A stretch of 56,640 bases of DNA, the filler included, from Catajapyx aquilonaris (Eukaryota): assembly GCA_000934665.2 (NCBI GenBank). It is 2 parts of 2 records of this genome, joined end to end, with 100 filler letters (N's around TTAATTAATTAA, not from the genome) between each part and the next. Parts side by side here need not be neighbours in the genome. Positions count along the whole stretch, not along the records: positions 1 to 28,262 come from JYFJ02004939.1; 1 more part is not named here. One strand, given 5' to 3'. The translations under genes were made by a program, and so were the position numbers. The notes beneath the pieces were generated by a model. The model did not search any database. It saw only the letters and a list, made by a program, of their open reading frames with translations, and had not been told where the DNA came from. The stretch's first letter is position 1. The number at the start of each line of letters is the position of its first letter. This document shows, one piece after another, positions 1 to 56,640 of the stretch.

Positions 1-104
1 TATTTGCCTGTGGCAACAGAATTTTGTTGGTGATTACCATAGAAACAGGCCTGTAAATGGTTTCAAATTTTGCACTTCCCCCAATTTTTTTATCCAATTT
101 TTTT

Positions 105-260
105 TGTCCCCTCCCCCCAATGTATCTCCACCTTGCCTTGGTGGTGGGCTTTCGTTTTCCCATGATCCTGAAGAGCTATGCCGGCGGTAGTTTCGTCTAC
201 TGATAGGGCCGCCCAAGTTGGACAGGTCTTTGGGATAGGAGACAGACTAAGAGAGATACC
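105..260 (+). mobile_element. RTE/Expander-type retroelement 5' UTR-derived repeat
   Basis: CCACCTTG..GTGGTGGG..GAGCTATGCCGGCGGTAG..CTACTG.TAGGGCC.CCCAAGT.GGACAGGTC; an inverted second copy lies at ~51200-51370; family assignment is from recalled resemblance. Confidence 0.55.
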
Positions 261-485
261 AGTCTTTCCTTTCTTCTTTTTCCTCTTTGTTTCTCTCTCC
301 ATCTGTCCCACCTTTTTGTATTATGATAACCACATAGCCATAGTTGCGTGGCTCTTTATTACGCAAACAAACCAGAATTTTTACACCCTTCCAATGCCTA
401 CATATGCAAGGGAATGAGCAGTTTTGCATTTAATATTGCTTGAGATCTAAGAAGATTTCGGTGTAATTATCCACGCTCTTTTTTT

Positions 486-514
486 CCCGTGCGAAGAACG
501 GGTACCGCTGCTAG
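486..514 (+). mobile_element. Helitron 3' terminus
   Basis: Hairpin CCCGTGCGAAGAACGGG followed 8 nt later by CTAG|T. Confidence 0.6.
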
Positions 515-705
515 TTTTATTAATAATACGAAGTCATTATAAGTGCTACTGTTTTGTCTCGTACATTATGTTGCATAATGACAATGTGATACTGACACTA
601 GTTTCTGCGACATCAATAGCAATTTGTCCTGACGGGATATAAAATATTTTGCATATTTGTAATGCGGTGACATTAATTCTGTTTGCATGTGGATCCATAT
701 TACTG

Positions 706-1559
706 TCAGAATTCGGCAACATTTGCAAATTCAGGACATCTCTGGAAATTGACATTACGTAACATTAATATCTAAATAATGTAACATGTATTTTACAATT
801 ACTGACCTGCTTGATGTATTTAATTCCACACTTGGCAACTTTCAAGAATCCTTTGCAATCTTCTCTGATTTCAAATATAGTGTTCACTGCAACAATAGGG
901 GGATTATTAGTATTGAGGGTTATTGACTTTTACTGCGACACTTAACTGTCTTTCATGCACTTGAAGCCCATCAGTCTGAGTCCATTCTTCAGGTCTCCTT
1001 CCTCAATGGATTCCCACACTTCCAGACCCCTATCCAGATCAATCGTGCCATTTAGGGTGACCTAGAATGATGCTTGTTACATACCCCCATGCCCCCAACA
1101 ATGGTATTCTCACAGATGATACTTACCAGCCCTACGTCTATGAGAAAGCACTGCAAGACGCACTGCAGAAATAATCAGTTAATTAAAATTAGTTGATTAA
1201 TAATTTAACAATAATTTGTGCTTCTTACCAAGTGGTTCTTTCCAAATTCCTTACTGCATTCCAGGGCAGACGTCATGAGTGGATTGTCCTTAGGTGGTAA
1301 TATGCACCCGGAAGTACATTGCCCCTACGAATATTAACATGCATTAACTTATAAAAGTAGCATTACCTTATAAAAGTAGCATTATACCTTATAGAAGTAG
1401 CAATTACCTTATAGAAGTAGCGTTACCTTATAAAAGCAGCATTACCTTATAGAAGTAACATTACCTTATAGAAGTAGTGTTCTGACATGTGACACTTACC
1501 ACAAAGATGGCAAAAAGACATCCAGCAACAATCGACAACATGGTTGTTTTTATATCCAT
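706..1559 (-). CDS. Odorant-binding protein (PBP/GOBP family, Plus-C-like), 6 exons, 140 aa
   Basis: Exons 1559-1500, 1324-1229, 1162-1127, 1061-947, 886-807, 741-706 with GT-AG introns in frame. Protein: MDIKTTMLSIVAGCLFAIFV (signal peptide-like) GQCTSGCILPPKDNPLMTSALECSKEFGKNHLCVLQCFLIDVGLVTLNGTIDLDRGLEVWESIEEGDLKNGLRLMGFKCMKDMNTIFEIREDCKGFLKVAKCGIKYIKQRCPEFANVAEF. It has the OBP spacings C2-x3-C3 and C5-x8-C6 and an extra C-terminal C-P. Missed by the ORF track. Confidence 0.85.
1348..1477. repeat. 19-bp minisatellite (CTTATARAAGTAGCATTAC) x ~7 in OBP intron 1
   Basis: Tandem units visible directly. Confidence 0.9.
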
Positions 1560-1594
1560 ATCTTGGATCCAAATGAAGTGGTCCTCACAGGGTG

Positions 1595-1604
1595 TTAAAT
1601 ATAA
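1595..1604 (-). promoter_or_regulatory. Putative TATA box of the OBP gene
   Basis: TTATATTTAA on the minus strand about 40 nt upstream of the ATG at 1559. Confidence 0.45.
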
Positions 1605-2262
1605 GGCAGACCTCAATTGTTACCATAACTGAGGACCAGCCCATCTTTATGAGGTAGCAATTGTCCAGAGTGCACGTCAAATGGGCCAAAAATTCAGCAA
1701 CAATGTGTGGCTTCCTGGCTTTACAACAGGTGTTTGTTTGGTCAGAAGGTGTGGGCGTTCATCGGAAGTGTACAGGATCCACCTTCATTTCAACACATAC
1801 GATGACACTTTGGGAGAAGGTACCGGAAGTCTCTTTGTTATGTGCTAGCTACCCCTGAGGTCAACAGATGGTTCAGTTACCTCGCACCTATCTATATACC
1901 AAGCTATATACAGGGTGTTCCAGATTCGTGGGTCACTTTTGATATCGACTGATAGCAGTTAATTTTTTTTGTAGCTTGTTGTGCCCCTAACAATGTGTCC
2001 TGTTCTATAACTACTGTTGTATTAGTTCCATATTGTTCGATGGATGAATAGCGTAAAGATATTGCGTAAGGGTTATTATTTAATATGCGAGCCACCAGCA
2101 GTGACTGGTCAAAATTTCTGGGAGGGCCAATATTAGGAGGAAGTTAAGACTCATGGGTTCAATTATTCAAATTGGCAATTTAGTGTTCATTTATATAGTC
2201 TTGTACGTATCTTTATTATTTTATACAGTCTTGTGGTATACATAATGTTTCATAATATGCCA

Positions 2263-3578
2263 CTAGAATGCTTGTCTTGATGGATCTTCTTTGTGAAACC
2301 AGCCACACACATCTTTGTAGAGTAAAATGAACGCATCTCGATAACTTGGAATCCTGCAATGACATATTAATAATATATTATTTATAATAAAATACTAGGC
2401 ACCAACTTGCCAAAATACATCACTCCCAATGCTGTAGGCCCTAAGCTCTGAGAGGAGTTTCCATGACAGTAATATTGAAGATGGATAACATAAATTACCT
2501 GTAGATGTAAAGGAACACATTGATGGCATAGTAGTACAGCAGAAAAGCTGTAAAATAAATGTATGGTTTGCTCCATGGTCCTTCTTTGCTGAAGATGAGG
2601 ATGGCGACTACTGGCGCAGAAACGCTCGAATAGGCAGCTCCAAGAAGAGTCAGAAGGATGGCCATCTTTTTCTCTCTTTCCTTCAAGTCCCTCAGGGTAT
2701 TTGCACCCACAAATCTGCAGGAAATAGTATATAAGTTCCCAGCAACACTATACATAACACTGCTTGATAGTAGTACCTGAATCGTCTCAGTTGGCACCAA
2801 TTTTGTCGCAATTTAATCCAGATGAGCAGAAGACAGCCCAACGCCATGGCCCATGGCAGATACAAGGCAATTCCATACAGAATGTTTTCTTCAGGCTTTG
2901 CTTCAATAACGTGGCAGTACCCTTTTGTTCTACTGTATCCAAATCCGTGCTGAAGTGCAATAAAGGTTGGCACCACTGCAGGCAGCATCCATGTGGCCAG
3001 AAGTGCAGGGACACTACTGTACGACTCGAAAACGACTTCATGACATTTAGGCCACCACAGAGCCAGCGTCCTTTAGGAGAAAAGATGTTCAAAATAATAT
3101 TGTCTCTTTCTTACTCCTGTAAACATTACCTGCTGAGTGTGGCTGCTGCCAACGAAGTTGGCGATACCAGTCCTACATAGTGGGCTAGGAAACCAAATAT
3201 GTAGCAATAGGTAGTCCCTAAGACCCACTTTCGGTACACATACGAGACTGCCCAGCCAGGTAGGGATATGAAGGAACATAGACAATCCGCCAAGCTTAGG
3301 TTGATCAGAAGAAGTGTAGCACAGTTATTCAGAGGACTTCGAGGATCAGTTGTCTTCCATCTGGCATAAGGAATGGCCACTAGAACCACCAGGTTGCCGA
3401 ATCCTCCAACCACACTCAGGAGGAGCCAATACGTTGCTACGATAATGGTGAAGTATTGAGGATAGTCCGGAAAACAACAAGATGGAGGGTCCTCTTGGGT
3501 CAGACACACTAGAGATGTCTCCTGATCGTCTTTTGCACAGAAGGATGACACATTGTTGACCTGCACTGATGCATCCAT
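2263..3578 (-). CDS. Divergent class A GPCR (Tre1/Moody-like), array copy 1, 4 coding exons, 349 aa
   Basis: Exons 3578-3130, 3070-2777, 2714-2499, 2353-2263. TM1 GN, TM2 NLSLAD, TM3 Cys, 7 hydrophobic segments. Lacks the intron that splits exons 2 and 3 in the other copies. Confidence 0.88.
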
Positions 3579-4339
3579 TGCAACAGACTGGAGAGAAACT
3601 GTGCCAAAATGACTTACATATCGTTCCGGATCATGACTCATGAGTGATCTTGAACACAAACCTGACTGTCACATTGTTGGAATATTTCCGAGCAATGTCT
3701 GCTGGAAACAATGGGATAGGTCACGCAAAGCATAATTATTATGCTGTCTAATGAATAATGTGGCAACATACGCAATTGCCCATCAATTGCCTATACCAAG
3801 CTGATACTAGGAGGTTAACGACAAGGATACGACGATTAATAACAAATAAGGCAATACTGAATAATTCGTAATCAGGGTCATTTACACAAGAAAAAAAGAT
3901 TATCTAAAATAAAATAATTAGCTTAATCAAAGAATGAATTTTACCATTTTGTACACTGAAAGGTGCACAGACTTTTGGACAGGAAAATAATAAATCTGGA
4001 ACAGTGTTAATAAAATAATTTACATGGCGAATAATTTTCACTTACTTTAAATTTTATTATTCACATGAAGTCATTATATCACAGGCGCTAGTAGTCTAGT
4101 GTAGGCTATATCAAGTGCCGCTGTCTCGTACTGTGTACAGTACAACGTACCGGCACGCAAATGTTGCATAATAATATAGTACTGACAATAACTGGTCAAT
4201 AGCAATTGTCCTGACAGCGATAGCATGTTGTGACGCATGAAAAACATTCATACTTTTGCCCTGACATTATTTTGTTTACATGTGGCCCTAGACGACCGTC
4301 CCTAAGGCCCTCTCGAGAGGACCAGTTCTAACCGAGTAG

Positions 4340-4410
4340 GCGCCGCTGGTGTAGTGGTATCATGCAAGATTCCCATTCTTGCGACCCGGGTTCGATTCCC
4401 GGGCGGCGCA
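4340..4410 (+). tRNA. tRNA-Gly (anticodon CCC)
   Basis: GCGCCGC acceptor stem pairs with GCGGCGC; A box TGGTGTAGTGG; anticodon arm CAAGA-TTCCCAT-TCTTG; B box GGTTCGATTCC; T-runs at 4420-4423 and 4431-4439 fit a Pol III terminator. Confidence 0.96.
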
Positions 4411-5161
4411 CCACACCCCTTTTGACCGCATTTTTTTTTATTTGGTGGAAAAGTAGTCATTGTTCTATATTACGTATTAGTAATGCTGGGAAAGTTATAT
4501 TTACAGAGTTGATCACAAATATTTTATTTTCTCCCACATTTCGCCATGTTCCTTATAGTTAGTTGCTCAGTAACCATTTGACCCGATTTTACCTCTTATA
4601 CGGCTCATCCTTGAATATTATTTTGAAGATAAGGAACCAGGGAAGCACACTCTTCATGACTGTTGTTGTCCTGCTGCAGGGTTGACGTGGATCGCATTCG
4701 AACTTGAAGTAGTAGATTATTATGTGTGGTGAGTCTTAACCAGTGTTGATTACCTGGCATTATTATTGCATTAATTAGCCGTGATTGATGGCATGTGATT
4801 TTGGTAATCATGGTGTTATTACTGTCGGGCGCTTTTGATTATTATTTGTTGGATTGATTTGATTACTGTGATTTTTCATGTGTTATTGCTCGGTAATTTT
4901 GCTATATACGTTGGTGCCTTATTTTCAAGTTTGGAGAGGTACACTAGGAGTCTTTCTGAATCAAGTGAGCCGAAATGTTTTTACATCATCTCGGATCTTG
5001 GTGAAAATAATCACAGCTGTACAGACATATACCGTATAATGCTGCATATGAAGTTTCAAACGATATATCTCAAAAACTGTGTCTGACAGAAACCTTCTGA
5101 GCAGAGATTCGTGTTCAACGAGAAAATTAGTAAGATTCACTATTCACATCTTAAGAAAAAA

Positions 5162-5162
5162 G

Positions 5163-5196
<34 letters not shown>
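5162..5196. repeat. (GTT)n microsatellite
   Basis: Seen directly. Confidence 0.9.
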
Positions 5197-5198
<2 letters not shown>

Positions 5199-5605
5199 GG
5201 TTTTTTTATGTAGAACAGTGTTATTTTCTCCGGCTGTATCCTCCAGTGTACTAGAACTTCTGTTTATGTTAAAAAAATAACTCAGATGTTATCCAGGGAA
5301 ATGAACTTTATTTATCAATCCTATGATTCATATATTAGTTATTATATCACAGTTTTGCCAATTTGTTGGCTCTAAATGCATGCATCTAACCTGCAACTTT
5401 ACCTGAGTTAGGGCCTACACGGCTCTAGATAGTGTAGCAAGTGCCACTGTTTTGTCTCGTACAGTACAACATGTCAGCACAGCACATGGGTGCGTAATAA
5501 CAATATGATAGACGATAACATGTTATTGCGACATCAATAGCAATTGTCCTGGGAGGAGATAAATGTAGTGACGTAATGAAAATATTAATTATTCATTCCA
5601 AATAT

Positions 5606-6900
5606 TCAATGTCGTTCCCGTTTGTGTATCTTCTCATGCAAGAAGCCCAAAGTGTCTTTGTAAAGCAGCATAAATGCGTCCCTGTAGCTCGGGATTCTGC
5701 AACAATCGGAGGAGGATCTCTCAATAATGGTAATTACCCTTTATGAAACTTCATTACCTGTACACGTAGAGAAACACGTTGGTGGCGAAGTAGCCCAGCA
5801 GGAGGAAGTCGAAATACACGAAAGGTTTGTTCCAGGGACCACCTTTGAAGAAGGTGTAGATGACGACTACTGGTGCTGCTAAAGATGAATAAACTGCACC
5901 CAGAAGAGTCAGAAGGATGGTCATTCTCTTCTCTCTTTCTTTCAGCTCCTGCAGGGTACTCGCACCCATGTTCCTGCAGTGAGACACTGACTAAGTAGTT
6001 ACCAGCACCTCAACAAATCGGGTTTGAACACTACCTGAATAGTTTCAGTTCAGACCAGTTTTGACGCAATTTGATCCAGATGAGTAGAAGACTGATGACA
6101 ATAATGAACCATGGCAGATACGAAGCTATTCCGTACAGGATGTTGTCTCCAGAATAATTCGCGTCAATCATTGAGCAGTATCCTTTTGTTCTGCTGTATC
6201 CATATCCATACTGGAACTGTAGTTACACTTTAAAATGTTTTCACCTCAGATTACGGTACTCACCCCGACAACAGTTGGCACCACTCCTGCCAGCATCCAT
6301 ATGGCCACCACAGCAGGGATACCATGACATGACTCGAAGAGGACTTCGTGAACTGCAGGCCACCACAATGCCAGCATCCTTTAAGGAACAAAAGGGTATT
6401 CAAATTGCAATTTCCTGATGTCAATGATGCTACCTGCTCAATGTAGCGGCAGACAGCGAAGCAGGTGATGCCAATCCTAGGTAATGTATGAGGAACCCAA
6501 AAATGTAGCAGTACCTTGTTCCTAGGACCCACTCTCGGTATAACAACGACACTGACCAGCCAGGAAAGGAGATGAAACAGAAGAGACAGTCAGCCAGACT
6601 CAGGTTGAGAAGGAGTAAGGTGGTTGGGGTCTTGAGTGGGCTTAGGTGGTCACTGGTCCTCCACCTGGCATAAGGAATGGCCACTAGAACCATTAGGTTC
6701 CCAAATCCTCCAATGACACTCAGAAGGAGCCAGTATGTGGCTACGATAATAGTGAAGTATGTCGGATAATCGGGAAAGCAACAGGAAGGAGCCTCCTGAT
6801 GGGTCAAGCACACTAGAGATGTCTCCTGGTCGTCTCTGGTGCAGAAGGAAGACACGTTCAGATTGATGTCTGATGGGTTGACTTCCTCGGAGCCATCCAT
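5606..6900 (-). CDS. Divergent class A GPCR, array copy 2, 5 exons, 356 aa
   Basis: Exons 6900-6434, 6378-6264, 6216-6035, 5973-5758, 5696-5606; open frame; intron 2 is only 47 nt. Confidence 0.88.
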
Positions 6901-7278
6901 TGCACGACACTGCACTGGCTGGAATGTCTTATTGGGAATACTACACATATTATACAATAATATCCTGGTACCTGGTACACGAAACCTGACAAATCTGCGG
7001 GATATATATATATTGTCACGTAATGTCTGAAAACAATGGGACAAGGAAAAAAGGAATTCAGAATAAACTATGAGGTGGCATACATGTAATAATCCGGATA
7101 GTCCTTAACCTCATCGTGAGGCATATGGCAGGGGCATTTATTTATTTTTTTACCCAATATGCAATTGGACCTTTGTACGGTTCCTCCAAAGTGATGTTGT
7201 CAGCACTGTCTCAATCGTGACATAGGCATAAAAATATGCAATATCTTTTTGAATTTGTAAAATATGTCATCAGAATGA

Positions 7279-7500
7279 TCACCATATACTTTTCTTCTTA
7301 CACAACCAGTCATAGGTATCTTTGTAGAGCAGGATAAATGCATCCCTGTAGCTGGAAATCCTGCAAAAACATAACATTTGTTGAACCGCATATACGAGGG
7401 GTGTTATATACGTACAGTGTTAATATTAATAGCATCTTGTGCGCACAACATATTAGAAAACAATGGGAGTAAAACACCATGACAGGAACCAAACAACATA
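7279..7500 (-). pseudogene. Internally deleted GPCR relic (terminal exon joined directly to the upstream motif)
   Basis: 7360-7279 is a near copy of the last exon of copy 3 (ISSYRDAFILLYKDTYDWLCKKKSIW*) with its acceptor. 7455-7495 is the array's upstream motif (AAAACAATGGGA..TGACAGGAACCAAAC). Exons 1-4 are absent. Confidence 0.8.
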
Positions 7501-7569
7501 CCAACATACACGACGGTTATTATCCTCGATGTCCCCCATAATATTTCACCTACTAGTCTACTACTACCG

Positions 7570-8090
7570 TATCCTGTTTGTTTGTTGCAACCCTGCCCGG
7601 CCAAGCCGTATATGTGAAGAAGAAAGCAGGCAAACTTTATACTCTATTTTTGGACCTCTCCAAAGCGTTCGACTTGGTGAATCATCATATGTTATTTTGC
7701 AAGTTAAACAAACTTGGGATAGGCAACAATATATATATTTTTTAAATTTAATTAGATCATTATATGACCAAGCAACAATTTCTATAGGCTATGGAGCAGA
7801 ATCCATTGCAATCGAGTCAGGAGTACTACAAGGTGAGACATTAAGCCAGGTATTGTTCAATATTATATTCATGGCGGATATGAAAGAAATCTTTACGTTG
7901 GCTGGCATTCCCGGCGTTAACTTTGGGCCAAACTCACGGGCAATCCACTTTATGCTATATGCTGATGACATTGTTCTATTGGCAGAAAAGAGTTGGTTCC
8001 TGCAGCGCCAAATAGATGTATTTGGATGTAATATATTGGTTAATGTTGAAAAAACGAAGGTCGTGTTTTTTTTAGAAAAGGTGATAGTGA
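7570..8090 (+). mobile_element. Degenerate non-LTR retrotransposon reverse transcriptase fragment
   Basis: GVLQGETLSQVLFN, LYADDIVLLA and VNVEKTKVV motifs; DLSKAFDLV in another frame near 7652 (frameshifted). Confidence 0.85.
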
Positions 8091-8639
8091 TGAGGCTCAT
8101 CTTAAGCGTCAGGGTCAAACTTTTCACAGGGTGGGTCTCAACCTCAAGAATAAGACCTCCGTGGCGGAATGAAAGTACTGAAACAAGGCAGACGCACGTA
8201 AGACCTTCACCAATTGATTTAAGCTGTACCATAGGTCTGACTCAAGCAATTTTTAATTTACTGCTCAAAAAGTCTCCATGAGTTCCATGAGCCACCCCAT
8301 ATACGTAAGTGCGTTTTCAGAAATTTGGACTTACACTTATTGAATTTTTAAATCGCTTAGTTTTTACTGTATACTGTACATACAGTACAAACTATCGTAC
8401 AACTTCAGTGGCGGGGAATAGATTTTTTTCCGCAGTACCAGAGACAGTTCACTTCCATTTGCCGCCCCTAAAATTTGCCGATGTAGGCAGTTGCCTACTT
8501 TGCCTATTGGGAAATAGCCCCTGGGTGGCATATACGTAATCCGGATAGTGCTTAACCTCATTCGGGGTAAGTGTCATGGGCATTAATTTGGTTCCTCCGG
8601 AGGGATGTGGTCACCACTGCCTCGAACGTGACTTAGGCA

Positions 8640-10361
8640 TTCCCTTCCATAATAGCCTTGTCTGGAACACTTGACGTCACTCTGATCTCACTCTGACGTC
8701 ACTCTGACGTAATGGCCCGTCCCCAGTCCCCAGTAATGGCCCATCCCCAATGGTGTCACCTACGCCACCTACCGGTCTTGGCGGAAAGCGCTTCGGAACT
8801 GTCGTGACTGTGACTGCTGCCATCTTCCGCCACCTTCCGCACTAAATAATTTTACCGCCCGCACAACGAGATAGAATCAGGTAGAGGCCGTAAAGGTCAC
8901 GTGATCTTTGGCGTCCATGCCACTTCACGGATCCGACACTAATCACGGCACTAAGTCACGACTAAGTCACGGCACTAAGTCACCACACTAATTCATCTGG
9001 CCGCCTTTTTCCCTTCCCGCCAAAAGTCTTAACTGCCACCTAATTCCTTTCCCGCCAATACAGGCCCCGGGTGAGTGCTGCCACCTTCTCATCACGGCAC
9101 TAAATCATCAGGCCGGGAGTAGGGGGCGGCGCGGCGGGTTGTGGGTTGGGTGGGGTGGGTCAGTGGCTCACTTCTCACTGCGCAGTGGAGAGTATGGTCG
9201 CTTTATTTCTGTCGGTGGTCAGTACCTTACGTCCTCACGACCTGCTCAGTGCCTCATATCCTCACAACCCGCACAATGGACGAGGAGGAGGATCCCATTG
9301 CTAGAAAGCGTCGGATGGCTAAGGCACGCAAGGCTAGATGGCTAGCAAAGCTAAGTCAGGAGTCCCTGGACAGAATTCGTCAGACAGACGCTGCAGCTCA
9401 TCGTTTAGCACGCCATCCTCTAACAGTCTAACACAATCCATTCCCGACGAAGCTATTCATTTTCTGGAGGCCCGAGTCACCTCGCTCTGACCACCAACAT
9501 GCGCAGCGCTGGGGAAAATGAACACAACGCGTGGCTACTAAACATCGGATCCGGGAGTCTTCCAGATGTACCTGGATTTCCATGCGATTCCGTTGAAATC
9601 CCTCCGCAAATGGTTGCAAGAGTCGATTTGATCGACAACCAGGGATGGAAAAAGAACCGCTTCCTCCCAAGGAAGCGGTTCTTTTTCCATCCCTGGTTGT
9701 GGCTGAAACAAGGAGTGGTGGTGATGTTGCTAAGAAATCTCGATCCCAAACAAGGCCTCTGCAACGACAGTCACCTATTGGTCACTGGGCTCCATGCTAA
9801 TTTCATTGCTGCCGAAATTGTGTCGGAATGCAATCGCGGTCATGTCGTTTTCTTTCCCCGAATTACCTTAGCTCCCAGTGACATCAATATGCCTTTTGTT
9901 CTCAAACGCCGCCAGTTTCCTATCATTCCAGCTTATGCCATGACGATCAACAAGTCGCAGGGCCAGACTTTTGAGCACGTGGGCATTTACCTGGATGAAC
10001 CTGTCTTCTCACATGGACAGCTGTATGTGGCACTGTCCCGGTCTCGCAACCCAAGTCAGGTCAAAGTATTCACTACTCCTACTGCTCAACAAGGAACATT
10101 GCTCTCCAACAACAGATAGAGTCTTTACACAGAATGTTGTATATCGCGAGGTTTTATGAAAAAGACTTTTCTCATGTCCGACTCAAGAAGTATAGCCTAC
10201 AGTATGTCCACTGATTCAATGCCACTAAATTTTTCAACCCCGTCTTACGACCAGATATACGCTATTTCTTAGTTGTCACTCCGAGAGGCCTCTCATCCCA
10301 TTTTTTCATTCCCATTGTCCTCATTGCAGGTTTTGCCAAATTTTGGCTACGGGTCCGCTAG
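8640..10361 (+). mobile_element. Internally deleted Helitron with Pif1-like helicase C-terminus
   Basis: ORF 9499-10119 contains VMLLRNL, RRQFPIIPAYAMTINKSQGQT and FSHGQLYVALSR. N-terminal fragment MDEEEDPIARKRR at 9277. 3' hairpin GCCAAATTTTGGC then CTAG|T at 10358-10362. Sits at an A|T site judged against the uninterrupted duplicate at 7093-7394. Confidence 0.9.
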
Positions 10362-10413
10362 TAATAAATAATTGTGGAATTTATTTTGAGATTGTAATAT
10401 GTACCCAGGATGA

Positions 10414-11702
10414 TCACAGTATACTTTTTTTCTTATGCAACCAGTCATAGGTATCTTTGTAGAGCAGAATAAATGCATCCCTGTAGCTGGAAATCCTGCA
10501 AAAACATAACATTTGTTGAACCGCATATAGTACACACTTGAGTGTAACAGAAGTCTACTTACCTGTAGATGTAAAGAAACACGTTGATGATGTAGTAGTA
10601 AAGCAATATAAAAGTATAATATATGTATGGCTTGGTCCATGGGCCTCCCTTGCAGAAGACGTAGATGATGACCAGTGGTGCTGCTGTGCTGGAATAGGCC
10701 ACTCCCAGAATAGTGAGAAGGATGGCCATCCTCTTCTCTCTCTCCTTCAGATCCTGCAGGGTGCCAGTACCCATTTCTCTACAGGGATAAGGATCATTGT
10801 CATTAATAAGTCATCCATATTACATTTGAATTAACCCACATGAATCGTTTCAGTTGGGACCAGTTCTGTCGCAGCTTGATCCAGATCAGAAGGAGGCAGA
10901 GCAGGACAGTGACCCACGGAAGGTACAGGGCTACTCCATAAAGGACGTTGACTGTCAATTGATTCACTTCGATCATCATTGAGCAAAATCCTTTCGTTCT
11001 GCTGTAGCCATACCCATACTGGATCTGCTTGGGTTAGAAATATTAGTGGCAAAGCTTCTCGGATTTTAGTGACTATGATGACTTACCCCTATAAATGTTG
11101 GTACCACTGCTGCCAACATCCATATTGCCACCACTGCAGGAGCACCTCCGAATGACTCGAAGAAGACGTCGTTACATGCAGGCCACCACAGCGCTAACAT
11201 CCTGTAGATTGTAAACATGCAAAACATGCAATACACACTAATGTACTGTACTGATGCAATACCTGCTCAACGAAGCAGCTGCCAGCGAATTAGGAGATGC
11301 AATACCCAGGAAGTGGCTGGAATACGCGTAGAAGTAGCAATAGTATGTGCTCTGGAACCACCTTCCTCTGAAGTGAGTGATGGCCGTTGTTCCGAGGACA
11401 ATGAAGCAGAAGAGACCATCTGCCAGGCTGAGGCTGAGAAGAAGGACAGTGGTGCTGCCCTTCAACGGACTCCGAGTGTCCAAACACCTCCTTCTGGCAT
11501 AAGGCAATGCAATGAGGACCATCAGGTTGCCAAATCCTCCGACCAGACACAGAAGGAGTGAGTAGCAACCAGAGACCACGGTGAAGTAAGGAGCGAACTC
11601 AGGGTAGCAGCACGAAGGAGCCTCAGGTTCTGTCAGACACACTCGAGATGTCTCCTCGTCGTCTCTGGTGCAGAAGGAATCGTTGACTACCCCAAACATC
11701 AT
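10414..11702 (-). CDS. Divergent class A GPCR, array copy 3, 5 exons, 345 aa
   Basis: Exons 11702-11263, 11201-11087, 11024-10840, 10778-10563, 10495-10414; open frame. Confidence 0.86.
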
Positions 11703-12021
11703 ATACCCGACTGAAGGAAGCGATCAGGTTGGACACATGTGGAGGGCGAATATGACGTGATACACAAGTGACACATGTCAGAGTATCCATTGTCTGGGTG
11801 TTTCACGAGATTATATTGTTCATACAGCCAGATGTACAGTACATAGGTATACTACCATAACGAACTGTTATTGTCTAAGAAACAGATATTGTACAGTTGA
11901 GTGGGGCTTAACGTCGGCCTATTTCTGCCTCTAAGGCTCAACACCGACGTCAGGGGGTGGTCCTCCTCCTGGAAATTTGGCCACTCTGGGGATCTTTAAC
12001 GTGCACTCGCGCCGCCTTCCT

Positions 12022-13321
12022 TTATTTTTTCCTAAAAGCCCCGCGCATCCATGTCCGTGCGTCTTTGCAGAACAAAACAAGGGCATCCATATAGCTCTGG
12101 ACCCTGAAAAAAGGGGTGAAAAGATGGACCATTTTAACTGTTACATACAAAACGTTCCTACCTGTAGATGTAAAGGAACACGTTTATTGCAAAGTAGTAG
12201 AGCGGGATGAAGGAAAAGTAGAGGTACGGAGGATTCCAAGGTCCTTCCGAGGTGAACATGTAGATGAGGAACAGCGGAAGTATCGCACTGGTGTAAGCCG
12301 CTCCTAACAAGGTCAGGAGAATAGTCATCTTCTTCTCTCGTTCCTTCAGATCCTCAAGGGTGTTATTCCCCACATCTCTGCAAATATGGGGCCACTTTTT
12401 AACGTTCTTAGATTGGTCAACCTGTAGTCACATACGCACTTGAAATGCTTAAATTGTGACCAATTTTGACGTAGTTTGATCCATGTGAAAAGGAGGCAGA
12501 TCTGAACTGTGATCCATGTAAGTCCTAGAGTCACTCCAAATGCTTTTAGCTGGTAAGCGTCACTCATAATACCGCACAAACCCTGTCGCCTGCTATATCC
12601 CATTTCGGAATGAACCTATTTGAATTTAATATAAATTGTTGTAAAGTCACTGGGTAAGACGTATGGCACCGATACTCACACTGGCCGATATGGGAACCAC
12701 AGCAGATACTACCCAGACCACAAGGACGGCAGGTATGCTCCCATATGGCTCGAAGGTGGCAGAAGCTGCTGCAGGCCACCAGAGTGCCAAAGTCCTGTGT
12801 ACGTGAAGACATGATGCTACTACCATATTGGTCTTCTTCGGTTACTGCTCTTACCTACTAAGTGTAGCTGCTGCTAAAGAAGTGGGTGAGGCAGCTCCTG
12901 TCCAGGGTACAATGAACGAGAATATGTAGCAGAACCTGGCTCCAAATATCCACTTCTGATAAAGCATCGTCACTGCTGAGGGTGAAAAGCTAATGGAGCA
13001 GAAGATGCAGTCTGCCAGACTCAGGCTTAGGAGCAACACCGTGGTTGGGCTCTTCAGGGGACTTCGAGGATTATTGTTCTTCCACCTGGCGTAAGGAATG
13101 GCCACCAGAACCAGCAAGTTGCCGAATCCTCCAACCACACTCAGAAGTAAATAGTATGTTGCTGCGATGATGTTGAAGAGGTAAGGATGGTCCGGGTAGC
13201 AGCAGGAAGGGGCATCCTCTTGGGTCAGACACACCAGAGATGTCTCCTGGTCGTCTCTGGTGCAGAAGGAAGACATGTTGAACTCGGCGATGGAAGTATT
13301 GGCCTGCTCTGATCCAGCCAT
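12022..13321 (-). CDS. Divergent class A GPCR, array copy 4, 5 exons, 351 aa
   Basis: Exons 13321-12855, 12794-12680, 12615-12440, 12377-12162, 12103-12022; C-terminus shortened (FRKK*) at an adjacent repeat. Confidence 0.87.
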
Positions 13322-13430
13322 TGCAAGAGACTAATGTGAGTCGCAATGGATTGTCGTGTGATTACATATGGCTCAAGTAATGTGGTGGAATGCGCGACAT
13401 CCAGTATCAGCAGCGTATTGTGCGTATAAT

Positions 13431-13490
13431 GTGTCAGAAAACAATGGGACACTCGCTATCACACTGACAGGAACCAAACAGTTGACATAA
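13431..13490 (-). promoter_or_regulatory. Conserved upstream motif of the GPCR array (representative copy)
   Basis: Plus-strand TGTCAGAAAACAATGGGAC...TGACAGGAACCAAAC recurs about 110-210 nt upstream of the ATG, at ~3705, 7024, 7455, 13432, 15263, 17433, 20574, 22370, 24121, 26135 and 28084. Confidence 0.7.
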
Positions 13491-13667
13491 TAATTATACG
13501 ATGGTTAGACATATGGCTCATTCAAATGAAAACAAAAGGGAAGGTCATAGAGCAAGCAGCTTTATTGCAACGGGTTGTTGATCATTGCCATTTATCATAA
13601 TGGTCTTTTTGTCTTTAAGGCTGTTATAGAGTTTTCGTGTTGTTCTGACACTGGGAAACTCGTTCAA

Positions 13668-15128
13668 TTATGGAATCTCTCTTTTAGATAAAATTGCAAC
13701 CTTCCTAAAAGCCATTTGCATCCATGTACGTGCGTCTTTGCGGAACGAAACAAGGGCATTCATGTAGCTCTGGACCCTGAAATTAGGAGTGAATAAGCCT
13801 AGATGGCTGCCTTTGACTGGTTGTATTTTATCAGTGTAATAATTAGGTATTGTATATACGTCATGAGATGAAGAGATTTTTCAACGGTAATATTATTGCG
13901 TGAGAAAACTGGTAAATCCGTTACACACATAATGTCTTACCTGTAGATGTAAAGGAACACGTTTATGGCGTAGTCGTAGATGGTGATGAAGGTAAAGTAT
14001 ATGTACGGAGGACTCCAAGGTCCTTCAGGGGTAAATACATAGATCAGGAAAACCGGAAGTGTAGTGCTGGTGTAGGAAGCTCCCAACAATGTGAGGAGAA
14101 TGGCCATCTTCTTCTCTCTTTCCTTCAGCTCCTGAAGGGTGCTCTTCCCCATTTCTCTGGAAAATATTTGTGGATTTCATTTTTGGTTCTGAGTTTTGTC
14201 AACATGTAGTCACATACGTACTTGAAACGTTTCAGCTGAGACCAATTTTGACGTAGTTTAATCCAGATGAGAAGGAGGCAGACCTGAACTGTGATCCATG
14301 GAAGTGCTATAACAACCCCTATTGCTGTTTGCTGATCACCGTAACTCAACATACCGCAGATACCCTGCTGCCTGCTATATCCTATTTCTGAATGAATCTA
14401 TTTGTGTATTATAATTAACATTTTAATAGTTCATTGGAAAAGACATGTTTATGTGGCAACATTACTCACACTGGCAGATATGGGAACCGCAACAGACACG
14501 ACCCAGACCACAAGGACGGCAGGTATGCTCCCATATGGCTCAAAAGTGACAGCAGCTCCTGAAGGCCACCACAGTGCCAATGTCCTGTGGACATGAAGAG
14601 ATCATGCTACCACTATGACTGTAAGCCCAAGAAGAAGTCAATATGGCGTCAAGCACATTACCTGCTAAGTGTAGCTGCTGCTAATGAAGTGGGTGAGGCC
14701 ACTCCTAGGTAATGGGCGACGAAAGAGAATATCTTGCAGAATCTGGCTCCTAGTATCCATTTCTGATACAACAACGTCAATGCGATGATCGGAAAGATGA
14801 CTAAGCAGAAAAGACAGTCCGCCAGACTCAGGCTGAGAAGGAGGACCGTGGTGCAGCTCTTCAGAGGACTTCTAGGATCAGTGGTCCTCCACCTGGCGTA
14901 GGGAATGGCCACCAGCACCAGCAAGTTCCCAAATCCTCCAGCAACACCCAGAAGGAGCCAGTACGTTCCTGCGAAGAGGTTGAAGTAGTATGGGCGATCT
15001 GGGTAACAGCAGGAAGGAGCATCCTCTTTGGTCAGACACACAAGAGATGTCTCCTGGTCGTCTCTCGAGCAGAAGGACGACATGTTGAACTCGGCGGTGT
15101 AAGTGTTGGCCTGCACTGAACCAGCCAT
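13668..15128 (-). CDS. Divergent class A GPCR, array copy 5, 5 exons, 360 aa
   Basis: Exons 15128-14662, 14584-14470, 14397-14222, 14156-13941, 13776-13668. Confidence 0.88.
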
Positions 15129-15559
15129 TGCAATGGACTAGATTGGCGGAGTAATGGATTGTGTTGTTATTAGGGGATTTACATAAAGTGATGGCCAGAT
15201 GTGATTTGATGTAGAGGAATTTTGGAACAATAATATCAGTAGGATACTATGCGCATAATAAATGTCACAAAACAATGGGACAAGCACCATCACATCCTGA
15301 CAGAAACCAAACAGCTTACTGACATATATTACATTAGATAGTAATTTTTATAGCCAAACATCTGGCCCTATTTGTACTAAAATTAAATAAGAGGCAGACC
15401 AACACTAGAATCCACGGAAGACAAACAAAATAATTCGCTTCAATCAACAATGAGAAAAAAATCTCTCGTTCTGCTGTCGCCATATCTCTGCAGGAACTGT
15501 TAAGTGCTTAAGTCCACATAAACGACAACAGAACATCATTTTGGAATTTCAATTACACC

Positions 15560-15666
15560 CTGTAAGGGCGGACCACAGAATAATGGCAGTCGAATGACGG
15601 TTGGCGTCCCGGACAGACAGACAGACAGCAGACAGACGGAATCACATCTGTCTTTATTGATACAGA
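15560..15666 (-). mobile_element. Non-autonomous Helitron-like 5' end with (CTGT)n
   Basis: Minus strand begins TCTGTATCAATAAAG followed by a GTCT microsatellite. Confidence 0.5.
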
Positions 15667-15811
15667 GTGGGACTAACTGGTTTATTGCAACGAGATGTTT
15701 AACACTGCCATTTATTATGTCGGTCTATTTGTCTTCAAAGCTGTTATCGTCTACTTGTTGTTCTGACACTTAGAAACATCATGCTGGTTCACTTATTGTG
15801 CCTATGGCATC

Positions 15812-17288
15812 TCACTTCCAGGGTGAAACAGCAACCTTCCAAAAGGCCCTTTGCGTCCAGGTCCATGCATCTTTGCAAAACAAAACAACGGCATCCATGT
15901 AGCTCTGGACCCTGAAATAAAGGGGGTGAATATTGTAGAGTAGATGGCTGCCTTTTACTGGCCGGATTTTATCAACAGTTTAATTGGATACTGGACGTCA
16001 TGAGATGGAAAGATTTTTCGTATTATTGAGTAAGAAGTAGTTGAGAAAACGGGTAAATATGCTACACACATAATGTCTTACCTGTAGATGCAAAGGAACA
16101 CGTTTATGCCGTAGTCGTAGAGCGTGATGAAAGTAAAGTATATGTACGGAGGACTCCAAGGTCCTTCAGGAGTAAATACATAGATCAGGAAATTCGGAAG
16201 TTTCGAGATGGTGTAGGCAGCTCCCAACAAGGCCAGAAGAATGGCCATATTCTTCTCTCGTTCCTTCAGCTCCTGAAGGGTGCTTTTCCCCATTTCTCTG
16301 CAAAAGATTTGTTGAAATTTTTTAGGTCATTGTTTTGTCAACCTTCAGTCACATATACTCACTTGAAACGTTTCAACTGAGACCAATTTTGACGTATTTT
16401 GATCCAGATGAGCAGGAGGCTGATCATAAATATGATCCATGGAAGTACCACAGCAATACCGATTGCTGTTTGCTCATCATCGAAACTCAATATACTGCAG
16501 ATACCCTGCTGCCTGCTATATCCTATTACTGAATGAGTCTATTTGCGTATAATATAATATAATTAATATTTTCATTGGGTAAGACGTATGGCAACGTTAC
16601 TCACACTGGCCGATATGGGCACCGCAGCAGACACAACCCAGACCACAACAACGACAGGGATGCTCCCATATGGCTCGAAAGTGACAGCAGCTGCTGCAGG
16701 CCACCAGAGTGGCAATGTCCTGTGGACATGAAGATAATATGATGCATTGTAGGAGGTCTTCCAAGAGGAAGTCACGCTGGCATCAAAGTGAAACCTTTCT
16801 TCATTAAGTTACAGCCCTTACCTGCTTAGTGAAGCTGCTGCTAATAAATTGGCTGAGAACACTGCTAGGTAATAAGCGATGAAAGCGAATATGTAACAGA
16901 ATCTGACTCCTAGTATCCACTTCTGATACAACAACGTCAATGCGACGATCGGAAAGAAGAAGAAGCAGAGGATGCAGTCCGCCAGACTCAGGCTCAGGAG
17001 CAAGACCGTGGTGCAGCTCTTGAGGGGACTTCGAAGGTCCGTGGTCTTCCACCTGGCGTAGGGAATGGCCACCAGAACCAGCAAGTTCCCAAATCCTCCA
17101 ACAACACCCAGAAGAAGCCAGTATATGGCTACGATAATGGTGAAGTAGTATGGGCGATATGGGTAACAGCACGAGGGAGGATCCTCTTGGGTCAGGCAGA
17201 CAAGAGATGTCTCCTGGTCGTCTCTTGTGCAAAAGGACGACATGTTGAACTCGGCAGTGTAAGTGTTGGCCTGCTCTGAACCAGCCAT
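15812..17288 (-). CDS. Divergent class A GPCR, array copy 6, 5 exons, 357 aa
   Basis: Exons 17288-16822, 16719-16605, 16538-16363, 16297-16082, 15911-15812; a 1-nt insertion near the end gives SPWK* instead of SPGSEIP*. Confidence 0.87.
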
Positions 17289-17916
17289 TGCAAGAGACTA
17301 GATGGGTAGAGTGATGGATTGTCGTGTGATTACATGACTGTGGGGGATTTACCTCAAATGATGGACAGGTGCGACTTGATGTGTGGAGGAATTCTCAAAC
17401 TATATATTAATAGTATCCTCTGCACATAACATATCAGAAAACAATGGCACTATAGAACCATCACACCGTGACAGGAACCAAAAAACATACTGACATACAC
17501 GAGAGTTATACAATAGTTGACTCGGGATATAACAGCCTCGGTTACAACGGACTTTTGGTTATAACAGACTAGAGGGGGGAGAAATTTGGGAACAAAACCC
17601 ATGTGACCGTTCAGTCTTTTTCTGGGCCAACTCTATCCGCAATCATCATTTTTTTAAACCTATTCTATTGGGACAAATTCCACGCATGCGTCGACTTCGC
17701 CACTCGAGGCGTGATTGTTCATCTCAGATGAGGTAATGGAAACCTTTGGATTATTATTTTAAATTACAGATGCAATGGGCCATAGGGCCAGTTTCAATCA
17801 TATCGAGTATATGGATGAAGTTTTTGTACTGTATTTCATTATTGCATACCCGTACTACCACAATACACAATAGTCTACTTGTTGTTCTGACACTTAGACA
17901 CATCATGCCATTTCAC

Positions 17917-20446
17917 TTATGGAATCTCACTTCCAGGTGAAACAGCAACCTTCCTAAAAGCCACGTGCATTCCGGTCCGTGCGTCTTTGCAGAACATAAC
18001 AAGGGCATCCATGTAGCTCTGTATCCTGAAAGAAATAAGGGGCGTATAGAAGGGAGCCTTTGACTGATCATATTTTGTCAGTGGAATCTCTATCTCTATA
18101 AATAAGGAGAGTTTGTTTGTTTGTCCCTTATAGAAATCCAGGGGAAGGCCCCTACACCGCCTCAAATTAGCATATCGGGGGTTACTTTTTCCAAGGAATC
18201 TAACGCCGCATGTTTCAGCTTCCGAAAATGTACCTAACTCCCACAACACGCATATTCCTGCCTCAACAATTAGCTTACATCAGTAACAATAAATCAATTT
18301 GCATTCCCATGGAAATGCCTCTCTTTTTTTAGCTATTTACCTCCCTGCATCGTACCGCAGGGAGAGAACCTTTATTTCGTCTTGATGGAACCTTTTTGAC
18401 GTAGCGCCCGGGCCCACGGGCAGCGTGACTGGGAGGGGATGTGCAAGGTGCAAGTGCAATTCTCAAACGGTATATTTTGTGAACTCCCCCGGGTGGATTA
18501 GTCTGAGGAGATTCCACCCGAAACGAAGCCAGAGACGACCCAACTCTGCACGGGATGAAGGGGGGAACCCCGGGCTGATGGGATCGAACCCGACGTTTCC
18601 GCAGCGCCACTTTGTCTCCCCTAAGAAATGCCCTTATATATGCCACAATACCTAGCAAATTAAACAATCTCCGTAAATTCAACGCATCCACCAATTACGC
18701 TAACTGGCCACCTCACGTGACTTCGTATCTTATGGTAATTCCGCCGGGATTTTGTGTGATTTGAAAGTAGACTTCCAGACAAAGTAAATACAATTAAATA
18801 ATACAGTATTTGCAAAATATTGCTCCGTGTTGAAAACAAAATTTCCCATCATACATCTGTACGTACATTTCTAAAGTTATTCAGAGCAAACATGGAACGA
18901 GGTGGGGTTGGGGGGGGGGGGGTCAAGGGGTCAAAAATGCAGGGGAAAAAAACACATGGCTGTGCAGTCTTTTCCCGGGCCAACTCCATCCGCATTCCTC
19001 TTTTTATACATCCAATCAGAATATCCGTGTCGACTGTACGCTATAAGACAAGCAGGTAATCTATCACAGATATGTACCCCTATCTTTACCAGCACCCCAA
19101 CATACCCCGGGTAACCTGCTAGTATTAGATACGTCATGGCATGGGAAAGATTTGAACGGTATAATATTGTTGAAGTAGAAATGATGAAAAGTAATAAATA
19201 TGTTACATGCAAAATGTCCTACCTGTAGATGTAAATGAACACGTTTATGGCGTAGTCGTAGAGCAAGATGAAAGCAAAGTATAGGTACGGAGGATTCCAA
19301 GGTCCTTCAGAGGTAAACATGTAGATGAGAAAACTCGGAAGCGTCGTACTGGTGTAGGCAGCTCCTAACAATGTGAGGAGAATGGTCATCCTCTTCTCTC
19401 TTTCCTTCAGCTCCTGAAGGGTGCTCTTCCCCATCTCTCTGCAAATGTAGGTGCATTTAAAAAGTTATTAGTTATGTCAACGCGCAGTAATATACGTACT
19501 TGAAGCTTTTAAACTGTGTCCAATTTTGGTGTAGTTTGATCCAAATGAGCAGGAGGCAGACAAGAACTGTGATCCATGGAAGTACTACACCAATCACGAA
19601 TGTTGTTAGCTGATCATCCCCACTCAATATACCACAGAAACCCTGATGCCTGCTATATCCCATTTGGGAATGAACCTATTTGCATTTAATTATTAATAAT
19701 GTGTTATTACGTCATTGGATGGGACGTCAGCATACTTACACTGGCCGATATGGGAAAAGCACTAGACGCGACCCAGACCACAACGACGACAGGGATGCCC
19801 CCATATGGCTCGAAGGTGAGAGCAGTCCCTGCAGGCCACCACAATAACAATGTCCTTTGGACAAGAAGATATCAGGCAAGATATTATCAGGGGTCGTTCA
19901 TGAAGAAAAAGTCACACTGGCATCAAACACCCAATATACGACCAACCTTAATGAACCTCATTACGCATATCTGTCTTACCTGCTAAGTGTAGCTGCTGCC
20001 AATGAATAGGGCGAGGCCACTCCTACGTAATAGATGATGAAAGCGAATACGTAGCAGAACCTGACTCCAAATATCCACTTCTGGTATAAGTACGTCAATG
20101 CTGTGACGGGAAAGAAGATGAAGCAGTAGAGACAGTCCGCCAGACTCAGGCTGAGAAGGAGGACCGTGGTTGGACACTTCAGAGGACTTCGATGGTCCGT
20201 GGTCCTCCACCTGGCATATGGGATGGCCACCAGCACCAGCAAGTTGCCAAATCCTCCTACCGCACTCAGAAGCAAATAGTATGTTGCTGCGATGATATTG
20301 AAGTTGTACGGGTGATCCGGGAAGCAGCAGGAAGGAGTATCCTCTTTGGTTAAGCAGACAAGAGATGTCTCCTGATCGTCTCTGGAGCAAAAAGAAGACA
20401 TGTTGAACTCTGCTGTGTAAGTGTTGGCCAGCTCTGAACCAGCCAT
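17917..20446 (-). CDS. Divergent class A GPCR, array copy 7, 5 exons, 360 aa
   Basis: Exons 20446-19980, 19854-19740, 19675-19500, 19438-19223, 18025-17917; intron 4 enlarged by transposons. Confidence 0.87.
18087..19122 (+). mobile_element. Non-autonomous Helitron in GPCR copy 7 intron 4
   Basis: A|TC start with (GTTT)n and CTAG|T end; 3' end matches 52750-52810; absent from the homologous introns of the other copies. Confidence 0.8.
18402..18621 (-). mobile_element. tRNA-derived SINE (family A) nested in the Helitron
   Basis: Inverted homolog of 30633-30873, with A-box and B-box remnants. Confidence 0.8.
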
Positions 20447-20864
20447 TGCAGGAGACTAGATGGCGGAGTAATGGATTGTGTTGTGATTACATTGAGGCGA
20501 TTTACATAAAGTGCTGATGTTGAGGAATTATGTGGCAATAATATCCGTATATGATACTGATGTGCGCATGATATGTCATAAAACAATGGGACAGACACAT
20601 TCACACCGTGACAGACACCAAAGGGCCTACTGACGCAATAGATAGTAAGCTATACTGTATACGTGTAATTTCATATGAGGCGGGTATTGAAAGCATAGCA
20701 TAACATAACAAAGACCAACAGATCGAAGATTAAGACTAATCACTTTATTACAATGGGTGGTTAATATTGACCGCTGTCATTATTTTATCACGTTGGTCTT
20801 TTTGCCTTCAAGTCTATTATAGTCTTATTGTTGCTGTGACACTTAAAATCATCATCTGTTTCAC

Positions 20865-22250
20865 TCAGGTAATCTCATTTCCAGGTGAAACAGAAGCCAT
20901 CCTAAAAGCCCTGTGCATCCATGTCCGTGCATCTTTGAAGAACAAAACAAGGGCATTCTTGTAGCTCTGTATCCTGAAAGAAGTAGGTGAATAAATGGAC
21001 TCTGATAAATCCGTTACATACAAAAAAAAGTCTAACCTGTAGATGTAAAGGAACACATTTGTGACGTAATAGTCGAGCGTAAAAAAAGGAAAGTAGAGGT
21101 ACGGAGGATTCCATGGTCCTTCAGAGGTAAACACAAAGATGAGAAAACCCGGAAGAATAGAGCTGGTGTAAACAGCTCCTAACAAGGTGAGAAGAATGGT
21201 CATCTTCTTCTCTCTTTCCTTCAGCTCTTGAAGGGTGCTCTTTCCCATCTCTCTGCAAATATTGGGACGTCTTAAAAACGTAGTTACGTCAACTTTTAGT
21301 AACATACGTACCTGAAGCGTTTAAATTGTGACCAATTTTGACGTAGTTTGATCCAAATGAGAAGGAGGCAGACCTGAACTATTATCCATGGCAGTATTAC
21401 ACCAATCAAATGTGCTGCTAGCTGATCACCACGACTCATCACACCACAGATACCCTGCCGTCTGCTGTATCCTATTTCGGAATTAAACTATTGCATTAAA
21501 TATAAATAATGTGTTATTTAGTCATAGGATGAGACATGTGGCCACGTTACTCACACTTGCCCACATTGGAAAAGTACTAGACAGGACCCAAACCACAAGG
21601 ACGGCAGGTATGCCCCCATATGGCTCGAAAGTGACAGAAGCTGCTGCAGGCCACCAAAGTGCCAATGTCCTGTGGACATTAAGAATGATGCTACCACGAT
21701 GAAGAAGCCACGCTGGCATAGAACATACTCGTACTACCTACCAACATGTATATTTTCACGAACTTTCATTAAGTGACTGCCCTTACCTGCTAAGCGTGGC
21801 AGCTGCTAATGAATAGGGTGAAGCCACTCCTGCCAAAGGGATGATGAAAGATGATATGTAGCAGAACTTGGCTCCTAGTATCCACTTCTGGTAAAGCGCC
21901 GTCAATGCTGAGGATGGAAAACTAATGGAGCAGAAGATGCAGTCCGCCAGACTCAGGCTCAGGAGCAACACCGTGGTTGGGCTCTTCAGGGGACTTCGAG
22001 GATCAGTGGTCTTCCACCTGGCATATGGAATGGCCACCAGCACCAGCAAGTTGCCGAATCCTCCAACCACACTCAGGAGGAGAGAGAGAATTGCTCCAAT
22101 GATGTTGAAGTAGTATGGGTGATCCGGGTAACAGCAGGATGGAGCATCCTCTTGGGTCAAGCAGACAAGAGATGTCTCCTGGTCATCTCTTGTGCAGAAG
22201 GATATGTTGAACTTAGCGGTGTAAGGGTTGGACTGCTCTGAACGAGCCAT
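20865..22250 (-). CDS. Divergent class A GPCR, array copy 8, 5 exons, 359 aa
   Basis: Exons 22250-21787, 21669-21555, 21487-21312, 21252-21037, 20973-20865. Confidence 0.88.
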
Positions 22251-22494
22251 TGCAAGAGACTAGATGAGTGCAATGATGGAATGTCGTCAGAATACGTGTG
22301 GGGGATTTACATTACATCAGTGATGGCCAGATGTTGACGTAGAGGAAATATGGAGAAATACATGTAGTATGTCAGCAAACAATGGGACTATTCACAATCA
22401 CCTTGTCAGGAACCAAGCTCTTTACTGGCTATTACAAGGCTATTATAGTCTTGTTGTTGTTCCGACACTACTTAGAAACATCATGATGGGTCAC

Positions 22495-23983
22495 TTAGGG
22501 AATCTCACTTCCCGCAGCCTTCCTAAAAACCATGTGTATCCAGTTGCGTGCATCTTCGCAGAACAAAACAAGGGCATCAATGTAGCTCTGGACTCTGAAA
22601 GAAAGGGGGTGAATAGAGATTGTGACGATCCTCACTAGATGGTAGGAGAGCGCCATTACCATTCTTGTGATGAAAACAGGTAAAGCCAGGTAAAGCATGC
22701 TGATACACACAACTTACCTGTAGATGTAAAGGAAGACGTTTATGACATAGTAGTAGAGCGTGATGAAAATATAGTAATTGTACGGAGGATTCCAACGTCC
22801 TTCAGGAGCAAAAACATAGATGAGGAACACTGGAAGTGTAGTACAGGTGTAAGTAGCTCCCAGCAAAGTGAGGAGAATGGCCATCCTCTTTTCTCTTTCC
22901 TTCAGCTCCTGAAGGGTGCTCTTTCCCATCTCTCTGCAAATATTGGCACATTTTGAAACGTTTTTTGGTTTGTCAATGTGGAGTGACATACGTACTTGAA
23001 ATGTTTAAATTGAGACCAGTTTTGTCGTAGTTTGATCCATACGAGCAGGAGGCATATCAGAACTGTGATCCATGGAAGTGCTATAGCAATACCGAATGCA
23101 GTTTGCTGATCAACGTCACTCAACATACCGCAGAAACCCTGTTGCCTGCTATATCCCATTTCGATTTGTATCTGTATGTATATTTAATTTAATATGTCAT
23201 ACTACATCCTATGGCAATAAGACATTATTTAATAATGTCTTACTGTATTAAGTCATTGGATTACTCACAATGGTCGATATGGGAACCGCAGCAGACACGA
23301 CCCAGACCACAACGACGACAAGTATGCTCCTATATTCTGAGTCGCAGGTGACCGCAGTCCCTGCAGGCCACCACAATGCCAGTGTCCTGTGGACATTGAG
23401 ATATTCTATCACCATGTGGGGAGGTCTTCCATTAAGAAGTCACCCACCTGGCATTTAACACACCCAATACACATAAGACCAATCAGAATGTCTTTCAATA
23501 CAGTTACTGCCCTTACCTGCTAAGTGTAGCTGCTGCTAATGAATATGGCGAGACCACTCCCAGGTAATAGATGATGAAAGCGAATACGTAGCAGAACCGG
23601 GCTCCAAATATCCACTTATGGTATAAGTACGTCAATGCTGCGGCTGGGAAGAAGATGAAGCAGTAGAGACAGTCCGCCAGACTCAGGCTTAGGAGCAAGA
23701 CTGTGGTTGGGCTCTTCAGAGGACTTCGAGGATCAGTTGTCCGCCACTTGGCATATGGAATGGCCACCAGCACTAGCAAGTTGCTAAATCCTCCAACGAC
23801 ACCCAGAAGGAGCCAGTATATTGCTGCGAAGAGGCTGAAGTAGTAAGAATAGTCCGGGTAGCAACAAGGTGGAGCATCCTCTCGTGTCAAGCAGACTAGA
23901 GATGTCTCATGGTCGTCTCTTGTGCAGAAGGAAGTCACATTGAACTCGGCGATAGAAATCTTGAACTGCTCTGAACCAGCCAT
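22495..23983 (-). CDS. Divergent class A GPCR, array copy 9, 5 exons, 358 aa
   Basis: Exons 23983-23517, 23386-23269, 23171-22996, 22933-22718, 22594-22495. Confidence 0.88.
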
Positions 23984-24328
23984 TGCAATGGACTATGTAG
24001 ATAGAGTGATGGTGTGTCTGCCTTGTGGGACTGTGGGGGATTCACCTCAGGTAATGGCCAGCTGTGACTTGATGTGGAGGAATTTGCGAGTGATATCAGA
24101 AGGATACTCTGCGTATGACATGTCAGAACACAATGAGACAAGCTCCCTCACATTCTGACAGGAACCAAACGGTCTTCTGACGTAAGCGAGGGTTAAATTA
24201 TAATAATTTTGTGGGTCATTCCGTGTCAGTTCAGCCCCATTTGGACCATTGAAGTCTTGTTGTCCAGTCACTTAAAGTGTAAAGTTGTTACCTTACTTAA
24301 GCCAGCCTAAAACATCATGCCATTTCAC

Positions 24329-25930
24329 TTATGGAATCTCACTTCCAGGTGAAACAGCAACATTCCTAAAAGCTCTGTGCATCCAGATCCGTGTGTCTTT
24401 GCAGAACAAAACAAGGGCATCCATGTAGCTCTGGACTCTGAAAGGAAATGGTCAATAGATGGGAATCCCTGACTGATCATATTTAAGCACCCCACAATCA
24501 GTATTAGGTAATTACGCATGGGATGGAGAAGCCTTTTAGAGGTATTATTGTTCGGTAGCTTTTTTCAATTTCTTATTATCGGCCTAAAATCGCCTAGAAT
24601 TGTCGGAGGACCGTGAAAAAATACTGTCGAATGCGAAAAGAGACTGACATTCATAATATCAAATAAAATACTGTACATCTTGGCCAAAAGTGCATAAATA
24701 GCGTTTTTCCATACGGCGGGGAAAATGTCTTACCTGTAGATGTAAATGAACACGTTTATTGCAAAGAAGTAGACCGTGATGAAGGTACAGTATATGTACG
24801 GAGGACTCCAAGGTCCTTCAGAGGTCAATACAAAGATGAGGAATAGCGGAAGAATCGCGCTGGTGTAAGTAGCTCCTAACAAGGCGAGGAGAATGGTCAT
24901 CCTCTTCTCTCTTTCCTTCATCTCATGAAGGGTGCTCTTCGCCATTTCTCTGCAGATATTGGAACATTTTTTAAAGTTCTTATAGATTTATCAACGGGTG
25001 GTCACATACGTACTTGAAATGCTTAAATTGTGACCAATTTTGACGTAGTTTGATCCATGTGAAAAGGAGGCAGATCTGAACTGTGATCCATGGAAGTCCA
25101 AGAGTCACTCCGAATGCTTTCAGCTGGTAAGCGTCACTCATAATACCGCACAAACCCTGTCGCCTGCTATATCCAATTTCGGAATACGCCTATTATTTTG
25201 CATTAAATATAAAGTATATCTATCTTATTCAGTCATCGAATGTATGAGGCATATGGCAAATAATGTACACTCACACTGGCTGATATGGGTACCACACTAG
25301 ACACGACCCAGACCACAATAACGGCAGGGATGCTCCCATATGGCTCGAACGTGACAGAAGCTGCTGAAGGCCACCAGAGTGACATTGTCCTGCGGACACG
25401 AAGAGATTATTACTACCATAGGAGTCGTCATGAATAATTTTAAGACCTCGTTACATCTCTTACCTACTAAGTGTAGCTGCTGCTAATGAAGTGGGTGAGG
25501 CCACTCCTGCGCAAGGGATGATGAAAGAGAATATGTAGCAGAACCTGGCTCCTAGTATCCACTTCTCATAAAACAACGTCAATGCTGCGGCTGGGAAGTT
25601 TATTAAGCAGAAGATGCAGTCTGCGAGACTTAGGCTCAGGAGCAAGACCGTGGTGCAGCTCTTCAGAGGACTTCGAGGGTCCTTGGTCCTCCACCTGGCG
25701 TATGGAATGGCCACCAGCACCAGCAAGTTTCCGAATCCTCCGACTACACTCAGAAGGAGCCAGTAAGTTGCTGCGATGATGTTGAAGTAGTATGGGTGAT
25801 ACGGATAGCAGCACGAGGGAGCGTCCTGATGGGTCAAGCAGACAAGAGATGTTTCCTGGTCGTCTCTGGAGCAGAAGGAAGACATGTTGAACTCGGCGAT
25901 AGAAGTGTTGGTCTGCTCTGAACCAGCCAT
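24329..25930 (-). CDS. Divergent class A GPCR, array copy 10, 5 exons, 360 aa
   Basis: Exons 25930-25464, 25389-25275, 25189-25014, 24949-24734, 24437-24329. Confidence 0.88.
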
Positions 25931-26379
25931 TGCAATGGACTAGGTGGATATAATGAGTCGCAACGGATTGTTGTGTGGCAACATGAGGAGGATTTACCTC
26001 AAGTAATGGCCAGGTGTGATTTGACGGGGAAGAATTGGAGTCGCAATGGATTGTCATATGATTTCATTTAGGGGATTTACCTCAGGTGATAACCAGGTCT
26101 GACATGAAGTGGAGGAATTCTGGAGCGTATAATATGTCGGAAAACAATAGGACAAGTCCCATCACACCCTGACAGGAACCAAACAACTATGGTTAGATAT
26201 ATGGCTCATTCAAATGAAAACAATGCAAGGTCATAGCAAATTGCCGAATTAGTTTTTTGTGGCTCGTTCTACATAGTTGCATCGTGTATCGGTATCCTAT
26301 AGGGATTAGGAGGAATGAAGTACCATAGAGACAAGGTGTGACCACTGATTACTACAGTATAACATTCATGCAGTTTTAA

Positions 26380-27972
26380 TTAATGAATCTGGCTTCCAGG
26401 TGAAACAGCAGCCTTCCTAAAAGCCATGCGCATCCATGTCACCGCGTCTTTGCAGAACAAAAGAACAGCAGCCATGTAGCTCTGGACCCTGAAAGAAATA
26501 AGGGGTGTATAAAGGGAGCCTTTGACTGATCGCATTTCTGTAGGTACACCTTAGTTCTTAGTAGGCTACAATATTATAGGTATGCCGTTAGATGGAAAGG
26601 TTTTTCCACGCTAATAATGTCGAGGCAGAATATAGGAGAAAACTTGCTAATCTGTAGCATACAAAAAGTCTTACCTGTAGATGTAAAGGAAGACGTTTAT
26701 TGCAAAGTAGCCGAACGCGATTAAAGTGTAATCTGTGTACGGAGGATTCCAAGGTCCTTCTGGAGTAAATACATAGATGAGTAAAGTCGGAAGTATCAAA
26801 CTGGTGTAGGCAGCTCCCAACAATGTAAGGAGAATAGTCATCCTCTTCTCTCTTTTCTTCAGCTCCTGAAGGGTGCTCTGGCCCATCTCTCTGGAAATAT
26901 TGGGACACTTTTTAAGTTCTTAATTTTCTCAACAATTAGTAACATACGTACTTGAAACGTTTAAATGGTGTCCAATTTTGACGTAGTTTGATCCATGTGA
27001 GCAGGAGACAGACCTGAACTGTGATCCATAGAAGAGCTACAGAAATCACGAATGATGGTTGCTGATAAAAGCCACTCAGGATACCGCAAATACCTGGCTT
27101 CCTGCTAAATCCAATTTTGTGATGAATCTGTATGTATTAATATAAGTAATGATTGTGTTCATTGCGTCATTGGATGAGACATGTGGGAGCGGTATACTCA
27201 CAGTGGCCAATATGGGAAATACACTAGACGCGACCCAGACCACAACGACGACAGGCATGCCCCCATATGGCTCGAAGGTGACAGAAGCTGCTGCAGGCCA
27301 CCACAGTGCCAATGTCCTGTGGATCGTAAAGAAATGTCGCTACTACCATGTAAGCAGTGTAACGGTCACTCTGACTACACTATAAATGTCTATAATTATG
27401 CTTCTGTAGATAGACATCACTATAGACATACTATATAGTACGATCTATATACCAGCATGTCTTTCTTCACGAACTCATTAGGTTACTTCTCTTTTTTCTT
27501 ACCTGCTAAGTGTAGCTGCTGCTAATGATGTCGGTGAGGCCACTCCTGCCCAAGGGACGATGAAAGCGAATACGTAGCAAAACCTGACTCCTAGTATCCA
27601 CTTGTGATACAACAACGTCAATGCTGCGATTGGAAAGTTCATGAAGCAGACGATGCAGTCCGCCAGACTCAGGCTCAGGAGGGAGATCGTGGTGGAACTC
27701 TTCAGGGGACTTCGAGGATCAGTCGTGGTCCTCCACCTGGCGTAAGGAATGGCCACCAGCGCTAGCAAGTTGCTAAATCCTCCAACCACACTCAGAAGTA
27801 AATAATATGTTGCTGCGATGATGTTGAAGAGGTAAGGATGGTCCGGGTAGCAGCAGGAAGGGGCATCCTCTTTGGTCAAGCAGACAAGAGATGTCTCCTG
27901 GTCGTCTCTAGAGCAGAAGGAAGACATGTTGAACTCTGCTGTGTAAGTGTTGGCCTGCTCTGAACCAGCCAT
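26380..27972 (-). CDS. Divergent class A GPCR, array copy 11, 5 exons, 361 aa
   Basis: Exons 27972-27503, 27316-27202, 27127-26952, 26890-26675, 26488-26380. Confidence 0.88.
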
Positions 27973-28262
27973 TGCAGGAGACTAGATGGCGGAGTAATGG
28001 ATTGTGTTGTGATTACATTTAAGGGATGGATTTACATAAAGTGATAGTCAGGTACGATGAATTCTGGAGCAGTGCGCATAAGATGTCAGAAAACAATGGG
28101 ACAGGAACCTTCACACCTTGACAACAGAGCCTACTGACATAATATGAGGTTAGATAGTAAGCGATATCAAGAGTAAATAATACAGAGTGACTGACTTGTG
28201 TGACCATCCTTTTGACGCGATGGAATTGAGCATACTCGTTGCCTCCTGGCGGGAGAGGGAGA

Positions 28263-28362
28263 NNNNNNNNNNNNNNNNNNNNNNNNNNNNNNNNNNNNNN
28301 NNNNNNTTAATTAATTAANNNNNNNNNNNNNNNNNNNNNNNNNNNNNNNNNNNNNNNNNNNN
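28263..28362. other. Artificial scaffold spacer: 44 N + TTAATTAATTAA + 44 N
   Basis: Symmetric 100-nt spacer with a six-frame stop linker. Confidence 0.95.
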
Positions 28363-28528
28363 CCGGCTATGTCCCCGAGTCGGGGATGACTGTAATTCAC
28401 AACTAATAAGTTTTTTTTCTAATTCCTTCATGAGTTCAGTTTCCCTCCAAATTCCATGACAAGTCCTACATACAAAAGAACTCCATTTCCCCACCATAAC
28501 TATATAAGACAGATATCATTTCACTTAC

Positions 28529-31500
28529 TTTGTGTCTTTGTCCATTTTACCCATCTTTTTAACAGATTTACAGGCTGATGGGATCTCCCACTCTTCATCG
28601 GAATATAATGCTGTAGATGTACGCTTACGGGTACCACCTTTCAACACCGCTGGGCTAGTAGATAGTGTTGCGTCTGATAGATTGTCATCAGGGAGTTGTC
28701 TCTCTCTCTTCTTTTGTTTCTCTTGATACCTCTGTAGCTGTATTAGTTTTTCTTCTATTTCTGGATGTAGGTTTTCTTGCCTTAGAGCGGTCTTAATTGC
28801 TAGAATGTTAATAAATGAAGGTTAATCCAATCATATGTAAAAAGGCTCCTGGAAAGCTGCCACTAATCATGCTAAGTTTTCATTACATAAAGAAGACAGC
28901 TATCTAATAATAATCGTAGCAAAATTGGAGGCCTTTATGCACAAAGGAACCAGGTGTCATGTGACTCACATGACACCTGGTTCCTTTGTGCATAAAGGCC
29001 TCCAATTGGGACCATGGAGATTCTGTCTTGCCTGACATGTCAAAAAAAGAAACCCTCAACTCATGCTTCCTCTACTAAATGTCACAGCAATTCAAATCTC
29101 CATCTGTAAGGTCAGCATGAAAATTCTTCTTAAATACACTCTTGGAATAATTACATGAATCCTCTACTTGATTTGATTCAAGGCCTACGTTTGCACTGAC
29201 TTGCAATGCATTTGCAATATGCAAGTGCATTGAAATGACTTGGCAAACTCCGACTTACTTTGCTGTATGTAGTCAGGTGTCAAAACAAACTTGTTCGATG
29301 ACCTATTAGGTGATTTACGTTCAGGGGAAGCATCAGAAGCAACCAAATTTGATCCCACAAAAGGAGGAGGAGGGACTCCCTTTGATTCTGAACTGTTGGT
29401 CATGTTGCTCAATACCAACTGGCTTGCCACTGTTACCTCCGATGAGGAACTTGGGCTCAGCTGGAATAAAATTTGCAAGTTAGGATCAAGCGCCGATAAT
29501 GCCCACTGAGCACCACAACACTTTGTGAATTTCGTGCCGTGGTTGGTTCTCATCTCTCACTACGTTTGTTCGTGTCTGAATTATTTGTAGGACATTTTTC
29601 CCCCGGAGTGGGATGGAATGGGAAGATATGAAAGGGGGGAACAGGAGGGTGGGCTAGGCTATGCGGATGGATGGATATGTTGGTTTGGTCTCTTTTCGAT
29701 GCAAATCAAATGGAGCACTCGAACAATGTCAAATGTTGGTTCACTACAGACAACTTTTAATTGGGATTGTCACGGGCACATCAGATTTGAGCACCTTTTG
29801 ACGTGAATACGTCTTTAAAATCGGGTCCATATAGAGGGGGGCATGCAGGCAAACTCGAGCGTTACAGAAAAGCGTTACAGAAAAGCGTTACAGTCTATTA
29901 TAGCCGAGTCTACTATATCCGGAGTGGCTAAATTCGGATCCGCATAGGGGGCATGGAGGCAAACTCAAGCGTTACAGAAAAGCGTTACAGTCTACTATAT
30001 CCAAGTCTACTATATCCGGAGTGGCGTGTGAGTGTTATAGTCAGGACCCTGCCATGGGGCCCATGGCGGGGGCATGCAGGGAAATTCTTAGGAGGGTCAC
30101 CATGAGTGTCCAGACTTTAGGGTCACCATGCATGTGTCCAGACTTCAATACTGATAATAGGCAATCAATTCACTCCCCCCAATACTGATCCGATTTTAAA
30201 GACGTATTCACGTCAAAAGCTGCGGCTTGTGTTCCCGACACAACCGAATGTTTTTTTGTGTGTGTTGGTGGCATGTATGGCCTTGGAGTTACCACACTGG
30301 TACAGTACTGGCCATATATTGAGGCAAACGCCAGCGACATTTTTCCGAAGCGGCAGAAGGAATCGAAGATAAGCATGCTACAAGCCGGGCGAGCAAGATT
30401 CCTTCTTCTGCCTCTTCGGAAAAATGTCGCTGTCGGTTGCCTCGATATATGGCCAGCACTGTACTATCTGTCTTTGTGACCCTGGCAGACACACTCTGTT
30501 GCATTGCCCAATGATTTTAGTTAATTGTTAGCCAACAACTCACAATAAGAGCTAGGCTCGCAACCAAAATCATTGGGCAATGTGACACACTGTGCCTGGC
30601 AGCGCCCCAAGACAGACAGTATTAGTGCAGTCGGGGGAGACGGAGTGGCGCTGCGTTAACGTGTGCGCCCACAGATGTTAAGGTCCCGGGTTCAATCCCA
30701 GCCCGGGGACACCCCCTTCATCTCGTGCAGAGTTCGGGGTCATCTCTGGCTTCTTCTCGGGTGGTATTTCCAATAGACTAAACCACCCGGGGGAGTTCAC
30801 AAAATGACCACAGCTACGACATTGCATTGCACCTTGCACATCCCCTCCTGTCACCCTGCCCATGGGCATGGGCTTTCATTAAATAGGCACCATATGTACT
30901 TAACTTAAAATCCAATAAAGGTCCATGCTATACACCCCGGAAGGGGTGAAAGCATTACCCACCAATTATTATTATTATTATTATTATTATTGGTGCAGTC
31001 AACCCAAAGCACAGAGATACACGAACACAAAGGGCTCCATCTCTCTCGGCCCAGAAGGGCAAAAATTCATTTCTGCACTTCCTTTTCGAGTTTCGTCCAT
31101 TATGTTCCGCTCTTCCCTCCTTTCAGATTCCGCCTCACTCCAGGCAAAAGTGGCCTAGCAAATAACAATTGTAATAAATAGGGTCGTCTAATGTTAAGTA
31201 TTGCAACCATTTGCCAAACAACAATAGGATGATTTATCATCATCATCATCTACATCACGTAGTGGAAAACAAGAAACTGCCACAATGCCTTATGGGTGCT
31301 TTCTGAAGCAGCCATGACACAAAATTTGCATGTTAACCGAAGCAGTAGTGGTGGAGTAGATATGGTGTCCGACTGCTAATCGGGAGGTCCTGGGTTCGAG
31401 TCCCGGGGGCCGGCGATCCTGACCTTAGTTTTCTGTAGTTTTCCAAGGTCGCCCCAGGAAAATTCCGGGATCGTACCATAAAATTGGCCTCAGCCGCTTC

Positions 31501-31778
31501 CTTCCTTTCCCTGCCCTGGAGGAGGTGTGGTGTCGGTCCACACCGACACCGCACCTAGACCCGCACCTAGGGGGGGGTGTCTCAATCTTGGCCCCCTGAG
31601 GGACTGCACACGGCCCCCACCACAAGACAATGCACTGCACCACTGTCCCTTCCTCTTTATCCCTTCCCTGTCCCCCGCACTGGAGAGAAAGAAAAAACAC
31701 GCGGAAGTAATTTTGCATAGAAAACGGAGGAGATCTCCCCCTCTACATTGACCACTAGGTCTCAAGGGGGTACCAAAA

Positions 31779-31841
<63 letters not shown>

Positions 31842-34800
31842 ATTTGCATGTTGGCATTTTCGTTTAGTCCAGAACATGCTGTGGCTGTTTTGAAAATGAC
31901 CACGACCTGAAATTTGTCTTCTTTTTGCTCATGAAATTTATGGCTTTGAGCTTAACATACAACAACAACAACATCACGACATTTCCCTGTGAGGGGTAGT
32001 CAGCGATGAAGGGAGATGCAAGTTAACCCAACATATAAACTAAATTAAAACTTGTGAAAATAAAACTATAAACTACCCGTCTCACACCCCACCCCTGCCC
32101 ATCTCAGACGACAGACACTGAATATTAAATTTAAATATTACACTATGCAACGCGGTACTTTGAGAAATCAAGCCCCCTCGCCACCAGCCACTACTCCGGA
32201 CGCCCTGGCCACGCCGACGTGTATGGCACCACCCTTGCACCTCATCGACCCCGCCAAGGACGTCCCCTCTACTCACCGGAGTGAAGGAAGCCTTATCCTC
32301 AGACCTATTGACCTATTAACCCATTAATTAACCTACGCCATTTACACCTATCCAAACAAACAACCCTAGCCACAGCCACGTCCATGGTCCTATTGACACA
32401 TGAATGTCTCGGCTTAACACTAGCAACCAGGTCAAAACAGGTAACTAGGTCAACCAGTTTGTATATCTGGGTAGTGTCCTTGGGAGTAATGGTAGAATGG
32501 ATGGGGAGATTGACAGGGGAGTTAGTTCTGGGTTGAAAGTGATAGGTGCCACAAGTAACTTTTCTAGAAATAAGGACTTGTCTTCTGCCTGTAGGTTGTC
32601 TGTCTATTCTCACGTTATTGTTCCTTCACGTATGTACGGTCTCAGTGAAGCGTGGGTTTGGTCAGATAGGCATAAGAGTAGGGTGTTGGCTACAGAGATG
32701 CGTTAACTCCGGGCCGTTTGTGGGGTTACTAAGTTGGATAAGATTAGGAATGAGGAGATTTTGCAGAGGTGTAATGTTAAGGAGACTGTTAACCCTGTAG
32801 CGTGCATTGTTGCCTGAGGACAACAATTAATTTGCACAGGCGCCATAAGCTTCAACATTGGTCCTGGAAACCACAGTGTGGCTTGATGTCACAGTTAGTT
32901 TGTTAGCTTCCGTTAGATGACAAGCAATGTCGACAATGATACGATCAGGATATGGTATGAAGCGGAGAGAAGCCAAGGTCATTGAAAATGGCGCGAAATT
33001 TGAATTTGCTGAAGCAGCAATTGTTTCTGGAGCTGATTAGATATAGGTGCAGATATTAAATATCCAATTACATGTGTAACACTGCAAGAGTAGCTCTCTC
33101 GTCGCCATTTGAGGCCATTCTAATTTTGCCAGCATAATTTCATCACAATTTTTTGGCGGCGCAGGCACAATATTGCTTGAGGTTTGATTCCCAAGTCATT
33201 GTACGTATTTTTATTCAAAAACGGAAACATGTACAGATATGACCATTACTACGTTTTTAAGGTCCGGCGATTACAATTTGGACTGGAATATAGATGGCCT
33301 CGAGATCTCAAGGGGAGCCGGTAAACGAAAGGGGATTGTGACCCCCCCACCCCGAGCTGCATGAGACAGTGGAATGGTGGGGGTTATGATCACCATTCGT
33401 TTTCTGACCCCCTTTGCGATATGGATGCCATCTATATATCAGGTGAAATTGTAATCGCCGGACCTTCAAAACTTACCAAAGGTCATCTCTGTATGTAATA
33501 CCATTTTTGAATAAAAAAAATACTCGTCATGACTTTTGACTCAGCCGGTGTAACTTCAAAGTCATTGGGTCAGAGATGACCAAAACATAATAAAAACCAT
33601 CCTTACGTCGCATATGATGAGAAAAAGGCATTGGAATTTTTTTCTTCCCACAATCCTAAATATGTGCATTACAGGGTTAAAGATAAGGTGTGTAGGCCTA
33701 CTCTAAGGTGGTTTGGCCATGTGGAGAGGATGAAGAAGGAGGAGATTGGGAAGAAGGTTTATTTGAGTGGAGGAGTTGGTAAGAGGGGCAAGGGTAGGCC
33801 TAGGAAGACATGGTTTTTTACGGTGTCTTAAGGGTGTTGCTAGCTTAACATAACCACATATAATTGTTATCCTAACATGCAGATTCTCTATGTCTGTAAT
33901 TTAATAATGATACAACTTTATTGCATGCTCTCAATCCTCCACCATGGCGAGGATATTTTCATTGCGCTCTGATTGTGCCTTTCACTGGCCACGCAGCTAA
34001 TTTCTGTGCTAAACCAACAAATTGTTGACTAAATAAAAATTGGAAAGAGTTTTTTCAAAAATTATTCTCCAAGTTTTATGCAGCATTATTTTAGAATTGT
34101 TTGGAATGCTCTGACCATACCACTTGTTGCTCATACCAGTGGCCTTCATACAGTATGTTTCTGAGCAGTAAATGAGCCGGAAGGTCATTTCGAAGTCAAT
34201 TATCAAACTGTGATTGAAAAAGCCAAGGGCCTTGTACTCCTGGTACAGGGAGCGGCTACTTGCAATGAGGTTCAAAATTTTGCTGTTATATTAGAATTCA
34301 TGCCTGAATATCAAATATTATGTTGATATGTTGAATAAGTACTGTATGTGTCATAATCCTTCACTGTTCACCTCATCACTTTTCCTCTACACATCAGATG
34401 AAAATGACTGGTGATTGTACCCATGCAAATTATGACAAAATATCAGATTATGTACAGGTATTTGCAATGCATAATCAGAGATTCTCGATATTCATTTGCA
34501 TTGGCATGATTAGCCATTAGATAAGTCCTTTTTATAACATGAGATGGAGAGCTGAATGGTGCAATGAACGTCAAGCAAAGGAGTCAGATCTAATTCCAGA
34601 AGTGGGTGTTTTGCCTATTTATAGCACACAAATCCTATCCTGTGCCTTTATACCCGATCAATTCTGTAGAATTGTCCTGAGGCAGACTCGGCTTCTTGAT
34701 GGGTAACAGGCACATTTCATCGAATCTTTGACCTAATGGGTGATGTTATGAGTCAAGATTATGCTTTACTGTTGGTTTTTGTGGGAGTGTGGTTCCAGGA

Positions 34801-37800
34801 GGGGAGATCAAAGGATCTCTTGTGTGATTAATGTTGGGGTGTAATAAATTAATTTTTATTAGAAGTTGTTCCTATTAATGTTAGATGTTAAAGTGAAACT
34901 CAGTTTTTAAATATCTGTTCTAAGAATAATGAAAATCTGGGGTTGCAAGTTAAGAATTAGCAATTTTAACATGCTTGAAATGGCCACAGAATGTGCCAGG
35001 AGACTGCCAGAATTTTGCTATATTAATTTTTATGGCAATGGTAAATTATGGCTAATTTTTTGAGTAGCAAGTTGTTCATTTACAATGAATGGTTGTTGAA
35101 CAACATGGCAACTTCTCAAATTGGGAATGACAATGGGGATCATGCATATGTGTCCTTTAAATTTCATAATAATGACTGCGAACAATGTGACTTAAAAAAT
35201 TGGCTGTCAGATGTAATTTCACAAAAATTAACGCTAAAATTTTTCCAGTTCCTGGCACCTTCGGTGGCCATTGAACATGCTAAAAAAATTGCAAATTCTG
35301 AACTTTCAATCCAAGATTTCACTACTCAAACATCTCGTGTGTTACCCTTGGAAATCATTTAAAAGAAGATAGTGGTTCAAAGAGGTTACAATTACACAAG
35401 TCAACTAACTACATCATATCACAGAAAGTGCATGTAAGCATATGAATTACCCATGCTCCAGGAAACCCAAGCACATCACCAAAAAGATACACAAACACAC
35501 CACATTGCACATGCACAAACACAACACATTGCACATTGACAGGGGAAGCATCAACAGTCAGTAACCTGTCTCACGACGTAAAAGGGTGTCTCTTGGCTCT
35601 GCCTTGCTGTGCCAGAGGTTGAAGATGGCTGCAACTCAATCCGCAACGGGCGCGACTGAATTGCAGTATGTTGCTGCAACACCACGGCTGGCCGTGTCTG
35701 CTGGACAGTAGCAGCTCGCTGCACTTGGACAGCAGTAGGAGCTCGCTGCAGTTGCACAGTCGTAGCTTGCAGTGGCTGGACAGTGGTAGCTCGTACTGGC
35801 TGGACAGTAGCAGCTCGCAGTGTCTGGACAGTGGCAGCTCGCGGTGGCTGGACAGTGGTTGCTTGTTGTGGTTGGACAGTGGTAGCTGGTTGCTTCGGAG
35901 CAGCATTAATTTCCTGCCTCCCTGTACTTTCAGTCAAAGCAAACGTAACTTTGGCTGCTTGACCTGGTTGAACTGAAATTGAGTGAGGGAAAGGCTATGT
36001 TAGTGTCCACATGTCCAGTGAAACTGGCTAATACACACCTCTTGACAAGTATTGCTTCAATTGGGCTTGCAACGCTGTCAACTGTTGTGCTGTAAGTTCA
36101 GTGGCGCAGGGGCCAGAAAGGATAACACGGGGTCCTTGTGGGGTCTGAACTGCCTGGGCTGTGATCAGTCGCACTGCAGGCTGGTTTGCGGATGTAGGCT
36201 GCAAAATAATTCATTATGATAAAAATGAAATGAAAAGAAAACCCCTTACATCCCACAGGAGGATGGACAAGTCAATATGAATCTTTCTTGGGCCTTATTG
36301 ATAAATAATTGATTATATATTTATGGAAAGGGGTCTCAAATTGGTGTAATGTGTAAACTATCCTAAAACTAGAACCTTCATTTGGCTGGAAAAGTGGAAA
36401 TATTTTATATCTGACAGCAATGAATTTCTCTCACTTCCAGTTACTCTTCTTCCAGCTGAAAAAATATTCCTGGTAGCACTGAAACTGGCATGTTTAAAAG
36501 TACTGAAGTTCCTAGTCACAAAATCATGTAAACATGTCAATTGAATTTGTTCTAGTCAAAAACAAAAAGATCTGAATGACTTCATTATCAGCCCCAATGG
36601 TATCTCCCCTTCATGTGGTCGTGAGGTTTGTATGCTCTGAAAATATTGAGTTATGCCAATAGTGATACACCTGCAAAATATGCAGTTACAACTGTATCTG
36701 CCCTGGAACTTGTTCCTGATGCTGTTACTGCTAAGACAGAAAATCCCTGCTTGCTGACTCCTTATGGATCTGTAAGACTAATACACTTCAACAGGAAATA
36801 GAGCATAATAAATGCTACTGGATAAATAATTGAATCCACAGTTGAATACTGCCAAAATTGAACTGAGTGGATATCACATGTATTCCCGCAATATGTGGTC
36901 CTGCTGCTCGAAAATTGCAAACTATGAGAGAAAGGGGCCATTGCCATTTTAGGTGGCTTCACCAGGTATTCTCTTTACCCTTTGGGTGCCGCCCGCATGA
37001 CTTATCAAGCGTCCCGGCATGACACAATCATGGAAAAATATTCAATATCTCACCAACGCCACTTGTTAGCCCCATGCTGCCTGTATCATTCGAACTGCAT
37101 TGAATGGCTGTTCCCGCCAGATCTACTGTGCTGCTCCCACAGTCTAGGCTGTGTGTAGCGTAACAGCTACAACTATTACTAGGCATCTACTCGGGGGTCA
37201 GGAAAAAACGTAGCAGTGAAGTATCATGGGGTATTACAAACAAACAGATGCACTAACTTCAACTGTCCATTTTGCCATGGCCCATAGCAATCTCAGATAT
37301 ACCAGGCCGATTCAAATGAATGTGAGCTGGTTAACCAAACATGGATACGTTGTGAATGAATTAAGGAACTCTAATTTTACATCTTTGACATCTCATCTAC
37401 CCACAGATCAAAGAATCACTCCTAGACTTTGTCACAGTATTCTGGGACAGTTTAGTCAAGAGAAAAAAGCTCAAACAACAACAAAACATGAATACTACTA
37501 CTCTATGAAAGCTATAAAAGAAATGTTATATGTAGTGAGTAGCCATATTTATAATTAAATGTATATTATAATCACACTCCATGTTTGATACTACATGATA
37601 ACAATGTCCTAAACTCCCCTCTGACTGCAAAAATACAAGCATGTGGTGACATTTCCTCACTGATCTAGCATTAGCCGATATGGCAAATAACTAGCAAAGG
37701 AAGATCCTGACCTCTTTGTATTGTTGCAGTATTGCTTCACCATTTGAGGGGTCTCAGATCAAAGGCGGCTAAGTAAAAAAAAAAAAACGGGTCGTAAAAT

Positions 37801-40800
37801 GAGCAAAAACTGCTGATTACTTAACTTCACTGGTACAATCTTGAAACCTTTTGCGTCCATATGTTGCCACGACTCAGCTACATACGCAAATGTGCAATTA
37901 ATACCCAATGACATTAAAATACATTGTTGCTGGACGTATTTGTGTTTCACCCCACAAAAATGTACTTTGCCGCCTTTGAACTGAGACCCCTCATTTACAA
38001 CATGCACCAGTGTATTGCAATGAACTCCTCTCCAATACGACTTGCAATTTGTATCATCATTTTCCACCTCAACTACAGCCCCTCCGTACATGACACCTAC
38101 AACCCAACACAGCTTAAACAAACCAGTCCCATTTCAGGGACTCATTTTCACTGCCCCTCGGTGACAATAGTAATGGTAACACAAATGAACAGCCTGAAAC
38201 ATAATATTATGCACTATATTCATTATCCAGCATTTTGGATGATGCCATTACAATGCAGTACTTTTTAACGCCAAATCAGAATTGGTACAAATTTACAAGG
38301 TTTTTGTGGTTATTGTTGTCATCGTTGTTGGAGCTATAGTTCAGAGTGAAACCTGTCAAGGTATTCCTTGTATATACCTGGGCGGCTGGGGTGGCCTCCT
38401 GCAGTTGGCTTGCAGTTGATTCAACAACAGCGCTGGTCACTACCTTCCCTGCAGCACCCTTCCCAGATGGATCCCTGATATTTGCAATGGGAGTGCTGAC
38501 TGAGGCAAGGGCACTGGGTGCTTGTACTTTAGCAGCTGATGTGACCCGAGGCTGCAGGGAAACACTCACACCAGCTGAAGTAGATGGTGTGCTGGGCAAG
38601 GTTGCCAGAATCTGAGAGCTACCAACAGGCACCCCTTCTTGCCTGCGTATGATCAACTGCTGTGCCCCAACGATTGTAAACTGAGCCTTGCCTGATGCCA
38701 ACTGCTGAGCAAGGTTTCCAGATATGGTTACAGGCGTCATTCCCACCTGTGGGCACATCATAATCTCAGAACAATTCACACATAAGGTATCCCAAATGTC
38801 AGCTGAGGTCCTTACAAGTGGAAATCTTGTACACTCCTAACTCTAGCTGATACCATTGCATAAGATATCCTTACACTGCATGTGTGGTATAAGAAATATT
38901 ACCTAGGCTTTCACTCAGGCTGCCACCTTAAGTCAGGAACATACACAAGATTTCCACAGATAAATATATGAGATGACTTTATATTAGGAGTGTATCATTA
39001 TCTTGCAATTACAATTAAAATTCCTGCACTTTCACACCTCTTTGCAGCACTTTGGAATTCGAAAAAAAATTCCACAACCATATCTAAGTTGACTGCCACT
39101 TTCTTGCAACTGGATTTCAATTTTCTAATTCTCACAAGGGAAGGTCACAGGGTGATAATGATGGATCTTGATGAAATTTAACATGCTAATACAGGACAAT
39201 ATGTGATACCCAAAAATGAAATATTTCATGCGGAGGCCCATATTTCCAAAAGTTATGACGTCTTAAAGTTTCAAAAAAACCATTTTCATTGAGTTCATAA
39301 TGGGATTACATTAGCGACCACATATAAGACCACATTGAAGTGTGTAATCAGTTTCTACACTTTGTCTCATCGAAAAAAAAGTCCTACATAACGGCTCTGT
39401 ATATCTTACGGTTTAGGCCTTGATACCTGTCCACAGACGGACGGGCGGACGGACAGAGCCGTTCTGTAGGACTTTTTTCCGATGAGAAAAAGTGTAGAAA
39501 CTGATTACACACTTCAATGTCATTATACGTGGTCGCTAATGTAATCCCATTATGAATGAAAATGTATTATTTTTGGAACTTTATGACGTCATAACTTTTG
39601 CAAATATGGGCCTCCGCACGAAATATTTCATTTTTGGGCATCATATATTGTCCTGTATTAGCAAGTTAAATTTCATCAAGATCCGTCATTATCACCCCAT
39701 GACCTTCCCTTGTCAGTATTATGTTACTCTATTTCTCAAAAAGATGGACACAATTTTGCATTTGGTTTCAATGCAAAATAACTCCATCTTCTTGAACAAT
39801 AGAGGTACCATATGCACAAATATCTTACACTGACATTCTCCAAGAGAGTGCAGGCCTCAGATATTCTTTACACTTGGTAGTGAAGTAGTCTGTCAATTCT
39901 CAATAATGACTAGCTGCTCAACTTAACCCTATGACGGTGACGTACGAAAAGTTCTTCCTCCGGTGACGTGGGCACTTTTTGTGACATGTCACATTTTCAG
40001 TTATAACATGGGATATAGAGCACATTTGGCCTTTTCTTTCAGACAATATATGGCTTGATTCCTTTTGCGATAAATGGCATTTAGTTTGCATTTTTTGAGC
40101 AAACAGCACGATCATAAAAAATAAATTGTGCACTGATGAGTAGCTGAGGCAAAATTGTGCCCGCAGCACCGATGCCAGACCTGTTTACTTTTGAGAGCCC
40201 ACTATCAGTTCCAGACTTTGCGGGGTCGTTCCCCTAATTTTTGAAGTCACAGGAAGGCTGGCAACTTGGGTTTTCCACATGTTCATGAATCACTACCGAT
40301 AAGCTCAGGTCCTCCTCAGTAAGTCAGCTGTGAATCATTCTTGGAATGCAGTCTTGGCCCTCTTGGCTCCAACTACACACATTAGTGCATAATTTATTTT
40401 TCCCTGGTTGTGCTATTTGCTCAAAAGATTTAAGCTAAACGCCATTAATCGCGGAAGGAATCGAATGAAGATGTCCGCAAATGTGAAGCCCATAGGTGCT
40501 ATACAGGGTGTTAATGAATTCAACCGACAAACTTCTAGGGGTGATAGAGAGGACCAAGACAAACATTTTTGACATAGGAAACCGTGTCTGGAAACGCCAT
40601 CTAGAGGGGGTTCATAGACAAGGAACGGGTGCGCTCAGACGCGTCACGCGTGAGGCGCTAGGCGAGCGGACTGTTTTGTTGATAGATGGCGCTCAGATAG
40701 TAACCAACAATGCGATGTGCCATAAAGTGGCAACAACAGAGTCATCTAGCAACTAAAGTCTGCCTCCTAGGAGACGCGCGGATAGTCAATAGCGTTTCTG

Positions 40801-43800
40801 TTGTTGCCAGGTTATGGCGTATCGTGTTGTTGTTTTCTTGCAACGACGCGATACGCCATAACCTGGCAACAACTGCGCGCCATCTATCAACAAAACAGTC
40901 CACTCGACTTGCGCCTCACGCGTGACGCGTCTGAGCGCACCCGTTCCTTGTCTATGAACCCCCTCTAGATGGCATTTCCGAACATGGTTTCCTATGTCAA
41001 AAATGTTTGTCTTGGTCCCCTCTATCACCCCTAGAAGTTTGTCGGTTGAATTCATTAACACCCTGTATTTTCAATGATATAGCAAAACTAGTGGCCTTGG
41101 TCACAAAAAATGCCCACGTCACCATCCGAGGGTTAAAGGTGGCACAGTGGTCTACTATCCATTTATTTAATATAGGCCCCTGTGTTTGATTCGAAACAAC
41201 TCACAGCTAATGATCCAAAAAATTAATGTTATATATCGTTGAAAAGCTTGTTTAAATCCACGCTACATATATATGAGTTGTTTTCCTATCAAGAGTGTGT
41301 AATTTTTTATTGCAAGAAGGCAGCAGAAAGGTATCAATTTTTGACTAGTTGACGATGTTACGCCGAAAAATGTTTTTTTTTGACACTTCTCGGAGGCCAA
41401 AAAAATCCCCCCCGTGAACCATGGATAGTGCAAATCTTAGTCTATCTAATGTGTTATATTTGAAACTTGGAAATCTCCATTTGTGTAATCATAACTAAGT
41501 TAATTGCACACCTGTTATCTCCGCCGTTCCGCATCCAAATTACTTCGCGAATGTAACGACTGAAAGCCCAAAATGTGCATGATGAAATTAAACCGTGCTC
41601 TATTATACTAAAAATATAAAAGTATTGGTTTATGAAGTTTAATAGGCAAGTACCCAGCCTGGTTTCTGGCGGGAATACACAGTGATACTTTTAAATACTT
41701 TCAAACATTTTAGTGTAATAGCAGACGGCGTAACGTTGGCAACTAGTCAAAAAAAATGACATCTTTCCGCCTTCTTCGCATGATAAAAAATTACACACTC
41801 ATGATAGAAAAACAACTCAAATATATGTAACGTGGATTTAAACAAGCTTTCCAACGATAACATTAATTTTTTGGATCCTTTGCCTGGGTGTTGTTTAGAA
41901 TCAAACACAGGGGCCTATATTAAATAAATGGATAGGAGTGGTTTTGCCACTGGCCAGCCAAGCAGAAGATCCAGGTTCAAATCCTGCCTCTGTCACATAT
42001 ACTTGGTCAGGCCTTTGTGCATGTTTCACCTGACTGTGTCTAGGAAGATTTGCACCCCCTTCTCTGTCCAGGCCCAAGTCAGTTGAGTGCAGTTAAAGGA
42101 AGGGTTCAGTGATTTTGCATGTTGGGCTTCAAAAATCAAGCAGGACTCCCTGATTCTGAATATCAGGTCCATTTTGGTAGCAAATGCACCATAAGCGTAA
42201 AATTTCAGATCAAAGTTTTTTTTTTCTCTTTTTCTTTTTTAAAATCATCGCCTACCATGGGTTCCCTCTAGCGGCAAGGATGGAAGCTCTAAGCACGAGA
42301 AAAGATGGCTGCCCCAATGGCGACAAACCACATCCAAGCCAGGTTTTGTATTTTCGACCCGAGCGGAACCCGCCCCAGGTGTCAAGGGCACGGGGGCCAA
42401 GGGAAGGCAAAGGAGGATGAGAATGGCAGGGTAGGGCAGAGGGAGGATGAGTGAATCGGAACATGCGGCCGAGTGATGCCCACGGCGGGGGTACTTCCGT
42501 ACCAGTTCTAGACTTACCAAGACGGGTAGTGTCGCGAGGTATAATCCGGAGAGAGACGAAGAATACACATTGCCCACATCTTGGCCGCATGAGATGACGT
42601 CGGAGGGAGGGCCAAGTGATCCATCCACTTCCTAGTTCATAAATTGTCTTTGCAGCCAAGCCAATCTTGGCCCATGCAGATTACCGGGATTTCCGCGGGA
42701 GGCGCTAGCTGGACGATTATTGTATCGAATACAGTAGCGGTTTCGACTTTCACCTAACGGCATTTGCTTACGCGGCGTCCGATATAAAACCGACCTAATT
42801 TTTGTAATCAGGGAGTCTTCCTTGATCTTTGTAGCCCAACATGGAAAATCACTGAACTCTTCCTTTAAGAGACACTCCAATGGTTTTTGTACTGTAACCT
42901 TAGGCCAACAGATGGCAACACGTTCCCGATTTTGGCATCGCTGTTGGCTTTTTTTTGCTTTTCCAGATTTTGGCAAAGCTGCAGACACTTAATATTACAT
43001 CACACATTAAATCTTCATAATACGGCATGCAAAGAAAGAGATATGGCATACCTGTGATCCTGCAGTGACCACTTGTGTAGATGGAACCGCCAATTGCCCA
43101 TTGCTGACTACTACTTGACTGGATGGCACCACCTGTGTTCCACTGGCTACCATTGTTGTGGATTGAGACACTATCTTCTGCACAACAGATGTCGAGGCAC
43201 CACAACCACGTGGTTGAAGCACCAGTGTTGTTCCTGGCTGACCCATGGTCCGTACCTGTCCAGCCACAGTCATTGGTTTCCCATTATACAACACTGTTCC
43301 AGAACTCATTCTTGGGAGTGCTGTTGACACAGGCAGAGTGATTGCACTTGATGTTGCGATACTCTGCAGAGCTGACTTAGCAATAATCGGCGTTTGCACT
43401 GACGCCACCACAGGGACACCTACTACTGCAGGTGCAGAGTTCAACACGTTGACCTGCTGTACAGGTGTCTGTGGCGTTGGTGCCAATGGCTTTTGAACTG
43501 CCTGTTGAGGTGTCTGTAACTTTGTAGTTGTAGTGATAATATGGTACTTTCCATCATGACCATGGACTAATTGTTGCCCTGTGTAAAACAAATGTGTTAG
43601 CATTGTTCGTGTTTACAATTGGAATGACAACAAAGATGACCTTACCTGGCATCAAACCCGTAACATGCAGATTGCCATCTGGTCCCTTGACAACTTGAAT
43701 GCCTTGCTGCCCTGATGATGATCCAGCTGAAATGTTTAAAAAACAAAATTTAACACTCCACATCAAGAGTGAGCTGGTTGAGTATATCCAGTTTCAAGTC

Positions 43801-46800
43801 ACCTTGTAATAAAGAAGACCCAGCAGATGCTTGGCCTTGTGTTGGAATTCGAATAATAGCTTGCTGGAGACCTGTAGACATGCGAGTCCCTTGGGAAGTT
43901 GACGTAACCATTGTTGGTGTTGTAACTACTGTTGAAGTAGTTATTTTTGGGAGAATACTTGCTGGTGTGGATACAATTGTTCCATCTACATGGAGTAGTG
44001 TGTGAATTCAACAGCCTTGCCAATTGGGTGCTATATAACATTGTACACACCTTTAGCTAGAATTATCCTCCTCGTTGGTAATGGTTTCCCTCCAGCTTGT
44101 GGAGTTGCTGCCAAAAGGGAAGCCACAACCTTCCCTCCAGCAACACTAGCATTTACTGCAGTTGCAGGAATTGACACTTTTGTAACTCCCCGTGTTGATG
44201 TACCTGCACGATTTGATGCAAAGGTATTCATACATTTACCCTGAGTTCCAGAACATTAAAAAAAGGGAGGGGCCTCTTGATATTATATCATGCAAGAGTA
44301 CAATTCATTGCCTAAATTTATGCTTACATTGGTGACAAGAATGGCTTATGCCTTGTTTTATATCATTAAATCCATCTCAAAAGTACATCTACATTGCTTT
44401 CATCCTCATTGACTGTGACGCTAATGAATACTGATTGTGGGAGGAAACTGGATAGCACTTAGAAAACCCATGCAAACCAGAGTGGAGAGAAGCCAGCAAA
44501 AAGCTTTCAGCATGAGAAAGTGACCTCCACCCAATCCTGAGATCAACCCTGAGACCTCAGAAGGGAAGGGCTCTGCCACTAACCACAAGAGTGACACCAG
44601 GGAGCATATACTATATAAGAGGCGGAAACATTCCATTCAAGCGTCTCTCTGTTTGGGGCGTTGCCATGGGTCACTAAGGCTGGCGGCCATTTTGAAAATG
44701 AGTTCACACCAACGATGTATAAATTAGTGCTTCAACATCTATCCGGATTCCCGGACTGTCTGGTATCCGGATATCCGAGCCTGTTTCGGTTCCCTCTTCC
44801 CAGATCCGCACTATCCGGATAGTGTCAGACGGTCCGGATAGTCAGAGTTTCAGATCCGGTCCGGAGAGTCCTAGTTTCGGATCCGGTCCGAGACACTTTG
44901 TACCCATCGGGATCCGAGGATCAGGATCGAACGTTTGTTGTGAGAAATGAGCATATTTTATTCGCATAATTAAAAACGCATTTATTGGAGGCAGGTAAAA
45001 ACCTCCAGTCAAATGGGCCTTCCCAAAGGCCTAGTGTATCTCAATCCCGGGTTTCTCATTTTTTTTTTTCATGTGTGGGCTTGGGATTGTAGGGTTTATT
45101 TCTATGAAATAAGTCAAATAAATTCGATTACGTCTAGGTAACGCTGCACTTTCTTTCACCGGTATTATGGAAGCTATAATAGTCTTCATTTCATAATGTA
45201 TGTTGTGAATGTAATATTGAAATCATTGACATTTCTCTAACTGAAGAAGAGACTGTTCATGTATGAACTCTTTTTATTACCCTACACCCACGATACGGAA
45301 CCCAAGATCCAGATAGTTACAAAGTTTCGGATCTGAAACCCAGACTACCCGGACCGGAACCGAAACTCGGACTATCCGGACCGTCCGACACTATCCGAAT
45401 AGTGCGGATCTGGGAAGAGGGTTCGGATATCCAGATACCGGACAGTCCGGATATGTAGAGGCACTAGTATAAATAGGGTACAGGCAGGCTGTAAAGGTCA
45501 GCCATCTTTGATGGTTTTGGTGGCCATGACACTTCATGCAAGGCTACTTCTACACCAGGTTTCGCAGCCTAATGTAAATTGCTTGGCACAAAAATCTGGC
45601 ACGCCGACAGATGGCTCTGTACGCAGCCACAGGGGGAGCTGTGAATACAGTACAGGTGTTTCATATAGGATAGGGCGTGACATGATTCTCATAATCGTAC
45701 ATATAATGGTGATCAGACGTCCCAGATTTTCCGGGACTGTCCAGAATTTTCACCCATTGTCCCGGATTCTTTCAGGGGTCATGTGGCATACCAATTTGTC
45801 CCGGATTACGCCAAATTGTCACAGTTATAGCAGGGTTATGTTAGTATGCAGTAGTATATGACTGTAAGAGTAAAAAAATTTGATTACTCTCCGGTCAGCC
45901 AGCAACTTGAATGATGTATCTGGGAAGGCCCAAACCAGTATGACATCTCATTACAGTGGCAAAAATAAATAGTTATAATAGTACACCTGCAATAAGAGCC
46001 CATGGCCCTAATTAACGGGGTATGGAAAATAAAAATAAATAAATAAAATAAAAAAAGTACACCTGCGATGGTCTCCATCATCACCGACCGATCACCTCTT
46101 TAGTCCGGGCAGATTTGGTCAAAAAATCAGTTCCGCTCATATTGCGTGTTAATTATGATCTGTTTGTTGGAAGTTGTTAAGCATAATGAGAAGTTTCAAA
46201 ATCGACTTGTCGCCATTTCCCACCCGGCATATTACGGCCGCCATCTTGGAAAAATGGCGGAAAAAACAGGGTTCTCTCTTTTATCTTTTTAACAGTTCAT
46301 TTTCTGAAAAATAATTAGACATTAAACATGACGGTAATTATATGTCGCATCGAAGAGTACTCTATCAATATTATGATAACTGTAACCGTTCAGCCAGAAT
46401 CGAGCGGACAATGTCCATTACTACCATCGCCTGGATTAGCGCGGGAAGAATTGTTCAAAAATTCTGTGCCGCTGTAATTTTAATGATAAATTTGATCTGT
46501 TTGTGGGAAGTTGTTAAGGACAATAAGAAGTTGCAAAATCAACTTGTCGCCATGATTTTAGCTACCTATTACAACCGCCATCTTGGAAAAATGTCGGCAA
46601 AAACAGCTATTTTTGCTTTATTTTTTGAACAGTTAATATTATGAAAAGACAACTAAAACAAAAGTTAAAAAGCATGAGATTTACAGTAAATTTGTACTTA
46701 TCAATGTTTTCATAAGTGTAACTGTTCAGCTGAAATTCATGATTTAAGATTTTTCCTGTCACAGATTTCTAGTAGAGCATAAGAAACATATTTTAAATGG

Positions 46801-49800
46801 TGTAATACATATTTCAAGTTATAAGTTGCTTTCTGCTGACTATTAGGAACTTATCAACGGAACAACTTGGTTGTTTGCTGGTCACACACTTTAATTTTTT
46901 TAAATGTCAATATACACTCGTAAATGGACCTGATATTTATTGCGCAGGGCAATGATTCTTGTGTTACAAAACTTTAACTTGTTCCTCAGACATCGATGTA
47001 AGCAATTCAGTTTCATTATAATCATTTTTGTTGATAATATCGTTTACAAGAAATCTGATACATAGACTACTGTACTGTATACAGTAGGCTATACTAGTTA
47101 TATCCTGTGTGCAGGAGTCCTCCTTGTCAATGTCTACACTGGGTTTCTCCTGAGAAAAACTGCAGCGAAGCTGTATCAAGAACAACATCATTTTCACTGA
47201 ACTTGCTGGTGTTCTGATCATTACTGTGTTAATCAGCAGAAACCCAATACACAATGCAGATACGGACGATGAGGACGTCTGTATGCAGGATAGAACTACT
47301 GCATAGCCTACTATACAGTAGGCCTATGTATATTATCTATTATGAAGTGTACACTGTTATGATTATAAAAGTGAGTTTCTTACATCGATGTTTGAGGTCG
47401 GAACACTGGGAACAAGTTAAGTTTTGTAACACAAGAATTATTGCCTGGCGCAATAAATATCAGGTCCATTTACGAGTGTATATAGTGACATTTTTATTAT
47501 TATTAAAGTGTGTGACCAGCAAACAACCAAGTTGTTCTGTTAACTTTTGAGATCAATTTTCATGCGTTGCCTAATAGTCAGCAGAAAGCAATTCATAACC
47601 TGGAATATGTATTACACCATTTTAAAATATGTTTCTTATGCTCTACAGTGGTTCCCAACCGGGGGGCGTGAGGCCATGAGAAATAAGTAATATGATGTAA
47701 CATGGCTCTTCTGTCGTTTCCTATCGACATGTTTGCATTCCTCAGTTATAAAAATATATTTCAAGAAACTCTTACTGGAATTTATTGGGGCCGGGGGTGN
47801 GGGGGGGGGCGTGAGTGTTTGCCGGTGGAAACGAAAAGGGGGGCTTCATGACGAAAAGGTTGGGAACCACTGCTCTACTAGAAATCCTGTGATAGGAAAA
47901 ATCTTAAATCATGAATTTCAGCTGAACAGTTACACTTATGAAAACATTGATAAGTACAAATTTACTGTAAATATCATGCTCTTTAACTTTTGCTTTAGTT
48001 GTCTTTTCATAATATTAACTGTTCAAAAAATAAAGCAAAAATAGCTGTTTTTGCCGACATTTTTCCAAGATGGCGGTTGTAATAGGTAGCTAAAATCATG
48101 GCGACAAGTTGATTTTGCAACTTCTTATTGTCCTTAACAACTTCCCACAAACAGATCAAATTTATCATTAAAATTACAGCGGCACAGAATTTTTGAACAA
48201 TTCTTCCCGCGCTAATCCAGGCGAAGGTAGTAATGGACATTGTCCGCTCGATTCTGTCTGAACGGTTACAGTTATCATAATATTGATAGAGTACTCTTCG
48301 ATGCGACATATAATTACCGTCATGTTTAATGTCTAATTATTTTTCAGAAAATGAACGGTTAAAAAGATAAAAGAGAAAACCCTGTTTTTTCCGCCATTTT
48401 TCCAAGATGGCGGCCGTAATATGCCGGGTGGGAAATGGCGACAAGTCGATTTTGAAACTTCTCATTATTCTTAACAACTTCCAACAAACAGATCAAAATT
48501 AACAAGCAATATGTGCGAAAATACAAATCTGCCTGGACTACTTATTGTTTGCTCCCCTAATAATAAGGTCCGATAATATCATGGGAGATCCATTATTATT
48601 ATTATCGGGGTTGTGAACCAAACCGAACCCTTGCTCCGTGAACCCGATAACATCGAACCCGCTCCGGAGCAGTAGAGTCGGAGTCCGGAGCGAGCGTCGG
48701 AACGGGGACGGGTTCAAGCCGGTTCCGGAGTTGAGTGGAGCCAAGGTCGGAGCGAGTCCGGAGCGAGCGCCGGAACGGGGTTCGGGTTCAAGCCGGTTCA
48801 GGAGAAGAGTGGAGTGAAGGTCGGAGCGGATCCGGAGTGAGCGCCGGAACGGGGTTCGAGTTCAAGCCGGTTCAGGGGAAGAGTGGAGCGAAGGTCGGAG
48901 CGGACCCGGAGCGAACGGCTCTGGAGTTGAACCCGGTTCAGGAGCGGGGTTCGGAGCGGGGTTCGGAGCGGGGTTCGGAGCGGGGTTCGGAGCGGGGTTC
49001 GGAGCGGGGTTCGGAGCGGTTCAAAGCTTGGTTAGGTACAAAATACCAACCCAACAGGGGGAAAGGCAGTAAAACCGATGGATTTACTCCAGAGTATGCA
49101 TCATGTTTTCATGGTGGGAGAATGACATTTCCAAGCACCCGCGATACAGGGTGTACCGCAAATGTCACATTTTCATGTCATGCGCATTTTTGTATGTTAC
49201 AATATGTCATGCGCATTTTTGTATGCCACAATATCTCATACCCATTTTTTGTCTGCTATAATAAACCAAGTCTGTTATAGCTAAATACACAGGCCATAGA
49301 GTACGTAAGTATGGCAGGACCAGTCTGCTATAACCAAGGATCTGTTGTAGCCGAGGATGTTATATCCAGATTCAACACATACATATTTAGAATGCAAATA
49401 TTCAATGAAAACGTAAGCATATGCATAGCCGTGAGCGGCCGTTTCCCCCCGCAGCTGGCATCAGCGCCTCGAGCGGCGGGCAATGGAAGCGTGCCAAGAG
49501 GCCCCATAAGGAGCCCTTCTGACTGGAGAACCTGGTGTAATAATTCATGGCAAGAACACATGCGAATTTGAATATTTTTGCCGTATGAGCTCCTTTAATA
49601 CACTTTTCTCCTTATTAATTCCGTAAGTACAGCACAAAAATTCAAATTTGCGGGGGGCGGGAAGGTGGTCTAGCGGTTACGCCGCTGGCCAGCCAAGCGG
49701 GAGGCCGGGGTTCGAATCCCGTCCCCGTCACCTCTGCTTGGCCGGGTCTTTTTCCGCTCTTCACCCGACATGCCGGAGCAGAATTGCACTCCCTTCTCTG

Positions 49801-52800
49801 CTCGGGGCCAGGAGAAAAGGCCTGGTGTTAAAGAATGTCAGAAATGGCTATCGCACGTCGCCCTCCCTTGGGAACTTCCCCTTCCTCCCGAAGAGGGCCA
49901 CGAGCTCTATCACGGGGTAACAAAAAAAAAAGAAAAAATGAGGAAAAAAAAAATGCACGTGTTCTTGCCGTGAAGTGTCATGGCCCCCAAAACCATCCAA
50001 GATGGCAGACATTTACGCCATGCCTGTACCCTATTTATGCCTCGTTGGCGTGAACTCATTTTCAAAATGGCCACAAGCCTTAGTAACCCGTGGCAACGCC
50101 CCAAACAGAGAGGCACGGCATCAAAGGCTCTGACCGAAGTTTGCGCCTCTTATGTAGTATATGCTCCCTGGTGACACCATGTCATTAAGACAACAAATGC
50201 AATAAACAAGACCCAAAGTGATGACACGTTACCTGTTAAACTGGGAATCACTTTCACATACACTTTCCCAGATTCAATAGCCCTCCTCTGTTGGTGGGCA
50301 ACTCTTTGCTGCCTCAGTTGTTCTTCCAGCCGGTCTTTCAAGTCCTCCACTGAAATCTTGCTGTTAAGCTGTTCAGATTTAGGTGTGAGACTGCCTTCGA
50401 TTTTCTCAGTTTTAATCGCTAATGACCCTGTCTTACTCCTTGTTATCACTTGTGTCATTGGCTTATCCATCCTGTAAATGATTAATTTTGGCATATCCTC
50501 AAAATTCACAACTATGGTTCTCATCGACTTATAATCTATCATACTTTTCTCTGTACTGTTTCATCTCCCACAGGTCAAGCTTTTCCTCATCGATCCATTC
50601 TTCCGTCACTTGTGGCTCCATGTTTTGCGGTGACTCAGCTCGTTTTCGCTTGCGCAGACCACTTCTTTGCGGAGTAACCTCTGTGAAAAAATACTTGTCA
50701 TTTTTGTTGCTTAATTAGCTGACAGTACTAGTCAATCCACTGATAAACACTTAATGAAAGTGATGCTTGCTGATCACAGCTACTATCAATGCAGAAAATT
50801 AGTAACAAATGAAAATGTAAGTCAACATGCAGATTACATCACAATTAAATGTGCCTGAACACTGCAATGTCACAGTGAGAAAATTTACATGGAGCACTGG
50901 TTTTGCATGGCAAACAACACATTAATTTCTCATTTCATAATTTCCTTGTGTAGTGACCCTTGATTAAACGGTAAGGATGCACTTTAGCTCCCCCAAAATA
51001 TTGCAGGTTTCTATACATTTCCTGAAGCTCCTCCATGGGCTGAGTCGAATGACACTATTCATAGGGTGGAGAAACGTCATTAAAGAGTAATTGAATTATG
51101 AAATTGCAAGTAATTAACAATCAAGAAATGAAAATAAGCAAGTGCTCCATTGTTGCAACTGTTTATTCGTATTGTTTAAAAAAAGAGATGAATGCGTGGC
51201 ATTTCTCTTAGCCGGTCTCCCACCCCAAAGACCTGTCCGACTTGGGTGGCCCTACCAGTAGACAAAGCTACCGCCGGCATAGCTCTTTGGGGTCGGGTCA
51301 GTCGGGAGAAACGCAAGCCCCACCCCCCACCACCATGACAAGGTGGAAATACATCGGGGGGAAGGTGGCCGTTTATATGTGTCTGGATCACCTGGAGGTA
51401 AAGATGAACCTCGTAAAGATGAACCTCTCAAAGATGTCGCTGACGAAGGCTTCATGATGAACATGGCGTTAGACGAGAAGGCGCCTGTGTCCGGGTGGGA
51501 GTGACCACACCAGAACTGTACGTCTTGTTGCCCTGCAAGGGGGTCCCGGACTTTTCGCCCCCAGCATAATGTCCTCGTGACAATTTCGCCCCTGTGACAT
51601 ATTCGTCGTGGTGGGCAAAGCCACAATAACGTTCGTTGGCCTGCGGCGCCACAAGACGGACAGTAAATGTTGCGGATACAGAAACCCACAATAAGCGCCC
51701 AGCTCCGCTCTCGCTACGCAAAAACTCAAAATATCACGCACGGGCGACGTACCGTGCCTGGCAGGGCCACAGGAATGGACAGTACTGTTGCGGTAACAAA
51801 AAGCCATACAGCATCACCAACACAAAGCAAACCTCCATCCCTGTGACCCATTCCCTGTCTCAAATTAACCAGCAAGAACACAACTGTTTATTATTATCGT
51901 ATTTCAGGTGACCTCCCAACACGTTTCCGTGGCAACCCTCACGTTACCATGGGGAATACCCAAACCCTCCAAAAGGAGTACACAGTGTCAACAATGGAAC
52001 ACTTGCTTATTTTCATTTCTTGATTGTTAATTACTTGCAATTTCATAATTCGATTACTCTTTAACGAAACGTTTCTCCACCAAAGGAATAGTGTCATTCG
52101 ACTCAGCCCATGGAGGAGCTTCAGGAAATGTATAGAAACCTGCAATATTTTGGCGGGGCTAAAGTGCAGTCAAGCCTTCAACAGCACGTCCTTCTCAGAA
52201 GATGGCAGGAATAGAACTAACAACATTTGTCAACAACAACCTCAGCATCCTGGCAACCATGGTAACAGACAACAGGGTGGTTGCCAGGACACTACACTTG
52301 ATTAAAATTATTTACCAATTTATTATTATTATTTTTTTGCAGGGTATGGGGCCATCCATAAATTACGTAACGCTTTGGGGGGGGGGGGGGGGGNNNNNNG
52401 GGGGGGGGGGGGGGGTCGGCGCCAGCGTGACAGGCCGTTACAATGGGGAGGGAGGGGGTCAGGCCGACCGTTACATAATGCCCTAATTTAAATACAATAA
52501 AATAGAAAAATTCAATTTCATAACATTTTATAATGACGCCGCCAGTGCCTGGAGTAGCCTAATGACGTTATCGAAGCAGTAACTTTTAAATATTAGACGT
52601 TATCAGAAATATTAGGTTATCATAAATTAAGCAGCTCTGTTATTAGTGGTCTGGCCTATAGAAGAATGGTGTGCTATCTAATAACAATTTATATCCGATG
52701 ACAATTTAATAACCATAATAATTTAAGCTTAAACTTCCTAAAATATACCTTATGACCCCTACCTTTACCAGCACCCCAACATACCCGGGCAACGCCAGGT

Positions 52801-55800
52801 CACCTGCTAGTAATATTTATTATAATTCAGAGAATAAAAGTGAGTTTTTATATTACTTCTCAATTTCGCCTTTGTAATATTTTTAGCATACAAAAAAGAA
52901 TATTAAATTGGGTTTAAAGGTGGGTGGGTGGGAGAAGGGTAGTCGAAGTGTGTTAAATACGCCGTTAAATACATTGTTATACAGGGTGGACCAACTTCAA
53001 GTGTCGCTTTATAACGGCTATTAATAGAAGCGCTTTACGATTGACTTAGCAGTGACGTGTCAAATGTCCCACTTCGGCGCCATCGAAAATATTAGCTGCC
53101 AATATTAGCGTACATGTAATGAACCTGCTGCAACGAGTGCAACCACATGCGGCACCAATGCCAATCCAGCAGTCCGCAAAGAAGGCATTTCACCCAGGCG
53201 CATCTCAGGTCATGTGTGCACCTACTTTTTTCCAGGTCAACCCAGCAGCAGGGTTGATTACATGTGTGCTGCTATTGGCAGCTAATGGCGCCGAAGTGGG
53301 ACATTTGACGCGTTGCTGCTACGTCATCGCAAAATCACTGCTATTAATCGCCGTTATAAAACGACACTTGAAGTTGGTCCACCCTGTATATTCGATATTC
53401 CATAAAACCTGACGTACAAATAGGAATAAACAAATGAGGTCAGCATGGCGAGAAAAAAAAACAAGAAATCGAGGTTTGGGGGGGGGGGGGGGNGGGGCAG
53501 CGTGACTAGTAAGTTACGCGTTACTTGGGGGTAGGGGGGATCAAAAAAGCCAAAAATCAGTATTAAGTAATTTATGGATGGCCCCTATTCTGCATTTTTG
53601 CCCTAAAACTAAATACTTTCAAATGCTACAACATATACTACATAAGAGGCGCAAGCATTCAATTCGCGCGTCTCTGTTTGGGGCGTTTCACGGGATACTA
53701 AGGCTGGCGGCCATTTTGAAAATGAGTTCACGCCAACGAGGTATAAATAGGGTACAGGCAGGCCGTAAAGGTCCGCCATCTTTGATGGTTTTGGCGGCCA
53801 TGACACTGCACAGCAAGAACAAGCCGAATATGAATATTTTTTGCCGTACTTACGGAATTAATAAGGAGAAAAGTGCATTTATGGAGTTCACAGGGCAAAA
53901 ATATTCAAATTCGCGCGTGTTCTTGCTGTGAAGAGTCATGGCCGTAAAAACCATCAAAGATGGAGGACTTTTACCGCCTGCCTGTACCCTATTTATACCT
54001 CGTTGGCGGGAACTCCTTTTCAAAATGGCCGCCAGCCTTAGTAACCCGTGGCAAGGCCCCAAATAGAGAGACACGGACATCAAAGGCGCCGACCAAAGTT
54101 TGCGCCTCGTATGTAGTATATGCTCCCTGGCTACAGTGTGATACAAATCATACCATACACCCAGCTCTGCGATACACCAAAACACATTTAAAATAGGTCA
54201 ATTTAAAAATAACGTTTCATAAAGTTTCTTCAATGTTGAGATACAAATGAGCTCTTACCCCGTACTGTTTTAGGCAATTCCAGGGGAATCACAACTTTCC
54301 TTCTGAAATATTGGGTGATTTCCATATATTGCCCTCGGAAACGATGTCGCAGAATTTCTGTTGTTGTTATTTCAGTGTCAGTAGTGACTTGATTTTTCCC
54401 ATCAGAAGGAGGCTTCACCTACATACGAAAAGTCTCAGAACATTTTGCACTTACATATAAATCAAAAGTCATACCTGCATGTCGTCCCACCGCAAGCAAC
54501 TCCATAGTATCCTCAATTGTACCCCAAGGGCAGACAGGGAATTGACAGCCACTGTCCGGAACAACCAGCACGTTTTAAAAAGAGGTCGAGAGCATGGGTA
54601 TGGCCATGCCTCGCGATTTGTCTGGAAATGATTCCCCCACAATATTATTATTACCTCTGTCCACAGCATGTGCAAGAAATAAGTACATAATTGACATTAC
54701 CTTAGCTGTGTGGTGAAATCCATTCACTGGGATGCTCCCAGCCTTCCGACACAATTTCCTCAACTCATAATTGGCTAAAATCAGCACACTCTTCTTCTTG
54801 GTTTTGGTTCGAAATGATGACACTTGCGGATACTTGACTGCAATCCGCTTCTTCTTTTCACTCGCCATGTGCACTTTTTGGAGATAAAACTTGTCCCTCG
54901 TTGAAACAACAACAGATGGGACCTCTGATGTAACTACATCCTTCTTCGCGTCTGCTTCCATTTTAACGTCCAAGCCATTTTCTTCAAGTTTGCTTATGTG
55001 CATCAAATTATTACTCTTAGGAATGGGAGGTAATGGAGAACCACCTGCTTCCTTCTTCACTACTACTTGATTCCATTGCCCTGAGAGTAAGAGTCTGCCC
55101 TGACCAGAGTTTTCAGCAAGAGAGCTGAGCCGAATAAACGAGGAACCTGGTGTGGAAGCAAGGCTATTTGGTGTGCCAGGCTCTGTGTGTGGAACATGAT
55201 TTCGAGTGGCAGCCATTTGTTGCAGTAAGATTTGCTTGTTTGTTAAATAAGCAGCCCGCAGGTGGCAGAGAGGGGAGTAGCAAGTGGCTGAAGGTCCATT
55301 TTTGCAAGCAAATGAATAGCACTTATACAGCTTCTCCAAGTGCTCTAAATGATCATGCTGCTCATTTAAATTAACAATCCTTTTGTTCAGTTCCACAATA
55401 GCATGTCTATTAGCTATCACTCTTCCCACTCGCTCATGGAATGTTTCAACTTTGTCTTTTTCTGGAGCCTCAGAACATTTTTTGCTTGTATTTGTGTTGG
55501 GATCAGTATTGTTATCAAGGGCAACTTCTTCATCAGGTCCCTTCTCTTTCGATGTATCATTGGGTACACCCTGGAACATAATATATGCTCAATAATTTCT
55601 TTACAAAGACCTAACGTAATGGCAAAAGGAAATATAAGCAAATGAACACGTGGACTAAACCAAGTGCCATGGATACAGACTGCATATGACATGATGACAG
55701 GTACGTATCACTTATGTTGGTGCACAATGGCTACCAAATAACTATACAGGGTGTTTCTTACTAGTATGGCCAACGTCTGTCAGTGTATTCCTTGGGCCAA

Positions 55801-56256
55801 AACAAGTTGAAAATGTAAGGGTGAGAAAAGCCAAGGGACCAACTGTTGACGAGGCATTGGCTAGTGGTTGCCTACGGAGCAGGATATTAGAGGTGATAAT
55901 CACTTCTGTGAAAGGGGTGATCTCACAAATCCCAAGTCATGATTGTCCTTGACATTTCTCACCCCTACAATTTCAACTTATTTTGGCCCTAGGAATATGC
56001 TGACGGCAGTTGGCCATACTAGTAAGAAACACCATGTATAATGCACACCAAAGCAATACTTTATCATAAAGCCTTACTGCGAGTGATCTACGGGTATCTT
56101 CTAGCGTTTTCAGTTGTTCCCGTCTCTCCAATAAATCATCCAGCTTGCACCTGTGAGCAATCTTGGGATATAGTTTTCTGGATTGGGAAACGAGCCCTCT
56201 TGACACATCCACAGTCTCTATCTGTACGGACCCTGGCAAAATGCTGTTACGATCCA
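28529..56256 (-). CDS. BPTF: Nucleosome-remodeling factor subunit NURF301/BPTF (E(bx) ortholog), internal part, 15 exons
   Basis: Exons 56256-56078, 55570-54701, 54621-54475, 54418-54259, 50680-50545, 50471-50233, 44203-44051, 43985-43803, 43726-43646, 43578-43052, 38746-38378, 36198-36039, 35972-35566, 29460-29259, 28799-28529 with consistent phases. Recognisable motifs: LYPKIAHRCKLDDLLERR, CYSPLC, WPYPCSRPLFKTCW, QLRILWSCLRWDDM, RRKVVIPLELPKTVREV, RSGLRKRKRAESP, WIDEEKLDLWE, GPDGNLHVTGLMPGQQLV, FVLTPDYIQQTIKTALRQENLHPEIEEKLIQLQRYQEKQ. 5' end is outside the window; PHD/bromodomain exons not found. Confidence 0.93.
28923..29007. mobile_element. 85-bp perfect palindrome (mini-MITE)
   Basis: 42-nt arms AATTGGAGGCCTTTATGCACAAAGGAACCAGGTGTCATGTGA around a 1-nt loop. 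Confidence 0.75.
30490..30594. mobile_element. Small MITE with 9-bp TSD (Mutator-like)
   Basis: TIRs CACA.T.TGT..CATTGCCCAATGATTTT; flanks CCTGGCAGA and CCTGGCAGC. Confidence 0.65.
30633..30873 (+). mobile_element. tRNA-derived SINE (family A)
   Basis: A box GTGGCGCTGCGTT, B box GGTTCAATCCC; homologous to 18402-18621. Confidence 0.8.
31339..31520 (+). mobile_element. tRNA-derived SINE (family B)
   Basis: tRNA-like head with GGTTCGAGTCCC followed by a body GTTTTCTGTAGTTTTCC..CCAGGAAAATTCCGGGATCGTACC..GGCCTCAGCCGCTTCCTTCC. Confidence 0.75.
31776..31842. repeat. (TAAA)n microsatellite
   Basis: Seen directly. Confidence 0.95.
32440..33815 (+). mobile_element. RTE-clade LINE 3' fragment, split by a piggyBac-like insertion
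   Basis: FVYLGSV..MDGEIDR, EAWVW..ATEMR, KIRNEEI, then LRWFGHVERM..RGKGRPRKTW after the insertion. Confidence 0.85.
32793..33676. mobile_element. piggyBac-like non-autonomous element
   Basis: TTAA|CCCTGTAG..TGCA and TGCATTACAGGG|TTAA ends; internal inverted repeat at ~33210-33515. Confidence 0.85.
35690..35895 (-). repeat. Coding 24-bp tandem repeat (A-x-T-V-Q-x-x-R/Q x ~8) in a NURF301 exon
   Basis: ATTVQPQQ ATTVQPPR AATVQTLR AATVQPVR ATTVQPLQ ATTVQLQR APTAVQVQR AATVQQTR. Confidence 0.85.
39133..39714. mobile_element. MITE with ~255-bp TIRs and a central (GGAC)n
   Basis: CAAGGGAAGGTCA...AAAAGTCCTACA is mirrored by TGTAGGACTTTT...TGACCTTCCCTTG. Confidence 0.8.
39927..41132. mobile_element. 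piggyBac-like non-autonomous element
   Basis: TTAA|CCCT..GACGGTGACGT and ACGTCACCATCCGAGGG|TTAA ends. Confidence 0.8.
40504..41065. mobile_element. Tc1/mariner-type MITE nested in the piggyBac-like element
   Basis: TA|CAGGGTGTTAATGAATTCAACCGAC TIRs of about 190 bp, TA flanks. Confidence 0.88.
41155..41935. mobile_element. Foldback MITE inserted in a tRNA-SINE head
   Basis: TIR CTATCCATTTATTTAATATAGGCCCCTGTGTTTGATTC; the flanks rejoin into a SINE related to 49651-49950. Confidence 0.8.
44725..45466. mobile_element. hAT-type MITE
   Basis: TAGTGC..ACAT TIRs, TCCGG-rich subterminal repeats, 8-bp TSD GTATAAAT. Confidence 0.88.
46101..48540. mobile_element. Academ-like foldback element (near-complete palindrome)
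   Basis: TAGTCC...GGACTA ends, 3-bp TSD CTT, arms of about 900 bp or more; mirrored ORFs 46342-46644 and 48007-48309. Confidence 0.78.
47646..47872. mobile_element. hAT (Charlie-like) MITE in the right arm of the foldback element
   Basis: CAGTGGTTCCCAACC TIRs; absent from the left arm. Confidence 0.85.
48941..49022. repeat. 12-bp minisatellite GGAGCGGGGTTC x ~7, preceded by ~65-bp repeats from ~48660
   Basis: Seen directly. Confidence 0.9.
49651..49952 (+). mobile_element. tRNA-derived SINE (family C) with A-rich tail
   Basis: A box GGTGGTCTAGCGG, B box GGTTCGAATCCC, A-rich tail; interrupts the host MITE. Confidence 0.82.
50978..52168. mobile_element. TIR element (~185-bp arms) carrying an RTE 5'-UTR-like repeat
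   Basis: 50978-51162 is the inverted copy of 51982-52168; internal 51200-51370 matches 105-260. Confidence 0.75.
52348..53585. mobile_element. PIF/Harbinger-type MITE with a nested Helitron end and Tc1 MITE
   Basis: TIR GGGGCCATCCATAAATTAC; internal Helitron 3' end (CCCGGGCAACGCCAGG..CTAG|T at ~52810). Confidence 0.8.
52982..53386. mobile_element. Tc1/mariner-type MITE
   Basis: TA|CAGGGTGGACCAACTTCAAGTGTCG TIRs, TA flanks. Confidence 0.85.
53630..54129. mobile_element. CAGGGAGC-TIR MITE family copy
   Basis: Palindromic ~500-bp element homologous to the ends of 44598-50170; another partial copy at ~56505-56640. Confidence 0.82.
55747..56036. mobile_element. Tc1/mariner-type MITE
   Basis: TA|CAGGGTGTTTCTTACTAGTATGGCCAAC TIRs. 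Confidence 0.82.
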
Positions 56257-56640
56257 CTGCAACAGACGCGTATTATAGTGGTTTGTTATTATTGTTATTA
56301 TTATTATTATCATCTCAACTGACAACCAAAGTGACTTTTATTACCCTCCTGAATTTTGAATTTTTTTTGGATTTTATAATTCTGCTTGGCCTATAGTGTT
56401 GAGAAAACATCACCTCCTCTGCTAATTTCCACGTTAGCAGGGTGAAAATACAGCCAAAAGGCGATGTTCGGAAGCCACAACACTTGCACCTGGTCGCGAA
56501 TCGCCGGCCATCGCCAACTAGGGATAAATAGGGTACAGGCAGGCGGTAAAGGTCCGCCATCTTGATGGTTTTGCCATGGCACTTCACGGCAAGAACACGC
56601 GCGAATTAGAATATTTTTGCCGTACTTACGGAATTAATGC

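Follow-up and report, generated by a model that had tools for sequence, protein, structure and literature searches.

The closest named relatives of the gene family analysed here are Tre1-like and moody-like proteins of arthropods. Canonical Tre1 is normally a low-copy receptor. Excerpted text from one report states that the NRY and NPxxY motifs are both required for Tre1 function (PMC5584160), and excerpted text from another regards mammalian GPR84, a receptor for medium-chain fatty acids, as the counterpart of the Tre1 family among vertebrates (PMC8540695). Here, we analysed a 56,640-nucleotide stretch of Catajapyx aquilonaris DNA, filler included (hereafter, the window), and compared the receptor genes arrayed in it with these systems.

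Results

Gene models and a spliced contig

From the sequence, we modelled eleven intact adjacent genes (g1 to g11), all on the minus strand, between the stop codon of g1 (position 2263) and the ATG of g11 (position 27972). Six of the 11 genes had exons of exactly 467/115/176/216 nt: g2 (5606–6900; 354 aa; exons 6900–6434, 6378–6264, 6210–6035, 5973–5758, 5696–5606), g4 (12022–13321; 351 aa; exons 13321–12855, 12794–12680, 12615–12440, 12377–12162, 12103–12022), g5 (13668–15128; 360 aa; exons 15128–14662, 14584–14470, 14397–14222, 14156–13941, 13776–13668), g6 (15812–17288; 357 aa; exons 17288–16822, 16719–16605, 16538–16363, 16297–16082, 15911–15812), g7 (17917–20446; 360 aa; exons 20446–19980, 19854–19740, 19675–19500, 19438–19223, 18025–17917) and g10 (24329–25930; 360 aa; exons 25930–25464, 25389–25275, 25189–25014, 24949–24734, 24437–24329). 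Exon 1 measured 464 nt in g8 (20865–22250; 359 aa; exons 22250–21787, 21669–21555, 21487–21312, 21252–21037, 20973–20865) and 470 nt in g11 (26380–27972; 361 aa; exons 27972–27503, 27316–27202, 27127–26952, 26890–26675, 26488–26380), and exon 2 measured 118 nt in g9 (22495–23983; 358 aa; exons 23983–23517, 23386–23269, 23171–22996, 22933–22718, 22594–22495). The exons of g3 (10414–11702; 345 aa; exons 11702–11263, 11201–11087, 11024–10840, 10778–10563, 10495–10414) were 440/115/185/216 nt, and those of g1 (2263–3578; 349 aa; exons 3578–3130, 3070–2777, 2714–2499, 2353–2263) were 449/294/216 nt because intron 2 had been lost, fusing exons 2 and 3. The final coding exon ranged from 82 to 109 nt across the eleven genes.

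All 43 introns had GT..AG ends, with sizes of 53–1197 nt (median 64 nt). Intron 4 of g7, at 1197 nt, contained a high-copy repeat, with a summed DNA-run depth of 23107 in the bin 18006–18672. Transposon ORFs were present within the array, and an assembly gap lay 160 nt past the upstream motif of g11 (see below). Four DNA runs of one sample contained 79–82% of the sampled words from positions 12000–21999. The modelled lengths agreed with an initial annotation of this DNA, which had described 11 same-strand, open-frame paralogs of 345–361 aa; its typical exon sizes of 467/115/176/216 nt were exact in the six genes above, with g1, g3, g8, g9 and g11 deviating.

A contig from public run X5, whose library type is not on record, joined position 21036 to position 20972 in g8. 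The 63 nt omitted by the contig have CT..AC ends, which read GT..AG on the minus strand, and correspond exactly to predicted intron 4. The depth at this exon 4–5 joint was 0 in DNA run X1. Other X5 contig pieces stopped at 13775 and 15910, the exon-5 acceptors of g5 and g6, each with 82 further letters unplaced there, and the piece at 22102–22594 stopped at the exon-5 acceptor of g9, with 42 further letters unplaced. One X5 contig (19515–19767) kept an intron.

Array history, a relic and a shared upstream motif

The array was built by repeated duplication of a unit, comprising three old copies, a recent burst of eight and one copy that has been deleted. Searching the window with the 11 proteins by tblastn returned a single high-scoring segment beyond the gene models, at 7285–7413. 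This segment belongs to a minus-strand relic at 7247–7520, in which a 5′ flank of the young type is joined to a g3-like 3′ part, exons 1–4 being absent. The part at 7394–7247 comprises the final 34 nt of intron 4, followed by exon 5 and the 3′ flank, and was identical to g3 in 134 of 148 columns of a DNA alignment, and the young-type flank (7520–7423) includes the upstream motif. These results recover the one deleted relic reported previously, and relic, older copies and young burst together show the birth-and-death evolution proposed with it.

A 14-nt upstream motif (GTCCCATTGTTTTC-like) was common to 10 of the 11 genes. Scanning at two or fewer mismatches, we obtained 11 matches, all on the minus strand, against 0.74 expected; none of 100 shuffles reached 11. 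The motif lies at 3704–3717 for g1, 126 nt before its ATG, and at 7029–7042 (g2), 13437–13450 (g4), 15268–15281 (g5), 17437–17450 (g6), 20579–20592 (g7), 22375–22388 (g8), 24126–24139 (g9), 26140–26153 (g10) and 28089–28102 (g11), all on the minus strand.

The paralogs have also swapped segments. The closest partner of a gene shifted along its length, trees of separate blocks conflicted and the PHI test for exchange gave p=0.0005. Exon 3 of g10 was nearly identical to that of g4, with 95–97% nucleotide identity in 30-codon windows.

Family membership

By their sequences, the products of g1 to g11 are atypical rhodopsin-class (class A) GPCRs. Exon 1 matched Pfam 7tm_1 with E values of 1.6e-8 (g4) and 2.1e-8 (g1), and the GN of TM1 and the TM3/ECL2 cysteine pair were found, together with the LSLAD of TM2 in all 11 proteins. 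Generic residue numbers, which we placed from sequence anchors with no structure used, located the retained residues R3.50, D2.50, N1.50, W4.50, P5.50, P6.50, N7.49 and Y7.53, as well as the changed microswitches D3.49 to S, Y3.51 to T/M, P7.50 to V, W6.48 to T/I/K/S/A and Y5.58 to L. Because several activation microswitches have changed, canonical G-protein signalling is not assured. Inner motifs were matched exactly in most copies (WIKLRQNW in 9/11, LKEREK in 9/11 and INVFLYIYR in 6/11), the remaining copies being one residue off. The N-terminus carries four cysteines (five in g3), a CC pair among them. The class A assignment, its marker motifs (GN, LxxAD and the cysteine pair) and the near-fixed intracellular segments had all been proposed in the initial annotation, and each held.

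When 1.84 billion representatives were searched exhaustively by HMM, 365 matched at E≤1e-3 and just one at E≤1e-30. Names were attached to 9 of the 30 clusters looked up: five were arthropod Tre1(-like) or moody-like proteins, and the remaining four comprised one fish melanopsin, two fish proteins that were unnamed or hypothetical, and an ostracod product with no name. A set of relatives that we call clade B gave the highest full-length profile scores (111 and 101 bits), and the profile of the 11 proteins aligned to one of them, P0008, over positions 26–337 of 357. Against solved structures, the exon-1 profile matched the AT1 receptor (9.6e-7) and GPR84 (9.8e-7) best, followed by squid rhodopsin (1.5e-6); the GPR84 match is a generic class A match, since AT1 ties with it and squid rhodopsin is close.

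A careful 38-row tree grouped the window genes in a single clade (100/100), whose stem was very long (2.04 changes per column). It was nested in a 20-row clade (100/99) that also contained a “Tre1-like” protein of Tigriopus and environmental proteins without names. Canonical Tre1 plus moody-like proteins were sister to the 20-row clade (93/82), and a quick 54-row tree agreed. In the 20-row clade, [ST]R[C/T/M] stands where Tre1 has NRY and N[F/V/Y]xxY where it has NPxxY, and the N-terminus is rich in cysteine; the corresponding motifs of the window family are LSR[T/M] and NVFLY. We therefore rejected g1 to g11 as Tre1 or Moody proper, as they lie in a separate sister clade without NRY and NPxxY. 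The resemblance to Tre1/Moody noted earlier stands in so far as the nearest named relatives are Tre1-like and moody-like, and fails in that the genes fall outside canonical Tre1. This placement applies to a tree with two non-Tre1 outgroups and no Drosophila Moody, CG4313 or GPR84, and is provisional for class A as a whole. A literature search found no paper describing the sister clade.

Selection and site variation

Pairwise dN/dS was 0.28–0.45, or about 0.4 overall, among the eight young copies (g4 to g11), indicating that the open frames were kept by selection and not by chance. Values of dS were about 0.4 between young copies and above 1 against old copies. Under M1a, which beat M0 by far (LRT 98), 60% of codons had an omega of 0.13 and 40% an omega of 1. 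Site models gave no class of codons whose omega exceeded 1 (for M2a versus M1a, the LRT was 0 under block-specific trees, and under a single tree it was 5.26, p 0.07), so relaxed constraint explains the pocket variation equally well.

Variation was concentrated towards the outside. Entropy was 0.63–1.31 in outer helix halves versus 0.13–0.51 in inner halves, omega was 0.59 in outer versus 0.30 in inner TM halves with dS alike, and the fast codon class took up 60 of 114 outer sites versus 42 of the 164 inner ones (p 5e-6 in a Fisher test). The omega of the N-terminus was 0.13. At the positions that we take to be the canonical class A pocket, entropy was 1.06 (n=37) versus 0.50 elsewhere in TM (n=171; p 6.5e-6); inside the outer halves alone, the pocket enrichment was modest (p 0.027). 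Position 6.51 carried six different residues (V, L, N, S, G and T) in the eight young copies. Entropy, omega and fast-site enrichment thus bore out two features put forward in the initial annotation, namely variation centred on the outer helix parts and a variable pocket above a constant signalling face; dN/dS was not uniformly near 1, the result that the annotation had named as refuting, and about 60% of codons were strongly constrained. Class A GPCR families usually vary more on the outside than on the inside, so the pattern does not single out chemoreceptors.

Discussion

We conclude, with a probability of about 0.55 for the statement as a whole, that the clade with g1 to g11 is a branch of the Tre1/Moody (GPR84-like) group that is divergent and as yet undescribed, and that the array is a lineage-specific tandem expansion whose most likely role is that of a ligand-diversified receptor repertoire. 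In this reading, the N-terminus, nearly invariant, with four cysteines and putative glycosylation, would act as a fixed extracellular cap, and the near-invariant end of TM5, ICL3, start of TM6 and end of TM7 would offer one docking face to a common transducer. Fast-evolving pocket residues in TM2, TM3, TM5, TM6 and TM7 would then give each paralog a different small ligand, probably a hydrophobic or lipid-like one if the analogy to Tre1 and GPR84 holds. The receptors may be chemosensory; we keep the chemoreceptor or pattern-receptor reading hypothetical because the site pattern is usual for class A and no class with omega above 1 was detected.

A narrower form of this explanation places the paralogs in chemosensory neurons as exteroceptive receptors for waterborne or contact cues, which, if true, would make them a metabotropic chemoreceptor family in an arthropod. 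The tandem birth-and-death array, variable pocket, constant signalling face and omega of about 0.4 are typical of chemoreceptor families, and the shared upstream motif would suit common cell-type control. To our knowledge, however, all known arthropod chemoreceptors are ionotropic. The site models also gave no sign of positive selection, and an extracellular N-terminus among the most conserved parts of the protein is unusual for odorant receptors. Excerpts of one source point both ways, reporting sexually dimorphic Tre1 expression in Drosophila olfactory neurons and Tre1 enrichment in the crayfish olfactory organ, but Tre1R and Moody undetected in spiny-lobster olfactory neurons (PMC8177520). 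We consider this form doubtful. Doubtful, too, is that the genes do the internal work of Tre1, Moody or GPR84 (steering migrating or immune cells, serving in barrier glia or sensing endogenous lipids), with copies largely redundant or split by expression and their differences reflecting relaxed post-duplication constraint instead of new ligands. The nearest named relatives are indeed Tre1 and moody-like, an omega of 1 fits the fast codon class and leaves no excess, gene conversion keeps the copies alike and, in the excerpts cited, the characterised members all serve cell migration, the extravasation of immune cells or the blood–brain barrier (PMC8540695, PMC6122984, PMC13694715, PMC5584160). 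By contrast, eleven copies intact at these dS values argue against plain redundancy, pocket positions are enriched in fast sites, some with radical changes such as those at 6.51, and NRY and NPIIY, the two motifs through which Tre1 acts, are both altered.

It is improbable that the proteins are non-canonical receptors, whether ligand-independent, arrestin-biased, or chaperone or decoy partners, instead of G-protein-coupled sensors. The DRY/NRY, NPxxY, CWxP and Y5.58 switches are altered, and the motif changes are common to all 11 copies and the wider clade; however, the eight retained generic positions listed above, R3.50 among them, and a strongest constraint on the cytoplasmic face fit real transducer contact. 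That the copies are decaying or mis-assembled and functionless is very unlikely: the relic, the transposon ORFs and the nearby assembly gap might suggest it, but the reading is contradicted by open frames in all 11 genes, 43 canonical introns, dN/dS well below 1 in every pair, the spliced g8 contig and the DNA-run words.

The ligand-diversified repertoire that we favour can be set against several known systems. Clade B, which forms one clade with the window genes, includes the Tigriopus californicus “protein trapped in endoderm-1-like” (P0015) and, among others, the unnamed P0008, P0012, P0161, P0029, P0019 and P0027, the unnamed proteins coming from environmental or transcript contigs. Both have [ST]R[C/T/S] in TM3, N[F/V/Y]xxY in TM7 and, at the N-terminus, a cysteine motif; in both, TM1 is followed by “IPYA” and ECL2 contains G[YW]..G.C. 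Identity is nevertheless low, and the window family differs in its long stem, its CC-containing set of N-terminal cysteines, the loss of Y5.58 and, at 7.50, a V in place of the F seen in most of the clade. Canonical Tre1 of insects, crustaceans and chelicerates is likewise class A and of comparable length, and shares ECL1 W..G...C, R3.50 and the Y(R/Q).A of helix 8; Tre1 or Tre1-like proteins made up four of the five named arthropod top matches of the family profile, the fifth being moody-like. Canonical Tre1 forms a separate clade without the N-terminal cysteine motif, however, and among its 117 panel sequences, 100 had NRY and 9 NRF, and 104 had NPxxY (12 not aligned). The chelicerate “moody-like” proteins P0114 and P0162 were among the top matches, yet group with canonical Tre1 and carry NRY and NPxxY, in a panel without Drosophila Moody and CG4313. 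Tandem class A chemoreceptor repertoires, such as the ORs and TAARs of vertebrates and, reportedly, the candidate olfactory GPCRs of the crown-of-thorns starfish, are mostly intronless, far larger and expressed in sensory tissue. Unlike such repertoires, the array in the window has four conserved introns and 11 copies; like them, it combines tandem birth-and-death, a rhodopsin-class fold and variable pockets.

Structure of the receptor gene array

Minus-strand open reading frames, taken from stop to stop, revealed eleven repetitions of one set of frames, with the short GT-AG introns of animal DNA. For the gene models, we carried the exon boundaries worked out in one copy over to the remaining copies and inspected every junction by eye. 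All eleven genes (g1 to g11) were open and encoded proteins of 345-361 aa, from g1 at 2263-3578 (-) to g11 at 26380-27972 (-). All 43 introns had GT..AG ends, with lengths of 53-1197 nt (median 64). Exon sizes were exactly 467/115/176/216 nt in six genes, followed by a last coding exon of 82-109 nt. Four genes deviated by 3-27 nt in one or two exons, and g1 has a first exon of 449 nt and has lost intron 2. The initial annotation had reported eleven intact same-strand paralogs of these sizes and one relic, and the gene models and tblastn bore this out in every particular; the exon sizes that it listed are exact in the six genes and slightly off in the others.

A tblastn search of the eleven proteins against the window returned a single extra piece besides the models. 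Its 3' part (7394-7247) is g3-like (134 of 148 aligned columns identical) and covers the final 34 nt of intron 4, then exon 5 and the 3' flank. Before it lies a 5' flank of the type that precedes the young genes g4-g11 (7520-7423). The piece is a copy that has lost exons 1-4. Eleven genes and one relic within 25.7 kb make this a tandem family with birth and death, as in a receptor repertoire.

The 3.5-kb gap between g3 and g2 contains transposon-type ORFs at 7457-8281 (+) and 9424-10119 (+). One of the two is reverse-transcriptase-like (RVT_1, E 1.6e-4, below the Pfam cut-off), and the other is a Helitron-like, Pif1-type helicase ORF (Pif1_2B, E 1.9e-11). The very high summed depth of the DNA run there (25460 in bin 8001-8667) shows that these ORFs are repeats. 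Intron 4 of g7 (18026-19222) is 1197 nt long, versus 58-296 nt in the other copies, and holds a high-copy element (summed DNA-run depth 23107 in bin 18006-18672); its ORFs matched no Pfam family. Across the 16 neighbouring or intronic ORFs searched, nothing reached the Pfam curated cut-offs. Between g2 and g1 lies a candidate tRNA-Gly(CCC) gene (4340-4413, +; Rfam 61.6 bits, also called by ARAGORN), for which a tRNA-derived repeat is the alternative.

Two 44-N stretches (28263-28306 and 28319-28362), part of the filler between the joined records, start 160 nt past the g11 upstream motif. At its upstream edge the array thus meets an N stretch, and further copies could be missing. In addition, contigs of the DNA run X1 link corresponding sites in different paralogs and stay in register, the two sides being separated by 25-33 other letters (17124/20316, 25398/20316, 25774/20316, 10349/17516 and others). 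Such joints could come from additional paralogs or haplotypes at other places in the genome, or from chimeras that the assembly graph formed between copies.

Receptor class and altered motifs

Searched as single exons against Pfam, exon 1 matched 7tm_1 in both g4 (E 1.6e-8; 34.8 bits against a cut-off of 30.5) and g1 (E 2.1e-8), and exons 2-4 alone gave no 7tm_1 match. The full-length family profile aligned to 7tm_1-bearing relatives over positions 26-337 of 357 and contained the seven hydrophobic segments of a class A receptor. The anchors N1.50 (the GN of TM1), D2.50, R3.50, W4.50, P5.50 and P6.50 are in place, LSLAD in TM2 is present in 11/11 genes, and C3.25 and the G.C motif of ECL2 occur in all copies. 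The proposal that these are atypical rhodopsin-like class A GPCRs thus held. Among solved structures, the best two profile matches were the AT1 receptor (E 9.6e-7) and GPR84 (E 9.8e-7), a near-tie that carries only a generic class A signal.

The family does not carry the canonical microswitches D/ERY, CWxP and NPxxY. TM3 ends in LSRT in nine copies and LSRM in two, with R3.50 kept in 11/11. Position 6.48 is S, A, I, T or K. TM7 reads NVF[L/I][Y/C] in 11/11, with N7.49 in all copies and Y7.53 in ten (C in g6). Altogether D3.49, Y3.51, W6.48, Y5.58 and P7.50 have been replaced, changes that leave room for unusual signalling. The extracellular N-terminus has a single glycosylation sequon together with four cysteines, or five in the case of g3.

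Relatives and placement in the Tre1-like group

We searched 1.84 billion representative proteins with a profile of the eleven exon-1 peptides. The search returned 365 proteins at E<=1e-3, 11 at E<=1e-10 and one at E<=1e-30, the last being P0001, a 123-aa fragment. No self hit was returned, and the library therefore contains no close relative of the family. Nine of the 30 clusters looked up were named. Five of these nine bear the names "trapped in endoderm-1(-like)" or "moody-like" and come from arthropods, namely a copepod, a mite, ticks, horseshoe crabs and a scorpion; the remaining four are an unnamed ostracod product, a fish melanopsin and two unnamed or hypothetical fish proteins. The Tre1(-like) and moody-like clusters ranked better, and the three fish proteins appeared only at E ~1e-7 to 1e-5. 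The nearest named relatives therefore belong to the wide Tre1/Moody/GPR84 group.

A word-indexed protein search with g4 exon 1 against longer proteins found nothing at E<=1e-3, and the ESM Atlas returned only generic arthropod 7tm_1 clusters for exon 1. Among metagenome contigs, 44 stretches matched the pattern of the exon-1 alignment and none was confirmed by tblastn. A full-text literature search, with subscription journals and supplements outside its reach, found no expanded or tandem Tre1-like family and no clade of this kind; a paper on Tre1 family evolution (PMC8540695) treats Tre1, Moody and CG4313.

A second profile search supplied a panel of canonical Tre1 orthologs (n=117). The main maximum-likelihood tree had 38 rows, including two vertebrate outgroups; g6, g8 and g10 were left out of it, as were six rows on long branches and several Tre1 rows that were near-duplicates. 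Placement is relative to the panel members, a set that did not include human GPR84 or the Drosophila proteins Tre1, Moody and CG4313. In this tree the window genes formed one clade (100/100) on a very long stem (2.04), nested within a 20-row clade (100/99) that also holds a Tigriopus "Tre1-like" protein and unnamed environmental and transcript-contig proteins. The sister of this divergent clade, which we call clade B, united canonical Tre1 and chelicerate moody-like proteins (93/82), and a 54-row quick tree agreed.

Clade B is marked by [ST]R[C/T/S/M] in TM3, N[F/V/Y]xxY in TM7, an N-terminal cysteine motif, "IPYA" after TM1 and G[YW]..G.C in ECL2. The window family belongs to it, with IPYA in 10 of the 11 genes. 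Among the best 150 hits, 26 span both the TM3 and TM7 motifs; 19 of these 26 lack P7.50, and 14 combine [ST]R with a non-proline residue at 7.50.

Two results rule out canonical Tre1 as the identity of these genes. By placement, they fall in the sister clade, outside Tre1 plus moody-like proteins. By motif, they carry SR[T/M] and NVFLY or NVFIY, versus NRY in 100 of the 117 panel members (NRF in nine) and NPxxY in 104 (12 not aligned). PMC5584160 describes Drosophila Tre1 as acting through two conserved motifs, NRY and NPIIY. From the tree and the diagnostic motifs, we conclude that the genes are Tre1-like in ancestry and fail the tests for Tre1 or Moody. The resemblance to Tre1/Moody that had been noted at the outset is therefore correct as to nearest named relatives, but the genes form part of a separate sister clade in which both motifs are replaced.

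Three canonical Tre1 orthologs among the hits (P0248, P0271 and P0282) bear database names such as "GUTR1" or "gustatory receptor". Such labels presumably stem from an early mis-assignment of Tre1 to a trehalose taste locus, and they are no evidence for taste function.

Divergence, selection and exchange between copies

The old copies g1-g3 are 60-68% identical to one another and 51-58% identical to the rest; the young copies g4-g11 are mutually 69-82% identical. Among the young copies, Nei-Gojobori estimates averaged 0.152 for dN, 0.419 for dS and 0.365 for dN/dS (range 0.28-0.45). Comparisons with g1-g3 gave dS > 1 and dN/dS of 0.11-0.27. These pairwise values indicate that all copies are held by purifying selection.

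Generic residue positions were assigned from seven sequence anchors, this numbering being the sole basis for calling a position inward or outward facing. Within the young clade, entropy was 0.63-1.31 in the outer helix halves versus 0.13-0.51 in the inner halves, and omega was 0.59 (95% bootstrap 0.40-0.81) and 0.30 (0.21-0.41), respectively. Because dS was similar in the two (0.46 outer, 0.37 inner), the constancy of the inner face comes from selection, not from recent copying. The N-terminus was the most constrained part of the protein (omega 0.13).

We fitted codon models with our own GY94-type implementation (F3x4, M0 branch lengths, block-specific trees), with the low power that eight sequences afford. 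M1a was strongly preferred over M0 (LRT 98), assigning omega 0.13 to 60% of the codons and omega 1 to the other 40%. The fast class took in 60 of 114 outer sites versus 42 of 164 inner sites (p 5e-6). Positive selection was not detected by M2a versus M1a with these eight sequences (LRT 0 on block trees; 5.26, p 0.07, on a single tree). At positions taken as the class A ligand pocket, entropy was 1.06 (n=37) versus 0.50 at the remaining helix positions (n=171; p 6.5e-6); with the comparison confined to the outer halves, the values were 1.08 and 0.75 (p 0.027). The most variable positions were 6.51, 5.46, 2.61, 7.39 and 2.57.

The initial annotation had read the array as having a variable pocket and a constant signalling face. 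Entropy, omega and the distribution of fast sites all show that this pattern is real, and it is a common one in class A families. The pocket sites are fast yet fit omega = 1, and the diversifying selection that would mark a chemosensory repertoire was not found. As judged from these codon comparisons, the pattern fits relaxed constraint as well as it fits adaptive diversification.

The young copies have also exchanged segments. The nearest partner of g4 is g11 at about codons 15-75, g8 at about 60-120 and g10 at about 195-255, and that of g7 is g9 at about codons 105-165. The PHI statistic fell below all 2000 permutations (p 0.0005), and the block trees were mutually discordant. These shifting partners, the PHI result and the discordant trees together indicate a reshuffling of the variable segments through gene conversion or unequal crossing-over.

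Transcription and a shared upstream element

Of the words sampled from 12000-21999, about 80% occurred in four DNA runs of one sample and 16% in a fifth public run of unrecorded type (X5). Transcription was judged from the gene parts that X5 covers, and uncovered parts were not counted as evidence. One X5 contig (mapped to 8001-28000) skips exactly 20973-21035+1, a 63-nt stretch with CT..AC ends. This skip is the predicted intron 4 of g8 (GT..AG on the minus strand), and the joint had a depth of 0 in the DNA run X1. We infer that X5 includes RNA-derived contigs and that g8 is transcribed, with splicing as in the gene model. The predicted exon-5 acceptors of g5, g6 and g9 each coincide exactly with the end of another X5 piece, with 82, 82 and 42 letters lying elsewhere, respectively, and these genes are probably transcribed and spliced as modelled too. 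One X5 piece (19515-19767) retains an intron.

The spacers between young genes are only 244-683 nt long. An X5 piece at 22102-22594 runs from g9 exon 5 through the 244-nt spacer into g8 exon 1; a contig across both genes does not show one single transcript. AATAAA and ATTAAA are absent from five of the eight short spacers between g11 and g3, and a pyrimidine-rich tract ending in YAG lies 12-13 nt before the ATG in 11/11 genes. Read-through or polycistronic transcription is possible, as is a splice acceptor (cis or trans) in the 5' UTR.

A 14-nt element, GTCCCATTGTTTTC, occurs 11 times at <=2 mismatches, always on the minus strand, versus 0.74 occurrences expected by chance; none of 100 shuffles reached 11. 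Ten of the eleven genes have it 116-210 nt ahead of the ATG, g3 being the exception, and the relic has one occurrence. Even g1 and g2, at a coding dS above 1 from the young genes, have retained it. Its position and conservation suggest a shared cis-element, with a core that may resemble a Sox-type site.

Other sequence in the window

Next to the array, within 28500-56640, several long ORFs on the minus strand have a high content of Q, T, V and S; examples are 54575-55588 (-), 43007-43612 (-), 38276-38836 (-) and 35551-35994 (-). They look like exons of one or more large genes, and none had a Pfam match at or above the curated cut-offs. The ORF at 54575-55588 (337 aa), the sole one tried in the ESM Atlas, gave no usable match there; a possible resemblance to a chromatin-remodelling factor was confirmed by no search. 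A pair of almost identical 109-aa ORFs, at 46315-46644 (+) and 48007-48336 (-), is separated by about 1.4 kb, and the two are inverted relative to each other; they probably form the arms of either an inverted repeat or a mobile element.

A candidate receptor repertoire

Our results support the reading of the array as an expansion, specific to this lineage, of a divergent Tre1-like clade with the behaviour of a receptor repertoire: the extracellular cap and the cytoplasmic docking face are fixed, the transmembrane pocket varies, and the copies have undergone repeated duplication, one loss and an exchange of segments. The most economical guess for the ligands is small lipid-like molecules. A more specific reading, to which we assign a probability of roughly one in five, is that an arthropod branch of Tre1/GPR84 lipid receptors has become a GPCR-type chemosensory repertoire, tuned perhaps to fatty-acid-derived or lipid-like cues. 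Under that reading, each gene would carry its own conserved upstream element, the ligand pockets would have diversified and been reshuffled by gene conversion, and the receptors would detect cues from food, mates or predators. Should the genes instead act in immune or migrating cells, they would represent an unusual expansion of a normally low-copy guidance receptor. Since the clade has replaced both Tre1 signalling motifs, it also offers a natural test of class A function without D/NRY and NPxxY.

Tre1 itself has been linked to olfactory tissue in some arthropods. According to PMC8177520, Tre1 is expressed in Drosophila olfactory neurons and enriched in the crayfish olfactory organ, but was not detected in spiny-lobster olfactory neurons; the same text lists 83 class A orphans from four decapods that lack a homologue. 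For the question of whether GPCRs serve crustaceans and other arthropods as primary chemoreceptors, the array supplies concrete candidates: it is a compact, intact family with a variable pocket, and its relatives Tre1 and GPR84 are linked to lipid ligands. If the chemosensory reading is true, metabotropic chemoreception would operate in this lineage alongside the ionotropic IR/GR systems.
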